DNA of 29,583 nt, taken from positions 1 to 29,583 of the forward strand of contig JBHHYD010000001.1 of NCBI GenBank assembly GCA_046757385.1, read 5' to 3'. Below the pieces are notes generated by a model, which saw only the letters and a program-made list of their open reading frames with translations, searched no databases and was not told where the DNA came from. A program made the translations under genes and the position numbers. The stretch comes from Minisyncoccia bacterium (GTDB lineage Bacteria > Patescibacteriota > Minisyncoccia > Phycocordibacterales > UBA2163). Positions 1 through 29,583 of the stretch are shown here, piece after piece. Numbering within the stretch: the first letter of the stretch is position 1; every line of letters begins with the position of its first letter.

Positions 1-174
1 GAGGAGAGTTACTACTAGCCCGAATGCGTATGATTGGCGTTGGAGATACCACGCGCTCAGCGCGGACTAATTATTCAAATTCCGTTTTTTAGATTTGTGA
101 ATTAAGTTTGGTAAAATAATTGTGAAAGTTTGAGATAATTTTTTATCTGGAGCAAAATAGTGTATAATATATAT

Positions 175-297
175 ATGGCAAAACGAAGTACAGGGATAGA
201 AAAAAGAAAAACATCTCGTTCAAAAAAGACCAAAAAGCGCCTTGCGATAAAGCGTGAAATGCTCGCCAAGCGTGCAAGCAAAAAGAAGCGCAAATAG
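175..297 (+). CDS. Small, very basic 40-aa protein (not in ORF track)
   Basis: ATG175-TAG297 reads MAKRSTGIEKRKTSRSKKTKKRLAIKREMLAKRASKKKRK (13 K + 7 R). TATAAT at 163-168 is 6 nt before the ATG, the same geometry as other genes here. Confidence 0.6.
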   Translation: MAKRSTGIEKRKTSRSKKTKKRLAIKREMLAKRASKKKRK

Positions 298-321
298 GTC
301 TTAAATGGTATCATAAAAAGT

Positions 322-921
322 ATGAAGACTATACTTTTCATCATTGTCGTTATAATAATAGCCGGCAGTTTTGTTATTGCTTTAAATAATTCTGGTGAAG
401 TGGCAGATGTTGCCAGCCCGAGGCTGGTCGGCCTTGGGCCGAAAGAAATTATAAATAATGAAGAACAACTTATGGACACACTTAAACTCACAAGCAAATC
501 TTTTGAAAACAATGGAAACATTCCCTCAAGACACACTTGCGACGGCGAGGGGATTAGTCCGGAGCTGTCTATTGAAGGGATTGATGAAAATGCAAAGTCA
601 CTTGTACTTATTATGGACGATCCGGACGCGCCGTCTGGTACGTGGGATCATTGGGTGAAGTTCAATATTTCAACCTCAACGACGCAAATAAAAGAAGGAG
701 GGGAGCCGGACGGCGCGTCAGGTGTTGGCACGTCAGGCAACAGAGAGTACTTTGGTCCATGTCCGCCAGACAGAGAGCATAGATATTTCTTTAAACTTTT
801 CTCCCTTGATACAGAGCTTGAGTTGGAAGAAGGTGCGACTAAAAGGGAAGTCGAGAAGACAATGGAAGGGCATATACTACAGCAGACGGAATTGGTCGGA
901 CTATACGAGAGAAATCAATAA
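322..921 (+). CDS. ybhB: YbhB/YbcL family (PEBP/Raf kinase inhibitor-like) protein with N-terminal membrane anchor
   Basis: Motifs LIMDDPDAP, WDHW and YFGPCPP..EHRYFFKLFSLD; hydrophobic N-terminus; TGG-TATCAT (306-314) 7 nt before ATG. Confidence 0.9.
   Translation: MKTILFIIVVIIIAGSFVIALNNSGEVADVASPRLVGLGPKEIINNEEQLMDTLKLTSKSFENNGNIPSRHTCDGEGISPELSIEGIDENAKSLVLIMDDPDAPSGTWDHWVKFNISTSTTQIKEGGEPDGASGVGTSGNREYFGPCPPDREHRYFFKLFSLDTELELEEGATKREVEKTMEGHILQQTELVGLYERNQ
413..442 (+). repeat. 30-bp twin-hairpin element, copy 1 (in frame in ybhB)
   Basis: CCAGCC-CGA-GGCTGG TCGGCC-TTG-GGCCGA; near-identical copies at 2677 and 21604; encodes SPRLVGLGP. Confidence 0.9.
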
Positions 922-922
922 T

Positions 923-1144
923 ATGTACATAAAAGTTAAAGTTACTCCTGACGCTAAAAAAGAAAAATTGGAGCAAAAGCAGGAAGATTTATTTGAATTA
1001 AGTGTTAGAGAAAAAGCAAAGCAAAATATGGCAAATGAGCGTGTTAGGGAGCTTATAGCGCGGCATTTTGGTATAATAAAGACAGATGTGAGGATTATAA
1101 GCGGGCACAGAAGTCCGAGCAAAATTATAAGTATTGATAAGTAA
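923..1144 (+). CDS. DUF167/YggU family protein (73 aa)
   Basis: MYIKVKVTPDAKKE...SVREKAKQNMAN..V..LIA.HF...VRIISGHRSPSKII. True start ATG923, 1 nt after the ybhB stop; the track start at 722 overlaps ybhB. Confidence 0.85.
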   Translation: MYIKVKVTPDAKKEKLEQKQEDLFELSVREKAKQNMANERVRELIARHFGIIKTDVRIISGHRSPSKIISIDK

Positions 1145-1162
1145 TTAATATATTGAATAAAT

Positions 1163-1549
1163 ATGGCTATAAGAAAAAATATAAAGACAACAAACATAGA
1201 ACTTACACCAGAGATCTCTGATTATTTAGACAAAAGACTGCAAGCAGTAGAAAAACTAATTGACCCTGAAGACACAAGCGCAATACTTGATGTTGAAGTG
1301 GGCAAGACCACGGAGCATCACCAAAGCGGAAACATCTTTAGAGCGGAGATCAATCTTCATATAGCAGGCAAGCAGATGCGGGCATCAGCAGAAGAATCTA
1401 CAATTTTAAATGCAATAGACAAAGCCGAAAAGGAGGTGGCGCGCGAGCTTCGCAGGCTCAAAGGCAAGCGCATGCGTTTTATGAGAAAAGGCGGAGCAAA
1501 ATTAAAAAACTTGATGCGTTCAATCTATCCCCGCAGGAAATCCTCATAG
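1163..1549 (+). CDS. raiA: Ribosome hibernation factor HPF/RaiA (short form)
   Basis: NIELTPEISDYLDKRL...VEVGKTTEHHQSGNIFRAEINLHIAGKQMRASAEESTILNAID pattern. Confidence 0.88.
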   Translation: MAIRKNIKTTNIELTPEISDYLDKRLQAVEKLIDPEDTSAILDVEVGKTTEHHQSGNIFRAEINLHIAGKQMRASAEESTILNAIDKAEKEVARELRRLKGKRMRFMRKGGAKLKNLMRSIYPRRKSS

Positions 1550-2400
1550 TCCATCTCTTTTTTCCCTTCGGGGATTACTTTTTTTATTTTTAACTTATCG
1601 TCTTCTAATTCAGCGTCGGTTATTTTGATACGCATAAGGTCCGACCTTTTACCATCAAGGTCGGACCTTGATGCAAGAAAGTAGGCAACAGGCCACTGGT
1701 CGTAGGCCCTGATTTTTAGCAAGTTTTGATATGCATCTCCATCAAGCTCTATAAGAGCATCTTCTTTTTTAATTTTTGTCGTAAATGTAGCTTCACTTTC
1801 ATCCTGCGCTTCCGGCTTTATCTTGCCGGCGGTCCAATCGGGGATTACTTCTGCAAGAAGCTTTGCACCCTCTGTAAATAGAAGCTCTTCAAGTTCACCC
1901 GCTCTTGGAGGCCATGGCTCCGGTTCAATACTTGCTTGTGCTACGATAGGTCCGCTATCTATACTTTCATTCAAGAGCATTATAGTTACACCAGTTCTAC
2001 TCTCATCTTGAAGTATTGCAGAGATAATGGGGGACGGTCCACGAAGTTTTGGCAAAAGAGATGGATGAATATTAAGTGTGCCATGTTTTGGAATATCAAG
2101 AAGTTCTTTTGGAAGAATCTTTCCAAATGATGCAACTACAAACAGATCAAAATCGCCTTCTTTCAAAAGTTCAATGAAAGCTTCATCAAGCTCTTCAGGC
2201 TGGACAAAGTTTACCTTGTTTTTTTCTGCCCACACTTTTACAGGCGGGGCAGTCAAGACAAGACTTCTACCTTTGGGTTTGTCGGGAGATGTGACAACCA
2301 AGCTTGCAGTCAAGTCTGCTTTTTTTAATTCTTCAAGAGCTATCACTGCACTTTCTGGAGTTCCAAAGAATGCGATTTTGATTTTATTTGACTTCGTCAT
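1525..2400 (-). CDS. fmt: Methionyl-tRNA formyltransferase
   Basis: IAFFGTP, LNIHPSLLPKLRGPSPI, TGVTIMLL..SIDSGPI; directly downstream of def. Confidence 0.95.
   Translation of the reverse strand: MTKSNKIKIAFFGTPESAVIALEELKKADLTASLVVTSPDKPKGRSLVLTAPPVKVWAEKNKVNFVQPEELDEAFIELLKEGDFDLFVVASFGKILPKELLDIPKHGTLNIHPSLLPKLRGPSPIISAILQDESRTGVTIMLLNESIDSGPIVAQASIEPEPWPPRAGELEELLFTEGAKLLAEVIPDWTAGKIKPEAQDESEATFTTKIKKEDALIELDGDAYQNLLKIRAYDQWPVAYFLASRSDLDGKRSDLMRIKITDAELEDDKLKIKKVIPEGKKEMDYEDFLRG
1636..1673. repeat. Pair of AAGGT-N3-ACCTT palindromes inside fmt
   Basis: AAGGTCCGACCTT (1636-1648) and CATCAAGGT-CGG-ACCTTGATG (1653-1673); the two cores are reverse complements; encode RSDL twice. Confidence 0.8.
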
Positions 2401-2917
2401 GGATATTTTCTGCTTTGTCTATAAAAAGGGTTCCGTCCAAATGATCCATCTCATGCTGGAAGATCTGCGCTAAAAGCCCGCTTCCACCGCGCTCAAAAAC
2501 TTTTCCATTCTCATCAAACGCACGCACTGTTGTTTTTTGGGCCCGCTTAGTAGTTCCGTATTTGCCACGCACAGAAAGACATCCTTCTTCATGGGCTTCA
2601 GTATTCTTTGAAATTTTTGTGATTTCTGGATTTATGAAGACAAAATCAGGGAGTGATGAGGAAGCTTGTTCGTCTTCCAGCCCGAGGCTGGCCGGCCTTG
2701 GGCCGGCAACATCAAACAGTTTTCCAGACACGATGAAAATGCGAAGCGGTACTCCGATCTGCGGGGCAGCGAGAGCGACCCCGTCTTTCTGCGCCTCAAG
2801 AGCTTCAGACATATCTGCTAAAATTTTCTTGATCTTAGGCGATGTAATCTCACTTACAGGCACTTCTTCAGCTTTTCCTCTTAAAGTAGGGTCTCCTTCT
2901 TGTATTATTTTTACCAT
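2384..2917 (-). CDS. def: Peptide deformylase
   Basis: GVALAAPQIG, EGCLS and QHEMDHLDG motifs. Confidence 0.97.
   Translation of the reverse strand: MVKIIQEGDPTLRGKAEEVPVSEITSPKIKKILADMSEALEAQKDGVALAAPQIGVPLRIFIVSGKLFDVAGPRPASLGLEDEQASSSLPDFVFINPEITKISKNTEAHEEGCLSVRGKYGTTKRAQKTTVRAFDENGKVFERGGSGLLAQIFQHEMDHLDGTLFIDKAENIHDEVK
2677..2706 (+). repeat. 30-bp twin-hairpin element, copy 2 (in frame in def, read on the opposite strand)
   Basis: CCAGCC-CGA-GGCTGG CCGGCC-TTG-GGCCGG; compensatory T-A to C-G change versus copy 1; encodes GPRPASLGL. Confidence 0.9.
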
Positions 2918-2945
2918 TTTTCAATGATATCCTAAAAATAAGTAT

Positions 2946-2985
2946 AAAAAAACCCCCGCTATACGAAGGGTGAATAAGCGGGGGT
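2946..2985 (-). terminator. Intrinsic terminator between priA and def
   Basis: 9-bp stem ACCCCCGCT/AGCGGGGGT (2952-2960, 2977-2985) followed by a T run on the minus strand. Confidence 0.8.
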
Positions 2986-3033
2986 CTTGCCGACGGTAGA
3001 AAGAAGAGGGACAAAATCTCCGCCAGCAATACT
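2946..3033 (-). ncRNA. Candidate ~88-nt small RNA
   Basis: Extended -10 at 3040-3048, then a 10-bp stem with two G.U pairs (TTGCTGGCGG/CCGTCGGCAA), then the terminator; no ORF. TSS inferred. Confidence 0.45.
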
Positions 3034-3039
3034 ATATTA

Positions 3040-3048
3040 ATTATAGCA
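3040..3048 (-). promoter_or_regulatory. Extended -10 promoter (TG-C-TATAAT) overlapping the priA stop
   Basis: Minus strand reads TGCTATAAT; TTGATG lies 18 nt upstream of the -10. Confidence 0.6.
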
Positions 3049-4927
3049 AACTTTCAGGGTCAACATCAACAGCAAAATACGCCGGCAGTGAGCGCAGGAT
3101 TTCAACCATTTCTCTGTCTGGCCATTTATCTTTAGGAACCCTTAAAAGGGCGTGCATAGCGTACCTTCCTCCGCTAACTTTTATAGAAGATGGATAGATC
3201 TGGACATCATATTTTTTCAAAAGTTTTTCTATATATTTCATTTCTTTTGCTATTCTTTCGTTTCCTCCAACTACTGTTATTTTGATAAAGATACTGTAAG
3301 GCGGATATTCAAATCGTTTTCTTTTTTTCATCTCCTCTTTATAGAAATCAACAAGACTGCCTCCCTCCACATAGTCAAAGATTCTTTGGTCGGGTTTTCT
3401 TGTCTGTATAAGAATTTCCTTTTCCGTGATTTCTTTTATTTTTAAAAGAAGCGACAGCACTTTTTCTGACATTCTCCATTCAGGGAGTGAGAACAGCGAG
3501 TCCATTGTAGCGATTGCGCTGTATCTAACTGGCTTGTCCAAGTAAGAGAGTGCCATCTCTGTTCCCAGCAAAATCCCTCCTTTTGTAGAATAAAATTTCT
3601 CTATTATCTCTTTTGCTTTTCTGTGCGTGCTTGCAGTGTTTTTATCTATTACAAAAATCTTTGCTTCGGGAAAACTTTGCTTAAGCGTTTTTTCTACGAG
3701 CTGAATTCCTATCCCTAGGGTTTCAAGTTTCCAGCTTGCGCATGTTTTGCATCTTTCGTTGGCGCTTCGTGCCGCGCCGCAGGCGCGGCAGATAAATCGA
3801 TTGCCCTTTGAGGTTGAATAAAGCACAACGGGCGCTTTGCATTCATAGCAAAGCACAGAATTACCGCAGTCACGGCATACCGTAGAAGGAGAAAGCCCGC
3901 GCCTCACAGTAAAGACAAATATATTTTTCTTTTCGTCTATTGTGTTTTCAACTAACTTTTTCAACTCATCGCTTATTATCTCAAAACGGCCGGCTTTTTG
4001 ATGCTTAATATCTTTCATGTCTACAAGTGTCTGCCGGGCTTTCCTTACTGTCCGTAGTTTTGGTGGCGAGAATTCATCAAGTTCTCCTTCTTTATATTTC
4101 CACATTGTCTCAACTTTAAGCGGGAGATCGCCAAATATAATCTGCGCTTTCATCTTTTCCGCATAAACTTCAGCAAATACTCTTTGGTCGATGAACGGAC
4201 GCGTGAACTGCTTATAGCTTCTAGAATTTTCTCTCTCTACAATAATAGTCCTGATGTCACTCCTTGGAATAGAAAGGAACATCCCCGTCGCTATTATAAG
4301 GACAGGATGCTTGCTCTTTAGGGCGTTTTTCCATCGTGTTAGCATTTCCTTCTTTGTTAAACTTCCGTGTAGGACAAATGTGTATGGGTCTATTCCTTTT
4401 TTCAGGAGTTCTTGCGCCTTTTCAGCTTCCTGCATTGTAGGTACTAAAAGAAATACGGATGAATTACGGGCAAACTCTTCGCGAACAAGAGATTTATAAC
4501 TTGCAAAGCGGTCTGCTATTTCAGATTGAAGTACAAGTTTCTGACATAAAGGATTGTCTTTTTTTGTTACAGAGGATTGTCCTTTGGGATTTTTTTCATC
4601 GAAGATTACGTTTGGCACTAACGCTTTAAGTATCACACCTGTCGATGTGGCAAAATACTCCGCTGCGCTCTGCGCGGCGGAGATAAACTCAGGCAGAAAA
4701 AGCATTTTTGCTTTTTTCCCATCAATCTTTTTAAGTGCAAAGCTTGCGCTTCTTATTTTAGCTTTCTCTTCGCCGATATCTTTTGAAGAGAGTACGATTC
4801 CAGGAACCTGTTTCTTCCGGAGCGGTATGGAGACGACAGACCCTTCTTTAATGGGTTCAGCGCTGTAGTAGGTAAGGGATTCTCTGCTCAAGCCCTTTGA
4901 TATTGGAATGACATTAATAAGCTGCAT
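3041..4927 (-). CDS. priA: Primosomal protein N'
   Basis: LLVPT, LHGSL, RRGLS..VCRDCG...CYECK...CRACG......CKTC Zn-finger series, GTEMAL, QTRKPD; priA-def-fmt synteny. Confidence 0.92.
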   Translation of the reverse strand: MQLINVIPISKGLSRESLTYYSAEPIKEGSVVSIPLRKKQVPGIVLSSKDIGEEKAKIRSASFALKKIDGKKAKMLFLPEFISAAQSAAEYFATSTGVILKALVPNVIFDEKNPKGQSSVTKKDNPLCQKLVLQSEIADRFASYKSLVREEFARNSSVFLLVPTMQEAEKAQELLKKGIDPYTFVLHGSLTKKEMLTRWKNALKSKHPVLIIATGMFLSIPRSDIRTIIVERENSRSYKQFTRPFIDQRVFAEVYAEKMKAQIIFGDLPLKVETMWKYKEGELDEFSPPKLRTVRKARQTLVDMKDIKHQKAGRFEIISDELKKLVENTIDEKKNIFVFTVRRGLSPSTVCRDCGNSVLCYECKAPVVLYSTSKGNRFICRACGAARSANERCKTCASWKLETLGIGIQLVEKTLKQSFPEAKIFVIDKNTASTHRKAKEIIEKFYSTKGGILLGTEMALSYLDKPVRYSAIATMDSLFSLPEWRMSEKVLSLLLKIKEITEKEILIQTRKPDQRIFDYVEGGSLVDFYKEEMKKRKRFEYPPYSIFIKITVVGGNERIAKEMKYIEKLLKKYDVQIYPSSIKVSGGRYAMHALLRVPKDKWPDREMVEILRSLPAYFAVDVDPESLL

Positions 4928-4983
4928 AGCTTAAGCATACCAAAATCCACAAAAACTCTCGTCCTTGACTTTTTAATGATTAT

Positions 4984-5250
4984 ATGGCAGTCTATATATG
5001 GAAAACAAATTCTTTAACTTTGGAAAATGGCAAGACTTATGCATCACAGAGAAATTATGGAGTTTCTTTTTCGGGACTCAAGAATATTAGTCTTAGTAAG
5101 AACAGAAATCAGGTAATCTCACAATTTGGAAAGAGTGAGAAGAATGCCCCAGGTATAATCCTGATAGTTATGTTTTTTGGAATTGGCATTTTTATTATAG
5201 TAAAACCGACAGAAGTAATGGCGCAGTTAGAAACGATGTTTAATGGATGA
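4984..5250 (+). CDS. Possible small membrane protein (hypothetical, start uncertain)
   Basis: 88-aa ORF with one hydrophobic stretch (GIILIVMFFGIGIFIIV), followed by a strong hairpin; no recognisable family. Confidence 0.3.
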   Translation: MAVYIWKTNSLTLENGKTYASQRNYGVSFSGLKNISLSKNRNQVISQFGKSEKNAPGIILIVMFFGIGIFIIVKPTEVMAQLETMFNG

Positions 5251-5269
5251 TATTAGAACAGTGTTTACG

Positions 5270-5318
5270 ACCACATTTTTCGCTTGAAGTTTGAGCGAAA
5301 AATGTGGTTATTTTTTAT
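5270..5318 (+). terminator. Intrinsic terminator
   Basis: 15-bp perfect stem ACCACATTTTTCGCT/AGCGAAAAATGTGGT (5270-5284, 5294-5308) followed by TATTTTTTATT. Confidence 0.8.
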
Positions 5319-5363
5319 TCAACTATACACAATGTAATACACAACAATACATATAATTACTTC

Positions 5364-5396
5364 ATGAACCTATACTTACGATCGGATTTATATGTT
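5364..5396. repeat. Left palindromic site flanking the PaaX/Cas2-like gene
   Basis: ATGAACCTATACTTA-CGATCG-GATTTATATGTT; 27/33 identical to the reverse complement of 5984-6016. Confidence 0.8.
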
Positions 5397-5407
5397 ACGA
5401 TTGAAAT

Positions 5408-5962
5408 ATGCCCAGAGGTCATGGAGAAATACAAAAGAAAATACTAGTAGTTTTACTTGGAGGACTTGCCTTAGGATTATCCAGATCACCAAAGATGTCT
5501 TTCCAAATCATTGGTGCGATGGCAAAGGAATGGAAAGATATAGATGAACGCAAATTAAGGCGCTCAATAAGAGCACTCTATAAAGAAAAACTTCTTGATG
5601 AAATACATAACAGAGATGGTACAACAACACTTGTCTTAAACAAAGAAGGGAAAAAGTTCGCGCTTACCTATAATCTTGAAAATATGAAAATCAAGAAGCA
5701 GTCCAAATGGGACAAGAAATATAGAATTGTAATTTTTGATATCCCTGAACGTTTAAGAAAAGTGCGTGATTCATTGCGTATGCATTTACAGGACTTAGAT
5801 TTTTCTGAGCTTCAGAAATCAGTATTCGTGCATCCATATGAATGCTCAAAAGAAATAGAATACATTGTTGAATTTTATAGAATAAAAAAGCACGTTCGTT
5901 TTATTGTTGCTGATTCAATAGACAATGAGTTGCACATAAAACGAATATTTAAATTAAACTAA
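5408..5962 (+). CDS. Stand-alone winged-helix + Cas2-like (PaaX-type) protein
   Basis: wHTH-like LRRSIRALYKEKLL..HNRDGTTTLVLNKEGKK, then WDKKYRIVIFDIPE..RKVRDSLR..L..LDF..LQKSVFVHPYEC; no cas1 or array in the window. Confidence 0.8.
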   Translation: MPRGHGEIQKKILVVLLGGLALGLSRSPKMSFQIIGAMAKEWKDIDERKLRRSIRALYKEKLLDEIHNRDGTTTLVLNKEGKKFALTYNLENMKIKKQSKWDKKYRIVIFDIPERLRKVRDSLRMHLQDLDFSELQKSVFVHPYECSKEIEYIVEFYRIKKHVRFIVADSIDNELHIKRIFKLN

Positions 5963-5983
5963 ATTAATCTGATTTTAAAATTG

Positions 5984-6016
5984 TACCTATAACTACGATC
6001 GTATTTATAGGTTCAT
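5984..6016. repeat. Right palindromic site flanking the PaaX/Cas2-like gene
   Basis: ACCTATAACTA-CGATCG-TATTTATAGGT (5985-6012) is an 11-6-11 imperfect palindrome, inverted relative to the left site. Confidence 0.8.
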
Positions 6017-6057
6017 ATTATATATTATTGGTAATATTGTTGGGAAAAATTTTTAGT

Positions 6058-6086
6058 TTGAAAAAGGTGCTGAAAACAAGTACAAT
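6058..6086 (+). promoter_or_regulatory. Sigma70-type promoter of murA (leaderless geometry)
   Basis: TTGAAA-17 nt-TACAAT, 6 nt before ATG6093. Confidence 0.7.
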
Positions 6087-6092
6087 TGGCTA

Positions 6093-7394
6093 ATGTTGAA
6101 GGATAAATTTCTAATTAAGGGGCTTGCTGGCAAGAAGACACTTAAGGGTAAAATCGCCGTTGCAGGGGCGAAAAATGCAGTGCTTCCGGCGCTTGCGGCA
6201 TCCCTTTTATTTAAAGACAAGTTCTGTATCTCAAATGTACCAGAGATAAGCGATGCAAGGCACATGGCAACACTCCTTCAAAATCTCGATGCGAAGATTA
6301 CAAAAAAAACAAAAAAAACATTTTGCATAGAAACAAAAAATATCAAAAAGAAAGAAATTGATACAGAGATCTCAAACGAACTTCGCGCATCAATAATACT
6401 CACAGGCCCTCTTCTCGCGCGATTTGGAGAAGTTTCGTTTAGTCACCCTGGTGGATGCATAATAGGTAAGAGGCCAGTTGATATTTTTATTGATGGCTAT
6501 AAGAAAATGGGTGCTAAAGTGACGCAAAAAAACGGAAAATACAATATAAAAACTAAAGATAAAAAGTTAAAGGGAGCAAAAATATTCTTCGACAAAATAA
6601 GTGTTACCGGGACAGAAACACTAATGCTTGCAGGAGTTTTAGCAAAAGGTAAAACTGTACTTGAAAATGCCGCAATGGAGCCGGAGATAAAGCATTTAGC
6701 GGAGTTTTTAAACTCTTGTGGTGCGAAAATAAAAGGCGCAGGCACTTCAACAATTGAAATAACAGGAGGAATATTATTACAAGCGAAAGGAAAAATGTAT
6801 AAGACACTTCCAGACAGAATAGAAGCTGGAAGCTTTCTCATTCTCGGTGCATTATCAGCTGATAATTTAGAGATTACAAATTGCATTCCAGAGCATATAA
6901 ATTCTCTGATTGAATTATTAAGGCAATCTGGATTATCTATCAAGACAGAAAAAAATAAAATCCTTATAAAAAATAATTCCAAAACAAAAAATAACGTTTT
7001 CAAAAATGTAGATGTACAAACACATGAGTATCCAGGATTTGCTACAGATCTTCAGGCGCCGATGTGTGTATTTTTAACCCAAACCAAAGGTGAGAGCAAA
7101 ATACACGAGACGATTTTTGAAGGCAGGCTTAATCATACAGGTGACCTTGTAAGGATGGGGGCGAACATAACCATGTGGAATCCTCATCAAGCTACGATAA
7201 AAGGCCCCACAACGCTTCGTGGGAAAGAGCTTGAAGGGCCTGACCTGCGAGCCGGGCTTGCATACGTCATTGCGGCAGTCATTGCAAAAGGGGACTCAGT
7301 AGTGAATAATGTACACTACATTGATCGTGGGTATGAAAAGATTGAAGAGAGGTTGAGAGACATTGGGGTCAATATAAAAAGAATAAAAAGCTAA
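6093..7394 (+). CDS. murA: UDP-N-acetylglucosamine 1-carboxyvinyltransferase
   Basis: GAKNAVLP, LRASI, PGGCIIGKRPVD (catalytic Cys present), PDRIEAGS, YPGFATDLQAP, DLRAG, IDRGYE. Confidence 0.97.
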   Translation: MLKDKFLIKGLAGKKTLKGKIAVAGAKNAVLPALAASLLFKDKFCISNVPEISDARHMATLLQNLDAKITKKTKKTFCIETKNIKKKEIDTEISNELRASIILTGPLLARFGEVSFSHPGGCIIGKRPVDIFIDGYKKMGAKVTQKNGKYNIKTKDKKLKGAKIFFDKISVTGTETLMLAGVLAKGKTVLENAAMEPEIKHLAEFLNSCGAKIKGAGTSTIEITGGILLQAKGKMYKTLPDRIEAGSFLILGALSADNLEITNCIPEHINSLIELLRQSGLSIKTEKNKILIKNNSKTKNNVFKNVDVQTHEYPGFATDLQAPMCVFLTQTKGESKIHETIFEGRLNHTGDLVRMGANITMWNPHQATIKGPTTLRGKELEGPDLRAGLAYVIAAVIAKGDSVVNNVHYIDRGYEKIEERLRDIGVNIKRIKS

Positions 7395-8408
7395 ATGTCA
7401 TTTTTTAATCCAAAATTAGGAATAGATCTAGGTACTACATACACTCTTGTATACATGCCTGGGAAGGGAGTCGTTTTAAACGAGCCGTCTGTTGTTGCGG
7501 TCTCCGAGCAGGACAATAAGATTTTGGCAGTCGGAAATGATGCGAAAGAAATGATAGGAAGAACTCCGGATAATATTATTGCCTACAGGCCGATGAAAGA
7601 CGGAGTGATTGCAGACTATCGTGTGACAGAGGCGATGCTGCGCTACTATATGAGAAAAGCGCTCGGCAGATGGAATTTGTTCAAGCCTGAAGTTATGGTA
7701 TCAGTCCCAGCTGGAGTTACCTCGACTGAAAAGCGTGCAGTGATTGAAGCGACAATGAAAGCTGGAGCGAAAAGTGTTTATGTTGTTAAAGAACCTATAC
7801 TTGCTGCAATCGGCGCTGGTATTCCAATACACGAGGCGCGCGGACATATGATAGTAGATAGCGGTGGAGGTACTATTGACGTTGCGGTGATCTCACTTGG
7901 CGGAATTGTTGCTTCAACCTCGGTAAAATGCGCCGGTAACAGAATAGATAGAGCGATTGCAGATTATATAAAAAGAACATTTAACTTGGCAATAGGAGAC
8001 AAAACATCAGAGGATATTAAAATCAAGATCGGCTCAGCAGTACAAGTAGACGAAGACATGACGATGATAATAAAGGGCAGAGATTTCTTAACTGGACTTC
8101 CACGTTCTGCCGAGGTCAAAACCAATGAAGTTGTAAAAGCAATCGGGCGAGAACTTCGTGAGATGATAAAAGCTATAAAGACAGTTCTTCAGGAAACTCC
8201 TCCAGAGCTTTCTGCGGATATCATAGACCGCGGGATCATAACAACAGGAGGCACCTCGCAACTTCGCAATTTTCCCGATCTTGTTTTTAAAAGAACAGGG
8301 GTCAAAGCAGTTCTAGCAGATGAGGCGGCGTTTTGCGTTGCCAAAGGCACAGGCATTGCACTTGATCACTTAGATACATACAAAAAGAGTATTCTTGCAA
8401 AAAGATAA
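7395..8408 (+). CDS. mreB: Rod shape-determining actin-like protein (MreB/Mbl family)
   Basis: GIDLGTTYTL, EPSVVA, RPMKDGVIADY, DSGGGTIDVAVISLGG, TGG motif. Confidence 0.95.
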   Translation: MSFFNPKLGIDLGTTYTLVYMPGKGVVLNEPSVVAVSEQDNKILAVGNDAKEMIGRTPDNIIAYRPMKDGVIADYRVTEAMLRYYMRKALGRWNLFKPEVMVSVPAGVTSTEKRAVIEATMKAGAKSVYVVKEPILAAIGAGIPIHEARGHMIVDSGGGTIDVAVISLGGIVASTSVKCAGNRIDRAIADYIKRTFNLAIGDKTSEDIKIKIGSAVQVDEDMTMIIKGRDFLTGLPRSAEVKTNEVVKAIGRELREMIKAIKTVLQETPPELSADIIDRGIITTGGTSQLRNFPDLVFKRTGVKAVLADEAAFCVAKGTGIALDHLDTYKKSILAKR

Positions 8409-8441
8409 ATCACGCTTAACAGGCATGATATAATAAAAAAA

Positions 8442-9851
8442 ATGAATAATAACTTTGACATTATTGTGATTGGCGCGGGTTCAGGCGGGCTTAATATTGC
8501 GGGATTTATGAACCGCGCAGGGTTTAAAGTGCTTTTGATTGACAAAAGCGATAAGCATATTGGAGGAGATTGTCTGAATTTCGGATGCGTGCCAAGCAAA
8601 GCGCTTATCCATGTCGCTAGAACCGTTGCTGGGGCAAAAAAAGCCGGACAGTTTGGCATTTCTTCAGGTGGCGCGGCGGATATGCGAAAAATCAAAAAGT
8701 ATATAAAAGCAAAGCAAAATATTATACGCATTCATGAGAATGCGGAATATTTCAGAAGTATAGGAATGACAGTAGTGCTCGGCGCGGCAAAATTTGTGTC
8801 AAAAAATACTGTTGAGGTAGATGGCAAACAATACAGCGCCAAAAAAATCGTCATTGCGACAGGCTCGCGGCCGCGGCAGATGAAGATTACCGGCACTGAA
8901 AACATTCCCCTCTACACCAATGAGACCATTTTTGATATTGATTTCCTGCCGAAGAAGCTGCTTGTTGTCGGAGGCGGTCCCATTGGGATTGAAATAGGGC
9001 AAGCGTTTAATTATTTAGGGTCAAAAGTCATCATCTTGCAAAAAGAAGGAATGATTTTGCCCAAAGAAGACAAAGATATTGCAAACATTCTCTTGGAGCG
9101 TCTAAAAGAAGAAGGTATTGAATTTTATTTCAATTCCACAGCAAAGAGTATTGCAGGCAATAAACTTTTTGCGGAGAGCAATGGGGAAAATAAACATATA
9201 TCGTTTGACGCGGTGTTTGCCGCCATTGGACGCAAGCTTAACGTCGAAGGGCTTGATTTGGAAGCCGCAGGCATTGAGATGAGCGAGGGTGGAGAGAAAA
9301 TAAAAGTTGACGATTATTTGCGCACGACAAACAAACGCGTGTACCTTTGCGGTGATATTGCAGGAAAGCACCAATTTACACATGCCGCTGAGCTTCATGC
9401 GGGACTCATATTGCGCAACTTCTTCTCTCCTTTTAAGAAAAAGTTAAATACCGATAATTTGTCTTGGGTTACATACACTAATCCCGAAATCGCGACTTTC
9501 GGATTAGGCGAAGGTAAGCTCAAAGAAAAGAATATCGCGTACAAGACGCTTGAATCAACGTTTGAGGAAGATGACAGGGCGATTGTTGATGATTTTAGGG
9601 GCGGTAAGGTAAAGCTGTTCATATCAAACGGAAAACTGCTCGGCGGTTCTATGATAGCGCCAAACGCAGGGGAGCTTTTTCAGGAGCTTGTGCTTGCTCA
9701 GGCGAGCGGACTTGCCATTAAGCATATCTTTAATAAAATTTATCCATACCCAACTGCGTCAAGAATAAATAAGAAAACAATCTCACAGCACTTTTCCGGC
9801 AAATTAACCAAATTCAGCAAAAACTGCTGCGCATTTTATTTCACTGAATAA
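8442..9851 (+). CDS. FAD-dependent pyridine nucleotide-disulfide oxidoreductase (LpdA/MerA-like class I)
   Basis: GAGSGG, GGDCLNFGCVPSK redox centre, GGGPIGIE, GDIAG..FTH, HIFNKIYPYPT; TGA-TATAAT 7 nt before ATG. Confidence 0.9.
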   Translation: MNNNFDIIVIGAGSGGLNIAGFMNRAGFKVLLIDKSDKHIGGDCLNFGCVPSKALIHVARTVAGAKKAGQFGISSGGAADMRKIKKYIKAKQNIIRIHENAEYFRSIGMTVVLGAAKFVSKNTVEVDGKQYSAKKIVIATGSRPRQMKITGTENIPLYTNETIFDIDFLPKKLLVVGGGPIGIEIGQAFNYLGSKVIILQKEGMILPKEDKDIANILLERLKEEGIEFYFNSTAKSIAGNKLFAESNGENKHISFDAVFAAIGRKLNVEGLDLEAAGIEMSEGGEKIKVDDYLRTTNKRVYLCGDIAGKHQFTHAAELHAGLILRNFFSPFKKKLNTDNLSWVTYTNPEIATFGLGEGKLKEKNIAYKTLESTFEEDDRAIVDDFRGGKVKLFISNGKLLGGSMIAPNAGELFQELVLAQASGLAIKHIFNKIYPYPTASRINKKTISQHFSGKLTKFSKNCCAFYFTE

Positions 9852-9863
9852 TTTTTCGCGTGG

Positions 9864-9891
9864 TTGACAAGGTTTTTGTTTTTGATAATAT
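9864..9891 (+). promoter_or_regulatory. Promoter of arsR operon
   Basis: TTGACA (9864-9869)-16 nt-TAATAT. Confidence 0.5.
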
Positions 9892-9909
9892 ATGAGTATA
9901 TATTCATAT
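9890..9909. promoter_or_regulatory. Probable ArsR/SmtB operator overlapping the start codon
   Basis: ATATGAGTATATATTCATAT, palindromic at 9 of 10 pairs; ATATGA-N8-TCATAT resembles SmtB/CzrA-type boxes. Confidence 0.65.
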
Positions 9910-10198
9910 GTTAAACAATAAGACAATAAAAGCCGTAGGTGTTCTTAAAATACTCTCAAGCAAAACGCGCTTCAAGATAATAAGCGAACTTCTTAAAAAA
10001 GAAGAGGGTCTTTGTGTTAAAGAATTGGCTGAAGCGGTCGGCATCTCACAGTCTGCCGTTTCGCATCAGCTTGCGCGACTTGAAGACAAAGAAATTGTAT
10101 CTTCTTGCAGAATTGGTCAGATGATTTGCTATTGTGTTAAAAAAACCGCCCTTACAAAAAGCATTGCGGAAATTATAAGTTATTTTAATAAATTGTAA
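9908..10198 (+). CDS. ArsR/SmtB family transcriptional repressor
   Basis: TRFKII..L...GLCVKELAEAVGISQSAVSHQLARL...IV...RIGQMICY. Confidence 0.92.
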   Translation: MLNNKTIKAVGVLKILSSKTRFKIISELLKKEEGLCVKELAEAVGISQSAVSHQLARLEDKEIVSSCRIGQMICYCVKKTALTKSIAEIISYFNKL

Positions 10199-10202
10199 AA
10201 AC

Positions 10203-10916
10203 ATGAGAAAAAACACTTTAAATAAAGGATCTGCTTCAATCACTGTATCAATAATAATTGCAGTGACAATTATAGCTGTTACATTGATAATAGTTGGTGC
10301 CGATAATTCGGGTTCACAAGGGAATCATTCTTTGGTAGCAAGTGCAGGAAATTCCGATTCAAAGACAATAAATAATTTCAGGTTACCCGATGAAAACGAT
10401 CATATCAGGGGAAACTTAGATGCGCCTGTAATAATTGTGGAATTCTCGGATTTTGAATGTCCGTTTTGCAGCAGACTGCATCCGACACTAAAAAGAATTA
10501 CAGATGAATCACCGGAAAAGGTGTCTTGGGTGTACAGGCACTTTCCTCTTACAACAATACATTCAAGAGCTCGTAGTGCGGCAATTGCTTCTGAGTGCGT
10601 AGCGAAGCTCGGAGGAAACGATTCATTCTGGCAATTTACCGATGAATTGTTTAATAATCAGCGCTCATTGGGAAATAAATTTTATGCCGAAACAGCGTCC
10701 AATCTCGGAATTGAGAAAGAGGCCTTTAATGCATGTCTGAAAGACAGAAAGATTGCAAATGAAGTTGATGCTGATTTGAAGGAAGCAACACGCTCCGGCG
10801 GTCGCGGGACGCCTTTTTCTGTAGCAATTTCAGACAGCGGAGAGATGATTCCATTTTCCGGCGCGCTTTCGTATGAACAGATAAGTGCGATAGTAGACGG
10901 GCTGATAGAGAGTTAA
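10203..10916 (+). CDS. Membrane-anchored DsbA-family thioredoxin-fold protein
   Basis: N-terminal TM; IVEFSDFECPFC, YRHFPL, GTP cis-Pro motif. Confidence 0.9.
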   Translation: MRKNTLNKGSASITVSIIIAVTIIAVTLIIVGADNSGSQGNHSLVASAGNSDSKTINNFRLPDENDHIRGNLDAPVIIVEFSDFECPFCSRLHPTLKRITDESPEKVSWVYRHFPLTTIHSRARSAAIASECVAKLGGNDSFWQFTDELFNNQRSLGNKFYAETASNLGIEKEAFNACLKDRKIANEVDADLKEATRSGGRGTPFSVAISDSGEMIPFSGALSYEQISAIVDGLIES

Positions 10917-10966
10917 CCTTAAATTAAAGGTCGTGGAAATATTATCAAATTAATTTATAAAATATT

Positions 10967-11110
10967 ATGGACAAACACAAAACATACAAATGCTCGCACT
11001 GCGGCTCAAAGGCAGAAGGTGAAGCCGGAACATGCTGCGGAGAAGAGAGAAAAGTATGCGAAGATTGTAGCTCGCATGACCACAAAGATTCAAATACTTG
11101 TGGCTGTTAG
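10967..11110 (+). CDS. 47-aa Cys/His-rich metal-binding peptide (metallothionein-like; not in ORF track)
   Basis: MDKHKTYKCSHCGSKAEGEAGTCCGEERKVCEDCSSHDHKDSNTCGC: 8 Cys, 4 His; followed by a hairpin. Confidence 0.72.
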   Translation: MDKHKTYKCSHCGSKAEGEAGTCCGEERKVCEDCSSHDHKDSNTCGC

Positions 11111-11114
11111 ATTA

Positions 11115-11153
11115 ACTAAACCCCTCATCTCTTCAAGGAATGAGGGGTTTAGT
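11115..11153 (+). terminator. Stem-loop closing the arsR-dsbA-Cys peptide unit
   Basis: 14-bp perfect stem ACTAAACCCCTCAT/ATGAGGGGTTTAGT; weak U tail. Confidence 0.6.
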
Positions 11154-11212
11154 GTCTTGACAAGTGTGCTACAATATAAAAAAAGATTATCAATTTAATA
11201 ACATAAATAAAA

Positions 11213-11569
11213 ATGAAAAAACCAATAATGATAATAATGCTTATTATTGTCATCGCATCCGCATTCTTTGCATATCAGGGGGTGCAGATGCACAATGAAG
11301 TTGCGGTGGAGGAGGCCAAATTTCACGCTCTTCAGGAGTCTTACTTTTCAAACAGCAAAGCCGTCCGCGATGCGGCGGAGTCAAACTCAGAGCTCACGCA
11401 GGATCTTGTTGCAATCGCAAATTATCCATCAACACTTCTTGAGTTGAAACTTGTAGGAATTGGTAAAATCCTTACAGGGATTTTTATTGTTCTATTCTGC
11501 ATCTTGCTTGCTCTTATCATAATGCCTATGCGCCTTGGCAGCATAATCAGGGAAAACAAAGGGCAATAA
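11213..11569 (+). CDS. Hypothetical membrane protein (two TM segments)
   Basis: 118-aa ORF with N- and C-terminal hydrophobic helices; 4 nt before zwf. Confidence 0.75.
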   Translation: MKKPIMIIMLIIVIASAFFAYQGVQMHNEVAVEEAKFHALQESYFSNSKAVRDAAESNSELTQDLVAIANYPSTLLELKLVGIGKILTGIFIVLFCILLALIIMPMRLGSIIRENKGQ

Positions 11570-11573
11570 TGAG

Positions 11574-12998
11574 ATGCGTGTTAATGAACCAACTGTAATA
11601 ATAATCCTCGGAGCCACTGGGGATTTAAGCAGAAGAAAGCTCCTGCCCGCTTTATTTCATTTGTATAATAGAAATCTGTTGCCGGAGAAATTTGCAGTTG
11701 TCGGATTCTCAAGAAAAGATCTCTCAAATGAAGATTTCAGAAAAATTGCAAAAGAAGCTGTAACAAATAAAGACAATTCACATAGTGAAGAGATATTAAA
11801 TAAATTTCTTGAAAATATTTCCTATACACAAGGAATTTTTGACGAAAAGGAAGGGTACAAAGCTTTAAACGAGTCGCTTTCAGATATAGACAATAAATGG
11901 GGAACATGCAGCAACAAACTTTTTCATCTTGCCGTGCCACCTTCTTTGTATGATGATATATTTGAACATTTGGCAAAATCAGGACTTACGATTCCATGCG
12001 GGGCAGACAAGGGTTGGACGAGAGTCTTGGTAGAAAAACCTTTTGGAAAGGACTTGAAGACTGCAAGAGAACTTGATGTAAAGCTCGGCAAGCTTTTTGA
12101 CGAAAGGCAAATTTTTAGAATTGATCACTATATGGCTAAAGAAGCGCTCCAGGATGTGCTCTCTTTTAGGTTTTCAAACTCGCTTTTTGAGCCTCTTTGG
12201 AATAAAGACCATATAGAAAAGATAGAAGTAAAATTTTTTGAGACACTTGGCATGGAAGGCAGGGGCACATTTTATGATGGAATAGGGGCGCTTCGTGATG
12301 TTGGACAAAACCATATGCTACAGATGCTTGCGTTTGCAACAATGGAGAATCCAGGCAAACTTGATGCAGATGCTATTAGGAAAAACAGAGCAGAGCTTTT
12401 AGGCGCGCTCGCTCCTATGAATAAAGTTCAAATAAAAGAAGATACTAAACGCGGACAATACGATGGATATAAAGATGAGTCCGAAGTGGAATCTAACTCA
12501 AAAACAGAGACATATTTCAAAATAAAAGCTTATATTGATAATGACCGATGGGAAGGTATGCCGTTTTATCTTGAGAGCGGAAAGAAGATGAATGAATCAA
12601 AAAAGGAAATATCCATTTACTTCAAAAAACCAACCACATGTATTTGTCCAACTGAAGAAGAGCATAAAGAACATCAGAATGTTTTGTCGTTCAGGATTGA
12701 CCCTGATGAAGGAATCTCAATAAGGTTTTGGGCAAAGAAATCCGGCTTTGATATGTCGCTTGAGCCAAAAGAACTTTCTTTTATGTATAATGACAAGAAA
12801 GAAAACGGAGAGAAAATTCCTGATGCATACGAAAGAGTTTTGTTTGATAGTATAAAGGGCGACCAGACATTGTTTGCAAGTACCGAAGAACTTGAAGCGT
12901 CATGGAAATTCATCACACCGATCTTTGAAGGGTGGAAAGATATAGAGCTAAAAGAGTACGAAGACGGAAGCGCCAGCGAGAACATTATTAATAGTTAA
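11574..12998 (+). CDS. zwf: Glucose-6-phosphate 1-dehydrogenase
   Basis: GATGDLSRRKL, EKPFGKDL, RIDHYMAKE, RDVGQNH, DAYERVL. Confidence 0.96.
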   Translation: MRVNEPTVIIILGATGDLSRRKLLPALFHLYNRNLLPEKFAVVGFSRKDLSNEDFRKIAKEAVTNKDNSHSEEILNKFLENISYTQGIFDEKEGYKALNESLSDIDNKWGTCSNKLFHLAVPPSLYDDIFEHLAKSGLTIPCGADKGWTRVLVEKPFGKDLKTARELDVKLGKLFDERQIFRIDHYMAKEALQDVLSFRFSNSLFEPLWNKDHIEKIEVKFFETLGMEGRGTFYDGIGALRDVGQNHMLQMLAFATMENPGKLDADAIRKNRAELLGALAPMNKVQIKEDTKRGQYDGYKDESEVESNSKTETYFKIKAYIDNDRWEGMPFYLESGKKMNESKKEISIYFKKPTTCICPTEEEHKEHQNVLSFRIDPDEGISIRFWAKKSGFDMSLEPKELSFMYNDKKENGEKIPDAYERVLFDSIKGDQTLFASTEELEASWKFITPIFEGWKDIELKEYEDGSASENIINS

Positions 12999-13008
12999 TT
13001 ACTTTATA

Positions 13009-13908
13009 ATGAAAATAGGATACATAGGACTTGGTAAAATGGGGCTCAATATGGTGGAGCGTTTACTTGAAAGAGATTATGAAATCGTTGCTTTTGCGCG
13101 TAAAGAAGAATCTAGACAGAGAGCTAAAGACCAAGGCGCAGAAACTGTATCTTCAGAGGAAGAGATGGTTAAAGCGCTCGAGCCCCCAAGACTTATATGG
13201 ATTATGGTTCCGTATAAAGCCGTAGATTCTGTAATAGAGGAATTAAAGAAATATCTGGAAGCAGGAGATACAATAATAGATGGTGGTAATTCTCCATATA
13301 AAGAATCAGTAAGAAGAGGAAAAGAATTGAAGGAATTAGGGATTAATTTTCTTGATGTCGGGGTCTCTGGTGGACCTGGGGGAGCTAGAGATGGTGCTGC
13401 GGCGATGATAGGTGGAGAAAAGAAAGTGTATGAAAAGTTCGAACAGCTTTTCAAAGACATATCGGTAGAGGGCGGTTACGGATACATGGGAGATCAGGGC
13501 GCAGGGCATTTTGTAAAAATGGTTCACAATGGCATTGAGTACGGCATGATGCAGGCGATAGGAGAAGGATTTGAGATAATGAAAAAGGCGCCGCTTAATC
13601 TTAATCTCACAAAAATCTCTGAAGTTTACAGAAACGGCACCGTCATATCATCAAGTTTGATTGACTGGATGCACAAGGCATTTGTAGAGGAGGGGGAAGA
13701 CTTAAAGGAGATTTCAGGTGAAGTGTCCCACAGTGGAGAGGGACTCTGGACGGTTGAAGCTGCGAAAGAGTTTGGAGTGCCTGCAAAAATTATAGAAGAG
13801 TCGCTCCAGTTTAGAATTGATTCAAAAGGTAATCCAAGCTATACAGGGCAAGTGGTCTCTGCACTCCGTAATCAGTTTGGTGGACACGAAGTGAAAAAGA
13901 AAAAATAA
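13009..13908 (+). CDS. gnd: 6-phosphogluconate dehydrogenase, decarboxylating (short form)
   Basis: GLGKMG, IDGGNS, DVGVSGG, GAGHFVKMVHNGIEYG, ALRNQFGGH. Confidence 0.95.
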   Translation: MKIGYIGLGKMGLNMVERLLERDYEIVAFARKEESRQRAKDQGAETVSSEEEMVKALEPPRLIWIMVPYKAVDSVIEELKKYLEAGDTIIDGGNSPYKESVRRGKELKELGINFLDVGVSGGPGGARDGAAAMIGGEKKVYEKFEQLFKDISVEGGYGYMGDQGAGHFVKMVHNGIEYGMMQAIGEGFEIMKKAPLNLNLTKISEVYRNGTVISSSLIDWMHKAFVEEGEDLKEISGEVSHSGEGLWTVEAAKEFGVPAKIIEESLQFRIDSKGNPSYTGQVVSALRNQFGGHEVKKKK

Positions 13909-13909
13909 T

Positions 13910-14776
13910 ATGCGTCCTGAGAACTTAAAAACAAAAATATTTTTAGATGGAGGAGATCCGAAGGAGACAAAGGAGATTATAAAGCTTCTCGGTTTTCTTG
14001 ACGGCCAGACGACAAACCCAACACTTGTCTCAAAAAATTCGAAAGCAAAAGAGCGTTTTGAAAAAGGAGACAAGTTTACCGAGAAGCAGATTTTTGATTT
14101 TTACAAAAGTATTGTCGGGGAGTTTTCAGCACTTATACCAGATGGCTCTGTATCTATTGAAGTGTATGCAGATAACAGCACAAGCGCTGATGAGATGTTT
14201 GAACAAGGGAAAGATATGTTCTCATGGATACCAAACGCTCATATTAAATATCCAATCACAAAAGCAGGGCTTGAGGCAGTAGAAAAATCAGTAAAAGAAG
14301 GAATGCGTGTAAATACAACACTCTGCTTTACTCAAGAGCAAGCGGCTGCGGTTTATTCAGCAACCAAAGGAGCGAAAAAAGGAGATGTCTTCGTATCTCC
14401 ATTTGTGGGACGACTTGATGATAGAGAAGAAAACGGCATGGGTCTTATTTCAAATATTATTAAGATGTATAAAGACAGCGATGGTCATAGTGAAGTGCTG
14501 ACTGCAAGTGTCAGGAATATTGACCACTTTCTTTACGCACTGAAACTTGGGAGTGACATAATCACAGCGCCATATGAGATTTTGAAACAGTGGGGAGAGG
14601 GAGGTATGAGAATACCAGATGAGACATGGATTTATCCTGCTGCTGGAGGCTTGAATACAATTGCCTATAAAGAACTTGACCTTAAAAAAGATTGGCGAGA
14701 ATTTGATATCAAACACGAATTAACAGATAAAGGCATTGAGCGATTTGCAAGTGACTGGAACAAATTAATAAAATGA
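13910..14776 (+). CDS. tal: Transaldolase family protein
   Basis: FLDGGD, GQTTNPTL, VSIEV, HIKYP (Schiff-base Lys), VNTTLCF, SPFVGRLDD, LTASVR. Confidence 0.9.
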   Translation: MRPENLKTKIFLDGGDPKETKEIIKLLGFLDGQTTNPTLVSKNSKAKERFEKGDKFTEKQIFDFYKSIVGEFSALIPDGSVSIEVYADNSTSADEMFEQGKDMFSWIPNAHIKYPITKAGLEAVEKSVKEGMRVNTTLCFTQEQAAAVYSATKGAKKGDVFVSPFVGRLDDREENGMGLISNIIKMYKDSDGHSEVLTASVRNIDHFLYALKLGSDIITAPYEILKQWGEGGMRIPDETWIYPAAGGLNTIAYKELDLKKDWREFDIKHELTDKGIERFASDWNKLIK

Positions 14777-15159
14777 GCAAAAAAAATTTTGATAAGTGGA
14801 ATATAAAGAAAAAGAATATAAACGGCAATATATCTAATTTGTTTGTCTCAGAAAGAGAAATATGGTGGTGTTCGCTTGGTGTGAATGTCGGAAGAGAGCA
14901 AGACGGGCATGGAAATGACTTTGAAAGACCAATTGTTATAATGAAGATACTAAGTCCGGATACACTTATTGCTGTTCCATTGAGTACAAAGAAGAGAATA
15001 GACAAATTTCAGGCAGTTGTAACGTTTGGAGAATTAGTAAATTATGGTTTGCTCGATCAACTGCGAGTAATTGATTCAAAAAGGTTAGTAAGAAAAATCG
15101 GAATGGTAGGAATTTCAGAATTTAAAGAAATAAAACGCAAGCTCATTGGTCTTATATAA
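14773..15159 (+). CDS. PemK/MazF-family endoribonuclease toxin, no adjacent protein antitoxin
   Basis: REIWWCSLGVNVGREQDG..FERPIVIMK...IAVPLST...LLDQLRVIDSKRLVRKIG; ATGA overlap with the tal stop. Confidence 0.85.
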   Translation: MSKKNFDKWNIKKKNINGNISNLFVSEREIWWCSLGVNVGREQDGHGNDFERPIVIMKILSPDTLIAVPLSTKKRIDKFQAVVTFGELVNYGLLDQLRVIDSKRLVRKIGMVGISEFKEIKRKLIGLI

Positions 15160-15188
15160 AACGAAAGGCCCGCCGGAGCGGACCTTTC
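15157..15188 (-). terminator. Minus-strand intrinsic terminator ending at the toxin stop codon
   Basis: GAAAGGTCCGC-TCCG-GCGGGCCTTTC-GTTTT on the minus strand; 11 bp with one G.U pair (a C/A mismatch on the plus strand). Confidence 0.7.
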
Positions 15189-15210
15189 TCGGAGGCCGAA
15201 GCCACTGTGT
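15157..15210 (-). ncRNA. Candidate ~54-nt RNA convergent on the toxin gene
   Basis: Between the promoter at 15217-15244 and the terminator at 15157-15188; contains a GGC-UUCG-GCC hairpin; no ORF. TSS inferred. Confidence 0.6.
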
Positions 15211-15216
15211 AACCAT

Positions 15217-15244
15217 AGTATAGCAATGCTAGATAATATGTCAA
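15217..15244 (-). promoter_or_regulatory. Near-consensus antisense sigma70 promoter
   Basis: TTGACA (15244-15239)-16 nt ending TGC-TATACT (15222-15217). Confidence 0.75.
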
Positions 15245-15265
15245 CAGCAATTGTGAATAATAAAT

Positions 15266-16606
15266 ATGAACGTAAAAGAATTAGAAAAAATTAAAAATAA
15301 GGTTTTTGAGGATGCTAAAAGTATTTTGGAAAATAATAGGGTAGATTTAAATGGCGACAGCTACACAAAGCCTGCGCCGAAACTCTATCCATTCCAGTGG
15401 AATTGGGATTCGGGGTTTATGGCTTATGGCTATTCTCATTACGATACTGGGAAGGCAATAGCGGAGCTTCGGTCACTTTTCAAGGGCCAGTGGTCAAGTG
15501 GTTTTCTTCCGCATATTATTTTTCATAAAAAAGCGGAAGGTTATTTCCCCAATTATGATTTTTGGAATACTGCAGAGATTAGCAAATACGCTCCAAAAGA
15601 TCTGCATACATCAGGCATTACACAACCGCCACTTCACGCTGTAGTTGTCTGGCATATATATGAGATTATAAATAAAACTGATCAGGAGAAAGCGAAAAAC
15701 TTTCTCAAAGAATTTTTTCCAAAGCTCCTTAAACTTCATGAATATTTTTACACAAAGCGCGACCCTGAAGGCAGCGGGATGATCACCATTTATCATCCAT
15801 GGGAGTCAGGATTTGATAATTCTCCACGTTGGGATGCGCCTCTTAATAATGTAATTGTCGGAGATATTCCAAAATATGAAAGATTTGATACAAAATTTGT
15901 GAGTCCAAAATTCAGACCTACTGATGCGGAGTATGATAAGTATGTATATCTTGCAAACGAGCTAAAGAAAAAAAATTATAATGATGCTTTAATATACAAA
16001 GATCATCCGTTTAAAGTGAAAGACAAAGTATTGTCATCTATCTTATGTCTTGCAAACAGAAAGCTTGAACTTATGGCGGAAGTTTTAAGTGAAGACAGCA
16101 GTAACATAAAAGAATGGACAAAGAGATTTGAGAAAAGTTTAATGGAAATTATGTGGTGTGAAGAACATAAGCTTTTTTATGATTTTGACGTTGTCGCAAA
16201 CAAGCAGATAAGAGTGAGGACAGTTGGGTCTCTTATTCCTATAATGACAGGGCTTCTCTCAAAAGAGCAGATAGAAGAGATGACTGTACATTTAGATAAA
16301 GTAAACTTTTGCGGTAATAAATCATGCAAGCTTGGTCTCTTGCCTTCAGCTGGTTTTCATGAACATGAATTTAATCACGAACAGTATTGGCGCGGACCGA
16401 TCTGGATCAATATCAACTGGTTTTTATACAAAGGTTTTCTTATAAACGATATGAAAGATCGAGCTGAAAGCATGAAGATTCACATCTTACGCCTCATACA
16501 AGAAAGCGGTTTCTGGGAGTATTATTCACCAATTGACGGAAAAGGCTTAGGGTCAGAGAACTTCTCATGGACTGCCGCCCTTGCTATAGATTTATTATAT
16601 GAATAA
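15266..16606 (+). CDS. GH63/MGH1-like (alpha/alpha)6 glycoside hydrolase
   Basis: YPFQWNWDSGF, SGITQPP, HPWESGFDNSPRWD, YWRGPIWININW, FSWTAAL. Confidence 0.85.
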   Translation: MNVKELEKIKNKVFEDAKSILENNRVDLNGDSYTKPAPKLYPFQWNWDSGFMAYGYSHYDTGKAIAELRSLFKGQWSSGFLPHIIFHKKAEGYFPNYDFWNTAEISKYAPKDLHTSGITQPPLHAVVVWHIYEIINKTDQEKAKNFLKEFFPKLLKLHEYFYTKRDPEGSGMITIYHPWESGFDNSPRWDAPLNNVIVGDIPKYERFDTKFVSPKFRPTDAEYDKYVYLANELKKKNYNDALIYKDHPFKVKDKVLSSILCLANRKLELMAEVLSEDSSNIKEWTKRFEKSLMEIMWCEEHKLFYDFDVVANKQIRVRTVGSLIPIMTGLLSKEQIEEMTVHLDKVNFCGNKSCKLGLLPSAGFHEHEFNHEQYWRGPIWININWFLYKGFLINDMKDRAESMKIHILRLIQESGFWEYYSPIDGKGLGSENFSWTAALAIDLLYE

Positions 16607-17321
16607 AATGTATCATTCAACTGCAAAAGAAATGGAAAAACTTGATATTCTAGCCGTGAAAAACGGTTTGGAGATAAAGCAAATGATGGAGCTTGCAGGT
16701 TTCCATATGGTAGAAGTTTTTCGGAAGCTCAAGATAAGTAGAAACAAAAAAATCACAATAATATGCGGCACTGGAAACAAAGGTGGAGACGGTCTGTCTG
16801 CAGCTCGACACTTATATAACTATGGATACAAAAAGATCTTTATTATTCTGGTGTCTTCAAAAATAAAAGATGACCCAAAGCATCATCTAAATCTTTTAAA
16901 AAAGATGAAAATTCCAATTTATATTTACACAAAAAAAGCTGATGTGCTTATAAAAAAGTCCGATATTTTAATAGATTCTTTGATCGGATATCATTTAGAT
17001 GGAAATGTAAGAGGGAAATTTGCAGAATTAATTGAAATAATGAATAGATCAAAGAAAAAAATTATTTCATATGATCTGCCGAGTGGGATTGATGCTACAA
17101 CAGGTAAATGCCTTGGTATTTGTATCAAAGCTTACGCGACACTTACACTCGCGCTTCCAAAAAAGATTTTTAAAACAAAAGAAGGCAGGAAAATGTCAGG
17201 TAAAGTATTTCTTGCTGATATTGGTATTCCGACATTTTTATATGATAAAATTAAGCCATGCCTGCCGGCAGGCAGGAAAAACAGCCGTCCTGAATTTGGG
17301 GCTGGTGTAACAAAAATATGA
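16599..17321 (+). CDS. nnrE: NAD(P)H-hydrate epimerase (stand-alone YjeF N-domain)
   Basis: MMELAG, CGTGNKGGDGLSAARHL, IDSLIGY, SYDLPSGIDATTG, TLTLALPK, LADIGIP. Confidence 0.9.
   Translation: MNKMYHSTAKEMEKLDILAVKNGLEIKQMMELAGFHMVEVFRKLKISRNKKITIICGTGNKGGDGLSAARHLYNYGYKKIFIILVSSKIKDDPKHHLNLLKKMKIPIYIYTKKADVLIKKSDILIDSLIGYHLDGNVRGKFAELIEIMNRSKKKIISYDLPSGIDATTGKCLGICIKAYATLTLALPKKIFKTKEGRKMSGKVFLADIGIPTFLYDKIKPCLPAGRKNSRPEFGAGVTKI
17259..17274. repeat. GC-rich 16-bp perfect palindrome in the nnrE tail
   Basis: TGCCTGCCGGCAGGCA, encoding CLPAG(R). Confidence 0.7.
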
Positions 17322-17953
17322 AAGAAGATTTTAAAATTATAGACATATCACTTCCGCTTAATTCTTCCACGGTTATTTATCCAAATAATCCTAAAGTTGA
17401 GATTGAAGAAAATATTGATAAAAGAAAAGGATTAACCGTAACAGATTCAAAAATTACTCTTGGCTCGCATACCGGAACTCACATAGATGCGCCAAGGCAC
17501 GTTTTTGAAGACGGTGCAACGCTTGATCAAATCCCGCTTGAGCAGATAGTAGGCAAATGCAGAGTTTTGGATTTTACAGACGCTGAAGAATCTATAAAAA
17601 CTTCTGATCTAGAGAAGCACGATATTAAAGAAGGGGAAAGGATACTTGCAAAAACAAAGAATTCAGAGATTGGTTTTGATGAATTTAGAAACGACTATAT
17701 TTATTTAGACGGCAATGCAGCAGAGTATTTAGCAAAGAAAAGGGTAGCCCTTTTCGGTATTGACTATTTGTCTGTAAAACAAAGGGGAAGCGAGGATATA
17801 AGACCTCATACAGAGCTTTTGAAAAACAACATAGTAATATTTGAAGGACTTGATTTGTCTCAAGTAGAGGAAGGAGAGTATATGTTTGTAGGACTTCCTA
17901 TTAGATTTACAGGAATAGACGGCTCACCAGCAAGAGCGATTTTACTTAAATAA
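17318..17953 (+). CDS. Cyclase family metal-dependent hydrolase (KynB-like)
   Basis: GSHTGTHIDAPRH, GIDYLSV, H..LL...IVIFEGL, GSPARAIL. Confidence 0.9.
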   Translation: MKEDFKIIDISLPLNSSTVIYPNNPKVEIEENIDKRKGLTVTDSKITLGSHTGTHIDAPRHVFEDGATLDQIPLEQIVGKCRVLDFTDAEESIKTSDLEKHDIKEGERILAKTKNSEIGFDEFRNDYIYLDGNAAEYLAKKRVALFGIDYLSVKQRGSEDIRPHTELLKNNIVIFEGLDLSQVEEGEYMFVGLPIRFTGIDGSPARAILLK

Positions 17954-17955
17954 AA

Positions 17956-17991
17956 ATCCCTAGGGATATCCCTAGGATTAATCCTAGGGAT
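17956..17991. repeat. Three abutting CCTAGG-centred palindromes between convergent stops
   Basis: ATCCCTAGGGAT ATCCCTAGGATT AATCCTAGGGAT. Confidence 0.8.
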
Positions 17992-18756
17992 TTATAGAAA
18001 CTCCAGAAGTCCCTCGTAGTTTATGAAGTCGAAGAATTCGTAGCCGTACTGGATAGTTAAGCCGAAGTTGTCTGTTACAAGGAGAAGTCCTAACAGAATA
18101 AGAAATACTCCACCTACATACGAAACTATTTTTAAGTATTTAGAGAGTTTTGTTATGTATTTCGTGGCATGAGAGAAGCCGAGTGCAATTGCGATAAATG
18201 GTATAGCAAGCCCGAGCGAGAATACGGTAAGCATCAGCGCACCCTGCAAGGCCGTTGTCGTAGTTGCTGTGAGCAAAAGTATTGAACCAAGTATAGGCCC
18301 TACACACGGTGTCCAGCCGAATGCAAACGCTCCGCCTATTGCAAAAGAGCTTGACGGGCGTCCTATAGTGAGCCATTTTGGCGTTCTGAATCGGCGTTCT
18401 TTTTGCAGGAAGTTGAGATTAAATACTCCGAGCATAAAGAGACCGAAGATTATAACAAGCCCACCTCCTATGCGCCCGAACCAGAGCCGAAATGGAGTGA
18501 GAGCTTGACCCACAACTCCAGCTAATGTTCCAAATATTATAAATACTAGGGTAAATCCTAGGATAAAAAATATGCCGTTTAGGAATATCTTTCTTCTTGC
18601 TTCTCTCCCTTTCTCTGGATCTTGTGCATCAGCCTCTGACACACCACTTATAAATCCAAGGTATGCCGGCACTAAGGGGAGCGTGCAGGGGGCAAGGAAT
18701 GTCAAAAGTCCTGCGAAAAAAGCTGATAATAAAAATCCTATACTTATTGCTTCCAT
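17992..18756 (-). CDS. ccdA: CcdA / DsbD-beta disulfide transport membrane protein
   Basis: FLAPCTLPLVPAYL and FGWTPCVGPILGSIL cysteine motifs; about 6 TM segments. Confidence 0.92.
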   Translation of the reverse strand: MEAISIGFLLSAFFAGLLTFLAPCTLPLVPAYLGFISGVSEADAQDPEKGREARRKIFLNGIFFILGFTLVFIIFGTLAGVVGQALTPFRLWFGRIGGGLVIIFGLFMLGVFNLNFLQKERRFRTPKWLTIGRPSSSFAIGGAFAFGWTPCVGPILGSILLLTATTTTALQGALMLTVFSLGLAIPFIAIALGFSHATKYITKLSKYLKIVSYVGGVFLILLGLLLVTDNFGLTIQYGYEFFDFINYEGLLEFL

Positions 18757-18765
18757 AATGTTTTT

Positions 18766-19320
18766 TTAATTATTAATAACAGAATTTACTTTTTGCCGCA
18801 TTTCATCCAAATCCATAGGACCTCTTTTATGGATAATAATATTGCCCTCAGCATCTGCAAAAATTGTCTCCGGCATAGAGAACCCGCCTATGCCTTTGTA
18901 AAATGCATCTTTAGGGTCAAGCAGGAATGTCATTCTCTCTGTCACACCTATCTCATCTGTAAATCCTTTTGCTTTCTCAAGTGACTCCTGCCTGTCTATA
19001 GCAACGACTGTTATTTCATTACCAAACTCCTCCTGGAGCTGCGCGAAATCCTCAAGCTCTGCTCTGCAGAACGGACACCATACAGCCCATGAATTAAGAA
19101 CGTGTGGCTTACCTTGAAATTGGCTCAAAGTAAATGTGTTTCCTTCGTAATCTTCAAATGAAAGGTCAGGAATTTTGTCATAATCATTTTCTTCTTTTTG
19201 TCCATCCTCTGATGCAGTTACTTCAGACTCATTTGTCATATCACTAGTATCTCCATTGCGAAGTATCAGGAAGCCCCCTCCTATAATAAATATAATGATA
19301 ATTGTTATAATTGCTTTCAT
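18766..19320 (-). CDS. TlpA/ResA-like membrane-anchored thiol-disulfide oxidoreductase
   Basis: N-terminal TM; LNSWAVWCPFCRAEL; MPETIF. Confidence 0.88.
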   Translation of the reverse strand: MKAIITIIIIFIIGGGFLILRNGDTSDMTNESEVTASEDGQKEENDYDKIPDLSFEDYEGNTFTLSQFQGKPHVLNSWAVWCPFCRAELEDFAQLQEEFGNEITVVAIDRQESLEKAKGFTDEIGVTERMTFLLDPKDAFYKGIGGFSMPETIFADAEGNIIIHKRGPMDLDEMRQKVNSVINN

Positions 19321-19324
19321 AATA

Positions 19325-20308
19325 TTATTTTAATAGTTCTGTCTCCGGATGTACAGCGAGCCATGAGAACCAGAAGCCGTCTACGTGAGGTACTGGACCG
19401 CCATTTGCTGTTATCTTTACCACATCAGTCTCATCTTTTGTTATTTCTATGTTTTTGCCGGCAAATGTATCTTTAGTTGTTCCAACTTTAAGGGAATCTC
19501 TCTCGTATGCCTTAAACTTTCCGTCAATCTCAATTCCAAGAACAAATGTTTTTGGATGTAGTCTGTTGTCACTGAAAGTTGCTCCGAAACTTACTGATTC
19601 GTCTGTATAATAATCTCCATACGGATCAAGGCCATAACTTCTTATAGCTCCTGTCTCGCGGGAGAGCACCTCTGTATTTGGATGCGCTTTTTTCCAAGCG
19701 CCGTACTTTACTGTGTCGGCTGGCAGTATTTTTAACTTTTCTCCAGTTGATACACCAAGCACTGCCTCTCCTAAGACTTGCGACCAGAGAGACTCATCAT
19801 CAGGATTTTGCGTGCGGTTATACATAAGCAGATTTGACTGCCAAAGCTTTCCTGATACTCCGAACTCTTGGGCTATTCCATTTACTTTCGGATCAAAAAC
19901 GATACCTGTTGCGCAAAGCGGGCAGTAAGTAACAAGCACGCGATCGTTCTTGATAGTATCGTTTACGATCTCATGCCATACAAGCACTTGATATGGATAG
20001 AAACGCTCGACCCCGTTAAATACAAGTCCAAGACCTACATCAGTATTGGTCAAGTATTCATCGGCTTCTTTTGTAGAGATAAACTTAGGGTTATCAATGG
20101 ATGGTATACCGTCTTTTCCTGGACCTCCTGAAAGGATTTCATTAAGGGGGATTGAGTGTTTTACACCATCTGTAATAAGTATTTTATTATTTAATGATGA
20201 TATTTTTTCACTTTTTTCGTTCATTGGGATAGGGAATTGATTAGCATTTCTATAAAATATAAAGCCAATGCCTGCGATGACGACTAAAATAATTATAAGA
20301 AATCTCAT
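19325..20308 (-). CDS. DUF3179 domain protein
   Basis: GGPGKDGIPSIDNPKF, WHEIVND, TYCPLCATG, FGVSGKLWQSNLLMY, FWFSWLAVHPET. Confidence 0.88.
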   Translation of the reverse strand: MRFLIIILVVIAGIGFIFYRNANQFPIPMNEKSEKISSLNNKILITDGVKHSIPLNEILSGGPGKDGIPSIDNPKFISTKEADEYLTNTDVGLGLVFNGVERFYPYQVLVWHEIVNDTIKNDRVLVTYCPLCATGIVFDPKVNGIAQEFGVSGKLWQSNLLMYNRTQNPDDESLWSQVLGEAVLGVSTGEKLKILPADTVKYGAWKKAHPNTEVLSRETGAIRSYGLDPYGDYYTDESVSFGATFSDNRLHPKTFVLGIEIDGKFKAYERDSLKVGTTKDTFAGKNIEITKDETDVVKITANGGPVPHVDGFWFSWLAVHPETELLK

Positions 20309-20343
20309 AAGCTTATTTTTTTATTATATCACACATGTCAAGG

Positions 20344-20410
20344 GTGCGCGGAAAAGGTCGTTCCTCGAGGAGCCTGAAAGGCGGAAGAGGTGCGACCTTG
20401 AGGAGCGCAC
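20344..20410. repeat. GC-rich cruciform element between divergent DUF3179 and rnhB promoters
   Basis: Outer GTGCGC/GCGCAC; inner AAGGTCGTTCCTC/GAGGTGCGACCTT; inverted copy at 20520-20608. Confidence 0.8.
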
Positions 20411-20427
20411 GATGGTATACTTATCAA

Positions 20428-21072
20428 ATGAAATACAAATATATCATCGGCATAGACGAAGCAGGCAGAGGCCCTCTTGCAGGGCCTGTTGCTGTGGGAG
20501 CTGTGCTTGTGCCAGCAGACGCTCCTCAAGGTCTCACTGTTCCAAGGTCGCACCTCTCCCGTCGCTATCGCTCCTCCTCGAGGAACGACCTTATGACCTT
20601 TTCCCGCGTCAAGGATTCAAAGAAACTTACTGAGATTCAGAGAGAAAAAATATTTGAAAAAATAAAAGAAAACAAAAACATACGATATATCGTATGTTTT
20701 GCGAGTGCTAGGCAGATTGATAAGTTGGGGATAGTAAAAGCGATTGGTAATGCACTAAAGAAAGCACTTGCGAAGCTTGATGCAAACCCTAACAAATGCA
20801 AAATACTTCTTGACGGCACACTCAAAGCGCCAGTTAAATATAAAAATAAAAAGACAATAATAAAAGGAGACGAAAAAGAGTTTGTAATCTCTCTTGCTTC
20901 AATTGCTGCAAAAGTTGAGAGGGACAAAAAGATGCAAAATTTTTCTAAAAAATATCCTAAATATAATTTTGAAAAGCATAAAGGATACGGCACAAAAGAG
21001 CATTACAGAAAAATCAAAAAACATGGGATTTGTGATATTCATCGCAAAACCTTTGTCAAGGTTCGACCTTGA
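20428..21072 (+). CDS. rnhB: Ribonuclease HII with an Arg/Ser-rich internal insertion
   Basis: IGIDEAGRGPLAGPV, KDSKKL, LLDG, IIKGD, SLASIAAKVERD, HKGYGT, IHRKTF. Start ATG20428 is 6 nt after TGG-TATACT; the track start at 20335 translates the repeat. Confidence 0.95.
   Translation: MKYKYIIGIDEAGRGPLAGPVAVGAVLVPADAPQGLTVPRSHLSRRYRSSSRNDLMTFSRVKDSKKLTEIQREKIFEKIKENKNIRYIVCFASARQIDKLGIVKAIGNALKKALAKLDANPNKCKILLDGTLKAPVKYKNKKTIIKGDEKEFVISLASIAAKVERDKKMQNFSKKYPKYNFEKHKGYGTKEHYRKIKKHGICDIHRKTFVKVRP
20520..20608. repeat. Inverted copy of the upstream cruciform, in frame inside rnhB
   Basis: Exact reverse-complement blocks: 20574-20592 vs 20354-20372 (19 bp), 20543-20557 vs 20386-20400 (15 bp), 20520-20532 vs 20395-20407 (13 bp). 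Confidence 0.85.
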
Positions 21073-21075
21073 CAA
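21053..21075. repeat. Perfect 10-3-10 palindrome over the rnhB stop
   Basis: TTGTCAAGGT-TCG-ACCTTGACAA; same AGGT-N3-ACCT core. Confidence 0.8.
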
Positions 21076-21078
21076 TAG

Positions 21079-21107
21079 TTGCCAAAGAAGCCAAGTTTTG
21101 GTACAGT
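21079..21107 (+). promoter_or_regulatory. Promoter of rpmF (leaderless geometry)
   Basis: TTGCCA-17 nt-TACAGT, 7 nt before ATG21115. Confidence 0.6.
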
Positions 21108-21114
21108 ATTCTTT

Positions 21115-21414
21115 ATGTCAGTACGAATGAGACATACACGAGGACATACGCAAAATAGACGCTCACACCACGCGCTTGAAGAGAAGCGGCTTTCTCTGTG
21201 TCCAGATTGTAAGGCACCCACAGAAAGGCATACGGTATGCAGCGCATGCGGAAGATACAGAGGCAGAGTGGTGATTGATATGGCGGCAAAACTTGAGAAA
21301 AAGCAGGCCAAAGAAAAGGCAAAGAAACAAGATAGAACTGAAGAGGCTACTAACGAGCCGGAAGAAGTGGTAGAAGATAAACCACTTGATGCAGCAGAGC
21401 TGTCAAAAAAGTAA
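21115..21414 (+). CDS. rpmF: 50S ribosomal protein bL32 (Zn-binding form) with C-terminal extension
   Basis: MSVRMRHTRGHTQNRRSHHAL...CPDC.....HTVCSACGRYRGRVV; 99 aa from ATG21115. Confidence 0.92.
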   Translation: MSVRMRHTRGHTQNRRSHHALEEKRLSLCPDCKAPTERHTVCSACGRYRGRVVIDMAAKLEKKQAKEKAKKQDRTEEATNEPEEVVEDKPLDAAELSKK

Positions 21415-21418
21415 AGTG

Positions 21419-21508
21419 CGATACCAATATACGAATGGCATGCTAATTATACAAATTCACACTTGTATAATATTAGTATCATTAGTATAAATTAGTATAT
21501 TAGCATCG
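21419..21508. repeat. Long AT-rich imperfect inverted repeat built from ATTAGTAT-like units
   Basis: ATTATACAA/TTGTATAAT core; outer arms 21420-21436 and 21491-21507 match at 14/17; ATTAG(T/C)AT at 21472, 21481, 21491, 21499. Confidence 0.65.
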
Positions 21509-21515
21509 ATTCATA

Positions 21516-22463
21516 ATGAATAGGCACCTTTCAAGATCAATAGTATTACAGACTTTGTTTGAACTTGATTTCAACGGTCTTATTGGTGGAAATAAAAAGA
21601 CTACCAGCCCGAGGCTGGTCGGTCTTGGGCCGAAAGATATTGAGGCGACTCTCACTAGAGTCGCCGAAGAATTCGCTCCCGGTATGGGAGATTTTTCATT
21701 TGTAAAAGAGCTCTTAAACAGTCTTATTAAAAAGCAAAAAGATATTGATAAAATCATAGAAAAAGCTGCTCCAGAGTGGTCGATTGATAAAATCTCTGTC
21801 GTAGATAGAAATATTTTAAGGATAGGATTGTTTGAACTTTTGTTTGCAGATAGAAAAGAAGTTCCTGCAAAAGTTGCTATAAATGAAGCAATTGAACTTG
21901 CAAAGACATTCGGCGGAGAAAGTAGCGGCAGGTTTGTGAACGGTGTTCTGGGTGCAGTGTATAAAGAAATAGGGGAGCCGGGCAAAGACGAGGTTTCCAA
22001 AAAGAAGCCGAAGAAAAAAATTGAGGATGTTCCGTATGAGAAAATGCCTATCAAACGACTCGGCGGGTGTGTGGTATATGCAAAGGATGGAAAAGATATA
22101 TATCTTGCACTTGTTCACGATGTGTTCGGGCACTGGACTCTCTCAAAGGGGGGAATAAAAGAAAAAGAGGATAAAGAGAAAGGCACAGTGCGCAAAATAA
22201 AAGAAGAGCTTGGGATTACTGTAAAAATAAAAGAAAAACTTGGAGAAAATGAGTACGTGGCTTCTGACCCGGAAGAAGGAAAGATAAGAAAGCAGGTTAC
22301 TTATTATCTCGCAGAATCAAAGTTTGAAGATTTGAAGCTTGAGAACAAAGGCGGACTTGACGATGCAAAATGGTTCAAACTCGGAGACATTGTGGACCTA
22401 AATTTTTATGATGATATACTTCCTATCGTGACAAAAGCGATTAATATATTACTTAAGAAATAA
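21516..22463 (+). CDS. nusB: Transcription antitermination factor NusB fused to a C-terminal Nudix-like domain
   Basis: RHLSRSIVLQTLF, APEWSIDKISVVDRNILR, VAINEAIELAKTFG..SGRFVNGVLG; C-terminal WTLSKG-G5-E...RKIKEELGI Nudix box. Confidence 0.92.
   Translation: MNRHLSRSIVLQTLFELDFNGLIGGNKKTTSPRLVGLGPKDIEATLTRVAEEFAPGMGDFSFVKELLNSLIKKQKDIDKIIEKAAPEWSIDKISVVDRNILRIGLFELLFADRKEVPAKVAINEAIELAKTFGGESSGRFVNGVLGAVYKEIGEPGKDEVSKKKPKKKIEDVPYEKMPIKRLGGCVVYAKDGKDIYLALVHDVFGHWTLSKGGIKEKEDKEKGTVRKIKEELGITVKIKEKLGENEYVASDPEEGKIRKQVTYYLAESKFEDLKLENKGGLDDAKWFKLGDIVDLNFYDDILPIVTKAINILLKK
21604..21633 (+). repeat. 30-bp twin-hairpin element, copy 3 (in frame in nusB)
   Basis: CCAGCC-CGA-GGCTGG TCGGTC-TTG-GGCCGA (one G.T wobble change); encodes SPRLVGLGP. 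Confidence 0.9.
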
Positions 22464-22464
22464 T

Positions 22465-23154
22465 ATGGATTTCTCACAATTTGAAGATAAGACAAATATT
22501 ACATTTAAAGATAAAGACTTGCTCATGCAGGCGTTTTTACATCGTTCATACTTGAATGAAAATAAGGGACTGAAAATGGACCATAATGAGCGGTTAGAAT
22601 TTCTTGGAGATGCTGTGCTTGAACTTGTTGTTACAGAATATCTATACAGCAAATACCCTAAAAAACCAGAAGGAGACTTAACTTCATACAGAGCAGCACT
22701 CGTTAACACCTCAACTTTATCTACTGTCGCAACAGGGCTTTCCATGAATGACTACTTACTTCTCTCAAAGGGGGAGGCAAAAGACACAGGCCGCGCGAGG
22801 CAGTATATACTTGCGAATACTTTTGAAGCGTTTGTAGGCGCGCTTTATCTTGATCAAGGATATGAAAAGGCAAAGGATTTCATCGCGCAAAATCTTTTCC
22901 CACTGACAGATGAAATAGTAGAAAAAGGCCTTTGGCAGGATGCTAAAAGCCGTTTTCAGGAGATAGCACAGGAAAAAGAGAACACTACTCCTCAATATAA
23001 AACTGTTCAGGAAATAGGACCAGACCATGCCAAGAATTTCGTAGTAGGAGTGTATCTTAATGAGGAGGAAGTAGGAAAAGGCGAAGGAAAATCTAAGCAA
23101 GAGGCAGAACAAGCCGCTGCTCAAAACGCGTTAGAGGTAAAACAATGGAATTAA
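22465..23154 (+). CDS. rnc: Ribonuclease III
   Basis: HNERLEFLGDAVLEL signature, ANTFEAFVGALYLD, dsRBD DAKSRFQE...GEGKSKQEAEQAAA. Confidence 0.97.
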   Translation: MDFSQFEDKTNITFKDKDLLMQAFLHRSYLNENKGLKMDHNERLEFLGDAVLELVVTEYLYSKYPKKPEGDLTSYRAALVNTSTLSTVATGLSMNDYLLLSKGEAKDTGRARQYILANTFEAFVGALYLDQGYEKAKDFIAQNLFPLTDEIVEKGLWQDAKSRFQEIAQEKENTTPQYKTVQEIGPDHAKNFVVGVYLNEEEVGKGEGKSKQEAEQAAAQNALEVKQWN

Positions 23155-23157
23155 ATC

Positions 23158-25410
23158 ATGTACTTAAAATCTTTAGAACTCTCTGGCTTCAAATCCTTTG
23201 CGAAAAAGGGTGTTTTTGATTTTACGTCTGACATTTCCGGAATCGTGGGCCCCAACGGCTCTGGTAAGTCAAATGTTGCCGAGGCTTTTCGTTTTGCTTT
23301 AGGTGAGCAGTCTATTAAGTCTTTGAGAGGAAAAAAGGGGGAAGATCTTATTTTCAATGGCTCAAAGGAAGTCGCCAGGGCAAACAGAGCCTCTGTTAAA
23401 GTCACTTTTGATAATACGAAAAGATTTTTGGATATTGATTTTGACGAAGTTGTCGTCGAGCGTTCTGTTCATCGCGACGGCATCAACCAGTATTTTATAA
23501 ACGGCTCACAAGTCCGCCTTCGTGATATTGCAGAACTTCTGGCAAGCGCAAACATCGGCTCATCGGGGCATCATATTATTTCTCAAGGCGAGGCAGACAG
23601 AATTCTGAATGCAAATATAAAAGAGCGGAAAGAAATGATAGAAGACGCATTGGGGCTTAAAGTGTTTCAATACAAAAAGCAGGAAAGTGCGAGGAAGCTT
23701 GAGAAGACTGAAGAAAATATCGCCCAAGTTGAATCTTTGAGGAAAGAGATAGCTCCTCACATCAGATTTCTCAAAAGACAAGTTGAAAAAGTAGAGAAGT
23801 CGATAGCTATGCGAGAAGAGCTCAAAGGTCTCTCTTTAGAATATTTAAAAAGAGAATCTGAATATATAGCTTTTAATAATAAAAAAATAACAGAAGACAA
23901 AAAGGCCCCGCAGGAAGAGCTTGATGTTCTTGAAAGCAAGCTTCAAAAAGCGAAAGAAATTTTGTCAAAGTCAAAAGAAGCCGATGAGAAAAGTGAAGAG
24001 TTGATCGCGATTGAGAAAGGCTTGGCCAGTATTCGCGAAGAGAAAGACGCTCTAATGCGCAAGCTCGGTCGCATTGAAGGGCAGATCGCAGGAGAAGAAA
24101 GAAGAATTGAAAAAGAAAAAGAAGAGCAAAAAGTACTTGAAAACCGTACGGTAAGTTACAGCGAACTTGATAAAGTTGCCCGGCAGGTGTATTCACAAAT
24201 TGATGATGCAGAAGGAAAGAACGATCCGAAAGAGGTAAGGAATATTCTTCGCACTGTTGGATCAATCATAAGAGACTTTATATCGACAACTTTCTCAAGA
24301 GAGAAGAATGCAGAAATAGATTATAGCGAGCTTGAAAAAATGAAGTCTGAAAAGACAGAGTTTGATGAAAAGCTTGTCAGTGTATCTTCAGATGAAACTT
24401 CATATAATAAAAAATATCAAGCTCTGAAAAAGCAGATCGAGACAGAGAAAGATGACGAGAGGGTTGCTGAAAGAGAAGTTTTCACTATTATGTCGCGCCA
24501 GAGTGAGCTTCGGGCAGCTTTAGAGAAAATTGAAAGCAAAGAAAGAGAGATCTCTCATGCAAAAGATGACTTTGAAAGAGAGCTTCAGGAAGTTGCTATG
24601 CTTGTAGGAAGGGCAGTTCTTGATTATGAGAATCACGATCTTGGTGGGAGTAAAGAAGAGATTGCAAATGAAGAGAGAAGTAAACAGGAAGAAAAGAGAC
24701 GAAAAATAGAGAAAATAAAAATTCGGCTTGAAGAATTTGGCGGCGGTTCAGGTGAGGAAACAATGAAAGAGTATAAAGAGGCTACACAGCGAGATGAATT
24801 CTTAGAAAGAGAAATTAGAGACTTAGAGAAATCTGCAGAAGCTCTTAAAGATTTGATAAAAGATTTGGAGGAAAAATTAAGTACTCAGTTTAAAAGCGGG
24901 ATAGAGAAAATAAATAAAGAATTTCAAAACTTCTTTTCGCTTATGTTCGGCGGTGGGGAAGCGAGTCTGTCTGTGATAAAAGAAAAGAAGAGAAAGAAGC
25001 AAGACACAGATATTTCTGATATAGAAGGAGAGCTTGAGATGGAAGAGGAAGGAGAAGAAGGGATAGACATCGCTGTAAGCTTGCCTCACAAGAGGATCAA
25101 GGGGCTTGTAATGCTCTCAGGAGGAGAGCGGGCACTGACTTCTATTGCGCTTTTGTTTGCGATGTCACAGGTAAACCCTCCGCCGTTTCTCGTGCTTGAT
25201 GAGACGGACGCTGCGCTTGATGAGGCGAACTCAAAGCGCTATGGTGACATGATAGAATCTCTCTCTAAGTTCTCACAGCTTATTTTGATAACTCATAATA
25301 GGGAGACTATGAGCAGAGCTGGCATACTCTATGGAGTTACAATGGGGGCAGATGGCATCTCCAAACTACTGTCTGTGAAGTTTGAAGAGGCAGTAGAGGT
25401 AGCGAAATAA
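23158..25410 (+). CDS. smc: Short SMC-family ATPase (750 aa, no recognisable hinge)
   Basis: GFKSF, Walker A GPNGSGKSN, Q-loop IISQG, LSGGE, LDETDAALDEAN, ITHN; rnc-smc synteny. Confidence 0.88.
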   Translation: MYLKSLELSGFKSFAKKGVFDFTSDISGIVGPNGSGKSNVAEAFRFALGEQSIKSLRGKKGEDLIFNGSKEVARANRASVKVTFDNTKRFLDIDFDEVVVERSVHRDGINQYFINGSQVRLRDIAELLASANIGSSGHHIISQGEADRILNANIKERKEMIEDALGLKVFQYKKQESARKLEKTEENIAQVESLRKEIAPHIRFLKRQVEKVEKSIAMREELKGLSLEYLKRESEYIAFNNKKITEDKKAPQEELDVLESKLQKAKEILSKSKEADEKSEELIAIEKGLASIREEKDALMRKLGRIEGQIAGEERRIEKEKEEQKVLENRTVSYSELDKVARQVYSQIDDAEGKNDPKEVRNILRTVGSIIRDFISTTFSREKNAEIDYSELEKMKSEKTEFDEKLVSVSSDETSYNKKYQALKKQIETEKDDERVAEREVFTIMSRQSELRAALEKIESKEREISHAKDDFERELQEVAMLVGRAVLDYENHDLGGSKEEIANEERSKQEEKRRKIEKIKIRLEEFGGGSGEETMKEYKEATQRDEFLEREIRDLEKSAEALKDLIKDLEEKLSTQFKSGIEKINKEFQNFFSLMFGGGEASLSVIKEKKRKKQDTDISDIEGELEMEEEGEEGIDIAVSLPHKRIKGLVMLSGGERALTSIALLFAMSQVNPPPFLVLDETDAALDEANSKRYGDMIESLSKFSQLILITHNRETMSRAGILYGVTMGADGISKLLSVKFEEAVEVAK

Positions 25411-25495
25411 TTGACAGTAGTTGATGAATTTGATATTAATTAGAGAGTTTAATTAATAAAGTTCCTTTTGACAATTATAGAGAGGAGAGGTCACT

Positions 25496-25708
25496 TTGGA
25501 ATCAACAAAAAAATCAATTAAAATATGTCCTAAGTGCCGTAAACGAATTATACCAGCTAGACACATGAATTGGAGAGAAGTAGGAAAAGATTTTATTGAA
25601 AAGCAAATTGAACCATTTTTAAAAGGTATACCTAGTGAAGAGAAAATGGAAGGATATTCTTTTGAAGAAGAAGTATGTACAGAATGCGTACAACAGGGGT
25701 CAGTTTAG
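25496..25708 (+). CDS. 70-aa hypothetical protein with two CxxC motifs (TTG start)
   Basis: GAGGAGAGG SD-like sequence before TTG25496; CPKC near the N-terminus, CTEC near the C-terminus; own terminator. Confidence 0.6.
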   Translation: MESTKKSIKICPKCRKRIIPARHMNWREVGKDFIEKQIEPFLKGIPSEEKMEGYSFEEEVCTECVQQGSV

Positions 25709-25721
25709 CCCCTGTTTTTTT
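25692..25721 (+). terminator. Intrinsic terminator
   Basis: AACAGGGG..CCCCTGTT stem followed by a T run, overlapping the stop at 25706-25708. Confidence 0.75.
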
Positions 25722-25747
25722 GTGTATTTTTAAGCTAATATATATAA

Positions 25748-26479
25748 ATGGAAAATCTAAAAAAAGGACACTTACATCCTATAACACAGATGATAAACGA
25801 GATAAACTCTATCTTTTTTGATATGGGGTTTGAAGTCGCAGATGGTCCTGAAATGGACAGCGAATACTATAATTTCGATGCTTTAAATATCCCGGAAAAT
25901 CACCCAGCACGCGATATGCAGGATACTTTTTGGGTAAAAGGTAAAGAGAAAACAGTGATGCGTACCCATACCTCTAATGCGCAGATTCGCTACATGGAGA
26001 ATAATAAACTGCCTATACGGATTATTGTTCCAGGTAAGGTGTTTAGAAATGAAGCAACAGATGCGACTCATGAAGCGCAGTTTTATCAGTTTGAAGGATT
26101 GATGATTGATGAAACTACATCTCTCGGGACTCTAAAAGGAGTTCTAAAAACTTTTCTTGAGAAATTCTTTAACAGAGATATAGAAATACGATTCAGGCCG
26201 AGCTATTTTCCGTTTGTGGAGCCGGGGATTGAAGTGGATATGTCATGCTTCAAATGCGAAGGTAAAGGATGCTCAATATGCAAGAACACCGGCTGGATAG
26301 AAGTACTCGGAGCAGGCATGGTTCATCCGAATGTACTAAAAGCCGGAGGGATAGATTCAGAAAAATATCAGGGCTTTGCGTTTGGTGTAGGGATAGACAG
26401 GCTCGGTATGCTCAAGTACGGAATCAACGATGTAAGGTTGTTTTATCAGGGCGACCTAAGATTTGTAAATCAGTTCTAA
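25748..26479 (+). CDS. pheS: Phenylalanine-tRNA ligase alpha subunit, N-terminally truncated (243 aa)
   Basis: GHLHP, NFDALNIPENHPARDMQDTF, RTHTS, DATHEAQFYQFEG, FRPSYFPFVEP, GAGMVHP, GFAFGVGIDRL. Confidence 0.96.
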   Translation: MENLKKGHLHPITQMINEINSIFFDMGFEVADGPEMDSEYYNFDALNIPENHPARDMQDTFWVKGKEKTVMRTHTSNAQIRYMENNKLPIRIIVPGKVFRNEATDATHEAQFYQFEGLMIDETTSLGTLKGVLKTFLEKFFNRDIEIRFRPSYFPFVEPGIEVDMSCFKCEGKGCSICKNTGWIEVLGAGMVHPNVLKAGGIDSEKYQGFAFGVGIDRLGMLKYGINDVRLFYQGDLRFVNQF

Positions 26480-26481
26480 TT

Positions 26482-27723
26482 ATGCAGGCAAGCTATAAAA
26501 AATTACAAGAATACTTTGATGAAAAACTACCAGAGCCGGGGAAGCTTGCAGAACTTTTGACATTTCACTCTTACGAAGTTGAAAACATTGCAGAAAAAGA
26601 TGGGGATTATATTTTTGATATTGATGTGCTTCCTAATAGGCAAGGGGATTCATCAGATGAAGCAGGCGTTGCTCGCGAAATCTCTGCAATTCTAGATATC
26701 TCACTTGGAAGCAAGGCACCCAAGTTGGGAGAGAGTGGTTTAAAAATAAGTGTTTCAGCGCATGAAATAAACAAGCTTCTTGGGTCTCAAATACCTTCTA
26801 AAGAGATTGGGAATATATTTGAACGATTAGGATTTAGGTTTGACCTAAATGGAGATGAATTCAATGTGGCGATTCCGTCTGAACGTGCAGATATAAAAGT
26901 AAAGGCGGAACTGATAGAAGAAGTCGGGAGAATTTATGGATATGAAAATATTGAAGCGGTGTTGCCGGATAAACCAGAGAAAGCGCCGAGAATAAATAAA
27001 AAGTTTTATTACATAAATAAAATTAAACAGTTTTTGATAAAAGAGGGATTCTCTGAAGTTTATACATACACTTTTAGAGACAGTGGGGAAGTGGAAATGA
27101 TAAAACCGTTTGCAGCTGACAAAAACTTTTTGCGGACAGACTTAAGAGGGGGACTTGAGAAAGCGCTTTATCAGAATATTAAAAATTTACCACTTCTTGA
27201 TTGTGATGAGATAAAGATATTTGAGATCGGCAATGTGTTTACTAAAAACGAAGAGCACACATCTTTAGGAGTAGTCGGTTCAATAGATCTTATAAATAAA
27301 TTATCAGAATTTCTTGGTGTTGAGATTAGTGAAAAACCAAAAGAAGGTATTTTTGAAGCAGATCTAGATGAAATTATTAATAAACTTCCTGAGCCTGCTG
27401 ATAAGTATGAGAAGTTTGAAAAGAAAGAAAATGTTGTGTTCAGTTCAATTTCTCAATATCCGTTTGTACTTCGAGATATTGCAGTCTGGGTGCCGAGTGA
27501 TGTGAAGAGCGACGAAGTATTAAATATAATTAAAAAAGAGGGAACAGAGCTTTTAGTAAACACAAAACTATTTGATGAATTCAAAAAAGACGATAAAGTC
27601 TCATTTGCTTTTAATTTAGTATTCCAATCACAAGAAAAAACACTCTCCGATGAGGAGATAAATAAGGTCATGGATAGTGTCACAAAAGCTCTTGAAAAGC
27701 AGGATAATTGGCAGGTCAGATAA
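26482..27723 (+). CDS. pheT: Phenylalanine-tRNA ligase beta subunit, minimal (413 aa)
   Basis: B1-like start (LAELLTFHSYEVE..DVLPNR..GVAREISAIL), B5 (IPSERADI...LIEEVGRIYGY), GFSEVYTY, FEIGNVF, C-terminal FDX-ACB (YPFVLRDIAVW..SFAFNLVFQSQEKTLSDEEI). Start ATG26482 follows the pheS stop. Confidence 0.92.
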   Translation: MQASYKKLQEYFDEKLPEPGKLAELLTFHSYEVENIAEKDGDYIFDIDVLPNRQGDSSDEAGVAREISAILDISLGSKAPKLGESGLKISVSAHEINKLLGSQIPSKEIGNIFERLGFRFDLNGDEFNVAIPSERADIKVKAELIEEVGRIYGYENIEAVLPDKPEKAPRINKKFYYINKIKQFLIKEGFSEVYTYTFRDSGEVEMIKPFAADKNFLRTDLRGGLEKALYQNIKNLPLLDCDEIKIFEIGNVFTKNEEHTSLGVVGSIDLINKLSEFLGVEISEKPKEGIFEADLDEIINKLPEPADKYEKFEKKENVVFSSISQYPFVLRDIAVWVPSDVKSDEVLNIIKKEGTELLVNTKLFDEFKKDDKVSFAFNLVFQSQEKTLSDEEINKVMDSVTKALEKQDNWQVR

Positions 27724-27738
27724 TATCCACAAAAACAT

Positions 27739-27767
27739 AAAAATCCCTTGAATTTTAAGGGATTTTT
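27739..27767 (+). terminator. Stem-loop after pheT, overlapping the gyrB promoter
   Basis: AAAAATCCCTT-GAATTTT-AAGGGATTTTT, 11-bp stem. Confidence 0.65.
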
Positions 27768-27776
27768 TGCTATAAT
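27748..27776 (+). promoter_or_regulatory. gyrB promoter
   Basis: TTGAAT-17 nt (ending TGC)-TATAAT. Confidence 0.75.
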
Positions 27777-27811
27777 TGCAGTATCAAAAGGGTATAAAAT
27801 CCCTTCATTTT

Positions 27812-29583
27812 ATGGCTAAAAAAGAGGCTAAAAAAGAAGCAAAACCGTCAGCAAAATGGCATCACTATAGTGCTCAGGATATTACTGTTCTGGAGGGCCT
27901 GGAGCCCGTCAGAAAGCGTCCTGGGATGTATATTGGTACAACTGGCGTAGAAGGCCTTCACCACCTAATTTGGGAGGTTTTTGACAATGCACGCGATGAG
28001 GCGATGGGCGGATTTGCGGATAATGTAGAAGTTGCTCTTTTGCCTGATAATCGTATTCGCGTGGTAGATAACGGCCGAGGTATTCCAGTTGATAAGCATA
28101 AGCAGACAAAAGTTTCCGCGCTTGAAACTATTATGACAACACTTCATGCCGGTGGTAAATTCGGAGGTGAAGGATACAAAGTTTCCGGCGGACTTCACGG
28201 AGTTGGTGTGTCTGTTGTAAATGCACTTTCAATTTATGCAAAAGCAGAAGTTCATCGTGACGGAGGCATCTACGTTCAGGAATATAAGCAGGGAAAGAAA
28301 AAAGCAAGTGTTAAAAAAGCAGGCACATCAAAACAAACAGGAACCGTCATAACTTTTGAAGCAGACCCGGAAGTCTTTAAAGAAATCAAATATGATTGGA
28401 ATAAAATAACTTCACATCTTCGTCAGCAGGCATACTTGGTAAAGGGTATGCGAATCACAGTTATTGATGCGAGAGAGGTAGAAGTAAAAATTGACGAAAG
28501 TAAATTCTATATGGCGGAGCAGCTGCAGGATGTTCCGACAATGTCATTTTATTTTGAAGGCGGACTCCTTTCACTTGTAAAATTTTACAATCAGCACCAA
28601 AAACCGATCCACAAAAATATTTTCTATGTAGAAAAGGAAGTTGACGGCGTAGATGTAGAAGTGTCACTTCAATATGTTGACGACATATCTGCACGGATAT
28701 CTGCTTTTGCAAACAATACTTACAATGCAGAAGGAGGAATGCATGTTACAGGTTTCAAAACTGCTCTCACTCGAACTATAAACAACTATGCACGCAAAAG
28801 TAATCTTATAAAAGGCGCGGAAGACAACTTCACGGGAGACGATGTACTTGAGGGGATTACGGCAGTTGTTTCTATAAAGATGCCGGAGATTCAGTTTGAA
28901 GGGCAGACGAAAGGAAAGCTTGGAAGCGTTGAAGCCAGAGGTGCCGTGGATGCTGTATTTACAGAGAGTTTCAGCGCCTTTTTGGAAGAACACCCAGATG
29001 ATGCTAAAGCAATGGTAGGAAAAGTTACTCTTGCACTTAAAGCAAGAAAGGCCGCAAAAGCCGCCAAAGACAGCGTGCTAAGAAAAGGTGCGCTTGAAGG
29101 TATGACACTTCCTGGCAAACTTGCTGACTGCCAGAGCAGAGACGCAAGTGAATCTGAGATATTTATAGTAGAGGGAGACTCTGCTGGCGGTTCAAGTAAA
29201 CAGGGGAGAGACAGGCGTACCCAAGCCATACTTCCGCTTCGCGGGAAGATCTTGAACGTTGAGCGTGCACGCTTAGACAGGATGCTTGCATCAGCGGAGA
29301 TCAAGGCGCTCGTGGTTGCACTTGGAACTGCGATCGGGGACGTGTTTGATATTTCAAAGATTCGCTATCATAAGACAATCATCGCAACTGATGCTGACGT
29401 TGATGGTGCGCACATCAGAACGCTTCTTCTTACACTTTTCTACAGGCACTTTAAGCCGGTGATAGAAGCAGGATACCTATACATTGCGCAGCCGCCTCTT
29501 TATAAAATAAAAAAAGGAAAAGAAGTTCTCTATGCATATACAGAAGATGAAAAAATAAAAATACTCGGCAAAGATGCCGGTTC
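27812..29583 (+). CDS. gyrB: DNA gyrase subunit B (partial, runs off the window; not in ORF track)
   Basis: YSAQDITVLEGLEPVRKRPGMYIG, EVFDNARDE, DNGRGIPV, LHAGGKFGG, SGGLHGVGVSVVNALS, FIVEGDSAGG, PLRGKILNV, TDADVDGAHI, YIAQPPLY. Confidence 0.96.
   Translation, partial: MAKKEAKKEAKPSAKWHHYSAQDITVLEGLEPVRKRPGMYIGTTGVEGLHHLIWEVFDNARDEAMGGFADNVEVALLPDNRIRVVDNGRGIPVDKHKQTKVSALETIMTTLHAGGKFGGEGYKVSGGLHGVGVSVVNALSIYAKAEVHRDGGIYVQEYKQGKKKASVKKAGTSKQTGTVITFEADPEVFKEIKYDWNKITSHLRQQAYLVKGMRITVIDAREVEVKIDESKFYMAEQLQDVPTMSFYFEGGLLSLVKFYNQHQKPIHKNIFYVEKEVDGVDVEVSLQYVDDISARISAFANNTYNAEGGMHVTGFKTALTRTINNYARKSNLIKGAEDNFTGDDVLEGITAVVSIKMPEIQFEGQTKGKLGSVEARGAVDAVFTESFSAFLEEHPDDAKAMVGKVTLALKARKAAKAAKDSVLRKGALEGMTLPGKLADCQSRDASESEIFIVEGDSAGGSSKQGRDRRTQAILPLRGKILNVERARLDRMLASAEIKALVVALGTAIGDVFDISKIRYHKTIIATDADVDGAHIRTLLLTLFYRHFKPVIEAGYLYIAQPPLYKIKKGKEVLYAYTEDEKIKILGKDAG

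Follow-up and report, generated by a model that had tools for sequence, protein, structure and literature searches.

A twin-hairpin 30-mer lies in frame in three unrelated genes

The stretch of DNA analyzed here (the window) covers 29,583 nucleotides of a 0.5-Mb hydrothermal-vent Patescibacteria (CPR) genome, the assembly of which is 91% complete. Three genes in the window, identified by Pfam, encode a PEBP (PF01161)/YbhB-family protein (322..921, + strand), peptide deformylase (PF01327; def, 2384..2917, − strand), and a NusB-NUDIX fusion (PF01029 and PF00293; 21516..22463, + strand). Each of them contains one copy of a 30-bp element: copy 1 (413..442, + strand) lies within the PEBP/YbhB gene and encodes (A)SPRLVGLGP(K); copy 2 (2677..2706, + strand, antisense to def) encodes GPRPASLGL(E); and copy 3 (21604..21633, + strand) lies in NusB and encodes (T)SPRLVGLGP(K). 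The copies were exactly as the initial annotation had described them, and the flanks that it reported, GATGTTG ahead of two copies and AAGA behind all three in the coding direction, were present as well. A search of the window with a degenerate pattern, allowing at most 3 mismatches, returned exactly these three copies, all on the + strand, and 100 dinucleotide shuffles of the window gave no match.

Each copy consists of two back-to-back 15-nt hairpins with 6-bp stems and 3-nt loops; the consensus in the genome is CCAGCC-CRA-GGCTGG-TCGGCC-TYG-GGCCGA, which is GC-rich compared to the genome (39% GC) and, as read from the sequence, free of stop codons in all six frames. The differences among the copies preserve pairing, as had been claimed: in hairpin 2, the def copy has CCGGCC/GGCCGG in place of TCGGCC/GGCCGA, i.e., a T-A pair changed to C-G, and in the NusB copy one pair is a G.T wobble. 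When folded as ssDNA, the copies had their energy minimum at the twin hairpin (−9.2 to −12.5 kcal/mol, z −3.3 to −4.3). A twin-hairpin model was 99% paired, with at least two Watson-Crick types at 7 of the 12 pairs, whereas a single long hairpin model was only 77% paired; the single hairpin is thus disfavored by covariation, though RNA energy parameters favor that fold. The hits were pre-filtered for structure (at least 11 of 12 pairs), which inflates the overall paired fraction; however, pair 18-28 was unconstrained in the search pattern and provides a fair test, and it was CG in 30, GC in 16, and AT in 6 cases. Compensatory changes of this kind speak for a pair of hairpins, not a single long one, and for a structure under selection. 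An Rfam search around two copies returned no match (E up to 1), and a hammerhead-like reading of CTGG-TCGGCC-loop-GGCCGA-AA was rejected upon inspection because its core positions fail.

The element adds ten codons to its host genes

Alignment with orthologues from eight congeners revealed that the 10 codons are absent from their PEBP, Def, and NusB genes; in an alignment with 11 orthologues, the NusB insert stands out as 10 cleanly added codons. In the PEBP/YbhB protein, copy 1 falls within the linker that follows the hydrophobic N-terminal segment. On predicted structures, the Def insert (residues 72-81) is a coil with pLDDT <50 between strands 60-63 and 92-102, and the NusB insert is likewise a coil with pLDDT <50, between helices 3-19 and 39-53. 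The two models are of moderate quality (mean pLDDT 64 and 73.5), and the loop placement is therefore indicative only.

A genome scan for hairpin pairs detected 22 copies in 499 kb (approximately 1 per 23 kb), 20 of which lie within ORFs of at least 100 aa; the remaining two are in rpmC and a 29-codon ORF. Such ORFs cover 88% of the genome, and the element does not avoid coding DNA: its coding copies are proportional to the coding share of the genome. Further hosts, again identified by Pfam, are rpoD, secA, infB, argS, glyA, rplC, rpsI, rpmC, and trmD. The copies span three phases and two orientations, yielding unrelated peptides, and at all 22 the frames of full-length Pfam-supported host genes remain intact. 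With a length of 10 codons and no stop in any frame, the element can be read through as a short peptide. From the reading frames and structure models, the insert is predicted to be read through as a 10-residue Gly/Pro/Ser/Ala/Arg-rich segment in surface loops, linkers, and termini; the available runs are of DNA, and there are no RNA data. The use of orientation and phase in this genome matches the expectation from the target motif; one orientation and phase (SAQGGPASGW) accounts for 62 of the 119 coding copies from other genomes, as opposed to 24 expected from that motif.

The family has expanded recently at sites without target duplication

Within the order, 3 of 40 genomes have copies, as do 13 of 400 drawn evenly across the phylum, mostly 1-3 each; the family is also present in more than 100 other CPR assemblies. 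In the closest congener (G003), all 20 alignable orthologous sites were empty. This shows that the expansion to 22 copies postdates the split from the closest sampled congener. The initial annotation had inferred a structure-selected mini-element spreading through coding DNA, even in core genes, and the stem covariation, the 22-copy family, and the empty congener orthologues bear this out. The window is present in two separate vent samples. On a contig of the second sample, position 21588 of the window is joined to position 21641 via 19 different letters, making it 33 nt shorter, which we interpret as a related allele of NusB that lacks the element. One genome (G179) contains 12 copies embedded in a longer repeat, mostly outside long ORFs; no nuclease gene adjoins them, and G179 thus revealed no master copy. 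A phage vector was also set aside, since IMG/VR viral contigs had no exact match to the element. We found no published account of such elements in CPR bacteria.

Six clean empty/filled pairs (C6:3233, C54:2054, C42:4202, C5:3515, C3:6955, and C6:1956) revealed that insertion adds exactly 30 nt with zero target duplication. The target sites read T-S|R-A-A; of 162 copies, 108 have T at −2 and 142 have A at +2, and the element ends are CCAG... and ...CCGA or GGA. An adjacent 6-8 nt direct repeat accompanies only about 13% of the copies, and regular target duplication is contradicted by the clean pairs. Landing in the loops of pre-existing hairpins was rejected as a general rule, as inverted repeats in the flanks were no commoner than in permuted controls. 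Such landing holds only for tRNA-like targets, where copies sit in loops, after GTTC or CTTG.

Related elements adjoin a tiny GIY-YIG nuclease gene

At 7 of 114 loci selected by the element, a tiny GIY-YIG ORF begins 12-27 nt past it, and one relative (G026) has a further locus of this kind. We also retrieved 80 metagenome loci via the UPF0213-type GIY-YIG nuclease subfamily, blind to the element. The twin hairpin was found 7-38 nt upstream of the gene in 35 of 78 nuclease-selected loci; it was present in 32 of the 37 loci (86%) at ≥58% identity versus 3 of the 43 below 58%, and 8 loci had a second hairpin copy after the stop codon. In most hairpin-bearing cassettes (26/35), a tRNA gene comes next, usually tRNA-Ser, and the 5′ part of the tRNA is duplicated around the element. 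The divergence of the nuclease correlates with that of the hairpin (Mantel r 0.22-0.24, p about 0.001). The cassette nuclease, approximately 85 aa, is a bare UPF0213-type catalytic domain (relatives: PDB 1ZG2 and 1YWL); to our knowledge, no function has been assigned to UPF0213 (YhbQ-like) proteins.

No member of the hairpin-linked subfamily was found in the 91%-complete assembly of the window genome, and a role of the nuclease in this genome is therefore only inferred. Its two tiny GIY-YIG genes (C10 and C19) are 38-45% identical to that subfamily and are adjoined by other palindromes. None of the 22 copies adjoins a GIY-YIG gene; they would be solo derivatives of the nuclease cassette. The mere presence or absence of tiny GIY-YIG genes proved uninformative across 41 relatives, 32 of which have such genes while only 4 have the element.

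On balance, and without firm confidence, we favor the reading that the three 30-mers are a self-propagating mini-element, the non-autonomous partner of a cassette with an ~85-aa UPF0213-type GIY-YIG gene; the partnership, as well as binding and cutting by the nuclease, is inferred. The cassette gene, with its twin hairpin upstream of the start, would lodge beside tRNA-Ser genes. Its product may recognize the hairpin or a cruciform and nick or cut T-S|R-A-A targets, and the 30-mer would be copied in at repair, possibly via 2-3 nt of flanking microhomology. Young insertions would reflect target preference, and older survivors would have been filtered towards the least harmful reading frame. Against this reading, GIY-YIG enzymes are known to us as nucleases, not transposases, and there is no established biochemical route to a duplication-free 30-nt insertion; moreover, adjacency and co-divergence could mean simple linkage or a role of the hairpin in nuclease gene expression. 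A broader proposal is possible but tentative: the twin hairpin and the UPF0213-type nuclease may constitute an unrecognized class of bacterial mobile element, in which a bare domain recognizes a 30-nt structure, the gene lodges in duplicated tRNA-Ser, and 10-codon copies enter essential genes across Patescibacteria. It would be the smallest known transposable unit and a steady source of new loops.

Alternative explanations

The element might spread independently of GIY-YIG genes, whereby cassettes only create dispensable pseudo-tRNA halves with loops in which landing is preferred and harmless, or else hairpin copies already in place are the homing target of the nuclease; the mover would then be unknown, or copies would arise by template switching at hairpins in replication or repair. 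Solo copies greatly outnumber cassette-linked ones (about 8/166), they are also seen in duplicated 3′ tRNA fragments that lack a neighboring nuclease gene, and the 22-copy burst described here has no assembled cognate nuclease. The solo flanks (TTG|AAA) are also the tRNA-Ser anticodon-loop context of some cassettes, which fits microhomology-guided copying. However, an element that is rare (3% of genomes, 1-3 copies) occurs in 86% of the closest nuclease relatives, always upstream of the start codon by 7-38 nt, with the tRNA homology ending 5-12 nt after it; given this fixed position and occupancy despite its rarity, chance landing is inadequate. The co-divergence of hairpin and protein sequences is a further difficulty, and we regard independence as unlikely.

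The initial annotation saw no mobilizing enzyme and raised the question of a co-occurring HUH/Y1 transposase. The former holds for the window but not for the genome, which contains two RAYT-like Y1-HUH genes (G000:C15 and C20) with HUH and Tyr motifs. The element could accordingly be REP/REPIN-like and moved as ssDNA by a Y1-HUH (RAYT/IS200-type) or Y2 (IS91-type) enzyme, with the hairpins as minimal ends and insertion 3′ of a TTC/TTG-like target without duplication. In line with this, clean pairs lack target duplication, the 5′ target ends in T-C or T-G, hairpins are favored as ssDNA, and the GTTC or CTTG preceding copies in tRNA-like loops resembles IS91 targets. In 19 of 21 copies (hand-corrected), the A-first strand coincides with the strand that is rich in genes and in G, as replication-strand-biased insertion predicts, but this bias is inseparable from host-gene orientation (18/22). 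The twin hairpin is not at the flanks of the RAYT-like genes: each is bracketed by its own different hairpins and ATATCCAC repeats, and the one element about 150 bp upstream of the C20 gene lies within secA. RAYT was rejected as the mover on the grounds of these private hairpins, of the lack of adjacency in other loci (a RAYT-like ORF occurs in only 2 of 114 element loci, adjacent in neither), and of its presence in most element-free relatives (29 of 41 relatives have the genes, only 4 the element). In addition, IS608-type enzymes use guide sequences, for which the element has no space. No cognate HUH enzyme linked to the twin hairpin was found in the RAYT-like flanks, the 114 element loci, or the 41 relatives examined, and we consider movement by a Y1 or Y2 enzyme improbable.

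Selection for a host-beneficial signal or peptide module, e.g., a regulatory hairpin, an uptake or segregation signal, or a 10-residue motif, instead of selfish DNA, could account for the near-identical sequence across deep CPR lineages, the strong polarity relative to the gene-rich strand, and the one dominant reading frame in other genomes. It is very hard to reconcile with an element missing from 37 of 40 same-order genomes and from all tested sister-species orthologous sites, inserted in three phases and two orientations that give unrelated peptides in unrelated host genes, at a density of only 1 per 23 kb and without an Rfam match. Finally, short-read assemblies can be broken or mis-joined at short GC-rich repeats, and a contig end (C71) is 11 nt away from one copy, but an assembly artefact or chance resemblance is practically ruled out by the zero matches in shuffles, the intact frames at 22 of 22 copies, the recovery of the element from metagenome contigs and from over 100 assemblies of different groups, and the two separate vent samples that contain the window.

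Significance and comparison with known systems

If the favored reading is true, no self-propagating element seen so far within bacterial genes is smaller, and this one has added ten residues to sigma-70, SecA, IF-2, L3, S9, L29, ArgRS, SHMT, Def, and NusB of one 0.5-Mb genome. The family offers a natural experiment in the tolerance of essential proteins to random loop insertion and in later filtering of reading frames by selection. It also hints at what the widespread UPF0213 (YhbQ-like) GIY-YIG proteins may do and at a testable enzyme-substrate pair, and it affects CPR annotation and phylogenomics through spurious marker-gene indels and contig breaks.

The precedent first invoked, the Rickettsia palindromic elements (RPEs), is apt in behavior but not in membership. 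RPEs are about 100-150 bp, form ten families restricted to Rickettsia, and each encode a conserved peptide (PMC10969869). Like them, the element is a palindromic selfish repeat in frame in unrelated, often essential genes, and adds a peptide in structurally tolerant places; unlike them, it is a twin hairpin of 30 nt without a single peptide, inserted in all phases and both orientations, phylum-wide, and linked to GIY-YIG genes.

The elements called DHE (Paquin et al. 2000, cited in PMC10085805) and GC clusters (references in PMC2800124) of fungal mitochondria are short GC-rich two-stem-loop elements that move between close relatives. The element resembles DHE in having two adjacent GC-rich stem-loops that are variably present between close relatives (in form only; there are no homology data), and both kinds inhabit AT-rich compact genomes and occasionally lie inside coding or rRNA genes. 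DHE and GC clusters are 26-79 bp long. They occur in organelles, mostly between genes or in introns, and vary in length, whereas the element is bacterial and fixed at 30 nt.

MITEs have terminal inverted repeats and target-site duplications, and no duplication was seen at the six clean pairs. IS200/IS605, IS91, and their miniature derivatives (PATEs) share with the element the lack of target duplication and a short T-rich target, and their hairpin ends are recognized as ssDNA; however, their ends are subterminal with guide sequences, and they are far longer. REP, BIME, and REPIN sequences are extragenic hairpin repeats with a GTAG or CGTC tag that flank a RAYT (TnpA-REP, Y1-HUH) gene (PMC3733652, PMC6006769). 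They have in common with the element GC-rich 20-40 nt hairpins, often paired and with compensatory changes, and non-autonomous partners flanking a single-copy enzyme gene. In contrast, the copies here are mostly intragenic (20/22 in ORFs ≥100 aa), GTAG/CGTC tags are absent from their ends, and the flanks are T-S and R-A-A. Unlike in a REPtron, the gene flanked elsewhere is a GIY-YIG nuclease.

The cassette also recalls GIY-YIG homing genes in being a small nuclease gene next to or within a conserved host gene, with horizontal spread and duplicated or co-converted flanks. Examples of free-standing GIY-YIG homing endonuclease genes are the Seg genes of phage T4 and I-TevI. The homing enzymes known to us have a DNA-binding domain, and we know of no dispersed non-autonomous hairpin copies associated with them; the cassette protein, in contrast, is a bare UPF0213-type catalytic domain paired with a twin hairpin. 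What is new here is a twin hairpin tied to a tiny UPF0213-type GIY-YIG gene that may move it, while the RAYT-like genes have different hairpins.

The twin hairpin in the window and across the genome

The initial annotation described three 30-mers at 413-442, 2677-2706 and 21604-21633 of the window, and all three are confirmed at these coordinates on the + strand, in the genes for a PEBP protein, peptide deformylase (def) and a NusB-NUDIX fusion, respectively. Each folds as had been claimed, into two 6-bp stems with 3-nt loops, and the differences among them preserve pairing, with a compensated T-A to C-G change in the def copy and one G.T wobble in the nusB copy. A degenerate pattern allowing up to three mismatches found exactly these three sites in the window and none in 100 shuffles. 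The minimum-energy fold of the copies as single-stranded DNA is the twin hairpin (-9.2 to -12.5 kcal/mol, z -3.3 to -4.3), and the inserts, at 73-83% GC, are conspicuous because the window is only 35-44% GC. The third host gene (window 21516-22463) joins NusB to a C-terminal NUDIX hydrolase domain, a fusion kept in all 12 relatives searched, from five families of the order.

The genome-wide scan that the annotation proposed was carried out on the source assembly (G000; 499 kb, 74 contigs, 38.8% GC, 90.7% complete), in which scanning by sequence and, independently, by structure returned the same 22 copies, with compensated stem variants (TCAGCC/GGCTGA, TCCGCC/GGCGGA, CAAGCC/GGCTTG, and CCAGCT/AGCTGG). 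Twenty copies lie inside open reading frames (ORFs) of at least 100 aa; of the other two, one sits at the C-terminal end of ribosomal protein L29 and one in a basic ORF of 29 codons. Since such ORFs span 88% of the genome, this is the level expected from random placement, and coding DNA is not avoided by the element. According to Pfam assignments, the hosts serve transcription and translation (RpoD, IF-2, ArgRS, ribosomal proteins L3, S9, and L29, and NusB), RNA modification (TrmD, RsmH, and Dus), replication, secretion, and protein maturation (DNA polymerase III delta, SecA, and Def), and metabolism and other functions (SHMT, Fe/Mn superoxide dismutase, class-V aminotransferase, a metallo-beta-lactamase-fold protein, DUF4015, and PEBP). 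The inserts were also mapped on AlphaFold models of Def and NusB (mean pLDDT 64 and 73.5), as had been suggested, where they fall in coils of pLDDT below 50 between secondary-structure elements; many other copies lie within 15 residues of the N-terminus or in C-terminal tails and linkers.

The element was inserted recently and exactly

In protein alignments with eight congeners and with several other members of the order, Def, NusB, and PEBP each show 10 extra residues. Element-free orthologues with the same peptide at the same length would have refuted the idea of insertion; the aligned orthologues lack those 10 residues. The whole genome of the closest congener, G003 (NusB 93% identical), was then aligned to every element site of G000, and the element was absent at all 20 alignable orthologous sites. 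Six empty/filled pairs were clean enough to define the boundaries, namely those at C6:3233 (GATG|AAAA, the bar marking the insertion point), C54:2054 (AATG|AAAG), C42:4202 (CTT|CAT), C5:3515 (TTT|AAG), C3:6955, and C6:1956 of the G000 contigs; in all six the gain is exactly 30 bases and the target is not duplicated. Two twin hairpins are present in G003 itself, one of them at a site empty in G000; no orthologous region of the other was found in the G000 assembly. A contig from a second hydrothermal-vent sample (run X2) joins window position 21588 to 21641 with 19 different bases in place of 52, a span 33 nt shorter than in the window; judged from sequence, this is consistent with a NusB allele of a co-occurring related strain without the element. 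These data show that a 30-nt, structure-constrained unit inserts exactly, has done so recently, and is indifferent to coding DNA.

Over 162 copies, the flanks carry a target that we write T-S|R-A-A: position -2 is T in 108 copies, -1 is C, G, or T (A in only 15), +1 is A or G, +2 is A in 142, and +3 is A in 105. The flanks of these 162 copies show no enrichment of inverted repeats. An abutting direct repeat of at least 6 nt (mostly 6-8 nt) accompanies about 13% of copies vs about 1% in the local control; these repeats are often heptamer arrays or tandem units of the element plus 7-8 nt, for which we offer no explanation. Tandem elements with a 7-8 nt spacer (37-38 nt period), or an element between identical heptamers, occur among the fetched loci at L071:2264-2338, L056:6041-6109, L015:5002, L029:4910, L054:140, and L084:4858; these arrangements remain unexplained and could have been left by repeated rounds of insertion and excision, or by slippage.

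A different palindrome, the 16-nt perfect TCCGCCAGCTGGCGGA, is present in 11 copies in G003 (loci L165, L169, L170, L171, L175, L177, L181, L183, and L195), with an in-frame gain of 12 or 18 nt. All seven alignable sites are unoccupied in G000, which has one copy of its own (C73:1250), and two copies lie within 8 nt of G000 twin-hairpin sites, where the N-terminal tails of RpoD and S9 are encoded. A separate burst, with a different hairpin, seems to have taken place in each lineage.

Distribution and covariation of the stems

Three other genomes among 40 of the same order have two to three copies each, and copies are present in 13 of 400 genomes drawn evenly from the phylum, mostly one to three per genome. 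In species-representative genomes the element matched at least 114 loci. Among the matches listed, most titles are of Patescibacteria (Moranbacteria, Parcubacteria, Saccharibacteria, Berkelbacteria, Magasanikbacteria, Wolfebacteria, Nomurabacteria, and others), and a few are MAG records that, by their labels alone, are proteobacterial or Bdellovibrionales. IMG/VR viral contigs yielded no exact match to the element.

The commonest form of hairpin 2 elsewhere is TCCGCC/GGCGGA, from which the G000 form TCGGCC/GGCCGA differs by a double compensatory change. Across a set of 56 distinct sequences, pairing reaches 99% under the twin-hairpin model, and 7 of the 12 pairs occur in two or more Watson-Crick types. 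A single long hairpin, only 77% paired in the same set, fails exactly at the positions that distinguish the two stems. The sequences were collected through a structural filter, so the fair test of covariation is pair 18-28, on which the search pattern placed no constraint: it is CG in 30, GC in 16, AT in 6, and other in 4. In another patescibacterial genome (G179), all 12 copies form the core of a longer conserved repeat in the order AAGTATCAAGTATC, element, AAAGTGTGGTGTCGC (loci L219-L230), mostly outside long ORFs; the 30-mer can thus nest in, or seed, larger repeat families.

The twin hairpin is tied to a subfamily of tiny GIY-YIG nucleases

Among the matches listed, a tiny GIY-YIG ORF begins 12-27 nt after the element in seven cases at element-selected loci, and the relative G026 provides one further case. 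Five of the element-adjacent nucleases (those of L010, with its gene at 6542-6799, L053, and L050, and the two of L119) make up a subfamily of 58-66% mutual identity, vs 28-47% to non-adjacent nucleases, including the two of G000; those of L103 and L034 are more divergent. The nuclease has more than 530 relatives in metagenomes. In the decisive test, which started from the enzyme side, 80 metagenome loci were fetched by alignment of the subfamily, blind to the element, and a twin hairpin stood 7-38 nt upstream of the nuclease start in 35 of 78. It was present in 32 of 37 loci at 58% identity or more vs only 3 of 43 below, and eight loci had a second copy 40-143 nt past the nuclease stop. The stems vary by locus yet remain paired (TGCGCC/GGCGCA, CCCGCC/GGCGGG, CCCACC/GGTGGG, and CCCTCC/GGGAGG), the CRA and TYG pattern persists in most loops, and distances between the proteins are correlated with those between the hairpins (Mantel r 0.22-0.24, p ~0.001), as either enzyme-substrate co-evolution or mere linkage could produce. 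The nuclease matches the UPF0213 GIY-YIG structures 1ZG2 and 1YWL.

The cassette begins with an upstream flank and the 5' portion of a tRNA (tRNA-Ser in most cases), up to the D-loop or anticodon loop, followed by the twin hairpin, a further 5-12 nt of the tRNA, a short leader, the nuclease gene, and, 0-13 nt from its stop, the same flank with the complete tRNA. A tRNA lies downstream in 26 of 35 hairpin-bearing loci vs 10 of 45 without the hairpin. Taken together, these results show that the twin-hairpin structure is tightly tied, physically and evolutionarily, to one tiny GIY-YIG subfamily.

Candidate movers of the element

We infer that this nuclease moves the element: it would nick or break the target, the 30-mer would then be copied in, and solo copies, those without an adjoining nuclease gene, would be its non-autonomous derivatives. 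The main weakness of this reading is that the G000 assembly (90.7% complete) contains no cognate nuclease and that all 22 copies in it stand apart from any cassette; the gene could be in the 9% left unassembled, could have disappeared once the burst was over, or could be dispensable. The two tiny GIY-YIG genes of G000 itself (C10:2400-2960, locus L157:1250-1810; C19:3850-4250, locus L158:1336-1731) have no twin hairpin beside them, and other palindromes surround both. A 13-bp stem lies upstream of one of them, with a 34-nt GTTACGTAGCATG... palindrome on its downstream side; the second gene is about 70 nt past a tRNA-Ser, behind GCTACGC-TGAA-GCGTAGC.

The first alternative is HUH-type single-strand transposition. 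The annotation had advised a search for an HUH/Y1 transposase, and the genome does encode two RAYT-like Y1-HUH proteins (C15:6101-6837, locus L122:1254-1990; C20:2688-3412, locus L123:1246-1970), but these genes are bracketed by distinct hairpins of their own. Each carries its private hairpin four times: immediately before the gene, immediately after it, and twice in frame within the ORF, where the positions are homologous between the two paralogues (one reads the peptides LGNPATK and LGGGVTK, the other LRGKAS twice). ATATCCAC repeats stand at both ends. Cognate hairpins inside coding sequence are unusual for a transposase-like gene. RAYT-like genes occur in 29 of 41 relatives irrespective of the element, and none adjoins an element in the element-selected loci of other genomes among the matches listed. 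Given the private hairpins, the occurrence irrespective of the element, and this lack of adjacency, we consider these genes unlikely movers.

Alternatively, the element may be independent of the nuclease and merely favour pseudo-tRNA loops. Solo copies are indeed present in duplicated tRNA 3' fragments, within the T-loop, a short way past intact tRNA-Leu or tRNA-Met genes (L086:4496-4690, L095:2656-2845, and L014:1380-1592). At these loci, the last ~30 nt (T-arm to 3' end) are duplicated 40-55 nt past the intact tRNA and interrupted as GGTTC|element|AAATCC, and no nuclease gene is nearby. The tRNA-context junctions CTTG|AAAA, GTTC|AAAT, and GGCC|GAGT are mostly compatible with the general target.

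A third possibility is a host function, and a fourth is an artefact, against which the occurrence of the element in over 100 assemblies speaks.

The G000 copies are read in three phases and two orientations, giving unrelated peptides (SPRLVGLGP, PA[RQ]GWSASGR, QPKAGRPRAE, GPRPASLGL, and SAQGGPASGW), and match the target-motif expectation for orientation and phase (chi-square 4.6), whereas outside G000 a single orientation and phase (peptide SAQGGPASGW) accounts for 62 of 119 coding copies vs 24 expected from the motif (chi-square 75). We read the former as a young, unfiltered burst and the latter as frame-filtered survivors. In 19 of 21 copies (two orientation calls were corrected by hand), the strand that reads CCAGCC first is the gene-rich, G-rich one, a bias inseparable from the orientation of the host genes, with which 18 of 22 agree.

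Comparison with known systems

Literature searches returned no description of such an element in CPR bacteria. The precedent named at the outset, the Rickettsia palindromic elements (PMC10969869), is borne out for behaviour, which is alike, although their size and peptide families are not met here. Mitochondrial double-hairpin elements (PMC10085805) are alike in form but belong to an organelle setting that the present element does not share. REP-RAYT pairs (PMC3733652, PMC6006769) follow a similar logic, but their extragenic location, end tags, and RAYT flanking are not features of the twin hairpin.

What the first reader, a model, noticed from the sequence alone, without database searches (positions are those of the whole stretch)
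5364..6016. wHTH + Cas2-like gene bracketed by two inverted 11-6-11 palindromic sites
Seen: the 184-aa gene keeps Cas2-type motifs (IVIFDIPE, LQKSVF), yet no cas1 or array is nearby. It is enclosed by two 33-bp sites, 27/33 identical as inverted repeats, each a palindrome centred on CGATCG (right site ACCTATAACTA-CGATCG-TATTTATAGGT). The cassette sits between a terminator and the murA promoter, so it looks modular. Known: 11-6-11 is the geometry of tyrosine-recombinase sites such as dif, and PaaX-type regulators bind palindromic operators. Inference: either a mobile or invertible one-gene cassette, or operators bound by the protein itself to control its own gene and murA-mreB. If both sites are transcribed, the mRNA ends could also pair.
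Basis: partly seen in the sequence, partly recalled or inferred. Interest (0 to 1): 0.8.

Follow-up and report, generated by a model that had tools for sequence, protein, structure and literature searches.

The report
Mini-PaaX gene bracketed by own palindromes
A small DNA-binding protein of an ultra-small (Patescibacteria) bacterium is encoded between two copies of the 28-bp palindrome it most likely binds. The same layout holds across a very large, apparently undescribed protein family, in which a Cas2-shaped domain seems to read the middle of the site.

Summary
Two 28-bp palindromes (5368-5395, 5985-6012; ACCTATA-NN-TACGATCGTA-NN-TATAGGT) bracket a 184-aa gene (5408-5962). None is expected by chance.

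The protein is a "mini-PaaX": a winged helix plus a Cas2-fold domain (AF2 pLDDT 92.5; best fold match E. coli PaaX). It has no ligand domain. The genome has no Cas1.

The 499-kb genome holds 7 copies of this site. Three further paralogues have palindromes of their own. In 80 homologous loci, 60/78 share a flanking site (controls 1/78, 0/69), and 71/78 have a C[GT]RY[CA]G centre.

Residue 117 of the Cas2-fold domain tracks base ±4 of the site (K-G 49, R-A 25, 4 exceptions; phylogeny-aware p≈0.016). An 88%-identical orthologue shows this swap on otherwise identical arms.

Upstream sites overlap a -10 box, which points to self-repression. A congeneric genome has one solo palindrome and no gene at the same place, so the unit is gained or lost as a block.

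The tyrosine-recombinase (dif-like) reading, control of murA and pairing of mRNA ends are not supported. Active mobility driven by the protein remains possible.

This scan had already noted the same family on other DNA (313 notes, at least 243 genomes). I found no description of it in the searchable literature.

The parts
4984..5250 (+). 88-aa ORF with no Pfam match. It belongs to the lineage-specific insertion (about 4928-6072) between the divergent genes priA and murA.
   Evidence: ORF list; no Pfam hit. Relatives G003/G006/G002/G008 have priA directly next to murA. Metagenome contigs of related strains skip 4927/4939 to 6072/6073.
5269..5309 (+). Intrinsic terminator-like hairpin followed by a T-run. 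It ends the upstream ORF and is conserved in G001.
   Evidence: 19-pair stem, ATTTTTTATT tail; aligned with G001.
5368..5395 (.). Site a, the upstream cognate palindrome ACCTATA-CT-TACGATCGGA-TT-TATATGT. It is the proposed operator of the gene.
   Evidence: As single-stranded DNA it does not fold better than shuffles (-1.3 kcal/mol, z +0.46).
5393..5401 (+). Putative extended -10 element TGTTACGAT. It overlaps the last 3 nt of site a and lies 6 nt before the ATG, which implies a leaderless or near-leaderless mRNA. This is an inference.
   Evidence: Read from the sequence. The same TATATGTTACGAT is kept in the 88% and 84% orthologues. Family-wide, upstream sites carry a -10-like hexamer (54/87 against 18/87 for downstream sites). 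The tool's own promoter scan did not call it.
5408..5962 (+). Mini-PaaX gene (184 aa). Winged helix (about residues 7-91) plus a Cas2-fold βαββαβ domain (about 105-180). No PaaX C-terminal ligand domain.
   Evidence: Pfam PaaX_M 1.9e-20. AF2 pLDDT 92.5. Foldseek top hit PaaX 8a39, then Cas2 structures. hhalign to E. coli PaaX, probability 92%.
5985..6012 (.). Site b, the downstream cognate palindrome ACCTATA-AC-TACGATCGTA-TT-TATAGGT, starting 23 nt after the stop codon.
   Evidence: It folds weakly as ssDNA (-5.6 kcal/mol, z -2.6).
6058..6086 (+). murA promoter-like site TTGAAA-17-TACAAT. It is not part of the module and is conserved in relatives without the palindromes.

Best explanation
The gene encodes a 'mini-PaaX': a winged-helix DNA-binding domain fused to a Cas2-fold domain, without PaaX's ligand-binding C-terminal domain.

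Inferred mechanism. The protein acts as a dimer on duplex DNA and binds the 28-bp dyad-symmetric sites. The winged-helix recognition helix reads the outer arms (ACCTATA, ±8-14 from the dyad). The N-terminus of helix α1 of the Cas2-fold domain (R117) reads the conserved core at ±4 (TACGATCGTA).

Site a overlaps the gene's own promoter (extended -10 TGTTACGAT, leaderless ATG), so the protein represses itself. Site b, just after the stop codon, is a second copy without a promoter. Its role is not settled; it could be a second anchor for cooperative binding or looping, or a roadblock or insulator at the 3' end.

The unit palindrome-gene-palindrome is self-contained. Genomes gain and lose it as a block by recombination at or between the two sites, which leaves a solo palindrome. 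Five further solo copies in this genome lie in lineage-specific intergenic insertions.

Shown here: the layout, its generality, the covariation, the fold and the empty-site allele. Inferred: dimer binding to duplex DNA, repression, and the role of site b.
For: Generality of the layout:
- All 4 paralogues in this genome have their own palindromes. Three have them on both sides, and each family has 1-7 copies.
- In 80 loci from other Patescibacteria, 60/78 share a segment of score 16 or more between the 250 bp upstream and the 250 bp downstream. Controls gave 1/78 (mismatched pairs) and 0/69 (shifted windows). 71/78 of the shared segments are centred on C[GT]RY[CA]G.

Protein-contact pattern in 124 sites:
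- The core ±1-4 is conserved (C at ±3 in about 100%).
- Positions ±5-8 are only weakly symmetric (0.44-0.65).
- The arms ±9-16 are strongly symmetric (0.74-0.92) but differ between families.

Residue-base covariation:
- Residue 117 against base ±4: K-G 49, R-A 25, 4 exceptions. There are at least 20 switches on the tree. Of 10 phylogenetically independent pairs, 7-8 go the same way and 0 (rarely 1) the other way; sign-test median p 0.016.
- The window has R117 with A at ±4. Its 88% orthologue has K117 with G at ±4 on the same arms and flanks.
- In the 72-80% orthologues the arms change from ACCTATA to CACTTAC together with the N-terminus of the recognition helix (ERKLR to RQSLQ).

Fold: PaaX (8a39) is the top structural match. 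PaaX is an autorepressor whose reported operator is TGATTC-N27-GAATCA, a long palindrome (PMC9493321).

Promoter overlap: 54/87 upstream sites carry a -10-like hexamer matching at least 5 of 6 positions (23 perfect TATAAT; commonest offset dyad+14). Only 18/87 downstream sites do, and 1 is perfect.

Duplex rather than hairpin at this locus: site a does not form a hairpin as single-stranded DNA.

Block gain or loss: G001 has the same terminator, one palindrome and the murA promoter, with no gene. Its solo site looks like the left half of site a joined to the right half of site b.

Stable residence: a 12-locus clade keeps the gene and both sites at a fixed syntenic place, argS-dut-nudix-[gene]-tmk, so both sites are maintained.
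Against: - There is no binding, repression or dimer data. Everything rests on comparative sequence analysis and a monomer model.
- Between the upstream and downstream copies of one locus, the arms show 21 compensatory double changes against about 5 expected. This fits base pairing (hairpin or cruciform) or template-switch 'palindrome correction', so a folded-DNA ligand is not excluded.
- The Cas2-type residues (D111 invariant, R120, Q136, S138) are conserved here but lost in E. coli PaaX. A mere dimerisation domain would not need them, so a catalytic or metal-binding role is possible.
- A simple repressor does not need a downstream site, yet that site is conserved family-wide.
- Some solo sites lie where no promoter can be, for example C70:759-790 between two convergent stop codons.
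- A 40%-identical protein with a quite different recognition helix has nearly the same site. The arm-reading code is therefore not simple.
Confidence: 0.58

Rival explanations
1. Active selfish module. The protein is more than a binder: through its conserved Cas2-type residues it acts as a nuclease or recombination factor that cuts or pairs the palindromes, possibly as extruded or single-stranded hairpins. In this way it moves the gene-plus-site cassette and seeds solo palindromes. This would be analogous to RAYT/REP or IS200/IS605 ends, but with an unrelated fold.
For: - Empty-site allele with a recombinant-looking solo site.
- Orthologues at 70-80% identity sit in unrelated contexts: after ileS, beside TrmB, after a HIT gene.
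- Patchy distribution: 4 of 9 congeneric genomes, with 1-7 paralogues per genome.
- Where the centre is asymmetric, the flanking sites are mostly in direct orientation (30 against 5), as expected after site-specific insertion and as in IS200/IS605 ends.
- The Cas2-type Asp and other residues are conserved, unlike in PaaX.
- Compensatory changes in the arms.
- Solo sites lie in G000-specific insertions next to toxin-antitoxin cassettes.
- Earlier scan notes report arrays and in-frame insertions of such palindromes in other genomes (not checked here).
Against: - Copy numbers are tiny: 1-7 here and a pair plus 0-2 solos in five other genomes.
- A 12-genome clade keeps the unit at one syntenic place, which looks like vertical inheritance.
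- Positions ±5-8 are not symmetric, and site a does not fold.
- There is no HUH/Tyr or other known recombinase motif.
- In the window's own clade the asymmetric centres are inverted (P0152, G006), which would invert rather than excise.
- Metagenome contigs showed no joint at the palindromes, though contigs drop rare forms.
Confidence: 0.22
2. Site b, and the solo sites, are operators through which the protein controls neighbouring genes: murA-mreB here, toxin-antitoxin operons, lepA and rpsS elsewhere. The family would then be ordinary local or global regulators with small regulons.
For: - Solo sites C12:8707 and C26:6621 lie 12-25 bp upstream of promoter-like -35 boxes.
- The G001 solo site sits 77 bp before murA.
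- In the syntenic clade the upstream site lies in a divergent promoter region shared with nudix-dut.
Against: - Site b lies 46 bp upstream of the murA -35. The same murA promoter is conserved in G003, G006, G002 and G008, which have no palindrome and no such gene.
- Several solo sites directly follow a stop codon (C5:14200, C9:1697) or lie between convergent genes (C70:759).
- Family-wide, no neighbouring gene is conserved.
Confidence: 0.12
3. The sites are targets of a host tyrosine recombinase (Xer/dif-like or integrase, 11-6-11 geometry). The cassette would be a pdif-module-like or invertible segment.
For: - The sites are palindromes of about 28 bp with a 6-bp centre.
- Two tyrosine recombinase genes exist in the genome (C11, C62).
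- The presence/absence polymorphism has its breakpoints at the sites.
Against: - Four different palindrome families coexist in one genome, each tied to its own paralogue. A host recombinase would use one arm sequence.
- The centre is the most conserved part and covaries with a residue of the encoded protein. In Xer and Cre sites the arms are conserved and the centre is free.
- No recombinase gene is linked to any of the 80 loci.
Confidence: 0.03
4. RNA-level element. The two palindromes would be hairpins at the 5' and 3' ends of the mRNA, or would pair with each other, to stabilise it or to be cut by a Cas2-like RNase.
For: - Cas2 and VapD relatives have reported RNase activity (my own knowledge).
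- Site b lies in the terminator position.
- The two sites are 84% complementary.
Against: - In most homologues the -10 box lies in or after the upstream site, so that site is not transcribed from the gene's promoter.
- The site-a sequence folds no better than shuffles (DNA parameters).
- There is no Rfam match.
- Positions ±5-8 are not complementary.
Confidence: 0.03

Closest known systems
PaaX, the phenylacetyl-CoA-responsive repressor of the paa operons (E. coli, Pseudomonas; PDB 8a39, 3l09; Pfam PF07848 + PF20803 + PF08223)
   Same: It has the same first two domains, a winged helix plus the Cas2-like middle domain (Foldseek top hit; hhalign probability 92%; PaaX_M 73 bits). PaaX is an autorepressor that binds a long palindrome, TGATTC-N27-GAATCA (PMC9493321).
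   Different: The window protein has no C-terminal effector domain and no link to paa genes. It scores far below the TIGR02277 cut-off (28 against 265 bits). It keeps Cas2-type residues (FDIPE, R120, Q136, S138) that E. coli PaaX lacks. Its gene is bracketed on both sides by its site. The Cas2-fold domain appears to read DNA rather than only pair the two chains.
Cas2 (CRISPR adaptation protein) and VapD toxins
   Same: The C-terminal domain has the βαββαβ ferredoxin-like fold, with the conserved Asp at the end of β1 and the LQxSVF strand. NCBIfam cas2 scores 23.7 against a cut-off of 24.5. NCBI annotates some members as Cas2.
   Different: The genome has no Cas1 and the window holds no repeat array, only the two sites. 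The domain is fused to a winged helix, and the gene stands alone between two palindromes.
REP elements with their RAYT genes (REPtrons), and IS200/IS605 ends
   Same: A gene is flanked by copies of its cognate palindrome, with extra solo copies in intergenic DNA. Several paralogues coexist in one genome, each with its own palindrome family.
   Different: The protein is unrelated and has no HUH/Tyr motif. Copy numbers are 1-7, not hundreds. The flanking copies are mostly direct, not inverted. The symmetry pattern and the non-folding site a point to duplex binding.
dif/pdif modules and other tyrosine-recombinase sites (11-6-11)
   Same: The sites are about 28-bp palindromes that flank small modules, some with toxin-antitoxin genes nearby, and show presence/absence polymorphism.
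   Different: The centre is conserved and the arms are variable, specific to each paralogue. No recombinase is linked, and the site covaries with the encoded protein.

Membership tests
PaaX family (TIGR02277; PF07848 + PF20803 + PF08223) | Central Cas2-like domain PaaX_M (PF20803) | tested here: met
   73.2 bits against a cut-off of 24; residues 99-172.
PaaX family (TIGR02277; PF07848 + PF20803 + PF08223) | N-terminal winged-helix DNA-binding domain of PaaX type | tested here: met
   There is no Pfam PF07848 hit. However, hhalign aligns residues 44-169 to PaaX 51-172 (probability 92%). The AF2 model has three helices plus a β-hairpin wing, and its top Foldseek hit is PaaX 8a39.
PaaX family (TIGR02277; PF07848 + PF20803 + PF08223) | C-terminal effector (phenylacetyl-CoA) domain PaaX_C, and full-length equivalog score | tested here: not met
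   The protein ends at residue 184 and has no PF08223 hit. TIGR02277 scores 28.2 against a cut-off of 264.55.
PaaX family (TIGR02277; PF07848 + PF20803 + PF08223) | Genomic link to paa catabolic genes | tested here: not met
   The neighbours are priA, an 88-aa ORF, murA and mreB. No neighbour is conserved across 80 loci.
Cas2 (TIGR01573 / PF09827) | Family score above the curated cut-off | tested here: not met
   TIGR01573 scores 23.7 against 24.5, over residues 104-145 only. Some homologues carry a precomputed PF09827 hit.
Cas2 (TIGR01573 / PF09827) | Ferredoxin-like βαββαβ fold with a conserved Asp at the end of β1 | tested here: met
   The AF2 secondary structure runs from E105-110 to H174-180. 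D111 is invariant in 116 sequences. Cas2 structures fill Foldseek ranks 3-21.
Cas2 (TIGR01573 / PF09827) | Association with cas1 and a CRISPR array | tested here: not met
   PF01867 was not found in the 90.7%-complete genome; the same search found it in 7 of the 14 control genomes. The window holds only the two flanking sites, not an array.
Tyrosine-recombinase core sites (dif/lox type) | Conserved recombinase-binding arms around a free, usually asymmetric central spacer, with one arm type per recombinase | tested here: not met
   The centre is the most conserved part (C at ±3 in about 100% of sites). The arms differ between the four families of this one genome.
Tyrosine-recombinase core sites (dif/lox type) | A cognate recombinase encoded in or beside the module | tested here: not met
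   No conserved neighbour in 80 loci. The genome's two PF00589 genes lie on other contigs.
REPtron (RAYT + REP) | Gene flanked by its cognate palindromes, with further dispersed copies | tested here: met
REPtron (RAYT + REP) | HUH/Y1 transposase | tested here: not met
   The fold and Pfam matches are to PaaX_M/Cas2. There is no conserved His-hydrophobic-His motif and no invariant Tyr.
REPtron (RAYT + REP) | High-copy dispersal (tens to hundreds of copies) | tested here: not met
   1-7 copies per family here, and 2-4 in five other genomes.

The most novel reading that the evidence does not exclude
The Cas2 fold is used here as a sequence-reading, and possibly DNA-cutting, module. Mini-PaaX genes would then be selfish gene-plus-site cassettes that insert at, excise from and seed their own palindromes. 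That would be a REP/RAYT-like partnership built on an unrelated protein, and it would also mark the edges of accessory cassettes (toxin-antitoxin and others) in streamlined Patescibacteria genomes.
Probability: 0.2. Interest if true: 0.85.

Novelty: new variant of a known kind. Interest (0 to 1): 0.62.

Why it matters
The family is very large: 6,174 clusters at 50% identity, almost all of about 185 aa. It is annotated inconsistently as 'PaaX regulator', 'Cas2' or 'hypothetical'. I found no paper on it in the searchable library.

If the reading holds, there are three consequences:
- The Cas2-fold domain of PaaX-type proteins has a DNA-reading role, not only a dimerising one.
- There is a simple rule (K117-G, R117-A at ±4) and natural specificity-swap pairs that can be tested directly.
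- Many 'solo Cas2' calls in candidate-phyla genomes are explained.

The bracketed layout, with solo sites and empty-site alleles, also provides markers for tracing gene gain and loss in genomes that cannot be cultured. If the protein proves to be active on its sites, it would be a new kind of mobile or site-specific DNA system.

Tried and rejected
- Reads for excision or inversion. Only Logan contigs were available. They showed strains that lack the whole 4928-6072 insertion, but no joint at the palindromes. Contigs drop rare forms, so this is uninformative about excision.
- Exact-pattern scan of metagenome contigs. It gave 5 contigs. One set is a 40%-identical paralogue bracketed by nearly the same site; none is a transposed copy of this gene.
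- Search for a conserved partner gene (recombinase, toxin, Cas1) around 80 loci: none found.
- PDB search by sequence: only weak MarR and Cas2 fragments. The fold search was needed.
- Rfam: nothing.
- Mutual information between arm bases and protein columns. The result was diffuse and confounded by clades. R48 and S53 of the recognition helix appear (z 6-8), but no clean code emerges.
- Restriction-modification reading of CGATCG/GATC. Rejected because sister families use CTATAG, CGGCCG or CGACCG centres.
- Integron attC analogy. Rejected because both flanking sites are cognate to the encoded protein, and there is no integrase or array.
- The link between solo sites and toxin-antitoxin cassettes (4 of 5 solos; 2 of the genome's 4 PemK genes). 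It may only reflect that spare intergenic DNA in a 499-kb genome exists mainly in recent insertions. I do not treat it as functional evidence.
- Literature: five full-text searches found no description of the family.
Full report
**1. What is in the window**

A 184-aa ORF (5408-5962, +) lies between two 28-bp palindromes centred on CGATCG:
- site a, 5368-5395: ACCTATACTTACGATCGGATTTATATGT
- site b, 5985-6012: ACCTATAACTACGATCGTATTTATAGGT

The two sites match each other 27/32 both as direct and as inverted repeats. A consensus pattern with up to 3 mismatches finds only these two places in 29.6 kb, and no match in 100 shuffles.

Upstream lie an 88-aa ORF and a strong terminator-like hairpin (5269-5309). 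Downstream lie a promoter-like TTGAAA-17-TACAAT (6058-6086) and then murA and mreB.

**2. The protein**

- Pfam gives one hit, PaaX_M ('central Cas2-like domain'), at 73 bits.
- NCBIfam gives PaaX far below its cut-off and cas2 just below (23.7 against 24.5).
- An AlphaFold2 model built on 116 sequences has mean pLDDT 92.5. It shows a three-helix winged helix with a β-hairpin wing (about 7-91) and a βαββαβ domain (about 105-180).
- The best Foldseek match is E. coli PaaX (8a39), then Rv0674 (3kfw), then many Cas2 structures and VapD.
- A profile comparison aligns residues 44-169 with PaaX 51-172. PaaX keeps the WDGKW motif. It lacks the FDIPE, R120 and Q136 residues, which are invariant or nearly so in this family.

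The protein is therefore a 'mini-PaaX': the first two PaaX domains, no effector domain, and more Cas2-like than PaaX itself. No Cas1 was found in the genome.

**3. The genome**

The window lies in a 499-kb, 74-contig, 38.8% GC assembly that is 90.7% complete. Homologous loci carry Patescibacteria/Parcubacteria titles.

The genome holds seven copies of the site: the two flanking copies plus C5:14200, C9:1697, C12:5302, C12:8707 and a weaker one at C26:6621.

It also has three more paralogues at 33-37% identity. Each has a different palindrome of the same build:

| Paralogue | Palindrome | Flanking | Solo copies |
|---|---|---|---|
| C3 | GACCTAT-N5-GCTATAGC-N5-ATAGGTC | both sides | C2:16862, C70:759 |
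| C7 | AATTAAGTTrCGCGGTCGC... | both sides | C17:7034 |
| C9 | TTTCGGCAA...CTATAG...TTGCCGAAA | upstream only | none |

**4. The layout is a family rule**

In 30 loci from relatives, most homologues have a palindrome pair of their own.

In 80 further loci from a scan of one genome per species:
- 60 of 78 share a segment of score 16 or more between the 250 bp before the start and the 250 bp after the stop. Controls gave 1/78 (flanks from different loci) and 0/69 (shifted windows in the same locus).
- 71/78 shared segments have a centre C[GT]RY[CA]G: CGACCG 24, CGATCG 23, CGATAG 11, CTATAG 9, CGGCCG 4.
- Where the centre is asymmetric, the two flanking copies are mostly direct (30 against 5). 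The window's own clade is among the inverted cases.
- No neighbouring gene is conserved.

The family has 6,174 clusters at 50% identity with E up to 1e-3, nearly all 180-200 aa. Sources name members 'PaaX regulator', 'Cas2' or 'hypothetical'.

**5. Anatomy of the site**

I aligned 124 sites on their dyad.
- ±3 is C in about 100% of sites, ±2 is G or T, ±1 is A or G, and ±4 is G or A with 94% symmetry.
- ±5-8 carry little information and are only weakly symmetric (0.44-0.65).
- ±9-16 are strongly symmetric (0.74-0.92, against 0.3-0.46 expected) but differ between families.

In the window's family the corresponding blocks are core TACGA|TCGTA, variable ±6-7, and arms ACCTATA at ±8-14. A conserved centre, a loose spacer and family-specific arms is what a two-fold symmetric protein on duplex DNA would leave. 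It is not what a continuous stem would leave.

Site a as single-stranded DNA folds no better than shuffles (-1.3 kcal/mol, z +0.46). Site b folds weakly (-5.6, z -2.6).

**6. Protein-site covariation**

Earlier notes of this scan gave the lead for this test. I ran it independently.

Across 59 loci, alignment column 117 (window R117, at the N-terminus of helix α1 of the Cas2-fold domain) stands out against base ±4, with z 25.

In 87 loci the counts are K-G 49, R-A 25 and 4 exceptions. Both traits change about 20 times on the tree. Of 10 phylogenetically independent pairs on supported branches, 7-8 go the same way and 0 (rarely 1) the other way. The sign-test median p is 0.016.

The closest relatives give a natural swap:

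| Protein | Identity to window | Motif around 117 | Core | Arms |
|---|---|---|---|---|
| window | 100% | PERLRKVRD (R117) | TACGATCG(T/G)A | ACCTATA |
| P0152 | 88% | PEYLKKVRD (K117) | TGCGATAGCA | same arms, same flanks |
| P0153 | 84% | K117 | TGCGATCGCA | same arms (upstream site) |

In the 72-80% orthologues the arms change from ACCTATA to CACTTAC. At the same time the start of the recognition helix changes from ERKL(R/K)RSI to R(Q/K)SL(Q/N)R(S/A)I.

A general arm code did not emerge. A 40%-identical paralogue with a different recognition helix uses almost the same site.

**7. Promoter overlap**

In 87 loci, 54 upstream sites have a -10-like hexamer matching at least 5 of 6 positions within +8 to +34 of the dyad. 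23 of them are a perfect TATAAT, and the commonest start is dyad+14, inside the right arm. Only 18 downstream sites have such a hexamer, and 1 is perfect.

In the window, the one base by which site a's right arm departs from the palindrome (TATATGT instead of TATAGGT) creates TGTTACGAT (5393-5401). This is an extended -10 element 6 nt before the ATG. The 88% and 84% orthologues keep it. The tool's own promoter scan did not call it, so it remains an inference.

PaaX itself represses its own promoter and binds a long palindrome (PMC9493321).

**8. Gain and loss as a block**

The closest relatives (G003, G006, G002, G008) have priA and murA as direct divergent neighbours about 90 bp apart. Contigs of related strains in public vent and marine metagenomes join 4927/4939 directly to 6072/6073.

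G001 has no homologue of the gene. At the same place it has the same terminator hairpin, a spacer, one palindrome (ACCTATACTTACAATCGTGTTTATAGGT) and then the murA promoter. At the four informative positions this solo site matches site a on the left and site b on the right. That is what recombination between the two sites would leave. Its centre has decayed to CAATCG.

Orthologues at 70-80% identity lie in other contexts: after ileS, beside TrmB, after a HIT gene. Only 4 of 9 congeneric genomes have any family member.

On the other hand, a 12-genome clade keeps the gene and both sites at one syntenic place (argS-dut-nudix-[gene]-tmk). Both sites are therefore maintained over long periods.

**9. 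The solo sites**

- C5:14200 starts 11 nt after the stop of a HicA-like gene. It lies in an 886-bp insertion (small ORF, HicB/UPF0150, HicA) between rplB and rpsS. G001 lacks this insertion and G003 has different content there.
- C9:1697 abuts the stop of a toxin-like gene that follows a ribbon-helix-helix gene.
- C12:8707 lies 73 bp before a Phd/PemK pair.
- C26:6621 lies after a PemK gene and 12 bp before a TTGACA box.
- C12:5302 lies in a G000-specific insertion between murJ and lepA.
- C70:759, of the C3 family, lies between two convergent stop codons.

These positions do not look like a regulon. In a genome whose conserved intergenic gaps are 25-90 bp, they may simply mark where spare DNA exists.

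**10. What keeps the rivals alive**

- Between the upstream and downstream copies of one locus, the arms show 21 compensatory double changes against about 5 expected (95 single changes). Base pairing in a hairpin or cruciform, or template-switch correction of quasi-palindromes, would produce this.
- The Cas2-type residues are conserved, unlike in PaaX.
- The downstream site has no obvious job in a plain repressor model.

I therefore give about 0.58 to 'self-repressing DNA-binding module that is gained and lost as a block'. I give about 0.22 to 'the protein itself drives mobility of the cassette and its palindromes'.

The dif/Xer reading is disfavoured. Four arm types coexist in one genome, the centre is conserved and tracked by the protein, and no recombinase is linked. 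An RNA-level reading is disfavoured.

**11. Prior knowledge**

This scan had already noted the same family on other DNA: 313 notes in at least 243 genomes, with several follow-ups that reached similar conclusions. My layout statistics, symmetry profile and empty-site comparison were done before I read those notes. The residue-117 test was prompted by them and then reproduced on my own data. Five full-text searches found no paper describing this family or layout.

Noticed in passing
G000 contig C5:13342-14390 (locus L011): The rplB-rpsS spacer is an insertion hot spot. In G000 it is 1,049 bp and holds a small ORF, a HicB (UPF0150)/HicA pair, the C1-family palindrome and a second perfect 30-nt palindrome (C5:14228-14257). 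The inserted part is bounded by a 13-bp direct repeat, CTTGCAGGATTTG (13375-13387 and 14261-14273). G001 has 82 bp here, and G003 has 515 bp with different content.
   Followed up: partly
window 5431-5481 (residues 8-24 of the 184-aa protein): The first helix of the protein (IQKKILVVLLGGLALGL) is unusually hydrophobic, with a Kyte-Doolittle 17-mer mean of 1.74. It is similarly hydrophobic in the paralogues, and the model confidence is lowest there (74-85). It may be a buried core or dimer helix, or a membrane anchor.
   Followed up: no
window 4928-6072: The whole block between priA and murA (88-aa ORF, terminator, bracketed gene) is strain-variable. Contigs in two public metagenomes join priA directly to murA with 41-42 other letters between, and G001 carries a different 151-aa ORF before the same terminator.
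   Followed up: partly
G000 C9:1530-1680, C26:6520-6600, C17:6960-7030, C12:5240-5290: Other intergenic hairpin repeats lie next to the solo sites. They include GC-rich elements (…CCCTGCC…GGCAGGC…; 23-24 copies of each heptamer in the genome) and an AAACCGCTAAATT…AATTTAGCGGTTT hairpin.
   Followed up: no
G000 C9:671-1498 (locus L003:478-1302, minus strand): A 275-aa protein combines an ATP-cone, an Mrr-type restriction-endonuclease domain and an AF1548-like C-terminal domain. It lies just downstream of a solo palindrome and a toxin-antitoxin-like pair.
   Followed up: no
loci L052, L059, L062, L063, L073, L078, L082, L086, L088, L091, L093, L100: A clade of Nomurabacteria-like genomes keeps the mini-PaaX gene and both TAGCATTAG…CGACCG…TTAATGCTA sites at one syntenic position, on the strand opposite to argS-dut-nudix and tmk. 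In five of these genomes the two sites are exactly 608 bp apart.
   Followed up: partly
locus L142:1320-1969 (metagenome contig): A 192-aa paralogue only 40% identical to the window protein, with a different recognition helix, is bracketed by almost the same site (A[CT]CTATAATTACGATCGTATCTATAG[GA]T). This points to convergent or modular site specificity.
   Followed up: partly

Follow-up and report, generated by a model that had tools for sequence, protein, structure and literature searches.

A MazF-family toxin gene of Patescibacteria is paired with a convergent small RNA, its probable antitoxin

A gene for a MazF-family endoribonuclease in the genome of a Minisyncoccia bacterium (the window, i.e. 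the whole stretch of DNA analysed, comprises 29,583 nt) has no protein antitoxin gene beside it and is faced from its 3′ side by a predicted ~54 nt RNA with its own promoter and terminator. Relatives of this toxin across the Patescibacteria carry the same element at the same place and strand almost without exception, and a more distant relative, on the Campylobacter jejuni plasmid pVir, lies next to a real and abundant convergent sRNA. We are therefore confident that the RNA is the toxin's dedicated partner; it is probably also the antitoxin of this MazF-type protein, which would make the locus a module of two genes, toxin and antidote. As to the whole of the best explanation, with direct RNA binding as the chief route, our preference is tentative. 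The coordinates of all features are collected in Table 1.

Table 1 Features of the toxin-RNA locus (positions in the window)
Feature	Position	Strand	Details
tal (transaldolase)	13910..14776	+	Pfam TAL_FSA, E 5.2e-48; upstream context
MazF/PemK-family endoribonuclease gene	14773..15159	+	128 aa; distinct subfamily; stop TAA 15157-15159
N-terminal extension, subfamily-specific	14773..14853	+	~27 residues; K4, F6, D7, W9, N10, K13 invariant (KxFDxWNxxKK)
Predicted small RNA	15156..15210	-	~54 nt; +1 A 15210; 3′ end in U run ~15156-15160
Hairpin 2 = predicted intrinsic terminator + tail GUUUUAUAUA	15153..15188	-	stem 15188-15163; tail covers toxin stop 15157-15159
Linker UCCGA, predicted single-stranded	15189..15193	-	CCGAG, with first hairpin 2 base, invariant in variant A
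Hairpin 1, GGC-UUCG-GCC	15194..15203	-	97.8% of cells paired in 96 copies; 12 GC-to-CG swaps
sRNA promoter	15217..15244	-	-35 TTGACA 15244-15239; 16-nt spacer; TG 15225-15224; -10 TATACT 15222-15217
DnaA-box-like nonamer TTATTCACA	15252..15260	-	7 nt upstream of -35

The toxin ORF matched a single Pfam family, PemK_toxin (PF02452; E = 5.7e-9, 36.6 bits with a cut-off of 23.1). Its score against the NCBIfam MazF equivalog model stayed far under the cut-off (24 vs 120 bits), so that orthology with MazF of E. coli is refuted. When an AF2 model of the toxin (moderate confidence, pLDDT 72, falling below 50 in the N-terminal extension) was searched with Foldseek, the best 50 matches were all MazF, with TM scores of 0.58-0.65 (query) and 0.65-0.76 (target). 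R52-P53 are invariant in the toxin alignment and a Ser or Thr follows the near-invariant L70 (PL-S/T, 69-71); in a profile alignment to B. subtilis MazF (4mdx), the R52 and S/T positions correspond to R25 and T48. These we take to be the catalytic Arg and Thr/Ser of MazF, R29 and T52 being presumably their E. coli equivalents. Judged by its sequence, the window protein is a true member of the MazF family with the catalytic positions kept, and it looks like an active endoribonuclease.

Solved MazF structures match the toxin profile from position 25 onward only. The stretch ahead of it is a basic and aromatic extension that the toxin alignment marks as unique to the subfamily, and for which AF2 proposes, at low confidence, a helix at residues 6-18. 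Its FDxWNxxKK motif recurs in the toxin homologues of Nitratiruptor and C. jejuni pVir. Relative to MazEF/PemIK toxins, the window protein also carries an insertion of five residues ahead of its catalytic Arg. The toxin ATG overlaps the TGA stop of tal (ATGA), in agreement with the translational coupling claimed in the original prediction, and a gene for a 446-aa glycoside hydrolase begins 106 nt 3′ of the toxin gene. Since the gene upstream of the toxin varies between loci, tal lies outside the module; in five same-genus genomes tried for an empty-site comparison, tal was not found.

On the opposite strand, the sRNA promoter agrees with the consensus at 11 of 12 positions, has the TG extension in addition and is the top promoter-like site in the 3.3 kb scanned. 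As promoter-like sites are not enriched as a class in this region (12 found, 8.9 expected), the case for the promoter rests on its conservation rather than on the scan. The TTG of the -35 box is retained in 95, 93 and 94 of 95 aligned copies, the T, A and final T of the -10 box in all 95, and the G of the TG extension in 61; the conserved promoter columns (93-95 of 95 copies) exclude chance as an explanation of the element. The predicted +1 A, 7 nt past the -10 box, recurs in 89 of 94 aligned copies. A DnaA-box-like nonamer, TTATCCACA with at most one mismatch, accompanies 14 of 75 loci, in most cases at 6-9 nt ahead of the -35 box and in a shared orientation (background rate 1.6% per 45-nt window); this minority feature is a possible regulatory site.

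From its 5′ end, the predicted RNA consists of ACACAGU, GGC-UUCG-GCC, UCCGA, the terminator stem and GUUUUAUAUA; the leader is given as 6 nt, and hairpin 1 begins 7 nt from the predicted 5′ end. A 58-nt version folds at -25.6 kcal/mol (z = -3.4 vs shuffled sequences). In remoter copies the stem of hairpin 1 takes the forms GGG/CCC, GAG/CUC, CGAC/GUCG or GCC-GAAA-GGC, and stable UUCG and GNRA loops (63 UUCG, 31 GCAA, 8 GAAA) are confined to the RNA strand. That the hairpin loops vary (UUCG, GAAA) and the stems flip fits selection for stability better than for a protein contact that is sequence-specific, an observation that counts against binding; hairpin 1 could be mere protection of the RNA 5′ end. 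Positions C22, G23, A24 and G25 are invariant across the 24 variant-A copies, in which the RNA is little more than two hairpins. The terminator stem has 11 bp, seven of them GC, with compensatory changes in 7 of 9 pairs in variant A, and one of its pairs, U.G on the minus strand, would be a mismatched C.A on the other. The original prediction had described a near-consensus minus-strand promoter, a GC-rich RNA of about 54 nt with a cUUCGg hairpin, and a terminator that pairs better on the minus strand and whose U tail overlaps the toxin stop, and all of these were recovered. Its further suggestion, that ACA at the RNA 5′ end might be a substrate or decoy, is weak: ACA starts only about half of the copies.

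In many copies an AUG or GUG before hairpin 1 opens a frame of 17-20 codons. We rejected a coding sORF, as ~24% of copies are start-less (xGG/xCG) and stem compensation swaps Ala for Pro or Gly. Rfam searches at a permissive E-value returned for the window, as best match, a terminator-driven istR hit (25.7 bits vs a gathering threshold of 45) and for seven related loci sub-threshold matches only (lactis-plasmid, 31.6 vs 70). For the sRNA stretch no RNA run came up, and the one metatranscriptome consulted yielded, from the window, only contig fragments of tal and the hydrolase gene and is uninformative about a 54-nt RNA.

No antitoxin ORF was found on either side of the window toxin, where tal lies upstream and the hydrolase gene downstream. 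Among 104 loci, searched up to 500 nt upstream of the toxin and up to 600 nt past the RNA, no ORF family was common to more than eight loci, in keeping with the earlier description of the toxin as an orphan. The two canonical MazF/PemK genes in the same genome, by comparison, each have an overlapping upstream small ORF, the normal layout. In the relatives on Campylobacterota plasmids, a small ORF lies 3′ of the toxin on the toxin strand, with 44 aa and a weak HTH_3 match under the Pfam cut-off in C. coli, and with 62 aa and no Pfam match in Nitratiruptor.

To follow the RNA across genomes, we used a covariance model (R1) of promoter, leader and hairpin 1 only, because MAFFT failed to align hairpin 2 across the RNA variants; hairpin 2 was assessed variant by variant. 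In a search of its genome, the window RNA scored 53.7 bits (E = 5.6e-9); this genome holds two toxins of the subfamily and two RNAs, with no further R1 match below E = 0.3. Across 61 related genomes, every full-length, stop-free toxin gene (23/23) has an R1 match just 3′ of it on the opposite strand, as do two broken toxin copies; a copy with two stops (in genome G054) has none. For 80 other Patescibacteria loci, the same holds for 86 of 88 toxin genes, 27-84 nt past the point where the toxin match ends, and of the two misses one (L105) has a diverged RNA copy by eye, the other being L106. In a phylum-wide sample of distant classes, 10 of 14 toxin 3′ ends missed by R1 gave a match once filters were switched off; seven of these matches are weak (E = 0.026-0.46), and all ten sit at the expected place and strand. 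The element of promoter, hairpin and terminator thus follows the toxin homologues, the outcome that the original prediction had set as its check, and the prediction's central reading, a MazF-fold toxin controlled by a convergent RNA, is supported. Co-inheritance by itself would hold adjacent genes together, which is a point against binding.

Five clear RNA copies have no toxin match; two of them adjoin putative remnants of a toxin 3′ end. One RNA copy adjoins an NYN-domain gene in place of a MazF gene. The RNA hence persists without the toxin and a full-length, stop-free toxin does not persist without the RNA, the pattern expected of an antidote. Single Patescibacteria genomes (~0.5-1.5 Mb) hold up to five toxin copies, each with its own RNA, and paralogues within one genome can have differing RNA variants (L003, L021 and L027 in G028; L006, L019, L026 and L029 in G035). 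Throughout, the convergent RNA gene reaches up to or into the 3′ end of the toxin gene, an invariant layout that is the hallmark of 3′-overlapping type I systems and as such also weighs against binding. Variant B RNAs retain the core of leader, hairpin 1, linker and hairpin 2, and are terminated by a hairpin 3, their only part that overlaps the toxin mRNA. There, a long bidirectional terminator common to RNA and mRNA takes in the last ~8 toxin codons, and the two transcripts would be perfectly complementary over 45-55 nt by our estimate. A role of the A-rich variant B tail as a toxin cleavage site was considered and rejected; it is the A tract of the bidirectional terminator and pairs with the U-rich 3′ arm within the toxin's last codons.

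The counterpart in C. jejuni supplies a mapped transcript. On plasmid pVir of strain 81-176, dRNA-seq and a Northern blot identified the sRNA CJpv3 as a 77-nt species at 31119-31043 (Dugar et al. 2013; Tables S5 and S12 therein), with a step height of 16164 at its TSS, 31119(-), vs 28 at the toxin TSS (PMC3656092). The toxin gene concerned, CJJ81176_pVir0047 (30634-31038), encodes a protein that shares 31% identity over 104 residues with the window toxin (BLASTP, E = 6e-16), FDxWNxxKK included, and likewise has no annotated protein antitoxin next to it. Like the window RNA, CJpv3 is convergent and downstream of the toxin, has its own promoter (TTGATT-17-TGnTATAAT) and begins with a 6-nt leader followed by hairpins. 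The RNA runs from a TSS mapped 81 nt past the toxin stop to a 3′ end that is 5 nt short of that codon, outside the ORF. Unlike the window RNA, it has three hairpins and neither UUCG nor GNRA loops, and its host replicon is a Campylobacterota plasmid, whereas the window is Patescibacteria chromosome. RNA homology to CJpv3 was not detected with R1: the best match in the pVir stretch reached 13.8 bits and covered the promoter only, and the best at the Nitratiruptor locus 7.8 bits.

The CJpv3 region is also present on small Campylobacter plasmids that have no match to the toxin-gene part of the query, and pVir itself has a single match to the window toxin. An RNA-antitoxin/protein-toxin pair of C. 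jejuni, cjrA/cjpT, was reportedly described by Shen et al. in 2016 (Mol Microbiol 101:909, PubMed 27291507). PMC7826846 lists 'cjrA-RNA' without the toxin in four isolates, and the Campylobacter system is cited as type I with an antisense sRNA in PMC10470494 and PMC7826846. From the single toxin match on pVir, the toxin-less cjrA-RNA isolates and the occurrence of CJpv3 alone on small plasmids, we infer that cjpT is probably pVir0047 and cjrA probably CJpv3. The system is hence less unprecedented than was first assumed.

How might the RNA act on the toxin? In the explanation that we tentatively prefer, the strong convergent promoter would deliver a ~54-nt RNA, co-inherited with the MazF-family toxin, in abundance. 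This RNA would offer the groove in which the dimeric toxin binds RNA two short single-stranded stretches, its leader and its UCCGA linker, which a pair of highly stable hairpins with tetraloops would hold in place. Extra RNA contacts would come from the toxin's N-terminal extension, and the RNA-bound RNase would stay inactive, i.e. a logic like that of type III systems outside the type III families. We infer that the protein is toxic, that the RNA neutralises it and how the two would bind. A second, antisense layer is conceivable, through the complementarity of the RNA to the toxin mRNA 3′ end. In its most general form, the proposal would be that a large MazF subfamily found phylum-wide in Patescibacteria and on Campylobacterota plasmids is neutralised by direct binding of a two-hairpin, ~55-nt convergent RNA, with the N-terminal extension as RNA-recognition element; we advance it as a conjecture that may well prove wrong.

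The strongest competing explanation, which we regard as a serious if rather doubtful one, has the RNA act as antitoxin by type I cis-antisense pairing with the toxin mRNA 3′ end, leading to RNase III decay or a translation block. The pairing region would be the shared bidirectional terminator for variant B, and for variants A and C the entire 3′ UTR. Antisense RNA antitoxins of this type are found in txpA/RatA, bsrG/SR4 and par RNA I/RNA II. The invariably convergent position at the toxin 3′ end and the perfect complementarity across the shared terminator of variant B fit this explanation, as do the citations of the pVir system as type I. Furthermore, hairpin 2 of the window has no plus-strand U tract, and the toxin mRNA therefore probably reads through the entire RNA gene. 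However, the overlap in variant B does not include the most conserved part of the RNA, its leader and first two hairpins, which would be without a role in an antisense model. Nor was the RNA found to complement the 5′ region or RBS of the toxin: over 30 pairs, duplexes between its 5′ part and the 5′ UTR or start region of the toxin averaged -16.6 kcal/mol for cognate, -16.7 for non-cognate and -17.1 for shuffled sequences. Par-type pairing with the toxin 5′ region was rejected on these grounds, the cognate energies being no better than the controls. CJpv3, moreover, stops 5 nt past the toxin stop, clear of the ORF, and the toxin is a 128-aa soluble RNase and not a small membrane peptide. We favour direct binding over antisense because variant B keeps the core although only its hairpin 3 overlaps the toxin mRNA, the RNA 5′ part has no cognate complementarity to the toxin mRNA 5′ region, the basic and aromatic N-terminal extension is unique, and the RNA variants differ between paralogues of a single genome.

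Co-occurrence reveals a partnership but not which way the effect runs, and the RNA could be a dedicated partner other than an antidote: a positive or fine-tuning regulator of expression, a substrate or sensor of the RNase, or a specificity cofactor. A precedent for the first is on record, the antisense RNA aMEF, which stimulates mazEF expression (PMC8749433), and the RNA copy beside the NYN-domain gene likewise fits such a role. This alternative is unlikely, given that toxin-less RNAs survive and RNA-less full-length, stop-free toxins do not, an antidote-like asymmetry, that the catalytic residues are present with no other candidate antidote, and that the Campylobacter sRNA TSS signal is far above that of the toxin.

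We consider it very improbable that the antidote is a protein whose gene lies elsewhere, or that the toxin-like protein is a domesticated RNase without toxicity, with the RNA an unrelated passenger of the same mobile cassette. The small ORFs 3′ of the toxin on Campylobacterota plasmids (44 aa in C. coli, 62 aa in Nitratiruptor) and the translational coupling of the window toxin to tal, a housekeeping-type gene, would suit this explanation. Against it, the 104 Patescibacteria loci have no conserved neighbouring ORF, their small genomes afford every one of up to five copies an RNA of its own, the catalytic positions are invariant, and a mere passenger would not accompany the toxin at 86 of 88 loci in different classes and keep its promoter positions invariant. 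Least credible of all is that the element acts as DNA or through the act of transcription, its promoter and terminator insulating or terminating the toxin gene around a functionless RNA: hairpin 2 or 3 does also terminate one or both genes, and the variant A RNA barely exceeds two hairpins, but hairpin 1 and the linker are conserved in sequence and structure with compensatory changes, UUCG and GNRA loops occur on the RNA strand only, orphan RNA copies persist with no toxin gene to insulate, and the CJpv3 region is kept on small plasmids that lack a toxin-gene match.

MazF serves as the textbook example of a type II toxin, and students learn that it is regulated by protein-protein contact; control by RNA would be unusual for the family. 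Hundreds of 'orphan' MazF genes in the small genomes of uncultured Patescibacteria each appear to have an RNA partner of their own, one that escapes annotation and the pipelines for toxin-antitoxin prediction. If the RNA is the antidote, the tolerance of solitary MazF genes is explained, RNA antitoxins extend to the MazF family, and a very small natural RNA that serves as ligand or inhibitor of a MazF RNase becomes available for structural and biotechnological use. The link to C. jejuni pVir, with its mapped sRNA and reported RNA antitoxin, offers a culturable model for a system otherwise found in uncultured bacteria.

Among known systems, type I includes convergent pairs such as par/fst RNA I-RNA II of pAD1, whose two RNAs end at one bidirectional terminator, and txpA/RatA and bsrG/SR4 of B. 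subtilis. The module resembles these in that its presumed antidote is an RNA from a convergent gene with its own strong promoter and overlapping 3′ ends, the variant B terminator being shared and bidirectional as in par. It departs from them in its toxin, a 128-aa soluble RNase vs a hydrophobic peptide of <60 aa, in the absence of par-type 5′ complementarity among the pairs compared, and in an RNA core that lies outside the overlap.

ToxN has a Kid/MazF-like fold, and the original prediction had drawn on it for comparison; the MazF fold and family of the window toxin were confirmed, whereas the likeness to ToxN is a fold analogy only. What the module has in common with type III is an endoribonuclease toxin and a small structured RNA as presumed antidote. 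In the type III systems ToxIN, CptIN and TenpIN (Blower et al. 2012, PMC3401426; reviewed in PMC5086642), the antitoxin is a tandem direct-repeat array upstream of the toxin, on the toxin strand and processed by the toxin. The RNA gene here, by contrast, is a single copy located 3′ of the toxin on the other strand and equipped with a promoter and terminator of its own, and the window toxin is MazF proper (Pfam and 50/50 fold matches), not ToxN/AbiQ. A type III array near the toxin gene was rejected, the only tandem repeat in 13800-15400 being a trivial 7-nt x2 within the hydrolase gene. With type II MazEF/PemIK (Kis-Kid), finally, the module lacks a MazE/PemI-type gene and has the N-terminal extension and 5-residue insertion as extras, but it shares toxin family, fold and catalytic positions. 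If direct binding is true, it would be a toxin-antitoxin class that joins type II toxins to type III logic, distinct from ToxIN-like arrays.

All features that the original prediction had described for the toxin, promoter, RNA and terminator were found in the window (coordinates in the table). The minus-strand promoter, with a score of 11/12, is the top promoter-like site within 3.3 kb, and the U run of the sRNA tail covers the TAA stop of the toxin (15157-15159). The stem of hairpin 2 contains one U.G pair, which becomes C.A when read on the plus strand. The toxin gene lies in a block of zwf, gnd, tal and MGH1-like hydrolase genes (11574-16606); since a search of five same-genus genomes with the tal query used returned no match, this block may itself be accessory in the genus.

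Coordinates of the toxin, the convergent sRNA and related loci
Feature	Location	Strand	Details
Toxin ORF	14773-15159	+	128 residues; Pfam PemK_toxin, E 5.7e-9, above curated cut-off
Transaldolase gene (tal)	13910-14776		TGA overlaps toxin ATG as ATGA
MGH1-like glycoside hydrolase gene	start 15266		446 aa; 106 nt downstream of toxin
sRNA promoter -35, TTGACA	15244-15239	-	16-nt spacer, TG, then -10
sRNA promoter -10, TATACT	15222-15217	-	follows TG
Predicted sRNA start	A 15210	-	6-nt leader
sRNA hairpin 1, GGC-UUCG-GCC	15203-15194	-	followed by UCCGA linker
sRNA hairpin 2	15188-15163	-	11 bp, GC-rich; followed by tail GUUUUAUAUA
DnaA-box-like nonamer TTATTCACA	15252-15260	-	upstream of sRNA -35
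Canonical PemK/MazF genes	G000:C24:6755-7281; G000:C12:8049-8634		0.5-Mb genome of the window
L118 locus	G028:C2:250-1750		RNA 936-998 (-), complete variant A; NYN-domain (PF01936) ORF 256-819 (+)
pVir0047 toxin gene	pVir (strain 81-176) 30634-31038		found by tblastn; same subfamily
CJpv3 region (C. jejuni pCj2/pVir)	L123:1534-1632		~93% identity; on plasmids of 3.8-5.2 kb
Plasmids with CJpv3 region	NC_004997.1, NZ_CP084081.1, NZ_CP048773.1, NZ_OY754861.1		
Nitratiruptor plasmid ORF	L121:1904-2092		62 aa; no Pfam match
C. coli plasmid ORF	L122:1926-2060		44 aa; weak HTH_3 match

A search of 61 related genomes returned 28 matching stretches in 17 genomes (30-47% identity), corresponding to 26 toxin gene copies, 23 of them full-length and stop-free and three broken or partial. 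Genes flanking the toxin change from locus to locus, upstream and downstream alike; constant in these copies is a convergent module within the 100 nt past the toxin stop, on the opposite strand, which has a promoter (-35 TTGAC, -10 TAnnnT), a short leader rich in A/U and two hairpins, the first of 3-4 bp and the second GC-rich. The original prediction had proposed looking for just such conservation of promoter and hairpin downstream of toxin homologues. A covariance model of promoter, leader and hairpin 1 (R1), built from 69 copies and, as it includes the promoter, giving weak matches elsewhere that are merely promoters, bore this out: it matched at the correct place and strand for 23/23 full-length and 2/3 broken toxins, the 61 genomes not being independent samples. 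The sole R1-negative copy, in G054, carries two stops, and its promoter is degenerate too.

This association extends beyond close relatives. Scanning one genome per GTDB species yielded 537 confirmed toxin homologues, and among 80 loci fetched from this set (with Patescibacteria-type or unclassified titles, except for one MAG labelled Gammaproteobacteria), R1 matched 27-84 nt past the end of the toxin match in 86 of 88 toxin genes. The two misses were L105, where an RNA copy that has diverged is visible by eye, and L106. In a phylum-wide sample, the toxin occurred in 16/150 genomes with up to five copies apiece. Distant classes escaped R1 while its fast filters were on; once these were switched off, a match at the expected place and strand was obtained for 10 of 14 missed toxin 3′ ends, seven of these matches being weak (E 0.026-0.46). 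By eye, the module is present at most of these ends, with a different hairpin 1 (GGG/CCC, GAG/CUC or CGAC/GUCG). The window's genome holds exactly two toxins of this kind (on contigs C1 and C26) and two RNA modules, with no further profile match at E < 0.3.

Two kinds of unusual arrangement were observed. Tandem toxin-RNA modules lie 350-1000 nt apart at L005/L020 (G026:C5), L045, L058, L061, L080, L098 and L107, where each toxin has its own RNA and the paired RNAs are often unlike; module copies reach five per genome (G035, G142). At L054, L063, L067, L075, L079, L085, L106, L110 and L112, the usual stop is missing and the toxin frame extends across the RNA gene to make ORFs of 143-184 aa; the RNA module lies at the normal distance wherever it was detected.

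A sigma-70 promoter depends most on TTG of the -35 and on the first T, the A and the final T of the -10. Of the 95 copies aligned, 95, 93 and 94 keep the -35 T, T and G, respectively, and all keep the three -10 positions; 61 have the G of the TG extension, and 89/94 have an A at the expected start, 7 nt past the -10. Because the conserved columns coincide with these key positions, sequence conservation identifies the promoter as real and directed at the toxin, away from the downstream gene. Hairpin loops on the sRNA strand are UUCG (63), GCAA (31), GAAA (8) and other GNRA, the same loops reading CGAA or UUGC on the toxin strand, and 61 of 75 copies fold better on the RNA strand. In hairpin 1, 97.8% of alignment cells form pairs and 12 GC-to-CG swaps occur; within variant A, the layout found in the window, 7/9 pairs of hairpin 2 have compensatory changes. 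Reading an AUG/GUG frame in the leader as a gene was rejected, as a quarter of copies have no start codon and the stem swaps alter residues.

In 14/75 loci, as compared to 1.6% of random 45-nt windows, the sRNA promoter is preceded by a DnaA-box-like nonamer, TTATCCACA, which has the promoter's orientation and mostly ends 6-9 nt before the -35. Though not universal, this nonamer may help to regulate the RNA promoter. Besides the window, the loci with it include L034, L061, L063, L064, L065, L080, L082 and L113. Separately, a 319-nt marine-metagenome contig (run X4) contains the window's 50-nt RNA core (15162-15211) with zero mismatches between flanks that are both unlike the window's, and the letters preceding the core could belong to the 3′ end of a different ORF. 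By this comparison, the core is better conserved than its surroundings.

In variant A, the UCCGA linker and the first base of hairpin 2 give an invariant CCGAG, and hairpin 2 is the terminator. Variant C, from distant classes, has a similar layout with an NCGA linker. The majority of copies (variant B) have a short hairpin 2 followed by a purine-rich stretch. We rejected the idea that variant B is unterminated, as folding showed this stretch to be the A tract of a long bidirectional terminator, common to the toxin mRNA, whose 3′ arm is antisense to the last ~8 toxin codons; the sRNA is then an estimated ~90-100 nt long.

The toxin family alignment has 22 invariant positions, with R52-P53 and the S/T after L70 aligning to catalytic R25 and T48 of B. 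subtilis MazF (4mdx). Since the 50 best fold matches of an AF2 model (pLDDT 72) were all MazF structures, the modelled fold marks the toxin as MazF proper, not ToxN. The subfamily is distinguished by a ~27-residue N-terminal extension in which the K, F, D, W, N and K of KxFDxWNxxKK are invariant and for which the AF2 model is not reliable. Unlike the toxin, neither the solved MazFs matched here nor the two canonical PemK genes of the window's genome have this extension; the latter each overlap an upstream small ORF (68 and 83 aa, not recognized by Pfam), the normal type II layout. Around the toxin, no ORF family recurred in more than 8 of 104 non-redundant loci within 500 nt upstream of the toxin and 600 nt past the RNA.

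Five clear R1 matches have no toxin match next to them. L114 (G026:C7) and L116 (G035:C5) are complete orphan RNAs with promoter, hairpins and bidirectional terminator intact, beside what we read as leftover last toxin codons; these two loci seem to have retained the RNA after loss of the toxin. The L115 RNA is degenerate, and no toxin ORF lies near that of L117. At L118, the RNA is convergent to an NYN-domain gene in the MazF gene's place; this gene may be a chance neighbour once the toxin had been lost, or a partner of a second type. Toxin-less RNAs thus exist, while no full-length, stop-free toxin without the RNA was found (R1: 23/23 and 86/88), an asymmetry expected of an antidote.

Searching plasmids by tblastn placed the subfamily, including its N-terminal motif, on Nitratiruptor and Campylobacter jejuni plasmids. 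Downstream of pVir0047, a convergent promoter (TTGATT-17-TGnTATAAT) is predicted. A TSS mapped at 31119(-) has a step height of 16164, the largest listed for that stretch, whereas the TSS of the toxin itself, at 30608, reaches 28 (Dugar et al. 2013, PMC3656092). The same study lists CJpv3, a 77-nt RNA (31119-31043) between pVir0047 and pVir0048 marked 'Detected on Northern blot'. Its 3′ end lies 5 nt from the toxin stop, and its architecture, with three hairpins after a 6-nt leader, matches that of the window's sRNA, with no detectable RNA sequence homology. Passages in two citing papers (PMC10470494, PMC7826846), crediting Shen et al. 2016, describe cjrA of pVir (81-176) as a 'type I' antisense RNA antitoxin of the protein toxin CjpT; cjpT is likely pVir0047. 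Small Campylobacter plasmids also carry the 99 nt under CJpv3 by themselves, with no match to the part of the query that covers the toxin gene, which fits 'cjrA-RNA' matches without the toxin given for four isolates in PMC7826846. These regions may be orphan antidotes guarding against pVir addiction. Just downstream of the Campylobacterota toxins at L121 and L122 lies a small same-strand ORF, possibly encoding a protein antitoxin in reversed gene order in those lineages.

Taken together, the finding is real, and comparative genomics supports the toxin-RNA partnership as firmly as it can, in line with the original prediction of a MazF-fold toxin controlled by a convergent RNA. Four observations lead us to infer that the sRNA acts as the antidote: the lack of a protein partner in the flanks surveyed, the preserved catalytic residues, the asymmetry between orphan RNAs and toxins, and the precedent in Campylobacter. 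As to how, the earlier suggestion of an ACA decoy is weak, with an ACA start in only about half of copies. Between the remaining routes, we lean slightly toward direct binding of the toxin: the core (leader, hairpin 1, linker and hairpin 2) persists even in copies whose terminator, and sole overlap with the toxin, is a separate third hairpin, no complementarity to the toxin 5′ region was found, paralogues within one genome carry different RNA variants, and an N-terminal extension of basic and aromatic character is peculiar to the subfamily. Against binding, the loop and stem variation fits selection for stability rather than specific recognition, and the invariant convergent, abutting layout is classic in 3′-overlapping type I systems. 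Antisense pairing is only slightly less favoured, and binding versus antisense is testable. The pairing of a convergent RNA with a MazF toxin is not without precedent, and its probable Campylobacter counterpart is called antisense in the passages of PMC10470494 and PMC7826846 that describe it.
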